Of a stretch of 64,000 nucleotides of DNA, positions 1 through 64,000 are shown piece after piece. Below the pieces are notes generated by a model, which was not told the origin of the DNA, made no database searches, and was given only the letters and a program-made list of their open reading frames with translations. Location of the stretch: the NCBI GenBank assembly GCA_051313645.2, contig JBNRSN020000010.1, forward strand, positions 9,424,001 to 9,488,000, in the 5' to 3' direction. The position numbers and the translations under genes are program-made. Every line of letters begins with the position of its first letter. Position 1 is the first letter of the stretch. The DNA comes from Centroscyllium fabricii (lineage: Eukaryota).

Positions 1-200
1 GAACAGGAGTCAAAGTAATTGAACCGATTCAGGTGATGATGTGTTAACTGGACTTGGCGAGATTTAGGATGCAGGGAGCTGAAGTTTAGGGAGCAGAAGT
101 TTACCGATGCTACAATGCGGAAGGCGGCCAGGAAAGCATTGGAATAGTCCAGACGTTATGTAACAAAAGCATGGCTGAGTGGTTCAACTGCTGTTTGAGG
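1..200 (-). mobile_element. L2-type LINE ORF2 C-terminal fragment
   Basis: The reverse strand translates to LSHAFVT*RLDYSNAFLAA, matching the L2 post-RT motif LIHAFVTSRLDYCNALL. Confidence 0.7.
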
Positions 201-1007
201 CCCCTGCAGCAGGCTGAACAATTAGTCGAAATAATCAGAAATAACTGTGCTAAACTAAATTACATGTTGTGAGTCTAAAAATTACTGATGCGATTTTAGA
301 AGATTCTATCGAAATATTTACAAATAAAACCCTCCGACACAATTCTAATGGTGATTTTGAAATTAACATCATGAATACCAGGCGACGTTCCTTGAAATGA
401 GTGAAGTAAGCATTCCGATACCAACAATGTACAGCAAAGCATAGGAGAGAAAGGCTTGATTAATCTCTACCTTGTTTCAATGGAGAGTAAAATCGGGCGG
501 ACTTTAATAGAGGCGGCAGACCAGAAACCGCCCGATTACTGCCCGAACGATCTGGTTAAATTACCCCTCCTGGTTTATTAACAAATACTTCCATACCAAA
601 GTAGCGGCGCCATGGTGCTCCTTGTGAATACATTTGCAGAGTTGCTAGGAGTTTCCTACAAAATTCACCAGCACCATTCCATCTTCACAAACTGCGAGAA
701 ACGCTCAATCATTTCCCTGAGATACATGTCTCTCAGTGAACTGGACATCACGTCATGTGATGTTAGAGGAAGAAGGTAACATGTGACATTCCCTTCTTCC
801 GCGGATTTCTTCACCAGTTTGAAATGGAAATAACATTTTCGTATCATGCGTCTGCTGAGTGAAAGGCCTCCCCCCAGGCCTTCCACCGAGAACCAGAAAT
901 CCACCCCAGTTCCTTACAACTCGTGACATACCCGTGATATCCGATACAGGAAATGCTCACAACACGTGTGACAGCTAATGTCTGCATTTCCTCTTCCATA
1001 GATTAGT

Positions 1008-1195
1008 CTGGGCCAAAATCCTGGAACTCCCTTCCTAAAAACATTGCGGGTGTACCTACCCCATATGGACTGCAGCTGTTCAGGAAGGTGGCTCACCACC
1101 ATCTTCTCAAGGGCAATTAGGGATGGGCACTAAATGCAGGCCTAGCCAGCCAGCGACGCCCACATCCCATCAATGAATAAAAAAATAAAAAAAAG
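1008..1195 (+). mobile_element. 3' end of the CR1/L2-group LINE family also seen at 4150-5790
   Basis: Shares the tail aaggtggctcaccaccat...aagggcaa...gacgcccacat...aataaaaa with 5620-5790. Confidence 0.75.
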
Positions 1196-1962
1196 TCTGC
1201 TTCCGTAGCTTACTGCTAAGGCACACAGAGTAGGAATTTCTCATGTTCGCGACAGGCATAGAATTCGTTGGGAGGCCGAACGGGCGAATGAGTACAGCTC
1301 TTGAACCACTTTTAAAGTAACTCGGCAGATTGGCAACTCCTGGAATCGGGGGAACGCCGGATTTGCTCGCTGCGCACTTTTACTCCTGAGGAAGTCACCA
1401 GAGTGTATTAAGGGGCGGGATGCGGAAGATGTAAAACTGGGTTCTCACATGATATTTTCAGGTTAGTGCCCGGTCTGTTATGTTAAAATACCCCACTGCG
1501 AGCGCTGTGCGTGCGCGTGTGTGTTTGGTGGCCGGGTGTCAAGGTAATTCCCAGCTTGTATGAGAGAAATGTAGCTTCACACCACCTGATGTTCCGGCTG
1601 ATCTCCCGCCACCAACAAGTGATGAAGCTCAACAGAGGTGAAAGGTGAGGCGGAGGGAGCTGGTAGTAGGTGTTGGAAGAAAATATTATCGTTCTGGGTC
1701 AAGAAAGTTATAGCGTGTTAATATTTTATTTCCACCGTTTAATCAGCACGTGCATTACTTCACCAAAGATCAACATGGATCAACACTACAGTAAGTCCAC
1801 AGAATCAGACCAGGTTACTGTTGTATTCCAGGGTGATTCATTTTCCAATTGAAAGCGCTGTGAGACGTCGTAACTTTCGATTTTTTAAATTTATTTCTGA
1901 GCTGTTTGTTCAGGACATTCTCTTAGCTTCACACGTGTTGTGCCATAGAAAAATGACGTAAT

Positions 1963-2010
1963 TCATGAACTTGATTTAGGCAACACTGCATCAAGTAGTC
2001 TTCTTGCTGA
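1963..2010 (-). pseudogene. Orphaned distal part of the ancestral MS4A last exon (SARRLLDAVLPKSSS*)
   Basis: Homologous to the paralogue's C-terminus SAGRLFVAVECKSSS* ending at 52338. The following 3' UTR also aligns (gtgaagctaa...cctgaac). It is cut off from the exon start by a CR1 insertion. Confidence 0.75.
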
Positions 2011-3744
2011 ATCATAGAACCATAGAATGATATGACACAGGAATATGTCATCCGCCTATGTTGCCTGTACTCACTTTCTGAAAGAGAGATTCAATTACAT
2101 CCACCTGCTAATTCCCCACTGCCCTGCATTTAAAAAAATATTTTAATGTTATTTCGACTTCCCTTTTGAAAGTTACCATTGGATCTGCGTCATCCGCCCG
2201 TACAGGTAGTGCCTTCCAGATATCAGCAACTTGCTTCCTAAATACATGTATCCTCATCTCCCCACTTGCACTATTGCCAATTACATTAAATCTAACTCCT
2301 CTGATTATCAGCTCCTCTGCCAGTGGAATTAGCATTATCTAAATTATTCAATCAAAAGGCCTCCTAATTTTGAACACCTCTAATTAATCTCCCGTTCTCC
2401 TTCCCTGCTCTAACGAGAATAATAAAACAAAACTGAAACGCCTCAGCCCTGCTAACATTCTAGGCAATCTCCTCTGGATAGTCTCCAAGTTATTTATATC
2501 CTTCCTAAAGTGTGGTATCCACAATTGGACACAATGCTCCAGTGGAGGTCTAATACAGGATTTAAAAAGATTTAAGATAACTACCGTGTTTGATACTCTG
2601 TGTCTCTATTTACAATGCAAATTATTCCGTCTGTGTGTTAGCAGCGCTATCAACGTGTACTGCTAACATGAAGATATTGCGCCCTTGATCCCCCAGTCCT
2701 ATCAGTCCATGCTTCGACTTAAAGTGATTACTATTTAGTTGTAAAAAGATTCTACTCATTCTTCCTTCAAAAATACAACACTTCACACTTCTACACGTGA
2801 AATTGCAGCTGAAACGTGTCCCATTTTACCATGTCAATTTGTATCGTTGGAAACCAATCTATAACGGCTGTGGCATCAGACTTTTGGAGGTTGGATCTTG
2901 GGGATTATTGTTTCAGAGTGTTGACCTGATCAGTAGGCTCATGGGTAGGCTGCGAAAGTAAACGGAGTAAACAAATAAACAAAAGTTAAATATTTACACA
3001 GTCCAACTGACATAAATGTTGAAGATAACCTCCGTGTAAGGTGTGAAATTCCTCGCTAAAAGAAAATAGCAGAAATTACTGCCCATGTAATGTTTGAGGC
3101 TAATGGAAAACACTGTTTTTTATTTACAAGTCGGATAGCTGCTTCCAGCCAGCACAGATGCGCAACTCAAGGTGAAAATTAGAGTTAATGACCCAGATGC
3201 AGACAGATGAAAAATTTACGGCGAAAGAACCAATCTTTTCCGCGTCAAGCTACTCGAAAATGTCATGTCGCTGTTTGGCTCCTACTTCAAATGTAATCAG
3301 CTGCGTGGATTTCCTGCCCTTTCATCATAGAGATGGATTATTCACACCAGAGAAAACTAGGGACTGTCCATATCAGCCAAACTAGCATTTTTGAAACCGT
3401 GATCATTTTTAATTACTGAAAGTGCATTTCTAAGACAGATAATTCACTCTTACGAATGCCGAGTCTCAGTGCTTCAGATATTAATCGTTGATAAACATTA
3501 TTATTAAAATTAAAATTGAAACGAAAAAAATATTTTATTTCTGTCGCTATTCTATCTATCTCTGAATACAATGTTTCTTTCAATTAGCTTTCAATACTTC
3601 TTCTTCTTGTCGTATCTTTTTTCGAAGGGGTGGATGGAGTTTTTAACAGACCGGTTAACGGTCTGCCTTTTGACTGCGCATTAGCGCCTCCTCTGTGGTC
3701 ACTGCCTGCTATTGCACCTGGTCTTCCCCGATGGTCTCCCATCC

Positions 3745-3777
<33 letters not shown>

Positions 3778-6700
3778 CGAGGTCGACTTGGGATCGGGCG
3801 TTCTAGACTAGCAGGCCGGGGCTCAGCTTTCAATACTGATTTGATGTTTCGCACACTAGTCGAACACGCAGTTCCTGTATTAGAATCTGCGATGTTCTGA
3901 AATCAGTTCTTCCCTGTGGTTGGTGAACGGAATACATGGTTGATTGTTCTGTTCACACAGGTCCCAGATGGCCTGTAGAGGGCGCTGCATCATTTAGCTC
4001 TGTTCCTGCAACTTCAAGTAAAAAATGTCGTAGAATGTAAATGAAACTCCCCATCCTCAAACATGGCGGAGCCTCACACACGAGTGTAAAATACAAGGCT
4101 GAAGTGTGCAAACATCTTCAGCCAGATGTGCAAAGCGGATGATTCATATCGTCCACGATCATAGAAGACTGTCTTCAGTCAATTCAATTCACTCAACGTG
4201 ATATCAAAAAGGACACAGCCCACGGGTCACTGGTAAGGCTGTATGTCCCGAAATCACTCCTGCTGTGGTGTTGAAGCCTGGGACACCAGAATTGCCGCGC
4301 CTCTCACCAGGTAGTGCCAGTACAGCTACAACACTGGCATATATCCGACAATGAGGAAAATTACCCAGGTACTTGATGTATACAAAAAGCAGGACAGATC
4401 CAATCAGACATATTACAGCCGCATAAATCTGCTCACAATCATCAGCAAATTAATGGATGCAGTCTTAAACAGTGTAATCTATTGGCATTTTCATACCAAT
4501 AACCAGCTCACCAATATAAAATTTGCGCTGTGCCAGGACCACTCGCCTCCATACCACATTACAGCCTTTTTCCAAATATGGCCGAAATTACTGAATTCCG
4601 GCGGTGAGCTGAGATTGACTGCCCTTGACACCAATGCTGCAATTGAACGAGTGCGGCAACAAGGAGTGCAAATATAATTAAAATCAATGGCAATCAGGTG
4701 CGAAATCTCCACTTGCTGGATTCATATCTAACACAAAGGAAGATTGTTGTGGTTGTTTGAGGGCAAACATCCCTGCCTCTTGAAATCGATTCAGGAGAAC
4801 CTCATACAAGTGTCGTAGGTCCAACCATCCCCAGCGGGTTCATCAATCACCAATCCTCCTCATACAGTAAGCAGTGAGGAAGTTCGCTGACGATTGCACG
4901 GTGTTGATTTGGATTCACAGTTCTTCAGACACAGAATCAATTCGTGCCCGCATGCAACACGACCTGGCCGACATCCAGGCTTGTTCTGATAAGTGGCAAC
5001 GAATACTTTCGCTACACAATCACCAGTCAATGACTATCTGAAACAAGCGATAGTCTAACCATCGTCCCTTGATGCTCAACATCATTAATATCGCCGAATC
5101 CCCCACCATCAACATGCTGGGTGTCACAATTAGCAATAAACTTAAATGGACCAAACATTTAAATGGCGTGGACACATGTGGACTTCAGAGGCTGTGTATT
5201 CTGCGGCGACTGTCTCACCTCTGGACTCCTCAAATCATTTCCATTCACTACAAGACACAGCTAAGATGTTTGCTGGAATACCCCCCACTTTCCTGGATGG
5301 CTGCAGCTCCGAGAACACTCAAGAAGATCGACACCATTGAGGACAATGCAGCCCACCTGATTTGCACACAACCACCACATTAATCATTCACTCCCTCCAA
5401 GACCAGCGCTCCTTGGCTGACGAGCTTAACAACTATAAGATGCACTGCAGCAAATCGGCAAGGTTTATTCGGCAGCATCTACCAAGCCAGCGACCTGTAC
5501 CACATAGAAGGACAAGGGCAGCAGGCACATGGGAACGCCACCACCTTCACCTCCACATTTCCATCCAAGTCAAATAATATGCTGATTTGGCAGTATATTG
5601 CAGTTCCATCACCGTTCGCTGGGTGAGAATCCTGGAAAACACTCCCTAAATGCATGATGGAAGTACGCTCACCACACGGACTGCAGTAGTTCAATCAGAA
5701 GGCTCACCACCACCATGTCAAGGGCAACAAGGAATGGGCAATATATGCTGGCCTTGCCAGGGACGCCCACATGCCAGGAACAAATAAAAACAAGTCTAAC
5801 GCATTGCAGGCGCGTTTCCTCCACTGGATAAAGTTAATGCTGGCGTAATGCTTCTAATTGGAAAACTTTTGGGAGGTAAATGCAAAACTCGGTATTTTTA
5901 GAGTCAATATGCAGCGGAGCCAGAAATATTGATTTGCAATTTGGTATTGTAAGTACAAACCTGATTGACTTGTATTTTGGAATGTTTCCACAACTTCTTG
6001 CCTTCGAAAATGGAACCGACAATTGTTGTCAACAGCGCCAAAATTGCCAGCAGATGGAGAACGAGTAGCGGAGTAGAACGGGAAATCTGTGGATCAGCAG
6101 CAAGAACATGTTCAGGGCAATCAGAAATAAGTCCACGTGAGGCTGCAAGAACATTCACATATAGAGCGACATCACATTTTAGGGCAATCTCAGATGGAAG
6201 GTTACACTAAGTCAATTTTTGGTCAATGAAGGATATTGGCAATGGATTTGAACTCTGCCAGAAAGTGCTGAACGGGCATCGGACGTTCGTTTTGCGCTTC
6301 TCCCGATTTTCCTCTCCAATTGTATTCAATGGAAACGAAAATCGGGTGGAGCGTAACGCAGACTAATGTCATCCCCATTGTATCAATGTTAGGCGATCTA
6401 CCACAGGGCATAAAGAATACGTCTTCAACTGAAAGCACATTTCTGTGTGGAGGAGGGAATTAATGGTCCAGTGGGTGGAAGTATTATTCAGCCCCCGTTT
6501 CCAGGTCTAAGCTGTCCCTATAGAAAACAAAACTGATCGCAATGTTGGAAGTATAGAACAACATCTTAAAGAAACTTCTCTGCACTGCAGGCTGAGCTGG
6601 GAGCAGCCCAAAAACACAGGAGCTACAGCGCCGCCACAGGCCGACTGATGAAATTATAGCATAACGTCCGCTCGTTACAAACGTGACAGTATCATCTGAA

Positions 6701-9700
6701 ACGCTGTATCCGGTTGGGTACTTAGAAAGTACGGACAGGGCAGTGATTGCTTTTATCTCCGCAGTACCAATTCATAGAATCATAGAACGAAACATCAGAG
6801 AAGGAGGCCATTCTCACTACCGTGCCTGTGCTTGCACCTTGAAGGAAATATCCAATTAGACACACTGCCTCTCTTTTCGTAGCTCCACAATTGTTTCCCT
6901 TTCAAGTATTTATCCAATTCCCTTATGAAAGTAATTAACGAATCAGTTTACACCGCAAGTTCGGCCAATACATTCCAGAACGTAAGAGGTCGCTGTGTAA
7001 AACACGAATTATCCTCATCCAACCGCTGTTCTTTTTTTTGCAAATCACCTTCAATCTGTGTCCAAAGATGTGCGGGTTAGGTGGATTGGCAATGATAAAT
7101 TGACCCTTAGTGTTCGGGGGATTTAATATGTGGGGTTACGGGGATAAGTTGGGATATGTGTCGGTGCAGCCTCGATTGGGTTCGAGTGATATTGGGACAA
7201 GGCAGGGACAGGGTGCTGGGTTTGGATGATCAGCCACGATCTCATTGAATGGCGGAGCAGGCTCGAAGGGCCGAATGGCCAACTCCTGGTCCCACAAAAG
7301 TGCCGGTTCCGTTCATGAAATGCGCATGCACGGGAAACCGGCACTTCCTTTTCCCCAAACTTAGGGGTGAACAGGCGCAGCGCATGTTCTGGAGCGGCAG
7401 CGTATGCGATTTCAACTTAAGTTTTCTTTCCAGGTTTTTCTGTCCGGTTCAGTCTGAAAAGTTATGCTTGAAAAAAGCAGCAGTAAGGCCTGCATTTAAT
7501 GAGGTAAGTGCTGAATGAATTCAAATTAACACACTTTTTCCACAGATTTATTACTTTAACAACTTTAACGAAATGTAAGATTATTTTTAGAGCCGTTAGG
7601 AAATCTAATGAATTTTCTGAAAAAAGTAAAATATTGCCCCAGTGAATAGGCTCTGAACGCATGAGTATTGAGTACTCATGCGTATGCCATTCGAACGATC
7701 CGGATGCCTGCATGCCATGCGCCTGCGCGGGAAAGTGGCACTTCCATTCCCCGAAGTATGGGTTTACGAGGTGAAGCACGTGCGCGGGAGCAGCAGCGCG
7801 TGCGCATTGCCCTTATCCTTTTTTGGGCGTTTAATGTCTGGGTAAGTGAGAAAAAGTTAGACACAAAAAAAGGATCACTAAGGCCTGCTTTTAACAAGGA
7901 AAGTGCTGAATTAATCGAAATAAAAAAAATTCCCCAGGTTTATTAATTTAATTACTTTAAAGATAGGTAAGTTCATTTTTAGAACTGTTAGCAGAAATAA
8001 TTACATTTTCGAAATTTAAATTAGTGTTTAAAACAGCCATTTCATGATATTTATAGTCATTTTATAACTTTGCTGTTTTTAAAATTTATTTGAAGTTTTA
8101 TTGAAGTTTTGTGGCTTGTAGTATTCATAGTTTTTACAGAAATTCTGAGTGGCTCTGCAAGGCCCAAGTGGCACCAGGGGAGGCAAGTCATTAACTGCGG
8201 CATTCGGATATGCAAGCACAGCTGACCGGCAGTTGGAGGTGGCCCAGGAACAGAATTCCACGCTGACCCACAGCTCAACGGCTGGCACGCAAGTTAACTG
8301 TAGGTTGGAGTCTTACACACGCGGGAAAAATCCGACCTGAATATCTGGGCCAATATTGCATTTAGACGTCGTAAGATGAAAAGCCAAAGCTATCTTAGAA
8401 CGCCTCGCAGCAGTATTTCTCACTGCATCTCTCTAAAGTTGATCCGCTGAACAATGATGCTATTATGCCTGTGTATGCCTGGGACGCAAAGCTGTACTAT
8501 GTCCGGCAATATCAATTGTTTTTTTATGTCAGTATTCATTTGTGCAATCAGCCATAACACACCCAGAGGGAATGCTGATTTTAAACTATTAGTCATGTAT
8601 TAAGGGAGTTTTTCTAACTCTGCATTGTTCAGGCTTCAGCTGGAGTGCTTGGCACAGCACGTTTGACGGATTTCAAAGCACTAGAGTACAGATGAGATTG
8701 CAAGGAAAGTCACCTGGGATAAAAGTAGTCAGATACGTGTTTAGATTAGAGAAACTGGGGATGGTTTCGTTAGAGCAACGACATTAAGAGGAAATTTGAT
8801 AAACGTGTTCAAAATCATGAAGGTGTTTGATGGATAAATAAAGGACAAACTTGTTCCAGTGGCAGAGCAGTCGATAGCCAGCGGCACAGTTTTAAGTTAG
8901 TTGGAAAAATAACCACAGGCGTCGTGAGGAAAAACATTATGCAGCAAGTTGTTTTGATCTGGACTTCACTTATTGAAAGGGCCGTGGGGGCAGATTCAAT
9001 AATGATTTTCAAAGAAGATTTGCATAAATACGGCTCTGTATTAAAGCCAAAGTAATGGGTCAAGAGTGGCAGATAATTCAAAAAGTCAGATAATGAGTGG
9101 GGTCCTCACCTCGATGGAAATGCAATAAAGGACCAGATTGACTACGCCAAGAAGCGCACTGATCGCATACAGCGCCAGACACGTCACCACCTTCGGAGAA
9201 TAAGCAAACGACTATTAAAATATTTGAATTTGGTGAGATCCATATGAAGCAATTGATTTTCTGGGCGGAGATTCTCCTTCAATACTCACATCTAAAGACA
9301 TTAATGAGTTCCAAGTTCTTTACAAAATGGTTGTATTGCAATAAATATAGTAACATAGAATCTTACAGCAAACACGGCGGCCATTTCATTATGTCTGTGC
9401 TGGCTCTTTGAAAGAGGCGTGAAATAAGTGTATTTTATTTCAACCTGCAAATAAAATGTGACCATGTATGGTAGGATATGTAGTTTAGAATAAAATAAAA
9501 TGTATTTCAATTTAATTTGTGGAGGAACGCGCTTTTCTATATTGGATATCGCAGAGCAATCTCTGCCTTGTGTGTCGTGGGTGACTGTCTTGATCAGGGG
9601 AAGAATCACATGACCAAATATTGAAATAATTAAATACATGTCGGCTACACAGTCATTAGGAACACGGGTACATAGGAACAAGATAATTCCATTCAGCTCC

Positions 9701-12700
9701 TCCAAACGGACCTGGCACTCACTTAAATTATTGCTGATATTTAGCTTAACTCTTCTATCCGTCTTGCTTTCAAAGAGCTTTAATATCTTGCCTAGTAAAA
9801 GCGCAATGAGAACAAATGTCCGTAACAACTACAGGGCCTGGTTGATAAAACACTTTAGGTAGACATTGCAGCGAACTGGCGACTCGTTTTACCACTTATG
9901 CTGACCAAATATTACCCCCATGTGAGTGTAATACAGTCAGTATCGGTTAAGAAATCAATGAAACTGAATATGGGACCGGATGACAAATCAGTGACCAATG
10001 CACGACTGCTTGGTTTACCACCCTGCAATTCTCCAATTTCATCACCGAAACCACCCAATTATACGGGGTACCACTTATCAGAACAATTCCAGTTAAAGGT
10101 AACGTTTCCAGCACGTACATAATCCGCACAGCATCCACTATTTCAAATTAGAGCAATATCCTGGCAATGGACGGATTTGTTTAAATGGAGAGTCATTTTT
10201 GATATACTTACAAGACCTGTAGGTGATGTCTTTTCCATAATACAACAAAGGCTCCCAGAAATAAGAAACTGTGAAAGAAATGTGACATATCAGTTCCACA
10301 AATTAAAGCCTATGTATTGGAACAGCGATTCGCAACTAGGTCATTCAGCCCCTCGAAACTGTGCCGCCAGTTAATTAGATTATAGCTGATCTGTAACGTA
10401 ACTTCATTTACCTGCATTGGTTCCGTAATCCTTAATAACCTCAATGTGGAGGTGCCGGTGTTGGACTGGGGTGGACAAATGCAAAAAGTCACACAACACC
10501 TGGTTTATAGTCCAACGTTTTATTTTAAATCACAAGCTTTCGGAGCGCTGCTCCTTCCTCAGGTGACAGAAGAGACTGATTTAAAGATCACACATATCGG
10601 AGGAAGGGAGAAATCCGACCTCTTCCCCTAGAGCACACAAGCATATTAGCATACCTTAACACCTCAATCTGCGAACAATGGGGCACAATTGCAAGGGTGG
10701 TCACATGCTCAAAACACACAGAATGATTTTTTCCCCCTTATTAAAGCAAAAAAAAAACACATCAAAGGGGTGCAGTCACAGGGCCTAACGCTAGTCTGCT
10801 GTAAGTCCCACAGTATTACTTTTTTTATAAAAACCATGATTTTTCTTACTCAAAATTGCAGAGCAAGCCAAAGATGGTTCGGGTCTGGACGACTCCACGC
10901 CAGGCGGGGTCACATGTAGCGTGACATAAACCCAATATCACGGTTGAGGCCGTGCTCATGGGTGCGGAACTTGGCAATCAGCCTCTGCTCGACGATTTTG
11001 CGTTGTCGTGTATCTTGAAGGCCACCCTGGAGAATGCTCACCCGAAGATCGGAAGCTGAATGTCCTTGACCGCTGAAATGTTCCCCGACTGGGAGGGAAC
11101 ATTCCTGCCTGGCGATTGTTGCGCGGTGCCCGTTCATCCGTTGTTGTAGTGTCTGCATGGTCTCGCCGATGTACCATGCGCCGGGGCATCCTTTCCTGCA
11201 ACATATGAGGTAGACAACATTGGTCGAGTTACATGAGTATGTACCATGTACCTGGTGTGTTGTGTCCTCACGTGTGATGATTGTATCTGTGCTGATGATT
11301 TGGCACGATTTGCAGAGGTTGCTGTGGCAGGGTTGTGTGGTGTCGTGGTTGCTGTTCTCCTGAAGGCTGGGTAATTTGCTGCGAACTATAGTCTGTTTGA
11401 GGTTAGGTGGCTGTTTGAAGGCGAGTAGTGGAGGCGCGGGGATGGCCTTAGCGAGGTGTTCGTCATCATCAATGACATGCTGAAGGCTGCGAAGAACATG
11501 GCGTAGTTTCTCCGCTCCGGGGAAGTACTGGACGACAAAGGGTACTCTGTTGGTTGTGTCCCGTGTTTGTCTTCTGAGGAGATCTACGCGATTTTTCGTT
11601 CTGGCCCGTCGGAACTGTCGATCGATGAGTCGAGTGTCATACCCCGTTCTTACGAGGGCGTCTTTCAGTGTCTGTAGGTGTCTGTCGCGTTCCTCCTCAT
11701 CTGAGCAGATCCTGTGTATTCGCAGGGCTTGTCCATAGGGGATGGCTTCTTTAACGTGGTTCGGGTGGAAGCTGGAGTAGTGGAGCATCCTGAGGTTGTC
11801 CGTGGGTTTGCGGTAGAGGGAAGTGCTGAGGCATCCGTTTTTGATAGAGATTCGTGTGTCCAAGAATGAAACCGATTCTGAGGAGTAGTCCATGGTGAGT
11901 TTGATGGTGGGATGGAACTTGTTTATGTTATCGTGTAGTCTTTTCAGTGATTCTTCACCGTGGGTCCACAGGAGGAAAATGTCGTCGATGTATCTGGTGT
12001 ATAGCGTTGGTTGGAGGTACTGTGTAGCGAAGAAGTCTTGCTCGAACTTGTGCATGAAGATGTTGGCGTACTCAGGTGCGAATTTGGTCCCCATGGCTGT
12101 TCCGTGTGTTTGGGTAAAAAAATTATTGTCGAAGGTGAAAACATTGTGGTCAAGGATGAAGCGGATGAGTTGTAGGATGATGTCTGGAGATTGGCTGTTG
12201 TTGGTGTTGAGTACTGAAGCTGTCGCAGCGATGCCATCATCGTGGGGGATACTGGTGTAGAGTGCCGAGACGTCCATCGTGGCAAGGAGTGTTCCTGGTT
12301 CAACTGATCCGTGGGTGCTGAGTTTTTGTAAGAAGTCTGTAGTGTCGCGACAAAAGCTTGGGGTTCTCTGAACGATGGGTTTCAGGATGCCCTCGATGTA
12401 TCCAGAGAGGTTCTCACATAGGGTTCCACTGCCTGATACAATAGGGCGTCCCGGTGTGTTGGCTTTGTGTATTTTTGGGAGGCAGTAAAAATCTCCCATG
12501 CGGGGATTCCGTGGGATGAGGGTGTGTAGGGTGTTCTGAAAGCCTGGGTCGAAGGTCTTGATCAGTCTGTTGAGCTGGCGGGTGTGTTCCTTGGTCGGAT
12601 CTGCGGGTAGCTGTCTGTAGTGTTCTTGGTTGTCCAGTTGTCGGTATGCTTCTTTGCAATAGTCTGTTCTGTTCTGTATGACGATGGCTCCTCCTTTGTC

Positions 12701-15700
12701 TGCCGGTTTGATGACGATGTTGCGGTTGGTCTTGAGAGCGCGGATGGTGTCGCGTTGTGCTCGGTTGACATTCTGGACTGTCTTGTGAGTGCGGCTGATG
12801 AATTTGGCATTGATGCCTCTCCTGACAGCTTGAGCATACATGTCCAGCTTAGGGCAGCGGCCCTCTGGAGGGGTCCAATTCGATTCTTTCTTCTTTGGTT
12901 GCTGCATTGCGTATTCCTCTATCAGCTGTTCCGGATCATTGATTGTCTCGTTTAACGTTCATCGATCAGCCTTAGCTTTAAAATGTTCAATTGAACCCTA
13001 CACAGAACAGCATTGTAGGGGAAGTTTAACAGGTTTCCAAAATCCTTAATTGGAACAATTGCTTTCTGACATCAGCCCTGACTGGTCGTGCACTGGTCAC
13101 GGTGGCACAGTGGTTAGCATTGTTGCCTCACAGCACTGGAGACCCGGGTTCAAATCCGGTCCTCGGGTACTATCTGTGTGGAGTTTGCACATTCTCCCAG
13201 TGTCTGCGTGGGTTTCCTCCGGGTGCTCCGGATCCTCCAGCAGTCCAAAGTCCAAAGATGTGCGGGTTAGTTTGTTTGTCCAGGATAAATTGACCCTTAG
13301 TGTTAGGGGGACTTAATATATGGGGTTATGGGGATAGGGTGGGATATGTGTCGGTGCAGGCTCGATAGGAATCGAGGGATATGTGGAGAGGGCAGTGGCG
13401 GGATACTGGGTTTCGATGATCAGTTATGATCTCATTGAATGGCGGAGCAGGCTCGAAGGGCCGAGTGGCCTATTCCTGCTCCTAGTTTCTATGTATATGT
13501 CTATGTTCTATGTTTATTTTAAAGGTTATTTTCTTGACTCCCCCACTCAGATTTTGGTCTTTGAAATGGATAATTTAATTATCTTAAACACCTTAGTCAG
13601 ATGACCGCTTAATATTCTATACCCGAGGGAATAAAGATCAATTCTATGCAAATCGTACTCCTAATGAAAATTAGTTTAGCAATTCTGGTGAACTATAACA
13701 AGTGTCTTCAATTCTGAAGCATAATTCTCTGGCTGATTATTCATAGGCCATTTAACTGAAATCGTATTGGGCCCTGGTGAGACCACAACTGGATTATTGC
13801 GTACAGTTTATGTCTCCTTACCTGAGGAAGGATATACTAACCATAGAGTGACTGCAACGAATAGTCACCAGAATGTTTCCATAGATAGGGTGATTGTCCT
13901 ATGCGGGAGATGGTGTAAACTATGCCGATATTGTATAGAGTTTAGAAGAATGAGAGGTGATCTCATTGAAACATTAACAATCCTTACGGGCTCGACAGGT
14001 TAGATTCAGGGAGGCTGTTTCACCTCGCTGGGGTGTTTAATAACAAGGGTCACAGTCTCTGAATAACGGTTCGGCCATTTAAGACTGAAATTATGTGAAA
14101 CGCCTTCCCTCAGTGGGTGGTAAATTTTTAGAATACTCTCTCCCAGAGGGCTGTGGATGCTCAGTGGTTCAGTATATTCAAAATAGAGATCGATAGATTT
14201 GTTTAATATTGAGAGAATTAAGGGACATGTGGATTTTGCAACAACGTTGAGATGAGGTAGAAGATGCCATGATCATTACTTAATTGCGCAGCGGGCTCTA
14301 AGAGCCAAAGGACCCTTATCCTGCTCCTATTTCTTACAATTTTATGTTCTAAATGTTGAAAACAACAGCAATAAATAAATAACGATATCGATAAATAAAG
14401 TGATTTGCATATATTTGGGTGCAGACATTATTGCTTCTGCCTTTACCTTCGGCATTCTTATTCGTCTGTTTGTTCGCTATTTTTAACAGAAATGTTATTC
14501 GGTTTAGAATAGTTGATGCCTGCGAGAAAATAGCGATAATCGGAGGAACATTACAGCAAAGTGGTACGCGGCAATACATCAAATTAATAAAACGGTTTAA
14601 CGTCTCATCCAATCAATTCTGACCAGATTTAAATTCCTCCAAATATATTCTACTATGGATATAAGACAGAAACTCACCGATAGCGCGCCACTCCAGTGTG
14701 TTCTATGCGATCCTGTCACCGATCTCGGACTCATCATAAAAAGCATCCAGATTATTATGAAAATCAATCCCAACAGAATCTGAATAACCTGAAACAGGAG
14801 AAGTATCGCACTGGGGAAACAAAGCTAACATGTATAAAATCGTACAGAATATAACAATGGGCCCTGTCTTCCTGTGGCCCGATTGCTGCGGGTGCGTGTA
14901 GATTTGCACCCGTACGAGATTTTTTTATTTTTTATCTGCTGGACTTCCTGTGTGAAATGTCGGGTTTTTTTCGTGGGGAGGGGTCTGTTTTTTTTTCCTG
15001 CGTTGTGCTTTGTGCGTTGGTCGGGTGATGGTCACGCCCCCTGAGGTCGGCTTTTTGAGACCACGCCCCCACAGAACGCACAGATCAAAGAAAGAATCAA
15101 CTGTTCAACTAAAGAAAAGATCAGGTAAGGAAGAACTTTTTCTTTGTTTTTTTAAAGTTTGTAGGAAGCTGGTCTTACAGCTTGTAAATCTGATGGTTTA
15201 TATATTTTTTGCTGATAGTTAAAAAAATCGGGAATTCACGATTTTTTTAACTATCACCAAAATAATTATAAACCTTCACATTTACAAGCTGTAATACCGC
15301 AAACATGGTCTTACAACTTGTAAATGTTAAGCTTTATATATTTTTTGCTGATAGTTCAAAAAATCGGCGATTTCAACGCGATGCCAGCAGCTGATAGCTG
15401 AGTGGTTGAGATCTCGTTGAAATCGCCGATTTTTTGAACTATCAGCAAAAAATATATAAAGCTTAACATTTACAAGTTGTAAATGTGAAGCTTTAGATAT
15501 TTTTTGGTGATAGTGAAACAAATCGGGGATTTCAACGCTGAGATCGCGTTCAAATTCCCGATGTTTTTAACTATCACCAAAATATACATAAACCTTCACA
15601 TTTATAAGCTGTAAGACCACAAACAAATATCTCCAAAGGAATATATATTTTTTTAACTTTAAACCTGTTTTTTTCACTTTTCAAACCTGCCTGCACCCTG

Positions 15701-18700
15701 TTAAGACTGCTTTTTACATGGGCAGAAAAATGGAGGCTTCCCCACGTTGTACACCTGTATATTGAGCAGCTGACTACACGAAGTCTGCAGCTCAAAGTGC
15801 TTCCTGGGGAGGAAGCTGAAGCCCCTTGCCCATCAGCACAGGAAGTTCACGTTTCTGGTAATCACCTGAGCTTCCTCCCCACGAAGCATTTCTGACCCCC
15901 CTTCGTGGGGAGGCAGCTCTTCTGGAGCACAGGAAGGCAGGGCCCAATGTGTGTCAAAGCGAGAGAGGGCAGAGGTAGCGAGAGAGAGGGGTGGGAGATG
16001 GAGACCGTGGGAAAGGAGGAGAGAGTGATCAAGGTAAGAGACAAGAAAAGCTTTGTTGAAAGTTGTTTGAGGTGATTCGATTAGCTAATTTTTAGAAAGC
16101 AATAAGTTCATTTAAATGGTCAAAGAGTCCGAGCATTTTATTGATTTGATTTTTAGTGTTAGAGCAGACATGGGAGAAAGGGGAACGCGAATCTTGTCTT
16201 TCGCTATCAACCGTAAACTGTTTGCAAATGCAAGGATACAAATTGATTGAAAGAAAACAGGTAGTGAACCATTTTCAAATGATAATTGTAGGCATAGAAA
16301 CCCAAAATGAAAAGTGATCCAACAATAGCTATCAAACGAAGGAAAAGCTAGTATTAAGACAAAGGAGGACCCTTTTAAGGTTGCCAGAAAAAGCGGTCAA
16401 CCTGTGCATTGGAATATGTTCAGATATGAGCAAATGGGGACCAACAATTTGACAAAGCAATGGAAAATATTAACTGGCGAAAAATATAAAAACGTATTGT
16501 AAAAGCTTCTATTGATGTGTGAAAAGGAAAGCATTGGTGTAGGTAAAACTAGGCCGTTTGCAGTCAGAATCGCGATAGTTTTAAATGGGAAATGAAGAAT
16601 TGGCTGTGAAATTAAAAACATATTCTGATGTTGCCTTCACGGAGGAAGACATAAACATCCTGACAGAAATATTAGAAAGCCAAGGATGTGCCGAGAATGA
16701 GGAACGTAAAAATTATTTTATTAGTAAAAAAACAGCACTAGGAAAATTAATTGCACTAAAAGTCGACAAATCCCTAGGACAGGATGACCTACATCCTAGG
16801 GTAGTGAAAGAGGTGGCCTTTGGAATCGTGAACGCATTGGTTGCATCTTGCTAAATTCTATAGATTCGGGAAATGTTCCTGTATATTGTAACGATAGACA
16901 ATATAACATAGAAACAGAGAAATATAGAAGATAGGAACAGGAGCGGTCCGTTCGGCCCCCAAGCCTGCTCCACCATTCGATAAAATCATGGCTGATCGTC
17001 AAAACTCAGTACAAATTTCCTGCCTTCTTCCAATATCCCTTGATACCTTAAGCTCTTCAAATTATACCTATCTTCTTCTTCCATAAAATTAATGGCTTGG
17101 CCTCAACTACAAACTGTGGTGGAGAATTTCGCAGGTTCACCACTCTCTCGGTGAATCAATTATTCCTCATCTCCGTCCTGACTGGCCTACCCCTTATCCT
17201 TAGACTGTGCCCCTGCTTCTGGACTCTGCGACAATCGGGAACATTCTTCCTGCTTCTAGTTTGACCAGACCAGTCAGAATTTTATAAGTTTAGATGAGAT
17301 CCCCTCTCATTCTTCTGAACTCCAGCGGGTATAAGTCTAATCGATCCAAAATGCGCATCAAACATTATTCCTGCCATTCCAGGTATCAGCCTTGTGAACC
17401 TTCGCTGTTCTCCTTCCATGGCAAGAAGATCCTTCCTCAGATAAGACGAACAAAACTGCACACAATACTCAAGATGTGGTCTCACCAAGGCCCTGTACAA
17501 CTGCAGCAAGACATCTTGGTTCAGGTACTCAATCCCTTTCGCTATGAGGGCCAACATACCATTCGCCTTCTTCCCTGCCGGCTGCACCTGCATGCTTACC
17601 TTCAACGACTGGTGCACAAGAGCGCCCAGGTCTCGTTTCATCTGCCCGTCTCCCAATCTATTTCCATTCAGGTAATAGTCTGTCTTTCTGTTTTTGACAT
17701 TAAGTGGATAATCGCATTTATCCACGTTGTATTGCATTCACCAGCATTCTGCCCAATCACACACCCTGTCCAAATCATCCTGGTGCTTCTCGGTATCCTC
17801 CTCGCAGCACACACGCCCACCCAGCTTTGTGTCGTCCGCAAGCTTTGGATATATCACATCTAGTATCCTTATCTAGTTCATTAATGTATATTGTGAGTAG
17901 CTGTGGTACAAGGACAGATCCCTGCGGTACCCCATTAATCACTGCCTGCCACTCGGAAAAACACCCGTTATTTCTAACACTCTGCTTTCTGTCCGCCAAC
18001 CAGTTTTCTATCCAAGTCGTTACCTTGCCCCCAATTCAATGTACCATACATTTACACGCTAATCTCTTATGCTGGATATTAAGAAAGCCTTTTGAAAGTC
18101 CAAATACACCAAATGTACTGGTTCACCCTTATGTATTTTCCCAGTTACGGCCTCAACAAAATCCGATAGATTAGTCAATCATGATTTACCTTTATTAAAT
18201 CCATGTTGACTTTGTCCGACACTGTCACTGATTTCCAAGTGCACAGCTACTACATCCTTTATAGTGGACTCTAGCATTTTCCCCACAATAATGTCAGTCT
18301 TGCTGGTCTGTAATTCCCTGTTTTCTCTCTACCACCATTTTTGAATACCTGGGTAACATTCGCTACCCTCCAATCATTGGTACAGTTTCAGATTTAAGCG
18401 ACTTCTGAAAGATGATCAGTAATCAATCTACTATTTCTAGAGGCACTTCCTTAAGTATACTAGGATATAGAGTATCAGTCATTCATTAGTGATTAATCGG
18501 ACTAAAAAACCGTCAGTTTCCCTAGCAACATTTCCCTACAAATGCTGAGTTATTTTAGTTCCTCCCTTTATTCAGCCAGTATGCTCTCCAACATCGCTGG
18601 GAGGTTTTTGTGTTCTCCTTTAGGAAGACAGAATCAAAATATGCATTGAATAGATCTACCATTTCTTTGTTCCCCATTGTAACTCCCCACGCTTCAGACT

Positions 18701-21700
18701 GCAAGGGACCTACACATGGTTTCACTAATCCTTTTCTCTTCACAGAACTATAAAACCTTTTACAGTCAGTTTTTCGTTCCCTGAAATCTTATCTGAATAT
18801 TCCATTTTCCCCTTCTTCATTATTACATTTGTCCTACTTTTGTTGAATGCTAAACTGCTCCCAATCCTCAGGGTTAACGTTTTTTCTGGCCAATGTATAT
18901 GCCCTCTCCTTGGATCATATGCTATCCTTAATTTCCCTTGTTAGCCACGTTTGAGTCAGCCTATTTGTTTGATTCTTATGCCAAACTGTGACAAACAAAT
19001 TGTGCAGTAACCCCGCAATTTAAGGATCAAGGGTGAGAGAAAACGAAGAAAAACAGACCTGTTAGCCTCACATCAGTATTTGGGAAAATGCTGGAATCTA
19101 TTACAAAGAATGTAATAACTGGGGACTTAGAAATTCATTTTACGATTAGGCAGAGGCAACATGGATTTATGAAAGGACAATCATGTTTGTTAAATGTATT
19201 GGAGTTATTGAGGATGCAACTACAAGAGTAGACAAAGCGGAACTGATAGATGTGGTTTAACTGGATGTTCCGACGGCCATCGATAAGTTCCTACACAAGA
19301 GGATGGTGAATAAAATGAGGGCACGTGTAATGGGGTGTAATAGGCTTGCATGGATTGAGAATCAGTTAGCAGACAAAAAGCAAAGTACAGGGCTAAACGG
19401 TTCATTTTCAGCATCGTAGGCTGTGACTCGTGCGGAACCGCAAGGATCCGTGCTTGGGCCCCAGATATACACAATCTATTAAATCATTGGGAAGAGTGGA
19501 CGAAATGTTACATTTCCTAATTTGCTGACAATACGAATATATTTAGTAGTGTCATTTGTAAAAAGGATGTGAAGAGGCTTCAGGTGGATCTCCACTTGCT
19601 TAGGGACTGGGCGAGAAAGTAACAGATGGAATATAAGGTGGACAAATGTGAAGTTATCCACCTTCGTAGAACAAATAGAAAGGCAGAGCACTTGCTAAAT
19701 GATGAAACATTGGGGAATGCAGGTGCTAAAGGGACCTGGGTGTAGTTGTATATGAGTCACTGAAATTGAACGTGCAGGTACAGTAAGCCATTACGAAGGT
19801 AAATGGTCGGCTGGGCTTTATTACAAGAGGATTTGAGTACAGGAGAAAACATGTCTTACTCCATGTATATAGTGCCTTTCTGAGACGACACCAGGAGTAT
19901 TGTGAACAATTTTGGTCTCCTTACCTATGGAAGGATATACTTGCCATAGAGGTAATGCAACGAACTTTCAGGAGATTGATTCCTGTGATGGCGGGACTCT
20001 CATATTGGAAGAGATTGAATGAAGTAGGCATTTACTCTCTTGAATTCAGAAGAATGAGAGGGGATCTAATTGAAGAATATACAGTTAATACAGGACTTGA
20101 TATGTTAGATGCTGGGAGAAAGTATCCCTTATCTGGGGAGTCTAGAACCATGGGCCACAGCCTCAAAATAAAGAGTAGGGCAATTAGGACTGAGATGAGA
20201 AGAATGTTTTTCATGCCGAGGATGGTGAATCTTTGAAGCTATGCAGGTTCATACATTGTGTATGTTAAAAGCAGAAGTAGATAGATTTCGGACTTGTAAG
20301 AGCAGCAAGGAAATGACGATGGGGCCGGTGATGGAGTTGAGGCAGGAGATCAGCCTTAATCTCATAATGGCGGAGCAGCCTCGAAAAGCCGACGGGCAAT
20401 TTCGGGCTTCTATTTGTTCTGTTGTTATGTTCTTACAGGCCATGACACCCTATACCACAGTAAAATATAAACATGTATCTACTTACTGCGTTTTAAAGAA
20501 AATTTGTAAACAGGCAAGCTTCGAAAAAGTGCCTTGAAATTCATTGCGGGCATGACAGAAATGTGAGGTATCGGATCGGCGGCCAAGTTATCAGCAGTTA
20601 TGTTCAGTCCCAATAATTGCAATGGAGCTGAATATCAGGCGCTATGAACACCAGCCCCCCACCTGATATCGCCCGTTTTGCGTCACTGCTCGAGTCGAAT
20701 GTTTAGCTCATAAAGCGGGGTAATCACCTGAAAAGGTGGCCACGGCAAAATGTGCAAATATGGATTACGTAGACAGAGACCAAGTCTGTATTATGGTTTA
20801 AGAATATACACTGTTTGCCACGAAGGCAGAACTTTCTCTGGTTGGTCAGGGTGCACGCATCCGTGCGGATGGCATGCAGTGATGGGACTGTTCGCTCCTC
20901 GCCTGGGGAACACGGGCTGTGTGGTGATCTTGGGTGGGAGCTTTTCAGCGTCAGTTCGAAGGGTTAGGGTCAGTTGCGAGCCTGCGGACATGCAGTCAGT
21001 CTTGCGCCGAAAGTGATCACTCGTCTGGGGAACCAGTTTTTATAATTTACATCTCATTCTGTCATTTACTATGAAACTGTATTTAAATTGTAATGTTGTT
21101 ATTGTTCAATGTAATAAAGCTTGTTATTATTTTAAAAAGCACGAGGGTGTCTCATGAGCTGATTTATTGTCGCCAGACTAGCAATCTTTTGTTATGACAA
21201 TGGCTCTGGAGGAAATTCTCCAAAAGCTATATGTTTGTGGACCACAGTAAATAATCACTCACTCCAGAACCGGCGCATCGTGGCTACAGTGTGCACTAAC
21301 TACAGGATGCACTGCAGCAAATCGCTTAGAATTCTAAAACTTCATCGCACAAGACCGCAAACTTCACATCTAAAATGACAATGGCAGCAGACCCTGGGCA
21401 TATCATTAATTCCCCTCAAACACACACACAATCCCGACGTTGACATGCATCCGCCGTTCCTTCATTGTCATTGGATTATAAACTTTGAGCTACTCGGCTG
21501 ACAGCACTGTGGGTTTACCTTCATAACATATTTTGCAGCTGCTCAACCACAAGGGGCACTACGATTTTCTCAAGTGGAAATTGTCTGAGAAGTAAATGTT
21601 GAAATTGCTAGCGAGACCCATATCCACAGAAATAATTTATAAAAAGAATAGCCCATAATGATACTAAGGGACATAATTCCAGTTGTTAGTCCCAACGAAA

Positions 21701-24000
21701 TTGTACATGTGATCACACTGAAGTTGTTTATAATTTCCGGAAGAGTATTGCGGGAACTAACCACCATCAGCTAATTGATGATCTCCCTAGACATAGCGAC
21801 TGAACACCATTTTAATCAAGGTGTCCTGAAAGCAAAATATTGCATGTTGAAATTGTCATCTACTTGGGACGGAAAAAAATGAATAAAATATATGCTTTCA
21901 TCTTACACCCAGAACTTTCGGTTTTCCCATCTGTATTCCTGGATTGTTCACGCTTCTGTTTGGTGAAGGAGTCAGTGATCCTGTCCGTCTCTCCAAGGCT
22001 TCCCTCGTACCGGATTGTGGGTTAATATTGGGACTGACGAGGATTTCTTCCATGCTCAGTGAAGTTGCCATGATCCAAATAATGACTGGACAATCGACTC
22101 TTCGTGAATAAGAAGGTGGTTTCACTGCCATTAGGATGCCAATATTTGAATTAATAATGACTAAACAATGCTCGTTGTAATGTTAAAATCTGGCAAAGTA
22201 AGTGTGTGACATTTAACCTTACTGTCACCGAATCTCCAATTAATTTCTAAAAATTCGATTGAACCCATCAACATGACACCTTCATGTCATGTTCATAAGG
22301 GTATTACATTTGAATATTGACGAGCGCTCGTTTTCATGAATTATAAGCTGTGGACTTTAATAATTCACTTAAAAAAACTCGAAAAATTAAAGTTCTGAGG
22401 GAAACTTTCTACCCCGATTTGAAGTTTAGTCGGGGCAATGTATTGGAGCCAAATCGATCGCCGTATTTTTTCTGCGTTGGTGAAGCCCTTTATTCTGACT
22501 GATATTTGTCCTGAAATCGCATGCATCGACATTTATCGTGTGTTTCGCTATAATTTCCAAACAAAACCAATTTCCATTCAAACCTAGGCAATTATTTCAA
22601 GACAGCCTGGCGAACATCTCCTCATTTAAGTTCAAACCGCACTTTATATTTATAATAATAAAGCACATCATACCATGTGTCATTAATGTATGCGGTTACA
22701 CTGATATTTAACTAATTAGTTACATCAATGTTAAAATGAGTGTTTGATTTCGGCTGAATGTTCAGCCGTATTTTTACGTCTACATTGTGTTAAACGCAAT
22801 TTGAATAATCAGTATGTACAAATATTCTTACTGGACATGTTCCTTGTGTTTGTCGTGGAGAGGCAGATTTCAGAGCAAATAGCGTCAGTCTCTTCTAATT
22901 TCAAAAAACATGACCTCAAAAAGGCATTGTTATTTACTTGTTTCGTTCCAAAGAACATTGCTGCAAGAAGCAGATAGATACATATATTACATAGGAGTTA
23001 CAACGCAAAAAGCCGGGCCAGTCAGCCAAGCGGGGTCCTGTCGGTGTTTTACTTGGAAACAAGCCAATTGCATAAATAAATCTGAGCAAAAATAACAGAT
23101 TTGAAACCTGATACCTACGCTCTGTAAATAAAGATCTCATTCATACATTTCGGGTCCTGCACAGACTCGAAGGCCGAATGGCCTTCGTCTGTGCTGTAAT
23201 ATTCTATGATTATATAAGCGGTCGTGATGTTTACAACCACAGCTCGGAATTTCAATCCACAATCAGTACAGCAGGAAATTCTTAGTGTTAAATGGTATTT
23301 TTCCATCTGATCTCATGAACTGTTATTGATCGCCTGAGGGGGGCGCAGGGTTTTATTCCAGCTTATATTTTCCTTATTGGTCATGAGTTTTTTTACTCTG
23401 GTTGTTTTGCCACTCCCAGGAGATTACATGGCTGCGGGGTGTGAGTTGGGGACGTGCAGTGACGCCCCAGCCATCGTGGTGAGGGAAGGTTTGAACGAGC
23501 ATCTGTTCTTTCATCTTCTATTTCCTGACCACACATTGTGTGTTCGTGTGACAGTGAATATAATGGTTGGATTACATTTGTGGGTAGGAACTCAATTGAT
23601 AATTTCGGACTGAAGTTATCTATCAATCGCATAATATACCGTAATATTTATGCAGTAAAAAAAATCACTATTCGATAAACGTTGGGGCAATTTTTACATT
23701 GAGGGACAGAATAGAATGGGTTATCCCCCCCCCCCCCGCCAGATTTGCCATTCAATTAATCTCAGTGGAAAGGGGCATCTGGCAGGCTTGTAACTAGCGG
23801 CTAATTTCACAACGCCCATTTCACACCATCGCCCAACATTTAAATGTTCCCCATTGATCACATCATAATCCATGTCTCTGGTAAAATGAATTACATGGTC
23901 AATATGAAGACGGCTTAACTTACCCGTTGTTATCTGTCACCGATTGAGATGCTGCCTCCTTCTTCGGAGCTCGCGAGCCTTTCTGACTGGACATTGATTA
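1963..24000 (-). CDS. MS4A: MS4A (CD20-like, membrane-spanning 4-domain) family gene; spliced model, possibly partly decayed
   Basis: Coding exons at 22071-21907, 14788-14678, 10268-10212, 10137-10019, 6086-5961 and 2949-2905, with AG/GT boundaries. Motifs GKPKVLG|VIQILLGLI, WSGALS|FLISGSL and a TM4 LLVLHLLAILALLTTIVGSIF match the MS4A exon architecture with phase-0 junctions. The specific orthologue cannot be determined. Confidence 0.85.
2011..2855 (-). mobile_element. CR1 LINE 3' fragment inserted in the MS4A last exon
   Basis: Reversed (ttctatga)n-type tail 'atcatagaaccatagaat' at 2011, followed by degraded CR1 RT C-terminal sequence (reverse strand resembles LEHCVQLWIPHFRKD). Confidence 0.75.
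2905..2949 (-). CDS. MS4A: MS4A last coding exon (PTHEPTDQVNTLKQ*)
   Basis: Polypyrimidine acceptor tttactttcgcag, phase 0. Homologous to the paralogue exon FPDKPPDQANT at 52183. Confidence 0.75.
   Translation of the reverse strand, partial: PTHEPTDQVNTLKQ
3599..3824 (-). mobile_element. 5S rRNA-derived SINE (SINE3-like) with (AAG)n tail and 13-bp TSD
   Basis: The reverse strand reads gcccgatc...ctcggaagctaagcagagtcaggcctggtcagtacttggatgggagacc (5S internal control region), then about 100 bp of unique body and a caagaagaaga tail. The exact direct repeat agctttcaatact flanks it at 3586-3598 and 3825-3837. Confidence 0.85.
4150..5790 (+). mobile_element. Degraded CR1/L2-group LINE (RT and 3' end), distinct from the main CR1 family
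   Basis: ORF remnants YSRINLLTIISKLMD, ALDTNAAIERVRQQG, FADDCT, LGVTISNKLKWTKH and YKTQLRCLLEY. Ends in aataaaaa. Many stops and frameshifts. Confidence 0.85.
5961..6086 (-). CDS. MS4A: MS4A exon encoding TM4 (ISRSTPLLVLHLLAILALLTTIVGSIFEGKKLWKHSKIQVNQ)
   Basis: Acceptor gatccacag, donor CAG|gtttgt, 126 nt open in phase 0-0, with a hydrophobic helix. The paralogue at 49189 has FSIVGCK, resembling the MS4A SAFGCK motif. Confidence 0.8.
6772..7060 (-). mobile_element. CR1 3' tail fragment
   Basis: Reversed tail catagaatcatagaa and conserved CR1 3' UTR sequence. Confidence 0.6.
7060..7292 (+). mobile_element. 5'-truncated HE1/V-SINE-like element
   Basis: Near-identical to the 3' parts of the SINEs at 13095 and 33834 (tccaaagatgtgcgggttag...gaatggcggagcaggctcgaagggccgaatggcc). 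Confidence 0.8.
7293..8352. mobile_element. Non-autonomous DNA-transposon-like element with an internal tandem duplication
   Basis: Two similar units of about 300 bp (about 7320-7620 and 7715-8010: gcgggaaa..ggcacttcc...agcagcg...taaggcctgc.tttaa..agg.aagtgctgaat). The right end tctgggcc|aat resembles Harbinger-MITE termini. The left TIR was not found. Confidence 0.5.
8590..9060 (+). mobile_element. Degraded CR1 3' fragment
   Basis: Remnant of RLEKLGMVSLEQRTLRGNLINVFKIMK. Confidence 0.65.
10019..10137 (-). CDS. MS4A: Putative MS4A exon encoding TM3 and loop (xDAVRIMYVLETLPLTGIVLISGTPYNWVVSVMKLENCRV); 119 nt, 1 nt out of frame with the phase-0 flanking exons
   Basis: Lies 74 bp after exon 4, with acceptor aaatag and donor GTG|gtaaac. 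Aligns without gaps to the paralogue at 46579 (aactggaattgttc, tataat). The hydrophobic frame needs one extra nt. Confidence 0.55.
10212..10268 (-). CDS. MS4A: MS4A exon encoding TM2 (FLISGSLCCIMEKTSPTGL)
   Basis: Acceptor tttctttcacag, donor gtaagt, 57 nt. FLISGSL matches the MS4A hallmark FIISGSL. Confidence 0.88.
10530..10566 (-). ncRNA. Minimal type-I hammerhead ribozyme in the Penelope 3' repeat
   Basis: The reverse strand reads tcac CTGAGGA a ggagc agc gctcc GAAA gctt gtga. This gives a CUGANGA/GAAA core, stem II ggagc/gctcc, stem I tcac/gtga and palindromic aagctt at stem III. Confidence 0.75.
10910..12907 (-). CDS. Penelope reverse transcriptase with GIY-YIG endonuclease (665 aa)
   Basis: Motifs IKPADKGG, LPKIHK, RPIVS, MDVSALYTSI, GTAMGT, RYIDD, FLD and LYRKPT. 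Also a Cys cluster PCHSNLCKSC, VVYLICC...WYIGET and RMNGH. No internal stops. Confidence 0.95.
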   Translation of the reverse strand: MQQPKKKESNWTPPEGRCPKLDMYAQAVRRGINAKFISRTHKTVQNVNRAQRDTIRALKTNRNIVIKPADKGGAIVIQNRTDYCKEAYRQLDNQEHYRQLPADPTKEHTRQLNRLIKTFDPGFQNTLHTLIPRNPRMGDFYCLPKIHKANTPGRPIVSGSGTLCENLSGYIEGILKPIVQRTPSFCRDTTDFLQKLSTHGSVEPGTLLATMDVSALYTSIPHDDGIAATASVLNTNNSQSPDIILQLIRFILDHNVFTFDNNFFTQTHGTAMGTKFAPEYANIFMHKFEQDFFATQYLQPTLYTRYIDDIFLLWTHGEESLKRLHDNINKFHPTIKLTMDYSSESVSFLDTRISIKNGCLSTSLYRKPTDNLRMLHYSSFHPNHVKEAIPYGQALRIHRICSDEEERDRHLQTLKDALVRTGYDTRLIDRQFRRARTKNRVDLLRRQTRDTTNRVPFVVQYFPGAEKLRHVLRSLQHVIDDDEHLAKAIPAPPLLAFKQPPNLKQTIVRSKLPSLQENSNHDTTQPCHSNLCKSCQIISTDTIITREDTTHQVHGTYSCNSTNVVYLICCRKGCPGAWYIGETMQTLQQRMNGHRATIARQECSLPVGEHFSGQGHSASDLRVSILQGGLQDTRQRKIVEQRLIAKFRTHEHGLNRDIGFMSRYM
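13095..13513 (+). mobile_element. Full-length tRNA-derived HE1/V-SINE-like SINE
   Basis: A box tggcacagtgg and B box ggttcaaatcc. V-domain tgtgtggagtttgcacattctcc...gtctgcgtgggtttcctccgggtgctccgg. CR1-derived tail ending in ttctatgt repeats. Confidence 0.88.
13760..14350 (+). mobile_element. CR1 3' fragment
   Basis: ALVRPQLDYCVQ, EFRRMRGDLIET and a CR1 3' UTR. Confidence 0.8.
14678..14788 (-). CDS. MS4A: MS4A exon encoding TM1 (VIQILLGLIFIIIWMLFMMSPRSVTGSHRTHWSGALS)
   Basis: Acceptor ctcctgtttcag, donor gtgagt, 111 nt open in phase 0-0. Matches the MS4A pattern xxQIxxGL...WxG. Confidence 0.88.
14859..15945. mobile_element. PIF/Harbinger-type MITE (copy 1)
   Basis: TIRs gggccctgtcttcctgtg / cacaggaaggcagggccc, 3-bp TSD AAT at 14856-14858 and 15946-15948, and internal palindromic arrays. 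Confidence 0.88.
16330..20430 (+). mobile_element. CR1 LINE ORF2 remnant interrupted by an antisense CR1
   Basis: LKVDKSLGQDDLHPRVVKE at about 16760. The RT continues at 19030-20236 (RPVSLTSV, QHGFMKG, YSLEFRRMRGDLIE). Confidence 0.8.
16897..19010 (-). mobile_element. CR1 LINE (RT and 3' end) nested in another CR1
   Basis: Minus-strand ORFs GVPQGSVLVP and YRALVRPHLEYCVQF. Tail at about 16900. Confidence 0.88.
20787..21199 (+). mobile_element. Possible solo LTR
   Basis: Begins TGTA and ends GACA, about 413 bp, with an internal AATAAA about 85 bp from the 3' end. The flanking 5-mers aagtc/atggc match at only 3 of 5 positions. Confidence 0.4.
21240..21630 (+). mobile_element. 3' fragment of the CR1/L2-group LINE family seen at 4150-5790
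   Basis: Shares caggatgcactgcagcaaatcg and the tail motif ...gacccatatcc...aataa. Confidence 0.65.
21907..22071 (-). CDS. MS4A: MS4A first coding exon (MATSLSMEE...GIQMGKPKVLG)
   Basis: ATG in atcATGG context 14 nt after the acceptor ttgtccag (exon starts at 22085). 55 open codons end in GKPKVLG|gtaaga, matching the MS4A GEPKALG exon end. Confidence 0.88.
23924..24000 (-). other. Putative non-coding exon 1 of the minus-strand MS4A gene
   Basis: Strong donor CGG|gtaagt at 23923, in non-repeat sequence just downstream of a GC-box cluster. The start position is approximate. Confidence 0.45.
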
Positions 24001-24035
24001 ACACTGCGTGGTGTGACTGATATGATCGGTTAGCT

Positions 24036-24078
24036 GGGGCGGTGGGGGCGGGTGTGGGGACGGGGTGGGGGGAGGAGT
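24036..24078. promoter_or_regulatory. GC-box / G-tract cluster, candidate MS4A promoter
   Basis: ggggcggtgggggcgggtgtggggacggggtggggggagg contains two GGGCGG Sp/KLF motifs and six G-runs. Confidence 0.45.
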
Positions 24079-24464
24079 TGGGCCCTGTTCACTCACTAGC
24101 TTCTCAAAGCACCAGTCCAAACATTTTATCTTCTCTGCAGCTGTTTTCGTCAGTTCAGTTCCGTGAAGAACAGCTGGTATTTGAAGGAAAGAATGAAGGA
24201 ACGCTGACGTGTAATGTGAGTCTGAATATTACACTTGGTTATATCACTGTAGATACGCTTCTTTTGTCTGTACTGATAGTTATTTTATCGGAAGACTCAA
24301 CGTTTGAAGTGAAGGAATAGCCGCTAGCTTTGTACAGTACATTTTCAATAATCACTGATGAGACAATTATCTCAAAATAATTTCCGAACGATAATATGTT
24401 ATCTTGTACATTGTCTTACGAAACCAATTACCATATTAACATATTAATCCGCTCAATTATTTGT

Positions 24465-24850
24465 ATTCATTCTAGGCATGTGGGCGTCGCTGGCAATAAC
24501 GCCATTTAATGCCCATCCCGAGTTTTCCTAGATACAGCTGATAGGCTCACTAGGCAACTTCAGAGGGGCCGTTAAGGCTCAGCTATTGTTTTGGGACTGC
24601 AGTCACACAGATGCCCAGACGCGGTAAGTAATGCAGATGTCCTTCTCTAAAGGTCATCCGTGAAACAATTGTGCTTGTAACACATTTCGATTGGTTCATG
24701 ATTCGTTTTACTGATGTCAGCTTTTTATTTCTCGAATTTTCAGAAACCGAATTTAAATTATCAAGCTGATACGGTGAGATTTCAGCTCTAGATTATTGCT
24801 AGAGGACACCAAGACAGTAGTCCAGTAAAATATGTATGACATTACCATAC
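24465..24850 (-). mobile_element. Degraded tRNA-like SINE with a tail from the 4150-5790 LINE family
   Basis: Reverse tail gatgggcattaaat...ccagcgacgcccacatgcc. The body is similar to 42560-42985. Confidence 0.55.
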
Positions 24851-25069
24851 CCGAGAAATTTGGCTGAACTTTGATATTATTGATCAAGCACTAGAATCAG
24901 TTGTTCGTGTTCTCTGATCTTATGATATTGCGAGACTCTGAGTTATTAAGTATGTATATATATAAATCCCAAACATATTCTGTATAAACGGTGACGTAAT
25001 TTATTTACCTTTCGGGCTTGGATTGAAGAAAAATATCAGGGCTTTGAATTCACTCTTCCCCCCATTTAA

Positions 25070-25835
25070 TGTCACCCGTAGCTCAGCTGGTAGCACTCTC
25101 GCCTCTGAATTAGAAGGTTATCGGTTAAAATACCACTCCAGAGCCTTGAGCACAACATAACTTGGCTGCCACTCCAGGGAAATGCTGCACTGTCGGAGGT
25201 GGTGTGTTACAGATGTTAAATATGCTACGAAGGATATGCGAAAAAGAAACAGGCCATGCAGGCATTTATGCTCCACTTCAATTCCCTCCAGTCTTTGATG
25301 AACTAATTTTTTCATCACAAGTCTCTATTCCATTGTTCCTCATTCCCTTGTTCAGCCTCACCATAAAACCATCTATACTACTGGCATCAACCACTCGCTT
25401 TGGTAGAGAGTTCAACATTCTCACCACTCTCTGTGTTACGACGTTTATTCCTGAATTACCTATGTGATTTTTTTGTGACTACCTTATATTGAAGTCCTCC
25501 AGTTATGCTATTCCCCACAAATGGAAACACTGTTATGTTGAGACATTAGCCCAAGGGTCCTCTAAATGTATTGAAAATATGCCTGAGCGCTATTTCGAAG
25601 AAGAGCAGGGGAAATAAACTCGGTGGCCTGGCCAATATTGATCTCTCAAAAAAATCACTGAAAACTGTTTATTTAGTCATTACCACGATGCTTTGTGTGG
25701 GTGTTTGCAGTTTGCATATTTGCTGCTGCCTTTCCTACTTACAATAGTTACTATACTTGAAAAATAAACATTTATTGGATGTAAACGTCCGGTGGTGGAG
25801 AACGGTGCTATATACAAGACTTTATTTTTGTTACC
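25070..25835 (+). mobile_element. Deu-domain SINE (SacSINE1-like) interrupted by a CR1 fragment at about 25225-25530
   Basis: tRNA head tagctcagctggtagcactctcgcctctga. Deu core gctgcactgtcggaggt...ttcgaagaagagcagggg...ctggccaatatt. L2-like tail gctatata. Confidence 0.7.
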
Positions 25836-26079
25836 TTTTTTTCTGCCAGGGCTGTTGAAATTGGAAGTTAGTTTCTCACCGCCTGAATGCAGATTTTCGG
25901 TAATCTCAGTGTATTTCAGAGAAATGGGCTGTGTCGGCAGCTGCCGCTGCATTTCACTTCGGCAGTTGAAGTGAGCCAAGTGGAGAATATCACAGTTGGG
26001 TAGAATCTCGGGAATAGTCACCATAGTATCAAAATGTATAGAGTAGCTATTGAGAAGAACTACACAAAATAAAAACAAA

Positions 26080-29000
26080 CTTCACTGGAGGAGGGATATT
26101 TTCAGTTAATTGAGGAGGAATCTGTCCCGGGTAAACTGGAGTCAATGTATGTTGGAACAATGGACGGACTTTAAAAGAGAGATGTTTCGGGTACAGTCTA
26201 GGTGCATTCCCACAAGGGAGAAAGGGAGGGTGACCTAATCTAGCTCCCTGGTTGACGAAGGGTTTAGACTAGGATGAACTTTCATATTACAAGCGAGAAT
26301 CAGGTTGAATATGAAATAGCAAAGAGATGAATTGAAAAATGAAATAATAGAGGGAAACTGACAGTGCGAAAATAGATTGACGCCTAACATAGAAAGGGAA
26401 ACCAAATGTTTCATGTCGCCATACTAAAATATAATTTTTGTCACATGAGCGGTAGGGCAAATTGTGCAAAAATGTGAACTATTGGTAGATGCAGAAGGCA
26501 TTTCTGAGGTATTAAATGAGTACTAGGCATCAGTGTTTACCCAGAAGAAGACTTTGCCAAAGGTAAAATAAACACGTAGAATACTACCTGAGATAAAACA
26601 GGTAAAGGGGATGTACTAGAAAGACTGGGTTTAGCTAAATTAGATAAGTCAGCCGGTCTGGATGGGATCCATTCTATTTTTCTGAGGGAAGTAAAGTTGA
26701 AATTGCCGCATTGCTGCCCAACTTTTTTTCAATCCTCAGTAGATACATATCGATTCATGGCTCAGAAGGGGGCCATTTGTCTAGTCGATTACGTGCCGTC
26801 GAAAAAGATCGACCATGCCTGATTCCACTTTCCAGCTTTTGCCCTGTAGCCATGTAGGTTACAGCACTTCACGTCCATATCCAAGTACTGTTAAAATGTA
26901 ATGAGTGTTTCAGCCGCTACCGCATTTTCAGGTACTAAGCTCCAAAACCACACTGCCCTCTGGTTTAACAGCGTTCTCCTGATCTGCTCTCTAATCCTTC
27001 TACCTAATATATGAACTCGATGCCCCCTTGGTATTTCCCCATCTTCTGGATAAATAAGGCTTTCCTCTCTGATTGATATAGCCTCCTCATAATTGTATAC
27101 ACCTCAATCAATTCTCCACTTAGACTCCTCTGTTCCAAAGAAGACAACCACAGCCTATCCAATCTTTTCTCATAGGTAGAGTTATCCATCCCTGGCAACA
27201 GCCTCGTAACTCTCCTCTCGCAGACTCCAGTACAATCACGTTTTCCATGTATTATGGTGACCTGAACTGTACGCCGTACTGTCGCTGTGGCTTAGTTAAT
27301 GTTTATGCATTCCAAGCTCCCAGCTCTTATATGTAATGGTTCAGCTAATAAATCAATGTATCCATAATGCCTTCTTAACCAAACTTTTCTGCCTGTCCTG
27401 CTACCTTCAGCGATCTGTGGACATGTACTCCAAAGGCCCACTTTTCCTCTACTTTCTACAGTATCCTACATTTCATTATGTATTACCTTGGCTTGTTAGC
27501 CCGTGCCAAAGACATTACATCACACTTCACCAATTGAATTCCAGTTGCCACTTTCTTGCCCATCTGCCCAGCCATTGATATCTTCCGGCAGTCCACAGCT
27601 TTCATCCTCACTATCAACCACACGGCTATTTTTGTATCATCTATAAAACGACTTCATCATGATACCTACTTTGAATGCTAAAACAATGATATACACCACA
27701 AAAGTCAAGGGACCTTCCATTTAGCCTGCGAAACCCAATTGGAAACAGACCTCCAGTCACGAAAACATCCGTCAATCATTACATTTTCATTCCTGCAACT
27801 GAGCCAATTATGGTTCAAACTTGCCAGTTACAGAGGTTGTGCCAACGGACAGGACGATTGTAAATGTTGATTCTTTGTTCAAAAAAGGGAACAGGATGGC
27901 AAATACAAACAAGCCAGTTTAACGTCTGTGGTGCGGAATCCCAGAGATGATTACTAGCCACTTTGAGAATCATGGATGATAAAGGAGAGCTTGCAATGAT
28001 ATGTTAATGAAAAGTCCTGTTTGGTCATTGTTGAGGGAGTTGTCTTATGAAGTGTCAGAATGGGTTGAAAATGGAAGTACAGTGTAAATATGGACTTTTA
28101 AAAGGCTTTGAGAAATAACAAATATTTGGCTTGTTAGCAAAATTGAAACTCGTGGGATAATTATCAGTTGCCCCATAGATACAACATTTGCAAAGTGATG
28201 GAACTCAGAGAGTTGTGATGAATGGCTCGTTTTTGGAATCGAGAGAAATTTTTATTTTCATTGAGTAGGATGCAGTACTAGGACCACTCCTAATATATAT
28301 ATATATATATATACATACATTACTGGCTTGAACTTGGCCTTACAGGATATAATATCGACATTTTCAGTTGGACGTTTAGTAAACAGTGAGTAAGTTAGGA
28401 ATAGTTTCAGGAGGACATAGTCAGTCTGGTGCACTGGGTGCACATATGGCATATGAAATTCAACGCAGAAAATTGTGAGCTGATCCATTTCAGTAGGAAT
28501 AATGAGGAGCGGCAATAAAAGATAAATTGTACAATTTTAGAAGGGTTGCTGGAATAGAGTGTGCTAAGCGCATTTGTGCAAATATTTGAAGGTGTCCGTT
28601 TATGCTAATTAAGCAATTATTTAAGCACATGGGTTCCTGGGTTTTATAAATAGAGTAAAAAGCCAGGGACCTATTTGGAATTTGTATCAAACACTCGATC
28701 GGTATCAACGTGAATATTGTGTCCAATTCTGAACACAACACTTCAGAAGGATCTGAAGTCTTTGGAGAGTTTACAGAGGAAATTTACTAGAATTGTTCAA
28801 GGGACGAGGGATGAGTGTCACGTGGTCATGTTAGTGATGCTGTGATTGTTCACCCCCAGAGCAGAAAATGTTATACAGAGATTAGTCAGAAAGATCGAAA
28901 TATAGATAGAGTAAATAAAGCGAAAATGTTGCCAAGGAATTATGAATCGATAACCTGAGGGCACAGATTAAAGTACTTGTCAAAAGTACGAGAGGCGATA

Positions 29001-29220
29001 TGAAGGTAAACGTTAATGTAATATGTGGTTAGGACTTGGAACGCACTGTTGGTAGGGTAGAGGAAACAGATTCAATTGTAGCTTTCAAATGGGAAATTGA
29101 CAAAAAATTTGAAGGAGAAAGATTTGCAGGGATATGGAAAAAGAGCGGGGAGTGGGGCCGAATTGATTGCTCTTCGAGGCAGCCGGCACGGAATGCATAG
29201 ACCGAATGAACTCCATTTGC
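26080..29220 (+). mobile_element. Degraded CR1 ORF2 remnant with a nested antisense CR1 at about 26750-27830
   Basis: Pre-RT and RT remnants (LDKSAGLDGIH; MKFNAENCE). The minus-strand ORF MPGMDNSTYEKRLDRLWLSSLEQR lies at 27004-27198. Confidence 0.7.
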
Positions 29221-29269
29221 ACTGTTCAATTCGTTGATGCCATTTAAACGTCAACGGCCATTGGAGTAA

Positions 29270-29500
29270 AGAACTTGCATTTCTATCGCTGTTTCACCAT
29301 CTGGCCACCAACGCACTTTACAGCAAATTAAGTACTTTTGATGTGAAGTCACTGCTGTGATGTAGGAAGGGTGACAGATACCTTGCACACTGCACGGACT
29401 CTGGAACAGTAACGTGATAATGAACACATAAACTGTTTTATAGTGAATTTGGTTGATGGGTACATATTGGTTGAAGGACAGCAGAGAGAACTCCTCTGCT
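29270..29500 (-). mobile_element. Deu-SINE 3' fragment
   Basis: Reverse complement of the tail seen at 25600-25830 (cttgcatttctatcgc...cactttacagcaaattaagtacttttga). Confidence 0.6.
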
Positions 29501-30714
29501 CTACTTCCAAATTGACGGAGACTGTCTGTAAAGTCAACGGTGACTATGCAATCACTGACCAAGTGCTGACTCTTGTTTACCGGGAATGCAAAATAAACAA
29601 ACATTTTCTTTTCAGCTGCTTAACCATGTGGCCAATTCTTCTCTGCAAGGGCAGAGTACGCTTTAGTTAGATAATGGCGGAATTCAAGGTGTCAGCACTC
29701 TGGCACTGACGCATTACTTGATTATACTATTTTTATTTATTTTTCACAACGAAATGTGACAGACAACTACCTGCACGGGCAGAGTTGGCCGAATGGCCTC
29801 CATTTGTCCTGCACCTTTGTCTGATCCCATTTAGTTGAGGAATAGTGATGTTTTTGCCCTCGTGGTTTACGGTTTACAGTGATGATTTTAACAAGTAATT
29901 GTCTGATTGTGAGAACGAGTGAACATTAGGTATTTTGCTTCATGTTCTCACCTTTGCACGCTGCACACAATCAGTCAAAAACCAACTGGGTTAATGTGGT
30001 GATCGAAAATGTGACTCTAAGAAGGCAGCACACGCACCTCCGCATGACATTATCTGGGTCAGGCCTGTGCTTTGCAGCAGTTTCCGCACGTTGTCGATTG
30101 CAAACTAACGGCAGCCAGTGGTTTCAGCAGTTGCATATCTGTTAGATGTTTGCAATTTGAGTTTAAGTTGAATCGAGTCTATTTACGTATAAAAACAGTG
30201 AAGCAGAGTGCTGGTTACAGTTTTTTGTTCATTTATTTTGAACTTAGTCAGTTTGCGTCCTGTTGAAATGTTGCAAGGATTTCTGCTGACTACTAATATT
30301 GATCTGATGTCTCAGTTTGAGCGCCCCGGGTCCCAATTTCGTTCAATGGTCTATGATCTGAATTTTGCCCCAATCTTTCATTCAAGCGCATACATCAGTT
30401 GTTGGACAAATGCTTCAAATCAAGAATCCGAGAAAAAATTAGTGACGATTTAGCAATGTCCAGGTTAATTGATGGGCTGTCTGCATGGATTTAAGAAAGT
30501 CAAGTCATGTTTGAGAAATTGTACAGATTCATTTAAAAAGTAACCTACTGCATATATGGATGGAATTAAGTAAATTCATTGCAAATTTTAGTCATGTTTT
30601 AATAATGGACTCCAAAAAAGGCGTGTTTGGATCATTCGAAAATTCACGGACAGGAAGCGGCCTACTTGTTATTCCACATTCCCTTGCAGTTGTGATGCCT
30701 CGTGCATAGAAATA

Positions 30715-33700
30715 TATAAATAAAGAAATAGAGTCATAGAGTCATGCAGCACAGAAAGAGGCACTTCGGCCCATCGTGACCGTGCCGGCCACCAAGCCCT
30801 GTCTATTCCAATCCCATTTTACAGCAGTTTGTCGGTAGCCTTCGATGCTATGGCGTTTTAACTGTTCATCTAATTGATTCTTGAATGTTGTGAGGCTCAC
30901 TACCTGTACCATTAAATCAGGCAGTGAACAGCAGATTCCAAACACCCACTGGGAGAACAGCTTTTTCCTCACATGCCCTCAGTACCTCCAGCCACTTACC
31001 TTGAAACTATGCCGCCTGGTTATTGACACTAATACGAAGGGCAAACATGTATTTGTTTCTACACTATCTATGCCCGCCCTAATTTTGTACAACTCAAAGT
31101 GGTCCCCCCTTTGCCTTCTCTGCTCTAAGGAAAACAACCCCAGCCTGTCCCTTCTCCCTTGATAGCTGAAGTGTTCCACCTCAGGTAGCATCCTTGGGAA
31201 TCTCCTCTGCACCATCTCCAATGCAACCACATCCCTCCTGTACTGTGGCGACCAGAAGTGCACACATTATTCCAGGCGTGGCCTAAATTGCGTTGTGTAG
31301 AGCTCCATCATAACCTCCTGCTCTTATATGCTATGCTTCGGCTAATCAATGCAAGCATCCCATATAACCTTTTAACCAACTTTTCTACCTGTCATGCTAC
31401 CTTCGTAGATCGCTATAAACAAAGTTCCCTCGGATGATTTGTCCTTCAAAGGCTCCTATCATTCATTGGGTATTCCCTTGCCTTGTTAGTGCTCCAAAAA
31501 TACATCACCTCACAATTTGCTGGGTTAAATTACATTTGCCACTGTTCTCCCCATCTATCTATCCCGTCTTTATCTTCCTGCATAATGCAGCATTGATCCA
31601 CCAAAGTTATTGTCATCTGAGAGCTTACTAATCATACCTCCAACATTCATATCTAAATCATTAATGTACATTATAAACAGCAAATGATGCAGCACCGATC
31701 ACTGCGCTACAACACTGGACACAGGCATTCCGTCACAGAAGCAACCTTCGACCATCACACTCTGCCTCCAGCTACTAAGCCGATTTTTGATCCAATGTGC
31801 CAAATTGCCCTGGAACCAACGCGCTCTTACGTTCTTGTCAAGTCTCCCATGTGGGGCGTCGTTAAAAGTCTAAATTAAGCTCATGTAGACTACATCAACT
31901 GCACTGTTCTAATCCAATTATCGAGTCACACCCTCGACACGTTCAATCAATTTCGTCAGACATGATCTCCCCCTGAAAAAGCCAGGCTGACAATCTCTGA
32001 TTGATCCTTGCCTCTCCAAGTGGAGATTAATTATGTCCTTGAGAATATCTTCCAATAATGTCTCAAGCACTGAGTAATGGCTCACTGGCCTGCACTGCCC
32101 TGATTTATCGCAACTACACTTCTTGAATAATGGCACGACGTTAGCTGTCTTCCAGTACGCGGGCACCTTCCCTGTGTCAAGAGATAATTCGAAACGTTTT
32201 TTCAGAGCTCCTGCAATCTCCTCCCTTCCGTCACACAACAGCCTGGGATACATCTCGCAAGGGCCTGGGAATTTATCCAATTTAAAGCCCGCTAACACCA
32301 CCAATACCTCCTCTCCATCAATACTAACCTGTTCAAGAATGTTGCAATCCCCCTGCCTGATAGATATGCCGACCTCACCCTTCTGCTTTGTCAGCATAGT
32401 TGGAAAATATTGATTTTAAACCTCACCAACATCGTGCAGCTCTACACACCGATTGCCAATTTGGTCGCTAATGGGCCCTTCTCTTTCCCTTGCTATCGTC
32501 GTGCCCTTAATATACTTATAAAATCCCTTGGAATTTGGCTTAATTTTGCCCACCTATGTATTTTGGTGCCGCCTCTTCGCTCTAATAATTTATTTTCATT
32601 ACCAACTGCACATTCTATACTCCTCTATGGCTTCCACTGTTTCCCTACTTTTTATCTGCCAAAAGCCCACATTTCATTCCTAATCTATTCTTATACATGC
32701 CTTTACATCCAGGGTTCCCTGACCTTGTTGGTCCCACATTTGACATTCACAGGAACATGTTGGCGTTTACTCTTTCTCTATTCTTTCTGAAAAAAGCTGC
32801 CATTGCTCTGATTTGGATATTCGTACAAGTAGCTGATCCCAGTCCACTTTCGGCAGCTCTTGCCTTACCATATTAAAATCGGCCTTCCACCAATATATAA
32901 ATTTTACTTCCAGTCCATGATTTTCCTTTTCCATGACGACCTTAAATCTAGCCATGTTATGGTCATTTTCAGCAAATACTCACCTATTGACCCTACTAAC
33001 ACATTGCTCGCTCTATTCCATAGAATTAGGTCCAGTACCGCTCCCTCCCTTGTCGGAATTTCTACATGCTGGCTCAAGAACCACTCCAGGATGCACTTTA
33101 CAAATTCCGCAACCTGTACGCCGTTCACACTCTGATTATCGCAGTAAATATGGAGCAGTTGTAAATCCTACTGCTATTACGCTATTACTTCTAAACTTCT
33201 TTGAGATTTGACAAAATATCTGTTCCTCTATCTCCGCTGACTGTTTAGGGGCCGAAAATACACTCGCAGCAAACTGCTTGGCTCCTATTTATTTTTAATT
33301 TCTACCCATATGACCTCATTAGTGGAACATACTAATATATAATTCCCACTTCAGCAGTAATTGACTCTGAGATTAATATTGCGATACCCCCTCCTCTTTA
33401 ACACACCCCTCTGTCTCGTCTGAAGTTTCTCTACCCCGGAACTTAGATCTTCCAGTCCAGTCCCTCCCTCACCCATGTTTCTGTGATAGCAAAAATATCA
33501 TGCTCCCATATGTTCATCAACAACTTCAAATAATCTGCCTTACGCAAGACTAATTGCATTAAAATAAGTGCCATCTAGCCTTGCCATACTCCCTTGAGTC
33601 GTTATATATTTGATCTGCCTTCCAGGCTGATTTGCATTTTCCTCTATATTTGGCAGTGCATCACTCGCTACTGCAGTTCAACTCCGTATCCCATCCGATG

Positions 33701-34790
33701 GCAAGTTGGTTTAACCCCTTCTCACGACATACTAGCAAAACTCCCCAGAAAGATGTTGGTTCCATCCCGTTTCAGGTGCAATCCAGCCGATATGTCCAGA
33801 TTCGACCTTCCCCAGTTCAGACCCAGACATCGTGGGCGGCACGGTGGCATAGTGGTTAGCATTGTTGCCTCACAGCACTGGAGACCCGGGTTCAAATCCA
33901 GCCTCGGGTACTAACTGTGTGGAGTTTGCACATTCTCCCCGTGTCTGCGTGGGTTTCCTCCGGGTGCTCCGGTTTCCTCCCACAGTCCAAAGATATGTGG
34001 GTTAGGTTGATTGGCCATGATAAATTGACCCTTAGTGTTAGGGGGATTGAATATGTGGGGTTACGGGGATAGGGTGGGATATGTGTTGATGCAGGCTCGA
34101 TAGCGATATGGGGAGAGGGCAGTGGCGGGTTACTGGGTTTGGATGATCAGCCATGATCTCATTGAATGGCGGAGCAGGCTCGAAGTGCCGAATGGCCTAC
34201 CCCTGCTCCTAGTTTCTATGTTTCCATGTTTCTATCCAGGAAATTAATAACCTCCTTCCTGCAACAACTCCTTAGCCATTCATTCATCTGCTCTTCCTGT
34301 TATTACTATACTCACTAGCACGTAGCACAGGGAGTAATCCAGAGATGACAAACTTTGTGGGCCAACTTTTCAATCTGTTCCCCAGCTCCCTAAATATTGT
34401 TGCTGGAAAGCATCGCTCTTTCTACCCATGTCGTTGCTAACAATGTGAAACCCGACAGCTGACTGTTTGCCCACCCGCTTCAGAATGCCGTGCAGCCATT
34501 CAGTGATATTATGACCCTGGCACCAGGGAGCCAACATACCATCCTGCAATCACGTCTGAGGCCAAAGAAACATCTATCTGTTCCTCTTACGATAGTGCCC
34601 CTATCAATGTACTCTCACAGTCCCTTTCCTCCACTCCTGTGGAGCTGAGCCACTCGTAGTATTACAGATTAAGCTCCTGCAGTTTTCCCCTTAGAAACCG
34701 TCTCCCGCATCAGCTCCAAGACGGAAAATAATTTGGTGGTAGTGAAGGACTCAGGGGACTCCTGCACTACGTATCTGCTTCTTTTACTTT
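30715..34790 (-). mobile_element. Near-full-length degraded CR1 LINE (ORF1 esterase, ORF2 APE and RT)
   Basis: PTREGAVLDLIL (APE), DKFPGPCEMYPRLL, WKTANVVPLFKK and FWSPQYRRDVVALE. ORF1 MVCWLPGARV remnant at about 34510-34545. Confidence 0.88.
33834..34235 (+). mobile_element. Full-length HE1/V-SINE-like SINE inserted in CR1
   Basis: A box tggcatagtgg, B box ggttcaaatcc, V-domain and CR1-type tail. Highly similar to 13095-13513. Confidence 0.9.
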
Positions 34791-35294
34791 TTTGGCTGAC
34801 TGAGACGTAATCGAGTTCGCCTCCAGACACAAAACCATGAGATCTACTGGAGGGGCAACAAAATTGATCAAAACCGAGGACCAGCAGTGGTCTAAAATCT
34901 TCAAAATTCCATGCGAACTTTTTAAGGTGACTAACTTTATTTCATGAGATCTCACTGGCCCCGAGTAAAGTTGCCAGATACCTTCCCCTTTTACTGGTAT
35001 TACTCCGAATCAGTGAATAGCAGATTCTGCCCTCGCTTAGTGGACGTCAACGACTACACGTCCACTGCAGATGTCAGTTGACTGCTCAATAAGTCACATG
35101 TCTTTGAAAAAATAAAAATCTCCTGAAATCTTAGCTGGATATTGCAGGATACAGCATGTGATCGTGATCTCTGGTCCAGCCAAAAATATTTAGTTGAAGC
35201 ATTTTGTCTAGAAAAATGCAACTTAATCCCATCATCATCGTTAACACATTAAACAATTAAGCACCAAGTCTACGCTCCTCCAAATAGAACAGAC

Positions 35295-35712
35295 CCATCA
35301 CCTTGAGCCTTGGAATAGAGGAAGCTGAGTGGAGACCCATTTGAGGTGTACAAAATAATGAGGGACATAGATGAAATGGATAAAAAAGGGCATATTTTCC
35401 TTAAAACAGTGGTCCAAAAAAAGTGGCACGGATTTGAAGTAATTGCTGGATGGTTTAATGGGGATTTGAGGAGAAAAGTCTTCAACCAGTGGGTTGTGGC
35501 GATTCGGAAATCTATGCCTGAATAGGCGGTAGAGGCAGGAACATTAACCGCATTTAAAAAGTAATTGTATGTGCACTGATGATGCAATAACCTGCAGGGC
35601 TATGAAGCAAGCTCTGGGAAGTTGGATTAAGATGGATGCCTCTTTGTTGGCAGGCGTGGACACGATGGAATGAAATGGCCTGCTTCCGTGCTGTAACCTT
35701 CTGTGATTCTGT
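35295..35712 (+). mobile_element. CR1 3' fragment
   Basis: SLE*RKLSGDPFEVYKIMR followed by a CR1 3' UTR. Confidence 0.75.
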
Positions 35713-38687
35713 CTATTTAACTAGGATGCTTCAAAATGGGTATTAGACTGGAGGCACTAAATTGCACATATTCTATCCACAAGTTTTTCCATCGCCTGAG
35801 GGTACCGAAACTGGACACCGGTTTCTGACAGAGGCCTGAGCAAGGTCTTGTAGCAGAATATGATGATTGGCTTCTTTTTTGTAGTTAATTGTCCGATAAA
35901 TACGCCCATGAAAAATCAGATATTTTGGATCAGAGCAGATGTAGCAGCGCAGATATGACGGCAGCTGATGGATGCTCAGCTTCAATTAATAGTAGATTGA
36001 ATGCGGGAGGTTTGATCTGGGTTTGAATTTTGCCACATTAATCCATTTTTCTTGCTTTATCTATTTGGAGATAGCAAGAACAATCTTGAAATGTTCATCC
36101 AACACGTAATGAACGGGTTTGTTAAACACCTACCAGGACTGCCATTACCGTCAGGAAAATAGAATGGACAAATGGGGAATAGATTGCAGATGGTGTTTAA
36201 TATGGATTAGAGTGATTTAATAGAATTTGTCAGGAATGATCGCATATCTTTAATGGAACGTTGCCGATTGATGTCACTGAAAAGAGACACCAACTTTTCA
36301 AGTACTTAATTCCTTCAACGTACCCATGGAGGTAGAAAAAATCATGAAAAATACCAACTGCATTTTCGAGGTAGGGAAATTGGAATAGGGTGACACCGTC
36401 AACCACTGGAGCGTTTTCCACCATTCCATTAGATATTGGATGATCAGTATCTGATTTTCATCCAGCCTTCCTGGTTCTGTAACACTTAACACCGTTGTTA
36501 AAAAATCTGTTAATCTCAGATTTTCATTTCTAATTGACCCCAAGTGTCATCAGCGGTTTGGGGGAGTGTTGTCCAGACATCCGCCACCCCATTGTGTGAA
36601 GAAATGCTTCCTAGCAACAATCCTAACATGCCCATCTCTAACTTTAAGGCTCTGCCCATCCACTTATGGACTACATAATCAGTTGTTTTTATTACTATCG
36701 ACACTACCAAATACATTAAGTACCTTAAGAATCTCAATTGCATGAACCTTCTTCACCTTCTATATTCAAAGGTTTAGATTCCGAGCGTTAGCACCTTAGC
36801 ACATTTGAATGCTGACGCCAAGTTTTCCGATGATGACTTCAAGGGGCAATTACGAATGAAAACGGGGAGAGCGTGAGGGTTACGTCTTTGGGGCAACTTC
36901 AAATGTGACAATGCGGGTACAGGGAGAGCAACCATTGCTGGATAAACTGCGGCTGTATTTGGAAACATAAGAATTGAGTCAAGCGGGTGCAGTCCAATCG
37001 TGCTGCAATTTCAAACTCCACCAAAATGTGCAGGTGCTGAAATAATTGACTGTGGTTAGGTTGCTATTGAGAATATTCAAAGTCTGCAAAAATGCACAGC
37101 CCTGACCCAGATAATGTCATGCGGACGTGCCGTCTTAGAAAACATTGTTGATTACCACCTAAACCGAGACGGGGTATTCAATCGTCAGAGGCATGGTGTG
37201 GATGTGAGAACAGGAAACAAGATCATGAACATTTACTCTCTCATGCAGTCATACACATATTTGATAGTCAACGTTATTTCCACAACTAAATATATCATAT
37301 TAATTTAAGGAAACTAAATAAATCTATTATGGTCTCAGTATCAAAGTGCTGAACACTTTACTTCTATCTTGGGTGCACTCTGCCAGAGGGCGGTCGATGA
37401 TTTGCATATGATAACCTTTGTGAAGAGAGAAGTTGTTTACTCTGTAGAATTGTTGAACAGCGGTCAACGCTTCGGCTCATTCCACTAAAGTAACCATGGG
37501 AAGCCAACCATAAGGGGACGAAAAGGGGATGGAAATGTCCCTGGGCGGGAAAGGAAAACAGGTGGTGTCGCATGTATCGCCTGAATTATGTTGCGCCCGG
37601 AATTCAGTCCCACTGACTTCTCCCATCACAAAGGTTAAATTACGAAGATCGACGACCTCTATCTGCGCCGAGTACACTCTCGGTAGAGTTACGGGGTCAG
37701 CACTCTGATGCTGACACCAAATTAGTTTTAGTTAGATTGCACAACAAACCGACAATTTTGCTTGTCACGTAGCAGTTCGAAAATTGGATTCCGCCGGTTT
37801 TATTCAGCTCACTTGTCCTATTTCACCCCGAAGTGTCTCTCCTCTGGTAGAACAAAATTGTAGTGTCCAGACTCACATTACAGGTCAGTATTCCCCCGAT
37901 ATTATTTTCAAGTACCTATTGTTGTCCCCTGAATACAATTTTTTAGAACAGTTCAGAAATTATAAAGTGATTTGACTCAAGTTGCGAGATACTAGGGACC
38001 CAACTAAAGTCAATAAATTACAACATCAAAGCAGGCCAGTCGGTCCAATGATTCCGACTCACAATAATGGTGAACAGGATCCAACCCGGGAAGGAACAAT
38101 TCACTATCGCTAATTTTGGTTACCTCAAGTTTCTGGCCATAAAGTCTCTCGGGCTCTTAAATAGGCCGCAGAGCGCGGATCGGCGATCGATAATCACCGG
38201 TATGTTAAAATTAATTATATTGACCCTCCGAGACCATTTAGCGAAGAGACATGGCTTTTACTGGGAACAAGAGGGGACATTTTACATCTGAGTGATTGCG
38301 TTTAATGGGCGATATGGAATTAAGCGCCAAATACAAGTCCTGCGCGATTTCGCATCTAATTAATTCCATTCAAGGGAACAGCTGACGGGTTGGTATCAAA
38401 CTCAATACGACATCGTCGGTTTTGCACTTTCAAGCAAAATTTATACATATATCGAAATTTGATAAGTTTATCTGCATTAATACTGCAGCATCTTCTCGGA
38501 TTGTTTGCATAACTTCAGTCTGAAATTTTCGTGAATCTCATTTCGTAAATGTGCAATAGCCACCGTACACTGATAGGAATATTTCCTAATAACATGTATA
38601 TATATAAATTCAAAGCTGTGGCTGAACAGTTGTCAGCCGGCTCTGCATTGAATAAAAGTACAAGCTTTTAACACGGTCCTTTTTCTC

Positions 38688-38890
38688 AAATAAAAACAGA
38701 AAATGCTGGAAATACTGAGCAGGTGAGGCAGCATCTGTGTAGAAAGAAACAGAGTTAACGTTTCAGGTAGATGACCGTTCGTCTGAGGTTAATGCTGTTT
38801 CTATCTCTACAGCTGCTGCATGACCTGCTGAGTATTTCCAGCGCTTACTGATTTTATTCAGATTTCCAGCATCCCGAGTATTTTGCTTTT
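38688..38890. repeat. Inverted-repeat element derived from Penelope-type terminal repeats, with a degenerate hammerhead core
   Basis: The left arm aaatgctggaaatactgagcaggt...gcagcatctgtgtagaaagaaacag pairs with the right arm ctgtttctatctctacagctgctgc...acctgctgagtatttccagc. The minus strand reads cagacgaa...gaaacgtt. Confidence 0.6.
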
Positions 38891-39951
38891 TTCCCTTTTT
38901 CTGAAAGTGTATTTTTGGTAATTTGCCCGTTTTGAGGTTAAACGCCAGCCGTGAGTCGTTACGCTGCCTGGCCTGCTTTATTATGCTGTAAGTCCTATAC
39001 ATTTCTATCTCTATATCTGTTGTTGGATGACTGCTGCTTGTAATGTCAGCAGTAAATTAAAATGTATAGTTGAGGTAATGTTCCCTTTATAAAGTAGAAG
39101 ATAATGAAGCTCATTGCACCGAAATCTGTGTCGCTCCGGCAAACGGAAAGAACTTAGCTCGTCAGTTTATTTGTAATAACTGATGATTCAAATTGAACTT
39201 AACGCAACCTGGAATTAAACAATTGTCGTAACTTTAAACGTTCCACCGAATATGAAACTATTTTTTACATTGATGTAATTATGTTAATTTTAATTTAATT
39301 GGACAGTGTAACCTCATATATTAATATTATTATGTTTTCTGAAATAGTATTTTATTATAATGATACACAACAGGATGTAAGTTAAGTGGAAAGATTTCCA
39401 TTTGTCTGTATAGGATGATTAACCAAAATATGTCCGAGAAACAATATAATGGTTGATAATTTTAGTGACAACCAATTTAAAAGCAGCACTCTTGCTAATT
39501 CAGGACCTGTACCAGGCAGAAAAAAGCATGAACGCAGCAACAATATGTTGACCGATTGGAGCACAAATCATTCCATCGACTAAATTTAAATTCTTGAGAA
39601 GAGTGTCTTTTTTCCTCAAATTATCTTTTTCGGGCTTTGTGAAATGAAAAACTAAAATCCACATCACCTGGTTCCTGTAAATAAGCACTTCTCAAGATTG
39701 AAAGAAAATAATGTCATGAACATGACGTTAACATATCACCATGAGAACTTCAATCGGAATTTATTGAATTAGAAATATATATTTACAGATTGGGTGCAAG
39801 TTTTATTCATATGTCACAAGTTGGCATTGTCAGACTATAATATCATAAAGTATATTGTTCAGTTAATATTATGTGAAGTTTTTCTATGTTAATATGTGTG
39901 GCATTTCCTTCTTATGTACAACGTATTTATTGACACGTCTTTAATTGGGAC

Positions 39952-40115
39952 ATGGAGACGTCACTGAACACTGAATGGGACATCAGGAGTCCCGCTATTA
40001 TCCAGCAATCCTCTAGAAGGGAAAGGTCAGTGAGACGGCAAGGCTGCCGGACTTATTGATCCACCAGAAGAGTACTGGTCCAGAAATTAAGATGGTAAAA
40101 CAAAAAGCATTGTTT
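39952..40115 (+). pseudogene. MS4A pseudogene first coding exon
   Basis: METSLN...TY* (TGA at 40057), then shifted to GPEIKMVKQKALF|gtaagataaaagcat, versus NPGIQMGKPKVLG|gtaagatgaaagcat in the other copy. 164 nt versus 165 nt. Confidence 0.82.
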
Positions 40116-40319
40116 GTAAGATAAAAGCATTACTATTATTCTTTTTTCGCTTCTCAAGTAAATCACAATTTCAGTTGGCAATGGTTGACTTTCAAGGCGC
40201 CTTGAATAAAATTGCTTCTGGTCACTAGGGTTATGAACATCATTAATTATCTGCTACAGATTAATTCCAATCTATATTTCCACCGGATAAGATGAAACTT
40301 ATGAGAAGTAAGACAAGCA

Positions 40320-41900
40320 CTCTGCGGTTCTGGAGGGCTTAAAATTAGATAAGTCCCCAGGTCCTGACGTGATGTATCCCAGGATTGCTGAGGGAGGCAA
40401 GGGAAGAGATTGCGGGGACTCAGACACCTATCTTTAAACAGGCGATGTGCTGGAGGATTCGAGGATAGCTAATGTGGTACCATTATTTAAGAAAGGCAGT
40501 AGGGAAAAAACAGGAAACTACAGGCCGGTGAGCCTGACATCGGTGGTGGGGAAGCTACTGGAAAAAATTACGAGGGACAAAATCCGTCTTCACTTGTAGG
40601 GTCAGGGGTTATTTAAGGGTAGTCAACATGTCTTTGTCAAGGAAATATCGTGTCTGACTAATTTGATTGAATTATTTGAAGGGGTGACCAAGAATTTGGA
40701 TGGGGGTAGTGCAGGGGATGTGGTCTACATGGATTTTAGTCAGGCTTTTGATAAGTTCCTGCATAGGAGACTACTCAAGGAGGTAAGGGTCCATGGGATC
40801 CAGGGCACCTTGTCACAATGGATCCAAAACTGGCTTGGTGACAGAAGGCAGAGGGTGATGGTCGAAGGTTGTTTTTGTGACTGTCCAGTGGGGTACCGCA
40901 GGGATCGGTGTTCGGTCCCTTACTGTTTGTAATCTATATTAATGATTTGAATATCAACGTAAAAGGCATAATCAGGACGTTTGCAGACGACACGAAGATA
41001 GAAGGGGTGGTAAATAGTGAGGAAGAAATCTGCAGCCTGCAGAGGGAAATAGATGAGCTGGTCAGATGGGCGGAACTGTGGCAGATGGAATTTAACCCTG
41101 AAAAGTGCGAAGTGATGCCTTTTGGCAGGATGAACATGGATTGGGAATACACCAAGAATGGTAGCACCCTAGGGCAGACAGAGGATCAGAGGGACGTTGG
41201 TGTACAGGTACGCAGGTCGTTGAAGGCAGCAGGGCAGGTGGATAGGGTGGTCAAGAAGGCATATGGGATACTTGCCTTCATTAGCAGGGGCATAGAATAT
41301 AAAAGTAGGGAGGTGATGATGGAGCTGCACAAAACACTGATGAGGCCACAGCTGGAGTATTGTGTGCAGTTCTGGTCGCCACACTATAGGAAGGATGTGA
41401 TAGATTTGGAGAGGGTGCAGAGGAGATTCACCAGGATTTTGCCTGGGATGGAGAGCTTCATCTATGAGGAGAGACGAGACAGGCTGGGGTTGCATTCCTT
41501 GGATCAGAGGAGGCTGAGAGGGGACACGATTGAGGTGTACAAAATTAATGAGGGGCATAGATAATGTAGATGGCGGGGAACTTTTTCCATTGGTGGAATG
41601 GTCACTAACGAGGGGGCATAGATACAGGGTGAGAGGCAGGAGGTGTTGGGGGGATGTGAGGAAGAACTTTTTCACCCAGACGGTGGCTGGAGTCTGGAAC
41701 GAACTGCCTGAAAGGGTGGTAGAGGCGGGAACAGTCACAACGTTCAAGAAGCATTTGGATGTACACTTGAAATGTTACAACATACTAGGCTACGGTCCAA
41801 ATGCAGAAACGTGGGATTAGAATAGACTAGGTTTGGATGGGCGGCACGGACGTGATGGGCCGAAGGGCCTGTTTCTGTGCTGTATGTCTGTATGACTCTA
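40320..41900 (+). mobile_element. Relatively young 5'-truncated CR1 LINE (RT)
   Basis: KSPGPD, NYRPVSLTSVVGKLLE, FADDTKI and LEYCVQFWSPHYRKD with few frameshifts. Tail tgtatgactcta. Confidence 0.93.
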
Positions 41901-42559
41901 TTGCTCTATGCACCTGGCAGAGAAATGGATCGGAGGCTATGTTCTTAAGGTGTGTTGAAAATGGATAGTTGGGGTGGACAGTAAGTCCAATTGGGCAGAA
42001 TAGTTTCCCTCTGTGCAGTAGAGGCTACGTAATTCTGCACAAAGTAAATTGTAAACACCATTATTACGAAATCTTGTACGATTTCGCTACGGATGCTTGC
42101 TGGGAAATCATTTAATGAGTACATTTTTGAGTTTTCAGAGCCAGTCTCGGGATAAAGTCAACGCTGGATTGCCCAACTCTGGTTGCCCTTTAGTAGGTGG
42201 TGGACCATCTTGTGAATTCTCTGCATTCCACGCGGTGAAGTTACTCTTACGATGTTGCTAGCTCGGGAGTTCCAGGATACAGCAGCTATGAATGACGGGC
42301 GATATATTTCGAAATCAGGTTGCTGGTTGACTTAGAGAGGCAATTAGCGATGATGGTGTACCAATGCATTTGCTGCTCTTTTCCTTCTGGTGGAGAACCC
42401 CGTGTGAGATCTGCTGTCGATGAAGCCTCGATGAGCTATTGCAGTACATCTTGTACATGGTTCATGCTGCTTCTTCGGTGCGCCCGAGGTGGAAGTATTA
42501 ATTTCGCTCAAATGTGCAGCTGCTTATTTTTTTTACTTTTAGTTATTCTTTCGTTATTT

Positions 42560-42985
42560 GGGCCTCGCTGGCATGACCAGCATTTATTGGCAATCCAGGA
42601 TTGCGTTTCAACAGGCGGTGGTGAGCCACTTTCTTGAACCAGAGCAGTAATTATTTGGTTCAACTTTCTGGCTTCCCAGGCCATTTCATAGTGCAGATAA
42701 TATCAGCCACATTGCTGTGGGTCTGGAGTCACATATCGTCCAACTGGCTCAGGACTGCAGGCTTCCCTGCTAAAGGTAATTAGTGAACTAGATAGGGTTT
42801 TACCACAATGCAGTATTTTCTATGGTCAAAATGACTGAACCAGTCATATTTTTTCAGATTAATTATTTTACTGAACTTAAATTCCCCAGCTAACGTGGTG
42901 AGATTTGGAACTCGTTTCTCTGCATGATGAGTGCAGGACTGTGGAGTTATAAGTTATTAAAATAACCACTATGCTGCCGTACCCC
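42560..42985 (-). mobile_element. Degraded tRNA-like SINE (same family as 24465-24850)
   Basis: Reverse head ggtacggcagcatagtggttat...gagttccaaatctcacc, with a LINE-derived tail. Confidence 0.55.
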
Positions 42986-43151
42986 TTATCTATTGATCTC
43001 AATCATTTCTCATGGAAGTTTTATTTGCCTTGATCCATGATCTGTCGCTTTCTTTGCCAGCCCCTCTCCCTCTCTAGCACACGCACACTGACATGCTGGT
43101 CGATTTTACGTTGTTTACCTTTTCTTTGCACGCGATATTGTTCTCTTTTAG

Positions 43152-43255
43152 GTTTCTATAATTGTGTTGGTAATATGTTTTACAATATTCTGGACGCCAT
43201 GTGTCCAATATCCGTAGCATAAGAACACAGAACACACTGGTGGAGCGGTCAATCA
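43152..43255 (+). pseudogene. MS4A pseudogene TM1 exon
   Basis: tttag|VSIIVLVICFTIFW...(TAG, frameshift)...RTHWWSGQS|gtgagt. 104 nt versus 111 nt. Confidence 0.8.
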
Positions 43256-43687
43256 GTGAGTTTCCATCCAATGTCCCTGGGGAAACACGTTTGGAGGAAT
43301 TTCACTATGCTTTGAATTGAATAGATGGGACGGTTTTGTTACTTTGCCTCTTTTTGCACAGAACGCTTGTCATAATACTCCACTGATCGTCGTTATATCA
43401 TCGGAGAGGAAAAATATTTTTTTAAACAATTAATGTTTCCGTTAAAATAGCGAACAGATGGAATGACAGGCAAACCAGATTCCGACGCCTAAGTCAGAAA
43501 TTATACATTCTACAAGTCGGTGTATTTAAATTCGTTGGTTGTACAGATGCATTTTATTGGTTTTTTTATTCGAGGTTTGATATTCGGGAGCCTGCCTGTT
43601 TCACTTTTCAAATTGCTGATCATTACCTCAACTATATTTACCTTCATTGAAACTTTATATTCATTAATACAGTTAACCAAACATAAT

Positions 43688-44583
43688 GGGCCCTGTCTTC
43701 CTGTGCTCCAGAAGAGCTGCACCCCCACGAAGGGGGATCAGAAATGCCTCGTGTGGGTGCAGCTCGGGTGATTACCAGAAACGTGAACATCCTGTGCTGA
43801 TGGGCAAGGGGCTTCAGCTTCCTGCCCAGGTAGACTTTGAGCTGCAGACTTCCTGTGGCAGCTGCTCAATATACGGGTGTATCACGTGGGGAAGTCTCTC
43901 TTTTGCTGCACAGATAAAAAGGAGGCTTAAGAGGCTGCAAAAAGCTTTGAGAATTGAAAAAAACACGTTTAAAGTAAAAAAAAATCTTATTCATTTGGAG
44001 ATATTTGTCTGTGGTCTTACAGCTTGTAAATGTGAAGGTTTATATATATTTTGGTGAAAGTTAAAAAAAATCGGGAATTTGAACGCGATGTCAGCCGCTC
44101 TGATGCTTTCACAGCGGCCGACATCGCGTCCAAATCCCCGATTTTTTTCACTATCACCAAAATATATAAAAACCTTCACATTTACAAGCTGTAAGACCAC
44201 AGACAAATATCTCCAAAGGAATAAAAAAAATAAGTTTAAACGTGTTTTGTTCACTTTTTAGCAAAAAATAACCCCTATCAGCAGAAAAGGCAGAAACTTT
44301 AAAAAACCAGCTTCCTAGAAACTGTAAAAAAAACAAACATAAGGTGCTTCCTACCTGATATTCTTCATCCCGTGGCCGATTCTGCATTTCGTTCGGGGGT
44401 AAAGCCGACCGCAGTGGGCGTGGCTTGCACCCCGACCAAAAAAAAGAGGTCCCCTCCGAACGAAAAGAAAACGGGATTTCCCACAGGAAGTTCAGCTGAG
44501 AATAAAAAAAATCACGTGCGCGTGCGCCGCGGGTGCACGTCAGCACGCACCCGCAGCAATCGGGCCACAGGAAGACAGGGCCC
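43688..44583. mobile_element. PIF/Harbinger-type MITE (copy 2, opposite orientation to copy 1)
   Basis: TIRs gggccctgtcttcctgtg / cacaggaagacagggccc. TSD AAT at 43685-43687 and 44584-44586. Confidence 0.9.
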
Positions 44584-44589
44584 AATGTA

Positions 44590-46350
44590 GCTATCTCAGT
44601 CTTGAATATGTATTTTGACCTAAACCCGACAGCTTTTTGAGCAGGAGAGCTCTTGATTGTAATGGTGCTTTGTGTGAAGAAGTGCTTCCTGACACCATGG
44701 CTGAGACCCCTAATTCTGGAATTCCCCACCAGAGGTAATCAGTGTTTCTCTATCTAGGCCATCACATTCTTTAATCTTTCTATACATCTTAAACAGATCC
44801 ACTCTTCATCTTTTATATTAAGCAGTTTACAAGACTAGCCGTTGCGAACTGTCATAATAAGATACAAACTTTACGACCCAGTGGAATTCTAGTGAATCTG
44901 CGCTGCAACACGTCCAAGACCAATATATCCTTCCTGAGCTGCGGTGCCCGGAAGTTTGCACAGTACATCAGATTGGGTGTGCCCAGCCATATAAACTGTA
45001 GCAGAAATTGCATATCTTTATATTCCGGCTCCCTTGAGAGAAACGCTAACATCACAAAAAGTATCAAGAAGTATTTATTTTTATGGAGGTCCGTTTTACA
45101 AACAATTACAGAATATAAGCAGACAATTTGGCCCGACTGCTCTGTGTCGGTGTTAATGCTCTGCAGAAACCTCCTCCCACCATTATTAATTTAATCTTAT
45201 TAATCTATTCCTATTCCATTCTCGTTCATCAATTGACCCAGCGTTCCCTTAAATGCATCAATGCTAATCGCCTGAACTGTAGCAATTTCGAGATTGTAAC
45301 CGCTCTTTGGGTAAACAAGATTCTCCTGAATCCCTTATTGATGTATTGTGACTATCTTATATTTATGATACTAGCATGTGGCTCCTCAAATCTTTTCGCC
45401 GTCTACCCTATCAAAACAATTATTGAATTAAAAAACATCAATAGGTCAGCAGCCGTCACTTCTGTAAAGAAGAGAGACCCAGTCTGATCAGTCTTTCCTG
45501 ATATGTATACCCTATCCGACCTGTTATTATTCTGTTACATCTTTATTGCAATTTCTCCATTGCCACTAGGTCCATTTTTTAATGTGGAACCCTTGACACT
45601 CCACAGTATTGTACGAAGTTCGATGTAGTTTCAACTTAATCTCTCTTCTTTTCAATTATATTCTTCTAGAAGTGAACCCCACTGTGTTTGCCTTTTAATA
45701 GACTTCTTAACGCGCATCTCCACTTTTTAAAGATTTATGCATCACTACTTCAAGATTTCATTGATCTTCGGTCCCATTCAGACACTTACTTTTGAATCAG
45801 TACTTGGCCTCCGTATACCTCCGACAATGATGTACCACCTCACAATTACCTATATTTAGATTAATTTGCCAGCTGCCCACCCATGCTGCAGGCTTATTTA
45901 TGCCTTCCTGTGTCTTGTCGCAGCTTTCCTCAGTACCAAGTATAACCCCCAATTTGATTTACTCCAGAAATTCGGAAATGGCAAATCGTTTTGTAAATGA
46001 TTATGTAAGTCCTGTACCTGATTTGACTGATTTCAATACACGTAGCCCTAAATCTATCTGATCCTCCACAGTGAAAAACTTCTCAACATTTACAAAATAC
46101 ACTGATACATTTTCTGAGGTCCACATTGAACTCAATCTGCCACAGTTTTGCCCAATAAATTAATTGATCAATATCCCAGTAAAACTTGCTGCCCCATCTC
46201 CAAAATGTATTGTGCATCTTAAATTGGTGCCGACATTGTACTTGTATACATAGTTCATTATTCCTTCATCTAAGGCATTGATAGATATAGTGAAAAGCTG
46301 AGGCATCAGTACTGATCCCTGGTGGGACACCATTTATCAAAGCCGGTGTA
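44590..46350 (-). mobile_element. Cluster of degraded CR1 fragments
   Basis: Minus-strand ORF LMYCANFRAPQLRKDILVLDVLQRRFTR, and a GVPPGISTDA remnant at about 46320. Confidence 0.65.
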
Positions 46351-46446
46351 CTTTCAATCAGATAGACATGTTTCAGAGTGTCAGAGCGTTGTTATCATTA
46401 CTGAGAGGCTTTATCATGAAAATTTGATATGACTCATTTTTTGCAC

Positions 46447-46503
46447 TTCATTGTTTGTGGGTGTACCTGATGTGTTCTGGAAAAGACAACATCCATGATA
46501 CTT
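46447..46503 (+). pseudogene. MS4A pseudogene TM2 exon
   Basis: FIVCGCT*CVLEKTTSMIL versus FLISGSLCCIMEKTSPTGL (37/57 nt identical by hand count). The acceptor is mutated to cac. Confidence 0.82.
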
Positions 46504-46578
46504 GTAAATATCTCCAGAATGGCTTTACACTACATCAAAGCTCTCCATTGCAAGGAATAATGTTTCATCTTGAAACAC

Positions 46579-46698
46579 TTGTCACTGGACTGATGATGTG
46601 CATTTTAGCAAAGTAACCATCAACTGGAATTGTTCACACAACTACTAGCTCATATAATGAAGGTGGATCTTGACACTTTGCGATAGTGTGAAATAGTG
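46579..46698 (+). pseudogene. MS4A pseudogene TM3 exon
   Basis: Aligns with 10137-10019 (VTGLMMCILAK*PSTGIV versus DAVRIMYVLETLPLTGIV). The acceptor reads cac. Confidence 0.65.
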
Positions 46699-49188
46699 GT
46701 TTTCAGTCAGTAGCCCGTCATACATCTACCGCTATTTATATTTCAGTAACTGCAATGGAATGGAAAATGGAACGGGGTTGATAAATGGGCGTTTAAATCG
46801 GCATCACTTGTTCTATACGATTGACGAAATTTAAAATTCGACTCAGTGAGGCTATATCTTGACTTTTTACGAATCTACAGCACATTTTATATTTCATCAT
46901 TTTATCCTTTCTAGAAGAATACAACTCAAAAGCAGGTAGTTTATATTAAACTGATTAAAAGAACATTGATTATACCGCAATTAGAGTATTGTGCACTGCT
47001 CTGAGCTTTGTATTGCAAAAGTGTTACAGTTACACTACAGAAAGTAACACTTAATAACAATTTACAAGAATTATGGCAGAAAACATGGTTACAGAATCAG
47101 AAAAGACCGAGAAGGGTGGAGATAATTTCTCTGGAAGGGAGAACAAGAGATGTAGTGAAATTATGAAGGGGTCCATTGTGGTAGGCATAGAGAACATGAT
47201 TCCACTCGTGGGTGGGGGCAAGGGGAGGATGTACACACAAACTAAGCTCTTTATATTAGACGGTCACTACTAAATCCAACAGCGAAATATTGATTTGCTG
47301 CTTATACTCAAAAAGTGGAGATAAACAATTGCATTCATGCAGCGCCTTCTATAATCTCAGGACGTCAATAAACGCTTCACAGCCCAACAACTACATTTGA
47401 AGAGTCGTCATTATTGTACTGTTACGTTTTGCCCCATGGAGTGCATGAGGTGAATATCATAGAATCATTGAAGCATCGAATGATACATAAAAGAAGAGGG
47501 TCATTCTGTCCAGTGTGCCTGTGGCTGCTCTTTAGTTGTATTTTCCGATTAATCCCGATTCCCAGCGGTAACCCCATAGCTATTGAAGCATTTATACAAT
47601 TTTACAACTGATGCTGTTAACAGGAAGTGTTATAAGTTCATGAACGAGAAAGGAAAAAAAGATGTGTGTGATGAATTACGTTGGTAGTGGCCTCTGTGGA
47701 GCAGAAGTATCGACAAGGGCCAGTTGTCCCGAATGGATTGTTGCTGTGGAGTAAAATTATACGTAATTATAAGTAATATTTGTCTTCAGAGGGCTTCAAT
47801 GGAAATACATATGGGGATAAATGAAAACATATTTCCGACTCGCTACCACTGTTTTACACTACTGCAAATGTCAAGATCAGTCCATCAGTCCAATCAGCAG
47901 AAACTGTATTTCCAAACATTTGTTCTAACTGCGTCCTAGATTGCTGTAACGGTTATGTGGAAAATATTCTTCTATGTAATTATAAATTTAGCTGCAGATT
48001 TCATTGATCAATATAGTTTTCTAGAATTGAAACTACATCTTTACTCCCTAGAAAATCCTTTCCCCCAAAAAATAGAATTAAATAATCATATACACAGGAA
48101 GAGGCCATTCTGACCATTGCACCTGTGCTGGCTCTTTCAGAGACCTTTCCAATTAGTGCAAATACAACTGTTCCTTCCACAATTAGCCGTACATTTGTCT
48201 TCCTTTTTAAGTATATATAGAATGTCCTTTTGAAATTTACTGTTGATTCTGTTTCTATCATCCTTTCAGTCAGCGCACTTCAAATTGTAACCAATTGTTC
48301 TAATATGTGCTCTCTGGTTAACACCCTTATGCCAGTGAAATATGCACCACAACCTCTCCTTGTGATAGTGAGTTCCAAATTATCACAAATGCCTTTTTAA
48401 ATTGTTCCAGCTGAATTATTTGATGAATTTCTTCTTTACAAAGTTATATTGATCGTCCATGCTTTTGGGCACCACTGCACGTGGAAGCAGCTCTACGTTT
48501 AACCTACCTTAAATGTAAAGACCTCTATTAGGCCACAACTCTACCTTCTCTATTCTAGATAATGGAAATCCACCTTATCAATCTGTAACACATTTTCCTA
48601 CACAATTGCCAAACGCATCTAGCTTGAATTGCCTGAAAAGCCGGTGGAAGCAGAATTAAAAGTAACATTCAAAGTGATATTGTATATATACTTGGAAAAA
48701 TAATAATTGCAGGTTTACGGGGAAAGAGCAAAGCGGAGTGGGCGAAATTACACAACCTCTTCAAAGAGCCGACACAGGCAAGAGATCCGGAACGGTCACA
48801 TTCTGTGCTGTATGGTTCTATGATTCATATCCGTGTCCAATATTTTTACCCCAGCGTCGAAAGTTCCTTCATCTGAATAATTATTGTTGAGTCCCTGTGG
48901 CTGGTCGCACATTATTGGAACAAGGGGGTGATAAATGTGTTTGCAGCAAAGCGACTGATGTTCTGTTCCATTGAACTCAATTGGAAAGGAAATGGGAATG
49001 AGTGTAAAATGGACGTCCGATGGCGAAAACCAATTTCACTCCCAATTGTCTTCATTTGCCCCAAATTGTCAATTACAAATTCTAAATCTCCAGTTGATTT
49101 TCTCCTTCGATTGTGCAGTCGCTGGGAGTAGCACCATTCTCCTTGCAAGTTCCGATTGTCTCAACATATTCTTGCAAATGATCCACAG

Positions 49189-49313
49189 AGATAACGTCAT
49201 GTTCTGGTACTCGTTCTCTTGCTACTGGCGCTGTGGATTTATTGATATACATCCTTTTTTCCATTGTCGGATGCAAGATGTTGTGGAACAATTATAAAAT
49301 ACAACTCAATAAG
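49189..49313 (+). pseudogene. MS4A pseudogene TM4 exon
   Basis: gatccacag|R*RHVLVLVLLLLA (frameshift) LLIYILFSIVGCKMLWNNYKIQLNK. The donor is mutated to ga. 125 nt versus 126 nt. Confidence 0.82.
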
Positions 49314-49579
49314 GATGTTAGATTTAAGGTCACATTGCTAATTAATATTACAGGTTGAGATGCTTAGAAATCAAGACGTTGTCTGTGAAATTCTTCACGG
49401 GCGGGGCGCAAATGGGCGGCCGATCCGATCCGCTGGTTTGGGTCACCGTCCGAGACGAATTTCTCGGTTCTTGCATTTATGTAGTGCAGAGCTTGGCCCA
49501 GGGACGTCCCGAAGTGCTTAACATCCAATTAAATAGGTTTAAATTTTAGTTGAGGTTGTAATGCTGGAAAGTCCGTAGT

Positions 49580-49935
49580 CAATTTGTGCAGATCAAGGTC
49601 CCATAAGCAGAACTTTCTTAAATGAACCAGAGATTGTCTTATGCTTGTTTTTCAGAGATAAATCTTTTTTCTGGGAATCGCGGAAGAAGTTCTCTGCCCT
49701 ATATTTAAATAGCGCCAAGGAGTCTGTTGCATCCACATGATAGAGAACATTTGCCCTCAGTTTAAAACCTCATTCGAAAGATCAGACCACTCACAGTGCA
49801 ATGCTTCCTGACTGCCGCACCAGGACTTTCGTCTTACATTGAGCTGCTGAAGTCTCTGGAGTGGGATTATGAACCCACAAAATTCTCACTCAGTGGCGAG
49901 TGAGCTAGAAACTGAGCCGAAGGTGGCACACTGTA
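49580..49935 (-). mobile_element. Deu-SINE (SacSINE1-like) fragment
   Basis: Reverse head ggctcagtttctagctcactcgccactgagtgagaattttgtgggttcataatcccactccagagac, similar to 25080-25145. Confidence 0.6.
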
Positions 49936-50014
49936 GCAATTTCGTCAATTCAGAATGTTTTCATCACTTACCAGAATCTGGCAATGAGAAATATAATAAC
50001 GCACCGAAACCTTT

Positions 50015-50380
50015 CATTTTCTAACACGGCTGGGGCGACTAGATGCAGGAAGTACGTTCAGAATGATCGGGGAGTCCATAAACAAAAAGTACACACTAAG
50101 GGTAAGGGGCATGCCTTTTAGGACAGAGATGAGGAGAAATGTATTCACCCAGAGAGCGGTGAACCTGTGGAATATGCTACTACAGAAAGCATTGGAGGCC
50201 AATTCATTAAATGTATTCAAGAAGGAGTTACATATATTTCTTAAGGCTAACGAGTTCTAGCAATATAGGGATAAGGCAGGGACATGGATACTTCATCTGT
50301 TTGATCAGCATTGAATGGCGGAGCGGGCGCTATCGTCCGAATGGCCTACGCCTGCTCCTATTTTATATGTTTCTATGTAT
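50015..50380 (+). mobile_element. CR1 3' fragment
   Basis: LRVRGMPFRTEMRRNVFTQRAVNLWN. Confidence 0.8.
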
Positions 50381-50444
50381 GCTGCAATACCTTGCTCCTG
50401 ATGAATATAACAGCTGGCACGGAGAAAATTTAATTTATGTCACA

Positions 50445-52100
50445 GAAACATAAAAACATATAAGAGATGTGCAGGAGTATGCCATGCAGCCCCGTAAGTC
50501 TGTTGCGCCATTTAATGAGACCATGGCTGATCATCGAATTTCAGAAACCTGTCCCTCCTTTGACATCATATTCCTTGATCATTTTAGCCTTAAGAAACAT
50601 ATATAACTCCCAATTGAATATATTTAATGAATTGGCCTCAACTATCTTCTGTGGTAGACAATTCCACAGATTCACCACTCTCTGGGCGAATGAATTCCTC
50701 CTCATCGTTGTCCTAAATGGCTTATACCTTATATTTTGACGGTGACCCCTGGTGCTGAACACCCCTGCAATTTGGAATATCAGTCCTGCATCTAGTCTGA
50801 CGAATCCCTATAGAATTTTATAACTTTCAATGAATTTCACTCTCATTCTTCTAAACTCTCAGTGAATATAAGCTAATGGACACAATCGGTCTTCATAAGT
50901 CATTCCTGATATCCCAGGTCTCAGTCTGGTGAATTTTCGCTGCACTCCCTCCATGGCAGAAACATCCTTCCTCGGATAAGTCGACCACAACTGCACACAA
51001 TACTCAAGGTGTGGTCTCAACAAGGCTCTGTGCAGTGGCAGCAGGTCAACAATGCAATTTTACTAGAATCCTCTCGTTATGAGGGCCAAAAACAAATTTG
51101 AGTTCTTCACCGACTGCTGCACCTGAATGCTTACCTTCAGCAACTGGTGCAACAGAACACCCAGGTCCCGTTGCTCCTTCCCATTATGCTAATATGTTGC
51201 CGTTCAGATAATAATATATAATCCTGCTTTTGACACCAAGAGTATAACATCGCTTTCATCCACTTAATACTGCATCTGCCATGCTTCTGCCCGATCACCC
51301 AACCTCTCCATATCATACTGGAACGTCTCTTAATCCCCCTGACTGCACACATGCACACCGAGCTGTGTTTCGTCTGCAAACATGCATATATTACTTATAG
51401 TTCCCTCGTGTAGATCATCAATATAAATTGTGACTATCTGGGCTCCTCGTAATGATCGCTGAGGTACCCAACTGGTCACTGCCTGCCAGTCGAAAATGAC
51501 ACTTATATTCCAACAATTTCCATCCAGTCTGGCACCCAGTTCTCTATCCAAGTCATTACCTTACCCGCATTACCAGGTGGTTTAACTTTGCACGCCAATC
51601 TCTTATGCGGGAGCTTTTTGAAATACTTTCGAAATTCCCAATACACCATATCCATTGGTTCTCCCTTATCTATTCTATCAGTTACATCCTCAAAAAATTA
51701 CAGTAGGTTAGTCAAACGTAATTAACCTTTTGTAAAACTATGTTGACTTTGTACGAGCCTGCCACCGTTTTCCAATTGTACTGCTATTACTACTTTTAAA
51801 TTGATTGTCGCATTTTCCCCACTACCAATGTCAGGCTTACTGGTCTATAATTCCACTTTTTCTCTTTCCACCATTTTTAAATAGTGGTGTTACATTAGCC
51901 CCCCTACAATCTATGGGAACTATTCCAGAGTCTATAGAATTTTGGAAGACAACCAGCATTTTAACTATTATTTCCAGAAGCAGTTCCTTATGCACCATAT
52001 GATATAGATTATCAGGCTCAGGGAATTTATCGGCAACAAATGACGTCAATTTCCCTATCACCATCTTACTACAAATACTGATTTCATTGAATTGCTCCAA
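50445..52100 (-). mobile_element. CR1 LINE RT and 3' end
   Basis: ANVTPLFKNG, VTSWVPQRS, MFADET and RNSFAQRVVNLWN. Confidence 0.85.
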
Positions 52101-52182
52101 CTCATGTCAGTTTGTTTTTCGTCTAATTGTATTATTTCTTTTTTATCTACTATTTAGACAACAATTCCCATTTATTTTTCAG

Positions 52183-52338
52183 TTTCCAGATAAGCCTCCT
52201 GATCAGGCCAACACCTCCGATGCCACAAGTTCCGACCTACAGCAGTCAGATGCCTCCAAAACAGGGGTAGTGTACAATAGAGTGGGATATTCTGCCGGAA
52301 GACTATTTGTTGCCGTGGAATGTAAATCCAGTTCATGA
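52183..52338 (+). pseudogene. MS4A pseudogene last exon, still open (FPDKPPDQANT...VECKSSS*)
   Basis: Acceptor ttatttttcag, 51 codons plus a stop. Homologous to the minus-strand segments 2949-2860 and 2010-1963. Confidence 0.8.
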
Positions 52339-52429
52339 CTGACCTCGCAAGGCATGTGAAGCTAACGGCTATACCTGAACGAAATCAACTAATAAATAAA
52401 CATAATGAAGACAAATGTGAGAATTGAGC

Positions 52430-53410
52430 AATACATCATGGAATACTACATAACAGAAGGGGGCAATTCGGAGCCTCCTGCCTGTGATGGTTCATTAAAT
52501 ACTCTATATAGTTAGTCCCCCTTTCCTGATTTTTCGCTATAACCCTGCTATTTATCCAATTCCAGTGTATATCACATTGCTTTTTGAAAGTAACTATTGA
52601 ATCCGCTTCCACTGCCCATTCAGAAAATGCATGCTGGTCATCTATTATATAGTGACATAGAAATTAGGAGCTGGTGTAGGCCATACGTTCACTCGAGTCT
52701 GCTCCACTATTCAGTAAGGTTATGGCAGTATCTCGACACCAACTACAAGTTCCCGCCTGATCCACTTATGCAATGATCCCCTTAGTGGCCCAAAGTTTAC
52801 TCATCTCAAACTTGAATATACTAATGGAATGAACATCGACAAACTTCTCGGCAGGCAACCCAAAAGATTCACAACAATCAGGGTAAATAAATTTCTCCTC
52901 GTCTCAGTCCTAAATGGCCGTTCCCTTTTCAATTGTCTATGAGTCATCGTACGATATTCTCTAGCCAAGGGAAATCGACTCTGAGATTCTGCACCTTAAT
53001 AATTTGGCGACACGATAAGTTAACCTCTCATACTTCTAAGTTACAGAGAACATAGTACCATTCAGCTCAATATCTCATCACGGGACAGCCCTTTCTTCCC
53101 AGGAGTCAATCTGCTGAAGGTTTGTTACACCCCTCTAAGGTACGTTTACGCTTCCTTACGTAAGGGGTCTAACACTGTGCGCAGTACCCCAGGTTAGGTC
53201 TCAACAAAGCCCTATATAACGCAGGAAGACTTATTTACTCCAGCACTCCAATACGGTTGCAATAATGGCGAACTGTACATTGTCATTCCGAAATTATTGC
53301 TATTATTCCATGTTAACTGGCTTTGATTCGTATACATGGACACACAATTTCCGCTGAATAAAAACTTTTTAATGGTGCATTTTAAATACATTATGTTTAT
53401 CTATTCTTCG
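52430..53410 (-). mobile_element. Degraded CR1 3' fragments
   Basis: Reversed tails, plus a YRALLRPNLGYCAQC remnant at about 53180-53215. Confidence 0.65.
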
Positions 53411-53913
53411 TACCAATGAAGGATCCATGTACATAGATTATTAAAATGCCATGGACACGTTCTGATGACCTTTATACCAAGATGACTAGAATAGAAGATC
53501 GTATGCACATGTTGTACAGTGTACGAAAGTCTGCAAGCAGAGATTCTCAGTGGATGAGAATCATGTAAGTATACATTGAGATGTAGCGATAGACCAGCTA
53601 ATCTTATCCATGATTCTCTGAGTGTGAAATGCTAAAGACTGTTCTAATTTAGTGATGAATACAGGTAAAAAACAATTTTGGCAAATCTCACATAACAGAC
53701 AACCACAGACTGCGAGTAAAGGTTAAATTGTTATATAACATACTGTAGCATAGATAACACAGTATAAGCTATGTACGAACTACATTTCGTTTACCCAAAT
53801 AAATTGCAAAAATATTTAAAAGATAATTAGGAGAAATATGTAAAACTAAAGAGTTCTTAAAGTTTAAAGTATCCACTTACTATGGTAAAGTGAGAAAGTC
53901 AGAACAAGATCAA

Positions 53914-56900
53914 TGTAAGGGAGACAGCTCTGACATGTTATTAGGCCGTACAATACTTCTAACAGGGAAGTTGTAATAAGAGAGATAACACAATTTCGAG
54001 TAGAGTATAGTTATTGGAAAAAATACTGAGCCTGGAGGATACAAAATGCTAATCTTTGGCTGAGTGAAGGATGGCAGTTTGACCAATGGAACCAATGAAA
54101 GCAGATGTTCTTTAGGACCATATAGAGACAATGGCCAAACGAAATGTTGATATGAAAATGTTTAAAATCCCGGTAATAAAATAATAACTACATACAGAAA
54201 TGTTGTCAGGGCAATGAAACAGATTAAAAACGGCATCACCCGTGTCCGACAGGCTCCAGTTTCAAAGGGCTGCGAGTTACTTTTAAAAATATCACCTGTT
54301 TTTAAGTATTCTACGCTGTAAGCTTAAAATTTGTTGACGCATTGCTCAAACAAGGGCCTTGGAATAAAGCATTTAATTGAATTGAAATTGGTGAGATTAA
54401 TTTAATTTAAGGTTTAAGTCACGGAATGACAGCTCAGCAGCGTATTTCGCTCCTCCTGCTCTATGTATGAAATCAGGGACACTCTCAATTTCCCTGACGA
54501 CTATGTGTTCAGGACGTGTGTCCATCTGCACCAACTGACGGCCCGCATTGTGGCGCTGGAGCTGCTGATCGATACATTCTGGAGCACAGGCGCTGCTGAG
54601 GACCTTGTGCATTGCACACTTAGGGAGTTGGTCACGCCAATGTAAAGGGTGTTCAGGCAGAAAGAGAATGGTTTCCTGCCAAGCTGTTTAGGAGGTACAG
54701 CCAGGTAGTGCAGGAGTCCCATGTGGCTATCACCCTCGCAAACAGATATACTGCGTTGGATACTGAAGGGGGGATAACATTCCAGAGGATGCAGCAGCAG
54801 ACAAATTCCTCGCACAATGGGTAGCTTTGCAGCACAGGCTGCGAGGAAAAAGTGGGGATGATCTATAGCGATAGGGTAGTCAATTATAAGGGGAATAGAT
54901 AGGTGTTTCTGCAGCCGCAAACTAGTCTCCAGGATGGTATGTTGCCTCCCTGGTGCAAGGGTCAAAGTTGTCTCAGAGCGGCTACAGAACATTTTGGAGG
55001 GGGGGCGAACATATGTTGTTGTGATGCACATAGGCACCAACGATATATGTAGAAAATCGGGATGTGGTCCTAAAAGAAGAATATAGGGAGTAAGGAGTTA
55101 AATTAAAAATTAGGTCCTGAAAGGTAATAATGTCAGGATTGCTACCAGTGCCACGTGCTACTCAGAGTATAAATAGGAGGATATTACAAATGAATATGTG
55201 GCTAGAGTAACGGTGCCAGTCGGAGCGATTCAAATACCTTTGACATTGGAATCGGTTCTGACGGAGTTGGGACCAGTACAAACGGGACGGTCTGCACCTG
55301 GGCAGGGCTGGGACCGATGTCCTTGTGGTGGTGTTTGCTAGTGCTGTTGGGTTGGATTTAAACTAAAGTAGCAATGGGTTGGGAACCTGAGCAGGGAGAT
55401 GGAAGAAAGTGAAAAAAATAATCAAAAGACAGAAAGGAGAATAACAAAATTAGAAGGCAGGGAAAGGAGCGGGTTAAATCAAATATGGTCACAGGAAATG
55501 ATAACTCATATAGCTCTGAGGGCGTATAAACAAAAAAGCGGAAGTTTTAGTGTCTTAATGCACGGAGCATTCGTAACAAACTAGATGAGTTAGCTGCGGA
55601 AATAGAGGTAAACAGATATGATCTGAATGGGATTACAGAAACATGGCTTAGGGTGGTCGAGGCTGGGAAGTCAGATGCAGGGGTGTTCAATATTTAGGAA
55701 GGATAGGCAAAACATCAAGGGATGTTGGTTAGCTGTCCTTCTTAAAGATGGGATTAACGCAATTGTAAGGAAGGATATGCATTCTGATGAGCATAAATCT
55801 GCATGGGCAGAAGTGAGAAATATCAAAGGGCAGAAAAAGTTAGTGGGAGTGGTATATAAGCTTACAAACAGTAATGCTGAGGTTGGGGATGGCATAAAAT
55901 GGAAAAACTGGGAAGCGTGCAATATGGGCACAGCAGTCATCATGGGTGTCTTTAATCTACACATAGATTGGAATAACCAAATCAGTAACAATACTGTGGA
56001 AGAGAAATTCATGGAGACGGTTTTCTCCTCCACTGCACCAATATGTCGTGGAGGAGAAATGTCGAGGAACCAACTCGTGATCAGGCCATCTTCGTTTGGG
56101 TATTATGCAGTAAGAAATGATTAATTTGCAATCTTGTCATACGAGGCCCCATAGTTTGGAGCGATCATAATATAATCTCATTTTCACTTGAGATGGAGAG
56201 TGAAGAAATTGACTCAGAGACTGTGGCCCTGAATTTAAGTGAAATGAATTATTTTGGTATGAGACGCAAATTGGTTATGATTGATTGGGTGGTGTTGCTC
56301 GGGGGGTTGACGGTTGATGGACAATGTCAAACATTCAAAGATCGAACGGAAGAATTACAAAACATGTATATACAAGTTTGGCATGCAAATAAACCAAAAT
56401 AGGTGACTTAGGAACGGTTCACATGGGAAATTAGAGATAATATAAAATCCAAATATAGTGCATATAAATTGGCCTAAAAAGCAACAGAGCTGTGGATTGG
56501 CAGCAGTTTAGGACACAGCAAATGAGGACAAAGGGAATCAATAAGAGGTGGAAAATTATTTATGAAAGGAAGCTTGCGGCAAACATAAAAATTGACAGCA
56601 AAGCTGTTATAGATATACTAAGAGGAAAAGATTGTTGAAATGAAGAGGTGGTCCCTTGCACTCCGAATCAGGGGAATATATAATGGGGAACATGAAAATG
56701 GCAGCCCAATTAAATATATATTTTTGTTCTGTCTACACAAAGCAGGATACAGATAACATCTCAGAGTTGTCGGGAAATATAGGGACTAATAAGTGGGAGG
56801 AACTCATATAAATCAGTATTGGTAGAGATATGGTGTTGGGAAACGTGAAGTGTCTGAAGGCTTATAAATCCTCAGGGACAGATAATCTACATCTAAGGGT

Positions 56901-58518
56901 ACTTAAGGAAGTGGCCCTGGAGATATCAGATGCATTAATGATCATCTCCCAGAACGCGATATACTCTGGAATAGCACCCATGGATTGTAGGGTAGCTAAT
57001 GATACCCCACTATTCAAAAACGGTAGTAGAGAAAAACTGGGGAGATACAGAACTTTAAGCTTTACATCGGAAGTGGGGAAAACGGTGGAATCATTATTAA
57101 AGATTTAATAGCAGTACACTTGAAAAACAGTAACGGGATCGGACATAGTTAACATGGATTTACAAAAGATAAATCCTGCTTGACTAATCTACTGGCATTT
57201 TTTGACCATGTAACTGGTAAAAAAGTTAGGGGAAAACCAGTAGACGTTGTGTGTTTGGTCTTTCAGAATGCTTTCCTTAAGGACTCTCATAAGAGATTAA
57301 CGTGCAAAGTTAAGGCTCATGCGATTGGGGGGCAAGACATTGACCTGGATAGAGAACTGGTTGGCAGATAGAAAACAGAGAGTTGGAATAAACAGGTCGT
57401 TTTCTGTGTGGCAGGCTGTGACTAGTGGGGTACCGCAAGGATCTGTCCTAGCACACCAGCTATACTGAATATATATTAATGATCTGGGCGAGGGCATTGG
57501 ATGTACTATCTCCAAATTTGCAGATGGCAAAAAGCTGTATGGGAGGTTATGCGGTTAGGATTATGTTGAATAACTCCAATGCGATTCGGCAGTTTGGGAG
57601 AGTGGGCAGGTAAATGGCAAATTCACTACAATGTAGATAAATGTGAGGTTATCCACTTTGGAGGCAAAACAGGAGGGCAGATTCTTATTTGAATGGCAAT
57701 TGATTGGGAGATGGGGAAGTGCAAAGTGACCAGGGTGTCCTTGTGAACCAGCCACTGAAAGTAAGCATGCAGGTGCAACAGGCGGTTAAGAAGGCAAATG
57801 GTATGTTAACATTCGTAGCAAGAGGGTTACAATATAAGAACAAGCATGATTTGCTGCAGATCCACAGGACATTGGTGAGACCACACCTCGTGTATTGTGT
57901 GCAGTTTTGTTTGCCTCATCTGAGGAAGGACGTCCTTGCCTTTGAAGGAGTTCACCGACGATTCAAAAGTCTGTTACGTGGAATTGCAGGAAAGACGTAT
58001 GGCGAGACATTGAGTCATTTGGGCTACTACTCACTGGAGTTCAGACGATTGAGAGGGGATTACTTGTGAATCTATACAATTCAATCAGGCTTGGACAGAC
58101 TGGATTCAAGAAAGGATGTTTCCGATGAAAGGGGAGCCCACACCAGGGGCTATATTCTAAGGATAAGGGGAAAAACGTTTAGGACTGAGATGAGGGGAAA
58201 TATATTCACGCTGAGAGAGGTGAACCTGTGGAATTCTCTGCCACAGATGGCGGAGGAGTTTGCTTCATTAAATATATTCAACAAGGAGTTGGATTTATTT
58301 ATTCAGGCTGTAAGGATTAACAGATTTGAGGAGAAGTTATGGACAAGGTACTGAATCTGAAAGATCAGTCATGAGCTACTTGAATGGCGGAACAGACTCG
58401 ATGGCATGAATGAGCTACTCCTGCTCCTATCTTCTTTGTTTCTATCATTAAGCATACTGGATGCTGCATTTTTTAGTCTTTTGTACATGAAATCTGAGTG
58501 ATCATTTATGATATTACA
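53914..58518 (+). mobile_element. 5' LTR of a retrovirus-like element, split by a CR1 insertion (LTR parts about 53914-54230 and 58447-58518)
   Basis: Starts TGTAA and ends TTACA just before the PBS. Tandem CCAAT boxes (gaccaatggaaccaatg) and an AATAAA lie in the left part. Confidence 0.55.
54230..58446 (+). mobile_element. Near-full-length degraded CR1 LINE
   Basis: ORF1 Zn-finger/zipper (CSMYEIRD...DDYVFRTCVHL) and SGNH esterase (MVCCLPGARV, HIGTND). ORF2 APE (GITETW, VIMGVFN, SDH) and RT (SGVPQGSVL, KFADG). 3' tail present. Confidence 0.9.
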
Positions 58519-58521
58519 GAT

Positions 58522-58539
58522 TGACACCCCAGATGGAAC
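58522..58539 (+). promoter_or_regulatory. Primer binding site, tRNA-Arg(CCT)-like
   Basis: tgacaccccagatggaac matches TGGCACCCCAGATGGGAC at 16/18. That reference is the complement of a vertebrate tRNA-Arg-CCT 3' end, recalled from memory. It lies 3 nt after the LTR-terminal CA. Confidence 0.65.
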
Positions 58540-59254
58540 AGGACAAAGTTGCTGGCTGTGTGTAACATATCGGACCTCGAAAGTAGCTACATGATCAGCT
58601 GCTGCTCTTGAGGATGGAGTAAACCCTCCTGACGAGTGCCCATGTATTGTTCGCTGAGAATAATTAATTTTGAGCTCTTTTACTCAAATCACAACATGGC
58701 CCATAAGTGTTTCCTTAACACATATAACAGTAAGTTAGACAGAGGTGCCTGTGAGAAGGACGTACAGGAATTATTAACGTAATGCTTAACCAAAGGAGAC
58801 CAAGTCCCCTTTGAAGAACTGATAAATGTTATTCAAGGAAGTGTGAATCTGAAAACAATAAAGGGACAAGTCCACTAGGTACTCGGATAAATAGCATTTT
58901 ACTGCGCTCAAAGTTTTGCTGTGTATCGGAAGAACCAAAGTAAAGATATCGATGAGCTAAAAGCACAACACAAGGATTTAGAATAAAAACATGGTAGGCA
59001 GGTAAAGGACTTTAAAAAGCAGCAGCAGCTGGGGTCGAACACGTAAATGTAAAACAGGTTCAGGGTGTGGGAGTGCTGAAAATGCGAAATACCGACTTAG
59101 ATAGCCAGACCACTCAATCTGTGGTAGTGCTACAGCAGAGAGTGTGCGCGGTCTAGGCAGGAAGCACTGGGCAGCCGCTAGCTGAAACGAAAGAGGCGTA
59201 TACATCTTTTTAGATAATGAGGGTAAATCTTACATGTGGTCTGCCATTCAAGAA

Positions 59255-59810
59255 ACTCCGGGAGCGGGACCAAGATGGCGGCGCGTGTACACGCAGCGGC
59301 TCTGCGTCACCTGGGATGGTGCTGTCCGCTGGCGGTTCCGGGTTTGTTCGCTCGGCGGGGGCCAGCGAGGCGGCGGACTTGTTGGAGCTCTGAGGAGCGC
59401 CAGTGCTTGTGTGGTCTACGAGGTCGGAGTGCCGGAGGTCGGCAAGTTTGGAGCGCCGGGGCCTGCAGAGTCGGAGTGACGGTGCTTGCGTGGTCGCCGC
59501 GGTGGTCGTGGCATCGGAGGTCGGCGAGTTCGGAGCGCCAGAGGTCGGCGAGTTCAGAGCACTGGGGCCTGCAGAGTCGGAGTGCCGGTGCCTGCGTGGT
59601 CACCGAGGTGGTCATAGCATCGTGGGTCGGCGAGTTCGGAGCGCCAGAGCCTGCGTGGTCGAAGCACCAGGGCCAACAGAGTTGAACAGTCTGGGACTTG
59701 AAGCAATGGACATTTTTAACATCTGCATCGTTTTTTGGGTAGTCTGCAAGTATGCATTTCGTTGTATTGTGTTTCACTATGCAATGACAATAAAATTGAA
59801 TCTGATCTGA
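59255..59810 (+). mobile_element. GC-rich non-autonomous retroposon (Rex1/Babar-like ends) inserted in gag
   Basis: 5' end actccggg...ccaagatggcggc. Internal tandem repeats of gaggtcggcgagttcggagcgcc. 3' end atgacaataaa followed by a (tctga)n tail. Confidence 0.6.
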
Positions 59811-61528
59811 ATATGCCAGAGGCGTCTTGAGGGACGCTTTCCAGCGCCGTTATCGAGAGACCGATCAACTCACTGTAGGTTGAAGTTATACGAAATAATG
59901 TGGCAGGTGGGAGAACGGGAGGCATTATTGGCGGCGTTTACTGACAAATCATATCATTCAGCAGGAGGAGCAGCTGAGGGAGGAGATGTGGTAAACTGGG
60001 ATGCACTGGAAAATCAGTGATATCAGTACGGCCGTCATGCTGGTTGGGGAGACCCCGGGGTGTCACTCAGCCGAAGTAATGTATCGGTCCATGTTAGTAT
60101 CATTGTTAGTACCCTGGCCTGTGATGAAACGGGGGACAAAACCTTATCTGGGAAGCGCTACGTTCCAGTCACTGCTGCCGAAGTGCAAGCTTGTTTTAAC
60201 GAGTTAGGCCCCATAATGAGTGCCACATTGACGTGGAGGTTGGAAATGCGGCACAGCGAATTTGAGGATGTCGATTTGGAACGCGTCCTCCTGCCTGCCC
60301 TCAATTCCAAGATATGGCAAATTTCCGTTCCTGGTTTATAATATTGCCACTAGCTCAACAGCCGTATTTGTGTTCATTTAGGAAGAGTTACGCATTAAGA
60401 GTGTGGCTATGACTAAAACATGTTATAACAAAACACAGGGCCCAGTAGAATCAGACATTGCATGCACTGATATGCTCTATACTGTGTACGGTGGAGTCCA
60501 AATTGGCTACGGCTAACTCCGATGAATGAGGGAAGGACCATAAACCGTTCAAAAATGTATTGAATGGCTTGCAAATCTCATTGAGGCACGCTCTGGGACA
60601 CATTGAGTTTCCCGAGACTGGGTCTGCTGAGCTACTCCAGACCACCAATGAGGCATTGATGTTTTTAAGTAGGGTGTGTTTACCGCAGAATTCTGATCGT
60701 GTGGTAGATGTACTAGAAGTTATGTTCTATGCTCACAAAATCCTCTTCGCACATCGATTAGAAGGAAATAGTTACAACTGTGGTAGAAGTGGGCATTATT
60801 CTAAAAATTGTAGGGAACTTCGACAACAGGGTCAACGGTAGCCTCTTTTTCACGGAAATCTACCCCCACACGCGATAATATCCGTTAATCCTCTGGAGAC
60901 AAATTTAGGTCAATTGGCTGGAGAAATGAGTAAATCAACAGACATGGTGTGCACTCACATTGTTACAAGAGCTCATTCGGAGCTGGCCGTCTCTGATTCT
61001 GCTTTTCAACAGCCGCAGGGAGCCCAGTAACGGCCCAGAAAAGGGTTCAGGCCCGTTGTGGTCGGAACTGAGTTGCCGCATGATATTAATGGGCGACCGG
61101 ATATTTCAGTTGATCTACCAGGTGGTCGGAAACAAATCATGCTTATTGATACCGGATCATCAGTTACCATCTCCCATAGCGTACACTCTGAAAGCCATGC
61201 TGCGGCGGTCAAGGGCTGCTTTACGCTACGAGGCTTTGATAATCGGTCAACTTCTGCTTTTAAGGGAGAAATGATAACATTGCGCAAGAGAGGAACTGAT
61301 TTGACTGTTGATGACCCTTTCATAACAACTCTTGACAGAAGGGGCATATTGAGAAGCGATGTCTTGGAAAGCTTTGGGACAAGCATTCATTACAAACAAA
61401 GACGTATTTGGATTGGAATAGGACGTAATGAATGTGGTAAAAGTATCGGATGCCCACTCTACAATTGCGTTTTGGAGGGCTTCCTGCTACGAGGCACCAC
61501 ATCACCCAGATGAGCACGTCAAATTATT

Positions 61529-62351
61529 AGGCCCTGTTTTCCTGTGCTCCCTAGGAGCTGCACACTCACGAAGGGGGGTCAGAAATGCTCCGTGGGTTTG
61601 CAGCACGGCGGATGCCCACGAACGGGAATTTCCTGTGCTGATGGGCAAAACCCGTCAGCTTCCAACGCAGGAAGACCTTGCACTGACGATTTCCTGTCAG
61701 AACGGTGATTTTTGGAGAGTGATTTCGTGTGCAACTCACAAGCTGCACACAGAATAACGAGTAGTAAACTCATGCGTGAGGGAGAAGATTTAGTTACTGA
61801 AGCAGGTAAGTTAATTTTTTAACTTTAATTTAAATTTTTTACAGTTTTTGAGAGAAGTGTGGCCAGATCGGTAGCGTTAAATTTTTAAGTTAAAGTTGTT
61901 TAAAAAAAATGACAAACCCGATTTTAAGTTAATTTACCTGTTTCAAATCGCTAATTTTTAAAGTTAAATTTCTGAAATGTTTAACTCTCTAGCTATTAAA
62001 AAATCTAAGTGGACAAAATGGGAGACTTACCTTCCGTTTCTTCCTCTGAGAAGCTGCTGTGCCCGCGCTGCTCCCCCGCCGAGTCTGTGAGTGCAGATCC
62101 GCACTTCCCTGCTCTCACAAAGGTCCGACTCGGGATCTGTTTATTTAAATTAGCGATCTGGGGGCGTTTTTAATTTAAATTTGGGACCTTTGGGCTGGGC
62201 ATACACTGCACACCTTGCGTGGCTGGACTGCCACGCAGCGCAGGAACGGGGAGGACATTGACGGTGAAACTTCTGCGCAATGTTGGTTCGTGCGATTAGG
62301 AGTCCACAGGGTCCTAAAGCAAACACTAGCCAACACAGGAAAACAGGGCCC
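61529..62351. mobile_element. PIF/Harbinger-type MITE (related subfamily) inserted between protease and RT
   Basis: TIRs aggccctgttttcctgtg / cacaggaaaacagggccc, with TSD ATT at 61526-61528 and 62352-62354. The left ~140 bp is similar to 43688-43830. Confidence 0.85.
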
Positions 62352-63181
62352 ATTAACTCCAACTCACTCACCCGCATTTGCTAATATAAGCATGATTGGT
62401 CGAATAGAGGGTGAGTAGATGATTAACCGCCCGCCCAATTCCTTTGTTATACAGTACTCAATCTCCATAGATAGTCATCCCTGTATACGACATTTCAACT
62501 AGTCCCTCTTAAAATATGGCATTTTGAGAACGACCACATTCACGACCAATTATCCGGTTTGGCCAGATTGGAAGCCGGATGAAAGCTGCAGTCTCACTAT
62601 TGATAAACAAAGTCTTAATTAGGTTACGCCCAAGAGCGCCCCTATTGTTAAGGATGCTCCAATCTTATTTTCAAAACTGCAAAATATTAACCCTGTGGCG
62701 CCCAGGTCACACCGCTGCAGTTGAGAAATTGAAACAGTTTGTTATACAAACTATCTGTTTGATATCGCCCAATACGATAAAGCTATTCAATCTCGAGAGA
62801 GCAGCCAGCGATCATATTCTGACTACAGTCCGAAATCAAGAACGACTGGACAGGTTACAAACGATTGCATATGCCTCACGGGTTTTTGCAGGGGGCAGAC
62901 TATACTTATTTAGCATGTGAGTGCCACTTACTGGCGACGTTCTGTGCAACAGAAGATCTAACCAACATTACGGGATTACAGAGAATTAATTTGCATTCTG
63001 CACTCAACAAACCTCCTCATCAAACAAGACACTTATTTGATCTCACCCCAAAGCATCAGTAAATGGATGTTGGAACTATGACGAGTCTCATTGATATAAC
63101 ATCCAAACAGACTGCTCATTTGGCACTGATGCTTGCGTCGGATGGAAACCCTCACAACTGTCCACTACCTGTAATAGACGT

Positions 63182-64000
63182 TAAGGTCGATTGTCCCTCG
63201 GCCGTCATGCGGGCTTTGCGGCATGTGAGTGGTAAAAATCGCGAAATGTGGAGGTAGCGACCACCGCGTCTGGTTCCCCACACCTAACCATTTTAACCTA
63301 CTGGTGTCTGATCGACCCGAATCAGTCCCGCTTTCAAGAGGTGTAACTGATCTTCAGGGCCGTTAATCAGCACTAATTGGCCTTTATAATGCCATTTCAA
63401 TAGCCCCTTGCTAATTGATAACTTTCCCCATGTAAAACACGCCTGGTGGGAACCACGCCTGAAAAACGTGGCGTGAGCAATATTGGCTTTCTGGCTATCA
63501 GCTGCAGGTCAAGCCTAATATTTGCGATTTCATCAGGTCGCAGGATCGTACTGCTTCAGGCCTGCGGCAACATTCGCCATGCTTAAACTCTCCTCTGGAA
63601 GGCTGGAGCCTCACAGACTGCTCCAGTGGGAACTCGTGGGAAACCCGTCTCGCCACATTTACTCAGCGCCTGCTCGACTGAGGCATCTACAAGAAGCATA
63701 GGAGGCCAGTTTTTCCTTACCTTATTTGCATTAGAGGAGCTACAGCACTAGATACGGCAGCAGAAGAACCAGCAACAACAGCAGCAGCAACAACATCAGC
63801 TGCAGCAGCGACAGGCTCCTGCTCAACAACAGGCGGCAGCACAGGCCTGAAGGGGCCAGTGCATGGAAGCAGTGGATTCCACCTGAACAGAGGCTAGAGG
63901 CACAGGGTGGGCACCACAACATGACTGGGCAGCAGTTCCAAAGAAGGCTCCGAATTTCGTGACTGGTATTGAGTGTCATTTGCGCAAAGCTACAGCAAGT
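63182..64000 (+). mobile_element. 5' part of a degraded PIF/Harbinger transposon with a transposase N-terminus (runs off the window)
   Basis: A Q-rich leader is followed by NRG*RHRV...NMTGQQFQRRLRIS*LVLSVICAKLQ, resembling the Harbinger/HARBI1-type N-terminal motif (D/N)MxExQCxRRLRxSRxxVxxIC. Stops are present and the left boundary is approximate. Confidence 0.55.
63757..63845 (+). repeat. Imperfect (CAG/CAA)n repeat
   Basis: cagcagaagaaccagcaacaacagcagcagcaacaacatcagctgcagcag... Confidence 0.8.

Follow-up and report, generated by a model that had tools for sequence, protein, structure and literature searches.

Whether two MS4A-like genes stand head to head in the window, i.e., the whole 64,000 nt stretch of DNA that was analyzed, is the question raised by this locus. 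A sequence-only reading had proposed such a pair. Here the copy on the minus strand is called A and the copy on the plus strand B, and positions are counted from the first letter of the window. Comparisons with published MS4A proteins draw on PMC2826416, PMC11663944, and bioRxiv 10.1101/2022.08.15.492342.

An Inverted Duplication

A collinear chain of inverted homology extends outward from ~24.3 kb in A and ~37.8 kb in B to 1.9 and 52.4 kb, respectively. The start codons are found at 22071 (−) and 39952 (+), 17.9 kb apart, in agreement with the ~18 kb given earlier. Exons 1, 2, 3, and 5 of A and B are identical at 106/164, 69/104, 37/57, and 85/125 positions (65–68%), and 0/1000 shuffles reached the alignment score of any of them. 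For each of these exons the top non-self match, among ~2,400 peaks in the window, was the B homolog. The alignment of the two exon sets is significant for these exons and, together with the collinear chain, confirms the old inverted duplication. Seven non-coding collinear blocks, chosen because they are alignable, are 66.8% identical (1584/2372), and the JC distance between A and B is ~0.44. A genomic segment carrying a whole MS4A gene and its upstream region would have been duplicated long ago in inverted orientation.

The upstream regions of both copies are duplicated (Table 1), and each copy is also flanked by at least 6.8 kb of spacer that is not. Bidirectional gene pairs consist of two expressed genes whose starts lie within about 1 kb of each other and share a promoter. 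With 17.9 kb between the start codons, a separate duplicated upstream block for each copy, and a disabled B, a shared bidirectional promoter for A and B is not implied and was rejected. "Head to head" is correct as geometry, but not as a description of a shared promoter pair. The MS4A cluster suggested earlier was not recovered either, as an exon match scan detected no third copy of the MS4A-like gene within the window. In a Pfam search of the 134 open frames of at least 82 aa in the window, the conspicuous matches were all to retroelement domains, and a third gene was not among them. The CR1 and SINE content of the window makes the chondrichthyan origin proposed earlier, from a shark or ray, plausible; the SINE may resemble HE1/V-SINE.

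Table 1. Positions of the features of copies A and B in the window.
Feature	Positions	Strand	Evidence or remarks
Remainder of A ancestral last exon; old stop 1965–1963, AATAAA at 1895	1890..2015	−	Aligns with B 52284–52400, including stop and poly(A) signal
CR1 LINE 3′ fragment, decayed, ~850 bp; splits A last exon, now in 3′ UTR	2016..2865 (ends approximate)	−	tblastn to CR1 frames
A last coding exon; 14 codons, then premature TAA at 2907–2905	2905..2949	−	Strong acceptor; aligns with start of B exon 6
A exon 5; 42 aa in phase 0 with helix 4 and the juxtamembrane tail	5961..6086	−	AG/GT, open; 68% identity to B exon 5
Collinear A–B block, most likely intron	6441–6165 / 48860–49123	A −, B +	Stops in phase 0; no 119/120 AG..GT pair
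A exon 4; third helix, 27 aa (81 nt), phase 0	9110..9190	−	Splice scores; dogfish MS4Ax1 match
Exon 3 tandem repeat in A, degenerate and lacking an in-frame acceptor	10085..10141	−	27/57 identical to A exon 3, 37/57 to B counterpart
A exon 3; 19 aa in phase 0, completing helix 2 and forming the intracellular loop	10212..10268	−	AG/GT, open; FIISGSLS 6/8
A exon 2; 37 aa in phase 0 with helix 1 and extracellular loop 1	14678..14788	−	AG/GT, open; VLGAIQIL 7/8 across exon 1/2 junction
A exon 1; ATG, cytoplasmic N-terminus of 55 aa with KPKVLG at its end, phase 0	21907..22071	−	165 nt open, GT donor, 64.6% identity to B exon 1
Upstream region of A, duplicated in B	22072..24261	−	Three blocks, 65–67% identity
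Upstream region of B, inverted counterpart of that of A	37830..39951	+	Three blocks, 65–67% identity
B exon 1; 1 nt deleted, codon 36 is TGA	39952..40115	+	164 nt
B exon 2; 7-nt deletion, stop	43152..43255	+	104 nt
B exon 3; acceptor AG lost (CAC), TGA at codon 8	46447..46503	+	Alignment to A exon 3
Degenerate tandem repeat of exon 3 in B	46575..46631	+	30/57 identical to A exon 3
Candidate faint remnant of B exon 4, uncertain	47300..47400	+	Mixed alignment results
B exon 5; TAA at codon 2, 1-nt deletion, donor GT to GA; GCK kept (VGCK)	49189..49313	+	125 nt, 68% identity to A exon 5
B last exon; open over 51 codons up to the ancestral stop, with AATAAA at 52391	52183..52338	+	Alignment with A

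Copy B Is a Pseudogene

B is a long-dead pseudogene, because it carries three frameshifts, in-frame stops in four exons, one lost acceptor, and one lost donor; its exon 4 is nearly erased. Assembly error was rejected as the source, since the lesions are of too many kinds. The start codon of B survives, along with several of its splice sites, GCK, the poly(A) signal, and an open frame in the last exon, as would be expected of two functional, divergent paralogs arranged head to head, but with the lesions above this explanation is exceedingly improbable. The proposal of a divergent MS4A paralog pair thus survives in its MS4A identity and strong divergence and fails in its count of two genes, B being disabled in exons 1, 2, 3, and 5. 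The A/B exon lengths of 165/164, 111/104, 57/57, and 126/125 nt were reproduced; 119/120 was not, for want of an AG..GT pair and with stops in phase 0. The lengths had been described earlier as closely matched, but the differences are frameshifts in B. The number of indels in B, 3 in 459 nt, compares with ~4.6 expected under neutrality since the duplication [P(≤3) = 0.33]. B probably died early and then decayed approximately neutrally.

The candidate remnant of B exon 4 gave mixed results, with 11/500 and 0/200 shuffles in global alignment and a local alignment inside the null range. Identity of at least 30/57 to A exon 3, the level of its degenerate tandem repeat in B, occurs at 4/127,886 positions, A exon 3 itself and B exon 3 among them.

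Gene Model of Copy A

MS4A genes are typically laid out in phase-0 exons encoding the N-terminus, helix 1 to 2a, a short helix 2b exon, helix 3, helix 4, and the tail. Under a six-exon model, spliced A is an open reading frame of 194 aa. Exons 1–5 provide 540 nt of open sequence with every splice dinucleotide intact, and 5/5 introns are phase 0 and GT/AG. MS4A proteins have 200–300 aa and four helices; in A three hydrophobic peaks are clear and the second is weak (Kyte-Doolittle 19-residue peaks of 2.7, ~1.2, 2.2, and 2.4 for helices 1–4, in sampled windows). In this model the second extracellular loop has ~8–10 residues and no cysteine pair. The tail is shortened and lacks tyrosine, and A contains no ITAM/ITIM.

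The exon 4 proposed earlier is probably intron, and the true exon of 81 nt was overlooked. Only 1/244 open phase-0 candidates in the intron of A, that at 9190–9110, attains the splice scores of the other exons, and it is in register with the third helix of dogfish MS4Ax1 (10/27 identical, by eye). The earlier proposal of a 119/120-nt exon came without coordinates. It probably refers to the one collinear block left in that region, at 6441–6165, which is most likely intron. Every phase-0 reading from the acceptor at its start meets a stop, and there is no 119- or 120-nt AG..GT pair on the minus strand within 6150–6600. When 32 × 22 candidate AG..GT/GC stretches of 119/120 nt from both introns were compared, the five top pairs fell elsewhere, the best two in a CR1 3′ end. 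A segment of A at 6404–6325 might be a decayed duplicate of exon 4, to which it is identical at 40/80 nt and with which it shares its ends, a level matched at 3/18,264 sampled positions. However, 3 kb of intron should contain ~0.5 such matches, and the segment ranks only 62/2403 at the protein level.

A could work with one more small exon for loop 2, e.g., a cysteine-bearing micro-exon of 21–27 nt at ~6428–6402, and would then be a more ordinary MS4A. The dogfish and most fish MS4As in the published alignment have a loop of ~20–25 residues with two cysteines (PMC2826416), the cysteine pair is typical of most members, with named exceptions (PMC11663944), exon 4 of A ends directly after the helix, and the acceptor at 6428, within the conserved block, is plausible. 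The donor of this candidate is weak (5/9), however, and all micro-exon candidates have weak donors (5–6/9) or weak acceptors, below those of the accepted exons. A near-absent second loop, as in A, is also seen in MS4A15 and several mouse MS4A4 rows of the published alignment (PMC2826416). We regard the extra exon as quite unlikely; it is compatible with the reading of A as a gene.

Position 1963, given earlier as the end of the A gene, is the old stop codon beyond the CR1 insertion, and A stops at 2907–2905. The CR1 fragment matches other CR1 frames in the window with tblastn E-values down to 2.5e−21. Its aligned part has accumulated three stops vs. none in exons 1–5 of A.

Membership in the MS4A Family

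VLGAIQIL and FIISGSLS are published MS4A motifs (PMC11663944). The helix-1 motif VLGAIQIL (LGxxQI) is matched at 7/8 positions in spliced A, across the exon 1/2 junction, a result found in 1/50,000 shuffles; the unspliced six frames contain no match of at least six positions. The helix-2 motif FIISGSLS is matched at 6/8 positions at the start of exon 3 (118/50,000 shuffles) and to this extent nowhere else in six frames. Jointly the two were found in 0/50,000 shuffles. Neither copy has all the motifs that had been called diagnostic: A alone carries KPKVLG, xIQI, and FxISGSL, and B alone carries SxxGCK. The F[GA]C[KQ] motif that follows helix 4, frequent among the aligned proteins of PMC2826416, is represented by VGCK in B, whereas exon 5 of A reads FEGK where the family has F[GA]CK. 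GYPFWG is matched in A at best at 3/6 positions and misplaced, with a Trp-x-Gly near the expected position, and neither of the helix-3 patterns SLxxN and SxxxAxxG occurs in spliced A.

Spiny dogfish MS4Ax1 (SA_MS4Ax1, Fig. S1 of PMC2826416), compared by eye and without gaps, is identical to A at 28/90 residues, beginning with the last seven codons of exon 1 and continuing to the end of exon 4 (5/7, 6/37, 7/19, and 10/27 by exon), with equal segment lengths of 37, 19, and 27. In helix 4 ~8/20 residues are identical, the row being assigned by its order in the alignment. The ~31% identity suggests that A is a distant paralog. Features of MS4Ax1 that are missing from A include the second loop of ~20 residues with two cysteines, the Asn in helix 3, and the post-helix-4 cysteine; the tail of A is also the shorter one. 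MS4Ax1 itself departs from GYPFWG and has CLxxN in the third helix (PMC2826416). With vertebrate MS4As (CD20/MS4A1, FcRbeta/MS4A2, MS4A4, MS4A15, zebrafish MS4A17), A shares a size of ~200 aa, four putative helices (the second weakly hydrophobic in A), motifs of the VLGAIQIL and FIISGSLS type, and lineage-specific duplication; it differs in GYPFWG, SLxxN, and SxxxAxxG, in having no ITAM/ITIM, and in having no Pfam match at the single-exon level.

Pfam CD20 (PF04103), at E-values up to 10, did not match the single exons of A or B (9 exon-sized pieces, 3 exon 4 readings), a search with little power for pieces of 21–55 aa, nor did it match two frames read across introns or 3 element frames. Homologs were sought with exon 2, with exon 1, and with five aligned exon pieces; of the 6, 8, and 1075 candidates returned, respectively, none had E ≤ 10. 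A representative search with exon 2 gave one match, to a repeat-laden GPCR model, which was rejected as spurious. There was no usable match for exons 2 and 5 in the Atlas, where recognition was low, and nothing relevant for four pieces in the PDB. Hydrophobic queries of 27–55 aa have low power, and the empty homolog, Atlas, and PDB results are no proof of absence.

If A encoded a four-pass protein from outside MS4A, either TMEM176-like or unrelated, with convergent motifs, this would explain why no exon has a profile or database match, and short helix-level likenesses to MS4A are cautioned to occur in unrelated proteins as well (PMC2826416). This reading is very improbable: the two motifs are in the correct order, one of them assembled across a 7-kb intron, the dogfish match is ungapped over 90 residues with equal segment lengths, and GCK is found in B at the MS4A family position. 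The assignment of A to the MS4A type, as a divergent new member of a known family, is supported by its predicted protein.

Probable Selection on Copy A

The A–B mismatches are 33/37/32% by codon position. Omega ≤ 0.3 yields an equally flat pattern in ≤1.2% of simulations, and omega near 1 fits best. Change is spread across all four compared exons, in a comparison of two sequences only, one of them dead. The flat pattern implies that A held its frame while its amino acids were replaced nearly freely. The rate of amino acid change in A is close to neutral, through relaxed constraint or diversifying selection.

Both copies may instead be pseudogenes, A having died recently or drifting without function, with no frameshift yet in exons 1–5. 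The flat codon-position divergence is consistent with this, as are the loss of the third-helix Asn, the post-helix-4 Cys, and the loop cysteines, the interruption of the last exon by a premature stop and a CR1 insertion, and the lack of a database match for exons 1 and 2. In simulated neutral decay, exons 1–5 of A remained intact in 0/5000 runs at half the divergence, 0.3% at a quarter, and 8% at a tenth; death in the last 5–10% of the divergence left the frame intact in 8–27%. The simulations were simple, starting from the present A sequence and leaving out the CpG effect. Decay long enough to account for the amino acid change would almost surely have broken the frame, and the CR1 fragment has acquired stops that exons 1–5 lack. 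We therefore consider the death of both copies unlikely.

It is likely that an MS4A gene was duplicated, that B is dead, and that A was kept under selection as an open, spliceable gene of 194 aa. The product of A would be a four-pass MS4A-type membrane protein with a 55-aa N-terminus, helices in phase-0 exons, a minimal loop 2, and a short tail. We infer that A is expressed. By analogy with the MS4A family, its most likely job would be as a subunit of a plasma-membrane oligomer that scaffolds or modulates receptor and calcium signaling in a non-blood tissue; in the dogfish, cells other than blood cells express MS4A genes (PMC2826416).

A more far-reaching possibility, which we consider doubtful, is that A belongs to the cartilaginous-fish MS4As, is expressed, and has diverged adaptively: it would have shed almost all of loop 2 and the conserved cysteines, taken a LINE into its 3′ UTR, and replaced amino acids at approximately the neutral rate in every region, helices included. 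If so, A would be a receptor particular to its lineage, exposed for a long time to diversifying selection of a pathogen-related or chemosensory kind and overlooked by homology searches, and its dead twin would be a built-in neutral reference. Local duplication with rapid amino acid change, as here, also marks the birth-and-death evolution of clustered MS4A paralogs in the zebrafish MS4A17 expansion (PMC2826416) and ascidian MS4A clades (bioRxiv 10.1101/2022.08.15.492342). Selection in the ascidian genes falls on extracellular sites and the helices are mostly purified, whereas change between A and B affects all four compared exons.

Implications for the MS4A Family

Duplication followed by the loss of one copy is routine MS4A turnover, and no new mechanism is indicated. 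Among the papers listed for MS4A in cartilaginous fish, PMC2826416, with three dogfish EST genes, was the single one devoted to the family; in a separate listing, 25 papers out of 3,553 matches, the term MS4A did not occur. The significance of the locus is modest; going by these listings, cartilaginous-fish MS4A genes are barely described. The corrected exon model of the divergent A helps fill in the MS4A family near the root of the jawed vertebrates, and the dead copy B provides a local neutral yardstick.

Inverted Duplication and Loss of One Copy

The inverted A/B duplication is real. Alignment of the reverse complement of positions 1-31,000 to positions 31,001-64,000 recovered a collinear chain between the two halves of the window (Table), to which an extra pair near 30157-29547 / 37007-37484 may also belong. 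Copy A, the minus-strand MS4A-like gene (ATG at 22071), and copy B, its plus-strand homologue (ATG at 39952), are identical at 106/164, 69/104, 37/57, and 85/125 positions in exons 1, 2, 3, and 5. For each of these exons none of 1000 shuffles equaled the A-B score, which for these four bears out the collinear homologues described in the sequence-only reading. A frameshift-tolerant scan of the window returned the B homologue as the top match after self for all four, and no third copy. Non-coding identity is 1584/2372 over seven blocks (JC distance 0.44). The intron transposons examined lie at non-matching positions in A and B and were thus inserted later than the duplication.

In A as in B, the 57-nt exon 3 is followed ~128 nt downstream by a degenerate tandem repeat of itself. 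The repeats are identical to exon 3 at 27-30/57 positions and end in the same 3′ register followed by GT, without an in-frame acceptor. Their sequences suggest that the exon-3 duplication predates that of the gene.

Copy B is a long-dead pseudogene. The pair had been proposed as two genes with closely matching exon lengths, but B is broken in exons 1, 2, 3, and 5, and its lengths of 164, 104, and 125 differ from those of A by non-multiples of three. The last exon (51 codons) is the sole open one. B carries three indels in 459 nt where ~4.6 would be expected, a count in keeping with neutral decay that began at roughly the duplication itself.

Coordinates of features in the window
Feature	Copy A or first position	Copy B or second position	Details
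A exons 1-6	22071-21907, 14788-14678, 10268-10212, 9190-9110, 6086-5961, 2949-2905 (-)		
Chain block	24261-23598	37830-38530	
Chain block	23076-21753	38913-40268	
Chain block	14809-14471	43132-43456	
Chain block	10311-10058	46406-46658	
Chain block	6441-6277	48860-49022	
Chain block	6126-5908	49150-49366	
Chain block	2966-2918	52166-52214	
Chain block	2012-1955	52289-52346	
B1 lesions			TGA at codon 36; 1-nt deletion
B2 lesions			7-nt deletion; stop
B3 lesions			acceptor AG lost; TGA at codon 8
B5 lesions			TAA at codon 2; 1-nt deletion; donor GT to GA
Exon-3 tandem repeat	10141-10085 (-)	46575-46631 (+)	
Exon-4-like stretch	6404-6325 (-)	~48897-48975 (+)	40/80 nt; same ends; frameshifted
CR1 3′ end	6979-6777 (-)	48618-48826 (+)	upstream of exon-5 block; distances differ
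Main SINE	13098-13494	33840-34221	
Reverse transcriptase (RT) frame	12958-10913 (-)		682 aa, unbroken; intron 2 and strand of A
Foldback/MITE-like element	14854-15952	43681-44588	long internal inverted repeats; fragment 61526-61697
5S rRNA-like sequence	3703-3816 (-)		last intron of A; 58.7 bits vs. gathering score 38
Decayed LTR retroelement	~60500-62950 (+)		separate, interrupted frames with a zinc knuckle, a protease-like DTG motif, and an RNase H-like domain
106-nt tandem repeat	59419-59649		just upstream of LTR retroelement
Imperfect inverted repeat or hairpin	37311-37738		adjoins inner edge of B's duplicated arm
Imperfect inverted repeat or hairpin	38689-38858		
Imperfect inverted repeat or hairpin	6292-6356		

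Gene Model and Probable Family Membership of Copy A

Copy A requires a different gene model from that first drawn. The proposed 119-nt exon, taken as block 6441-6165, is probably intron: its phase-0 reading is interrupted by stop codons, and it lacks canonical splice sites spaced 119 or 120 nt apart. Among all 244 open phase-0 AG..GT stretches of at least 21 nt between exons 3 and 5, exactly one equals the other exons of the model in splice quality, with a pyrimidine score of at least 10/15 and a donor score of at least 7/9. This newly found exon 4 is 81 nt long and strongly hydrophobic. The exon-4-like stretch is possibly a decayed second helix-3 exon, not significant once the searched intron length is allowed for.

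The last exon reaches a stop after 14 codons. A ~850 bp CR1 3′ fragment with three stops is inserted ~40 nt beyond it and is followed by the ancestral stop (1963) and the AATAAA signal (1895), both of which B also has. The premature stop does no more than take ~37 residues off the tail and, lying in the last exon, should escape nonsense-mediated decay. The six-exon spliced product is open, 194 aa long, with hydropathy peaks of 2.7, ~1.2, 2.2, and 2.4.

By sequence likeness, copy A very likely belongs to the MS4A family (CD20-like four-pass membrane proteins). Scored against motifs from PMC11663944, the product has 7/8 of VLGAIQIL, spanning the exon 1/2 junction, and 6/8 of FIISGSLS; 0/50,000 shuffles reached both. 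The motif scan of the spliced product found no GYPFWG, SLxxN, SxxxAxxG, or GCK. Further support for MS4A identity is an ungapped match to dogfish MS4Ax1, as shown in Fig. S1 of PMC2826416: by eye, 28/90 residues are identical from the last seven of exon 1 through exon 4 (binomial P ~3e-8 at an assumed 10% background), and exon 4 has 10/27. Pfam CD20 (PF04103) matched no single exon, nor two frames read across introns. Homologue, representative, Atlas, and PDB searches, queried with short hydrophobic exon-sized pieces, returned no MS4A relative.

Selection on Copy A

Exons 1-5 of copy A (540 nt) have no stops or frameshifts, and their splice sites are intact. Neutral simulation over half the A-B divergence left 0/5000 copies intact, and over 25% of it 0.3%. 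Since neutral copies so rarely keep the frame, A has been under selection for most of its history. It may have died recently: 8% of simulated neutral copies stay intact at 10% of the divergence and 27% at 5%.

A-B mismatches, at 50/151, 56/150, and 47/149 for codon positions 1, 2, and 3, are as frequent as in non-coding DNA. In 1000 runs with B neutral and omega imposed on A, an equally flat pattern arose in at most 1.2% at omega of 0.3 or below, 3-4% at 0.5, and 18-20% at 1.0. Copy A thus preserved an open reading frame under almost unrestrained amino-acid change. Two sources describe rapid change and lineage-specific duplication in MS4A genes (bioRxiv 10.1101/2022.08.15.492342; PMC2826416). 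In the preprint's account, however, selection is extracellular and the helices are mostly conserved, unlike the pattern in A, which leaves room for plain relaxed constraint.

Repeats and Mobile Elements

The sequence of the window is of vertebrate type, has a GC content of ~42%, and contains no N. It abounds in decayed copies of CR1 LINEs and of SINEs, and also has one Penelope-like frame and one decayed LTR element. The RT frame matches Pfam RVT_1 (E 1e-9) and is a young Penelope-like element, with a C-terminus that we take to resemble a GIY-YIG nuclease. The main SINE presumably resembles HE1/V-SINE of sharks and rays. PMC4824008 describes HE1 as a SINE family of these groups. The DNA thus probably comes from a cartilaginous fish. 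The foldback/MITE-like copies, 82-87% alike over their best blocks, are separate insertions: the one in A precedes exon 2, in intron 1, and the one in B follows it, in intron 2. The 5S rRNA-like stretch is either pseudogenic or the head end of a SINE derived from 5S rRNA, and the CR1 3′ ends were either common before duplication or are independent.

Possible Role

The product of copy A would cross the plasma membrane four times and have both termini inside the cell. MS4A proteins are oligomeric four-pass proteins that scaffold or modulate receptor and calcium signaling, and by analogy A may act in oligomers as such a scaffold or modulator. Its tails have no tyrosine and so neither ITAM nor ITIM. 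In this gene model the second loop is very short, much like that of MS4A15 in the published alignment. PMC2826416 places expression of the dogfish MS4A genes outside blood cells, and PMC7776563 gives the chemosensory role as demonstrated solely in rodents. A role in immunity cannot be taken for granted, and likewise one in olfaction.

The sequence-only reading is thus confirmed in part as an observation and supported in part as an interpretation: the MS4A-like inverted duplication endures, the second working gene does not, and the 119-nt exon is probably intron. The locus is one divergent gene, very likely of the MS4A family and probably functional, with a long-dead inverted twin, and copy A would be a further member of an already known family.
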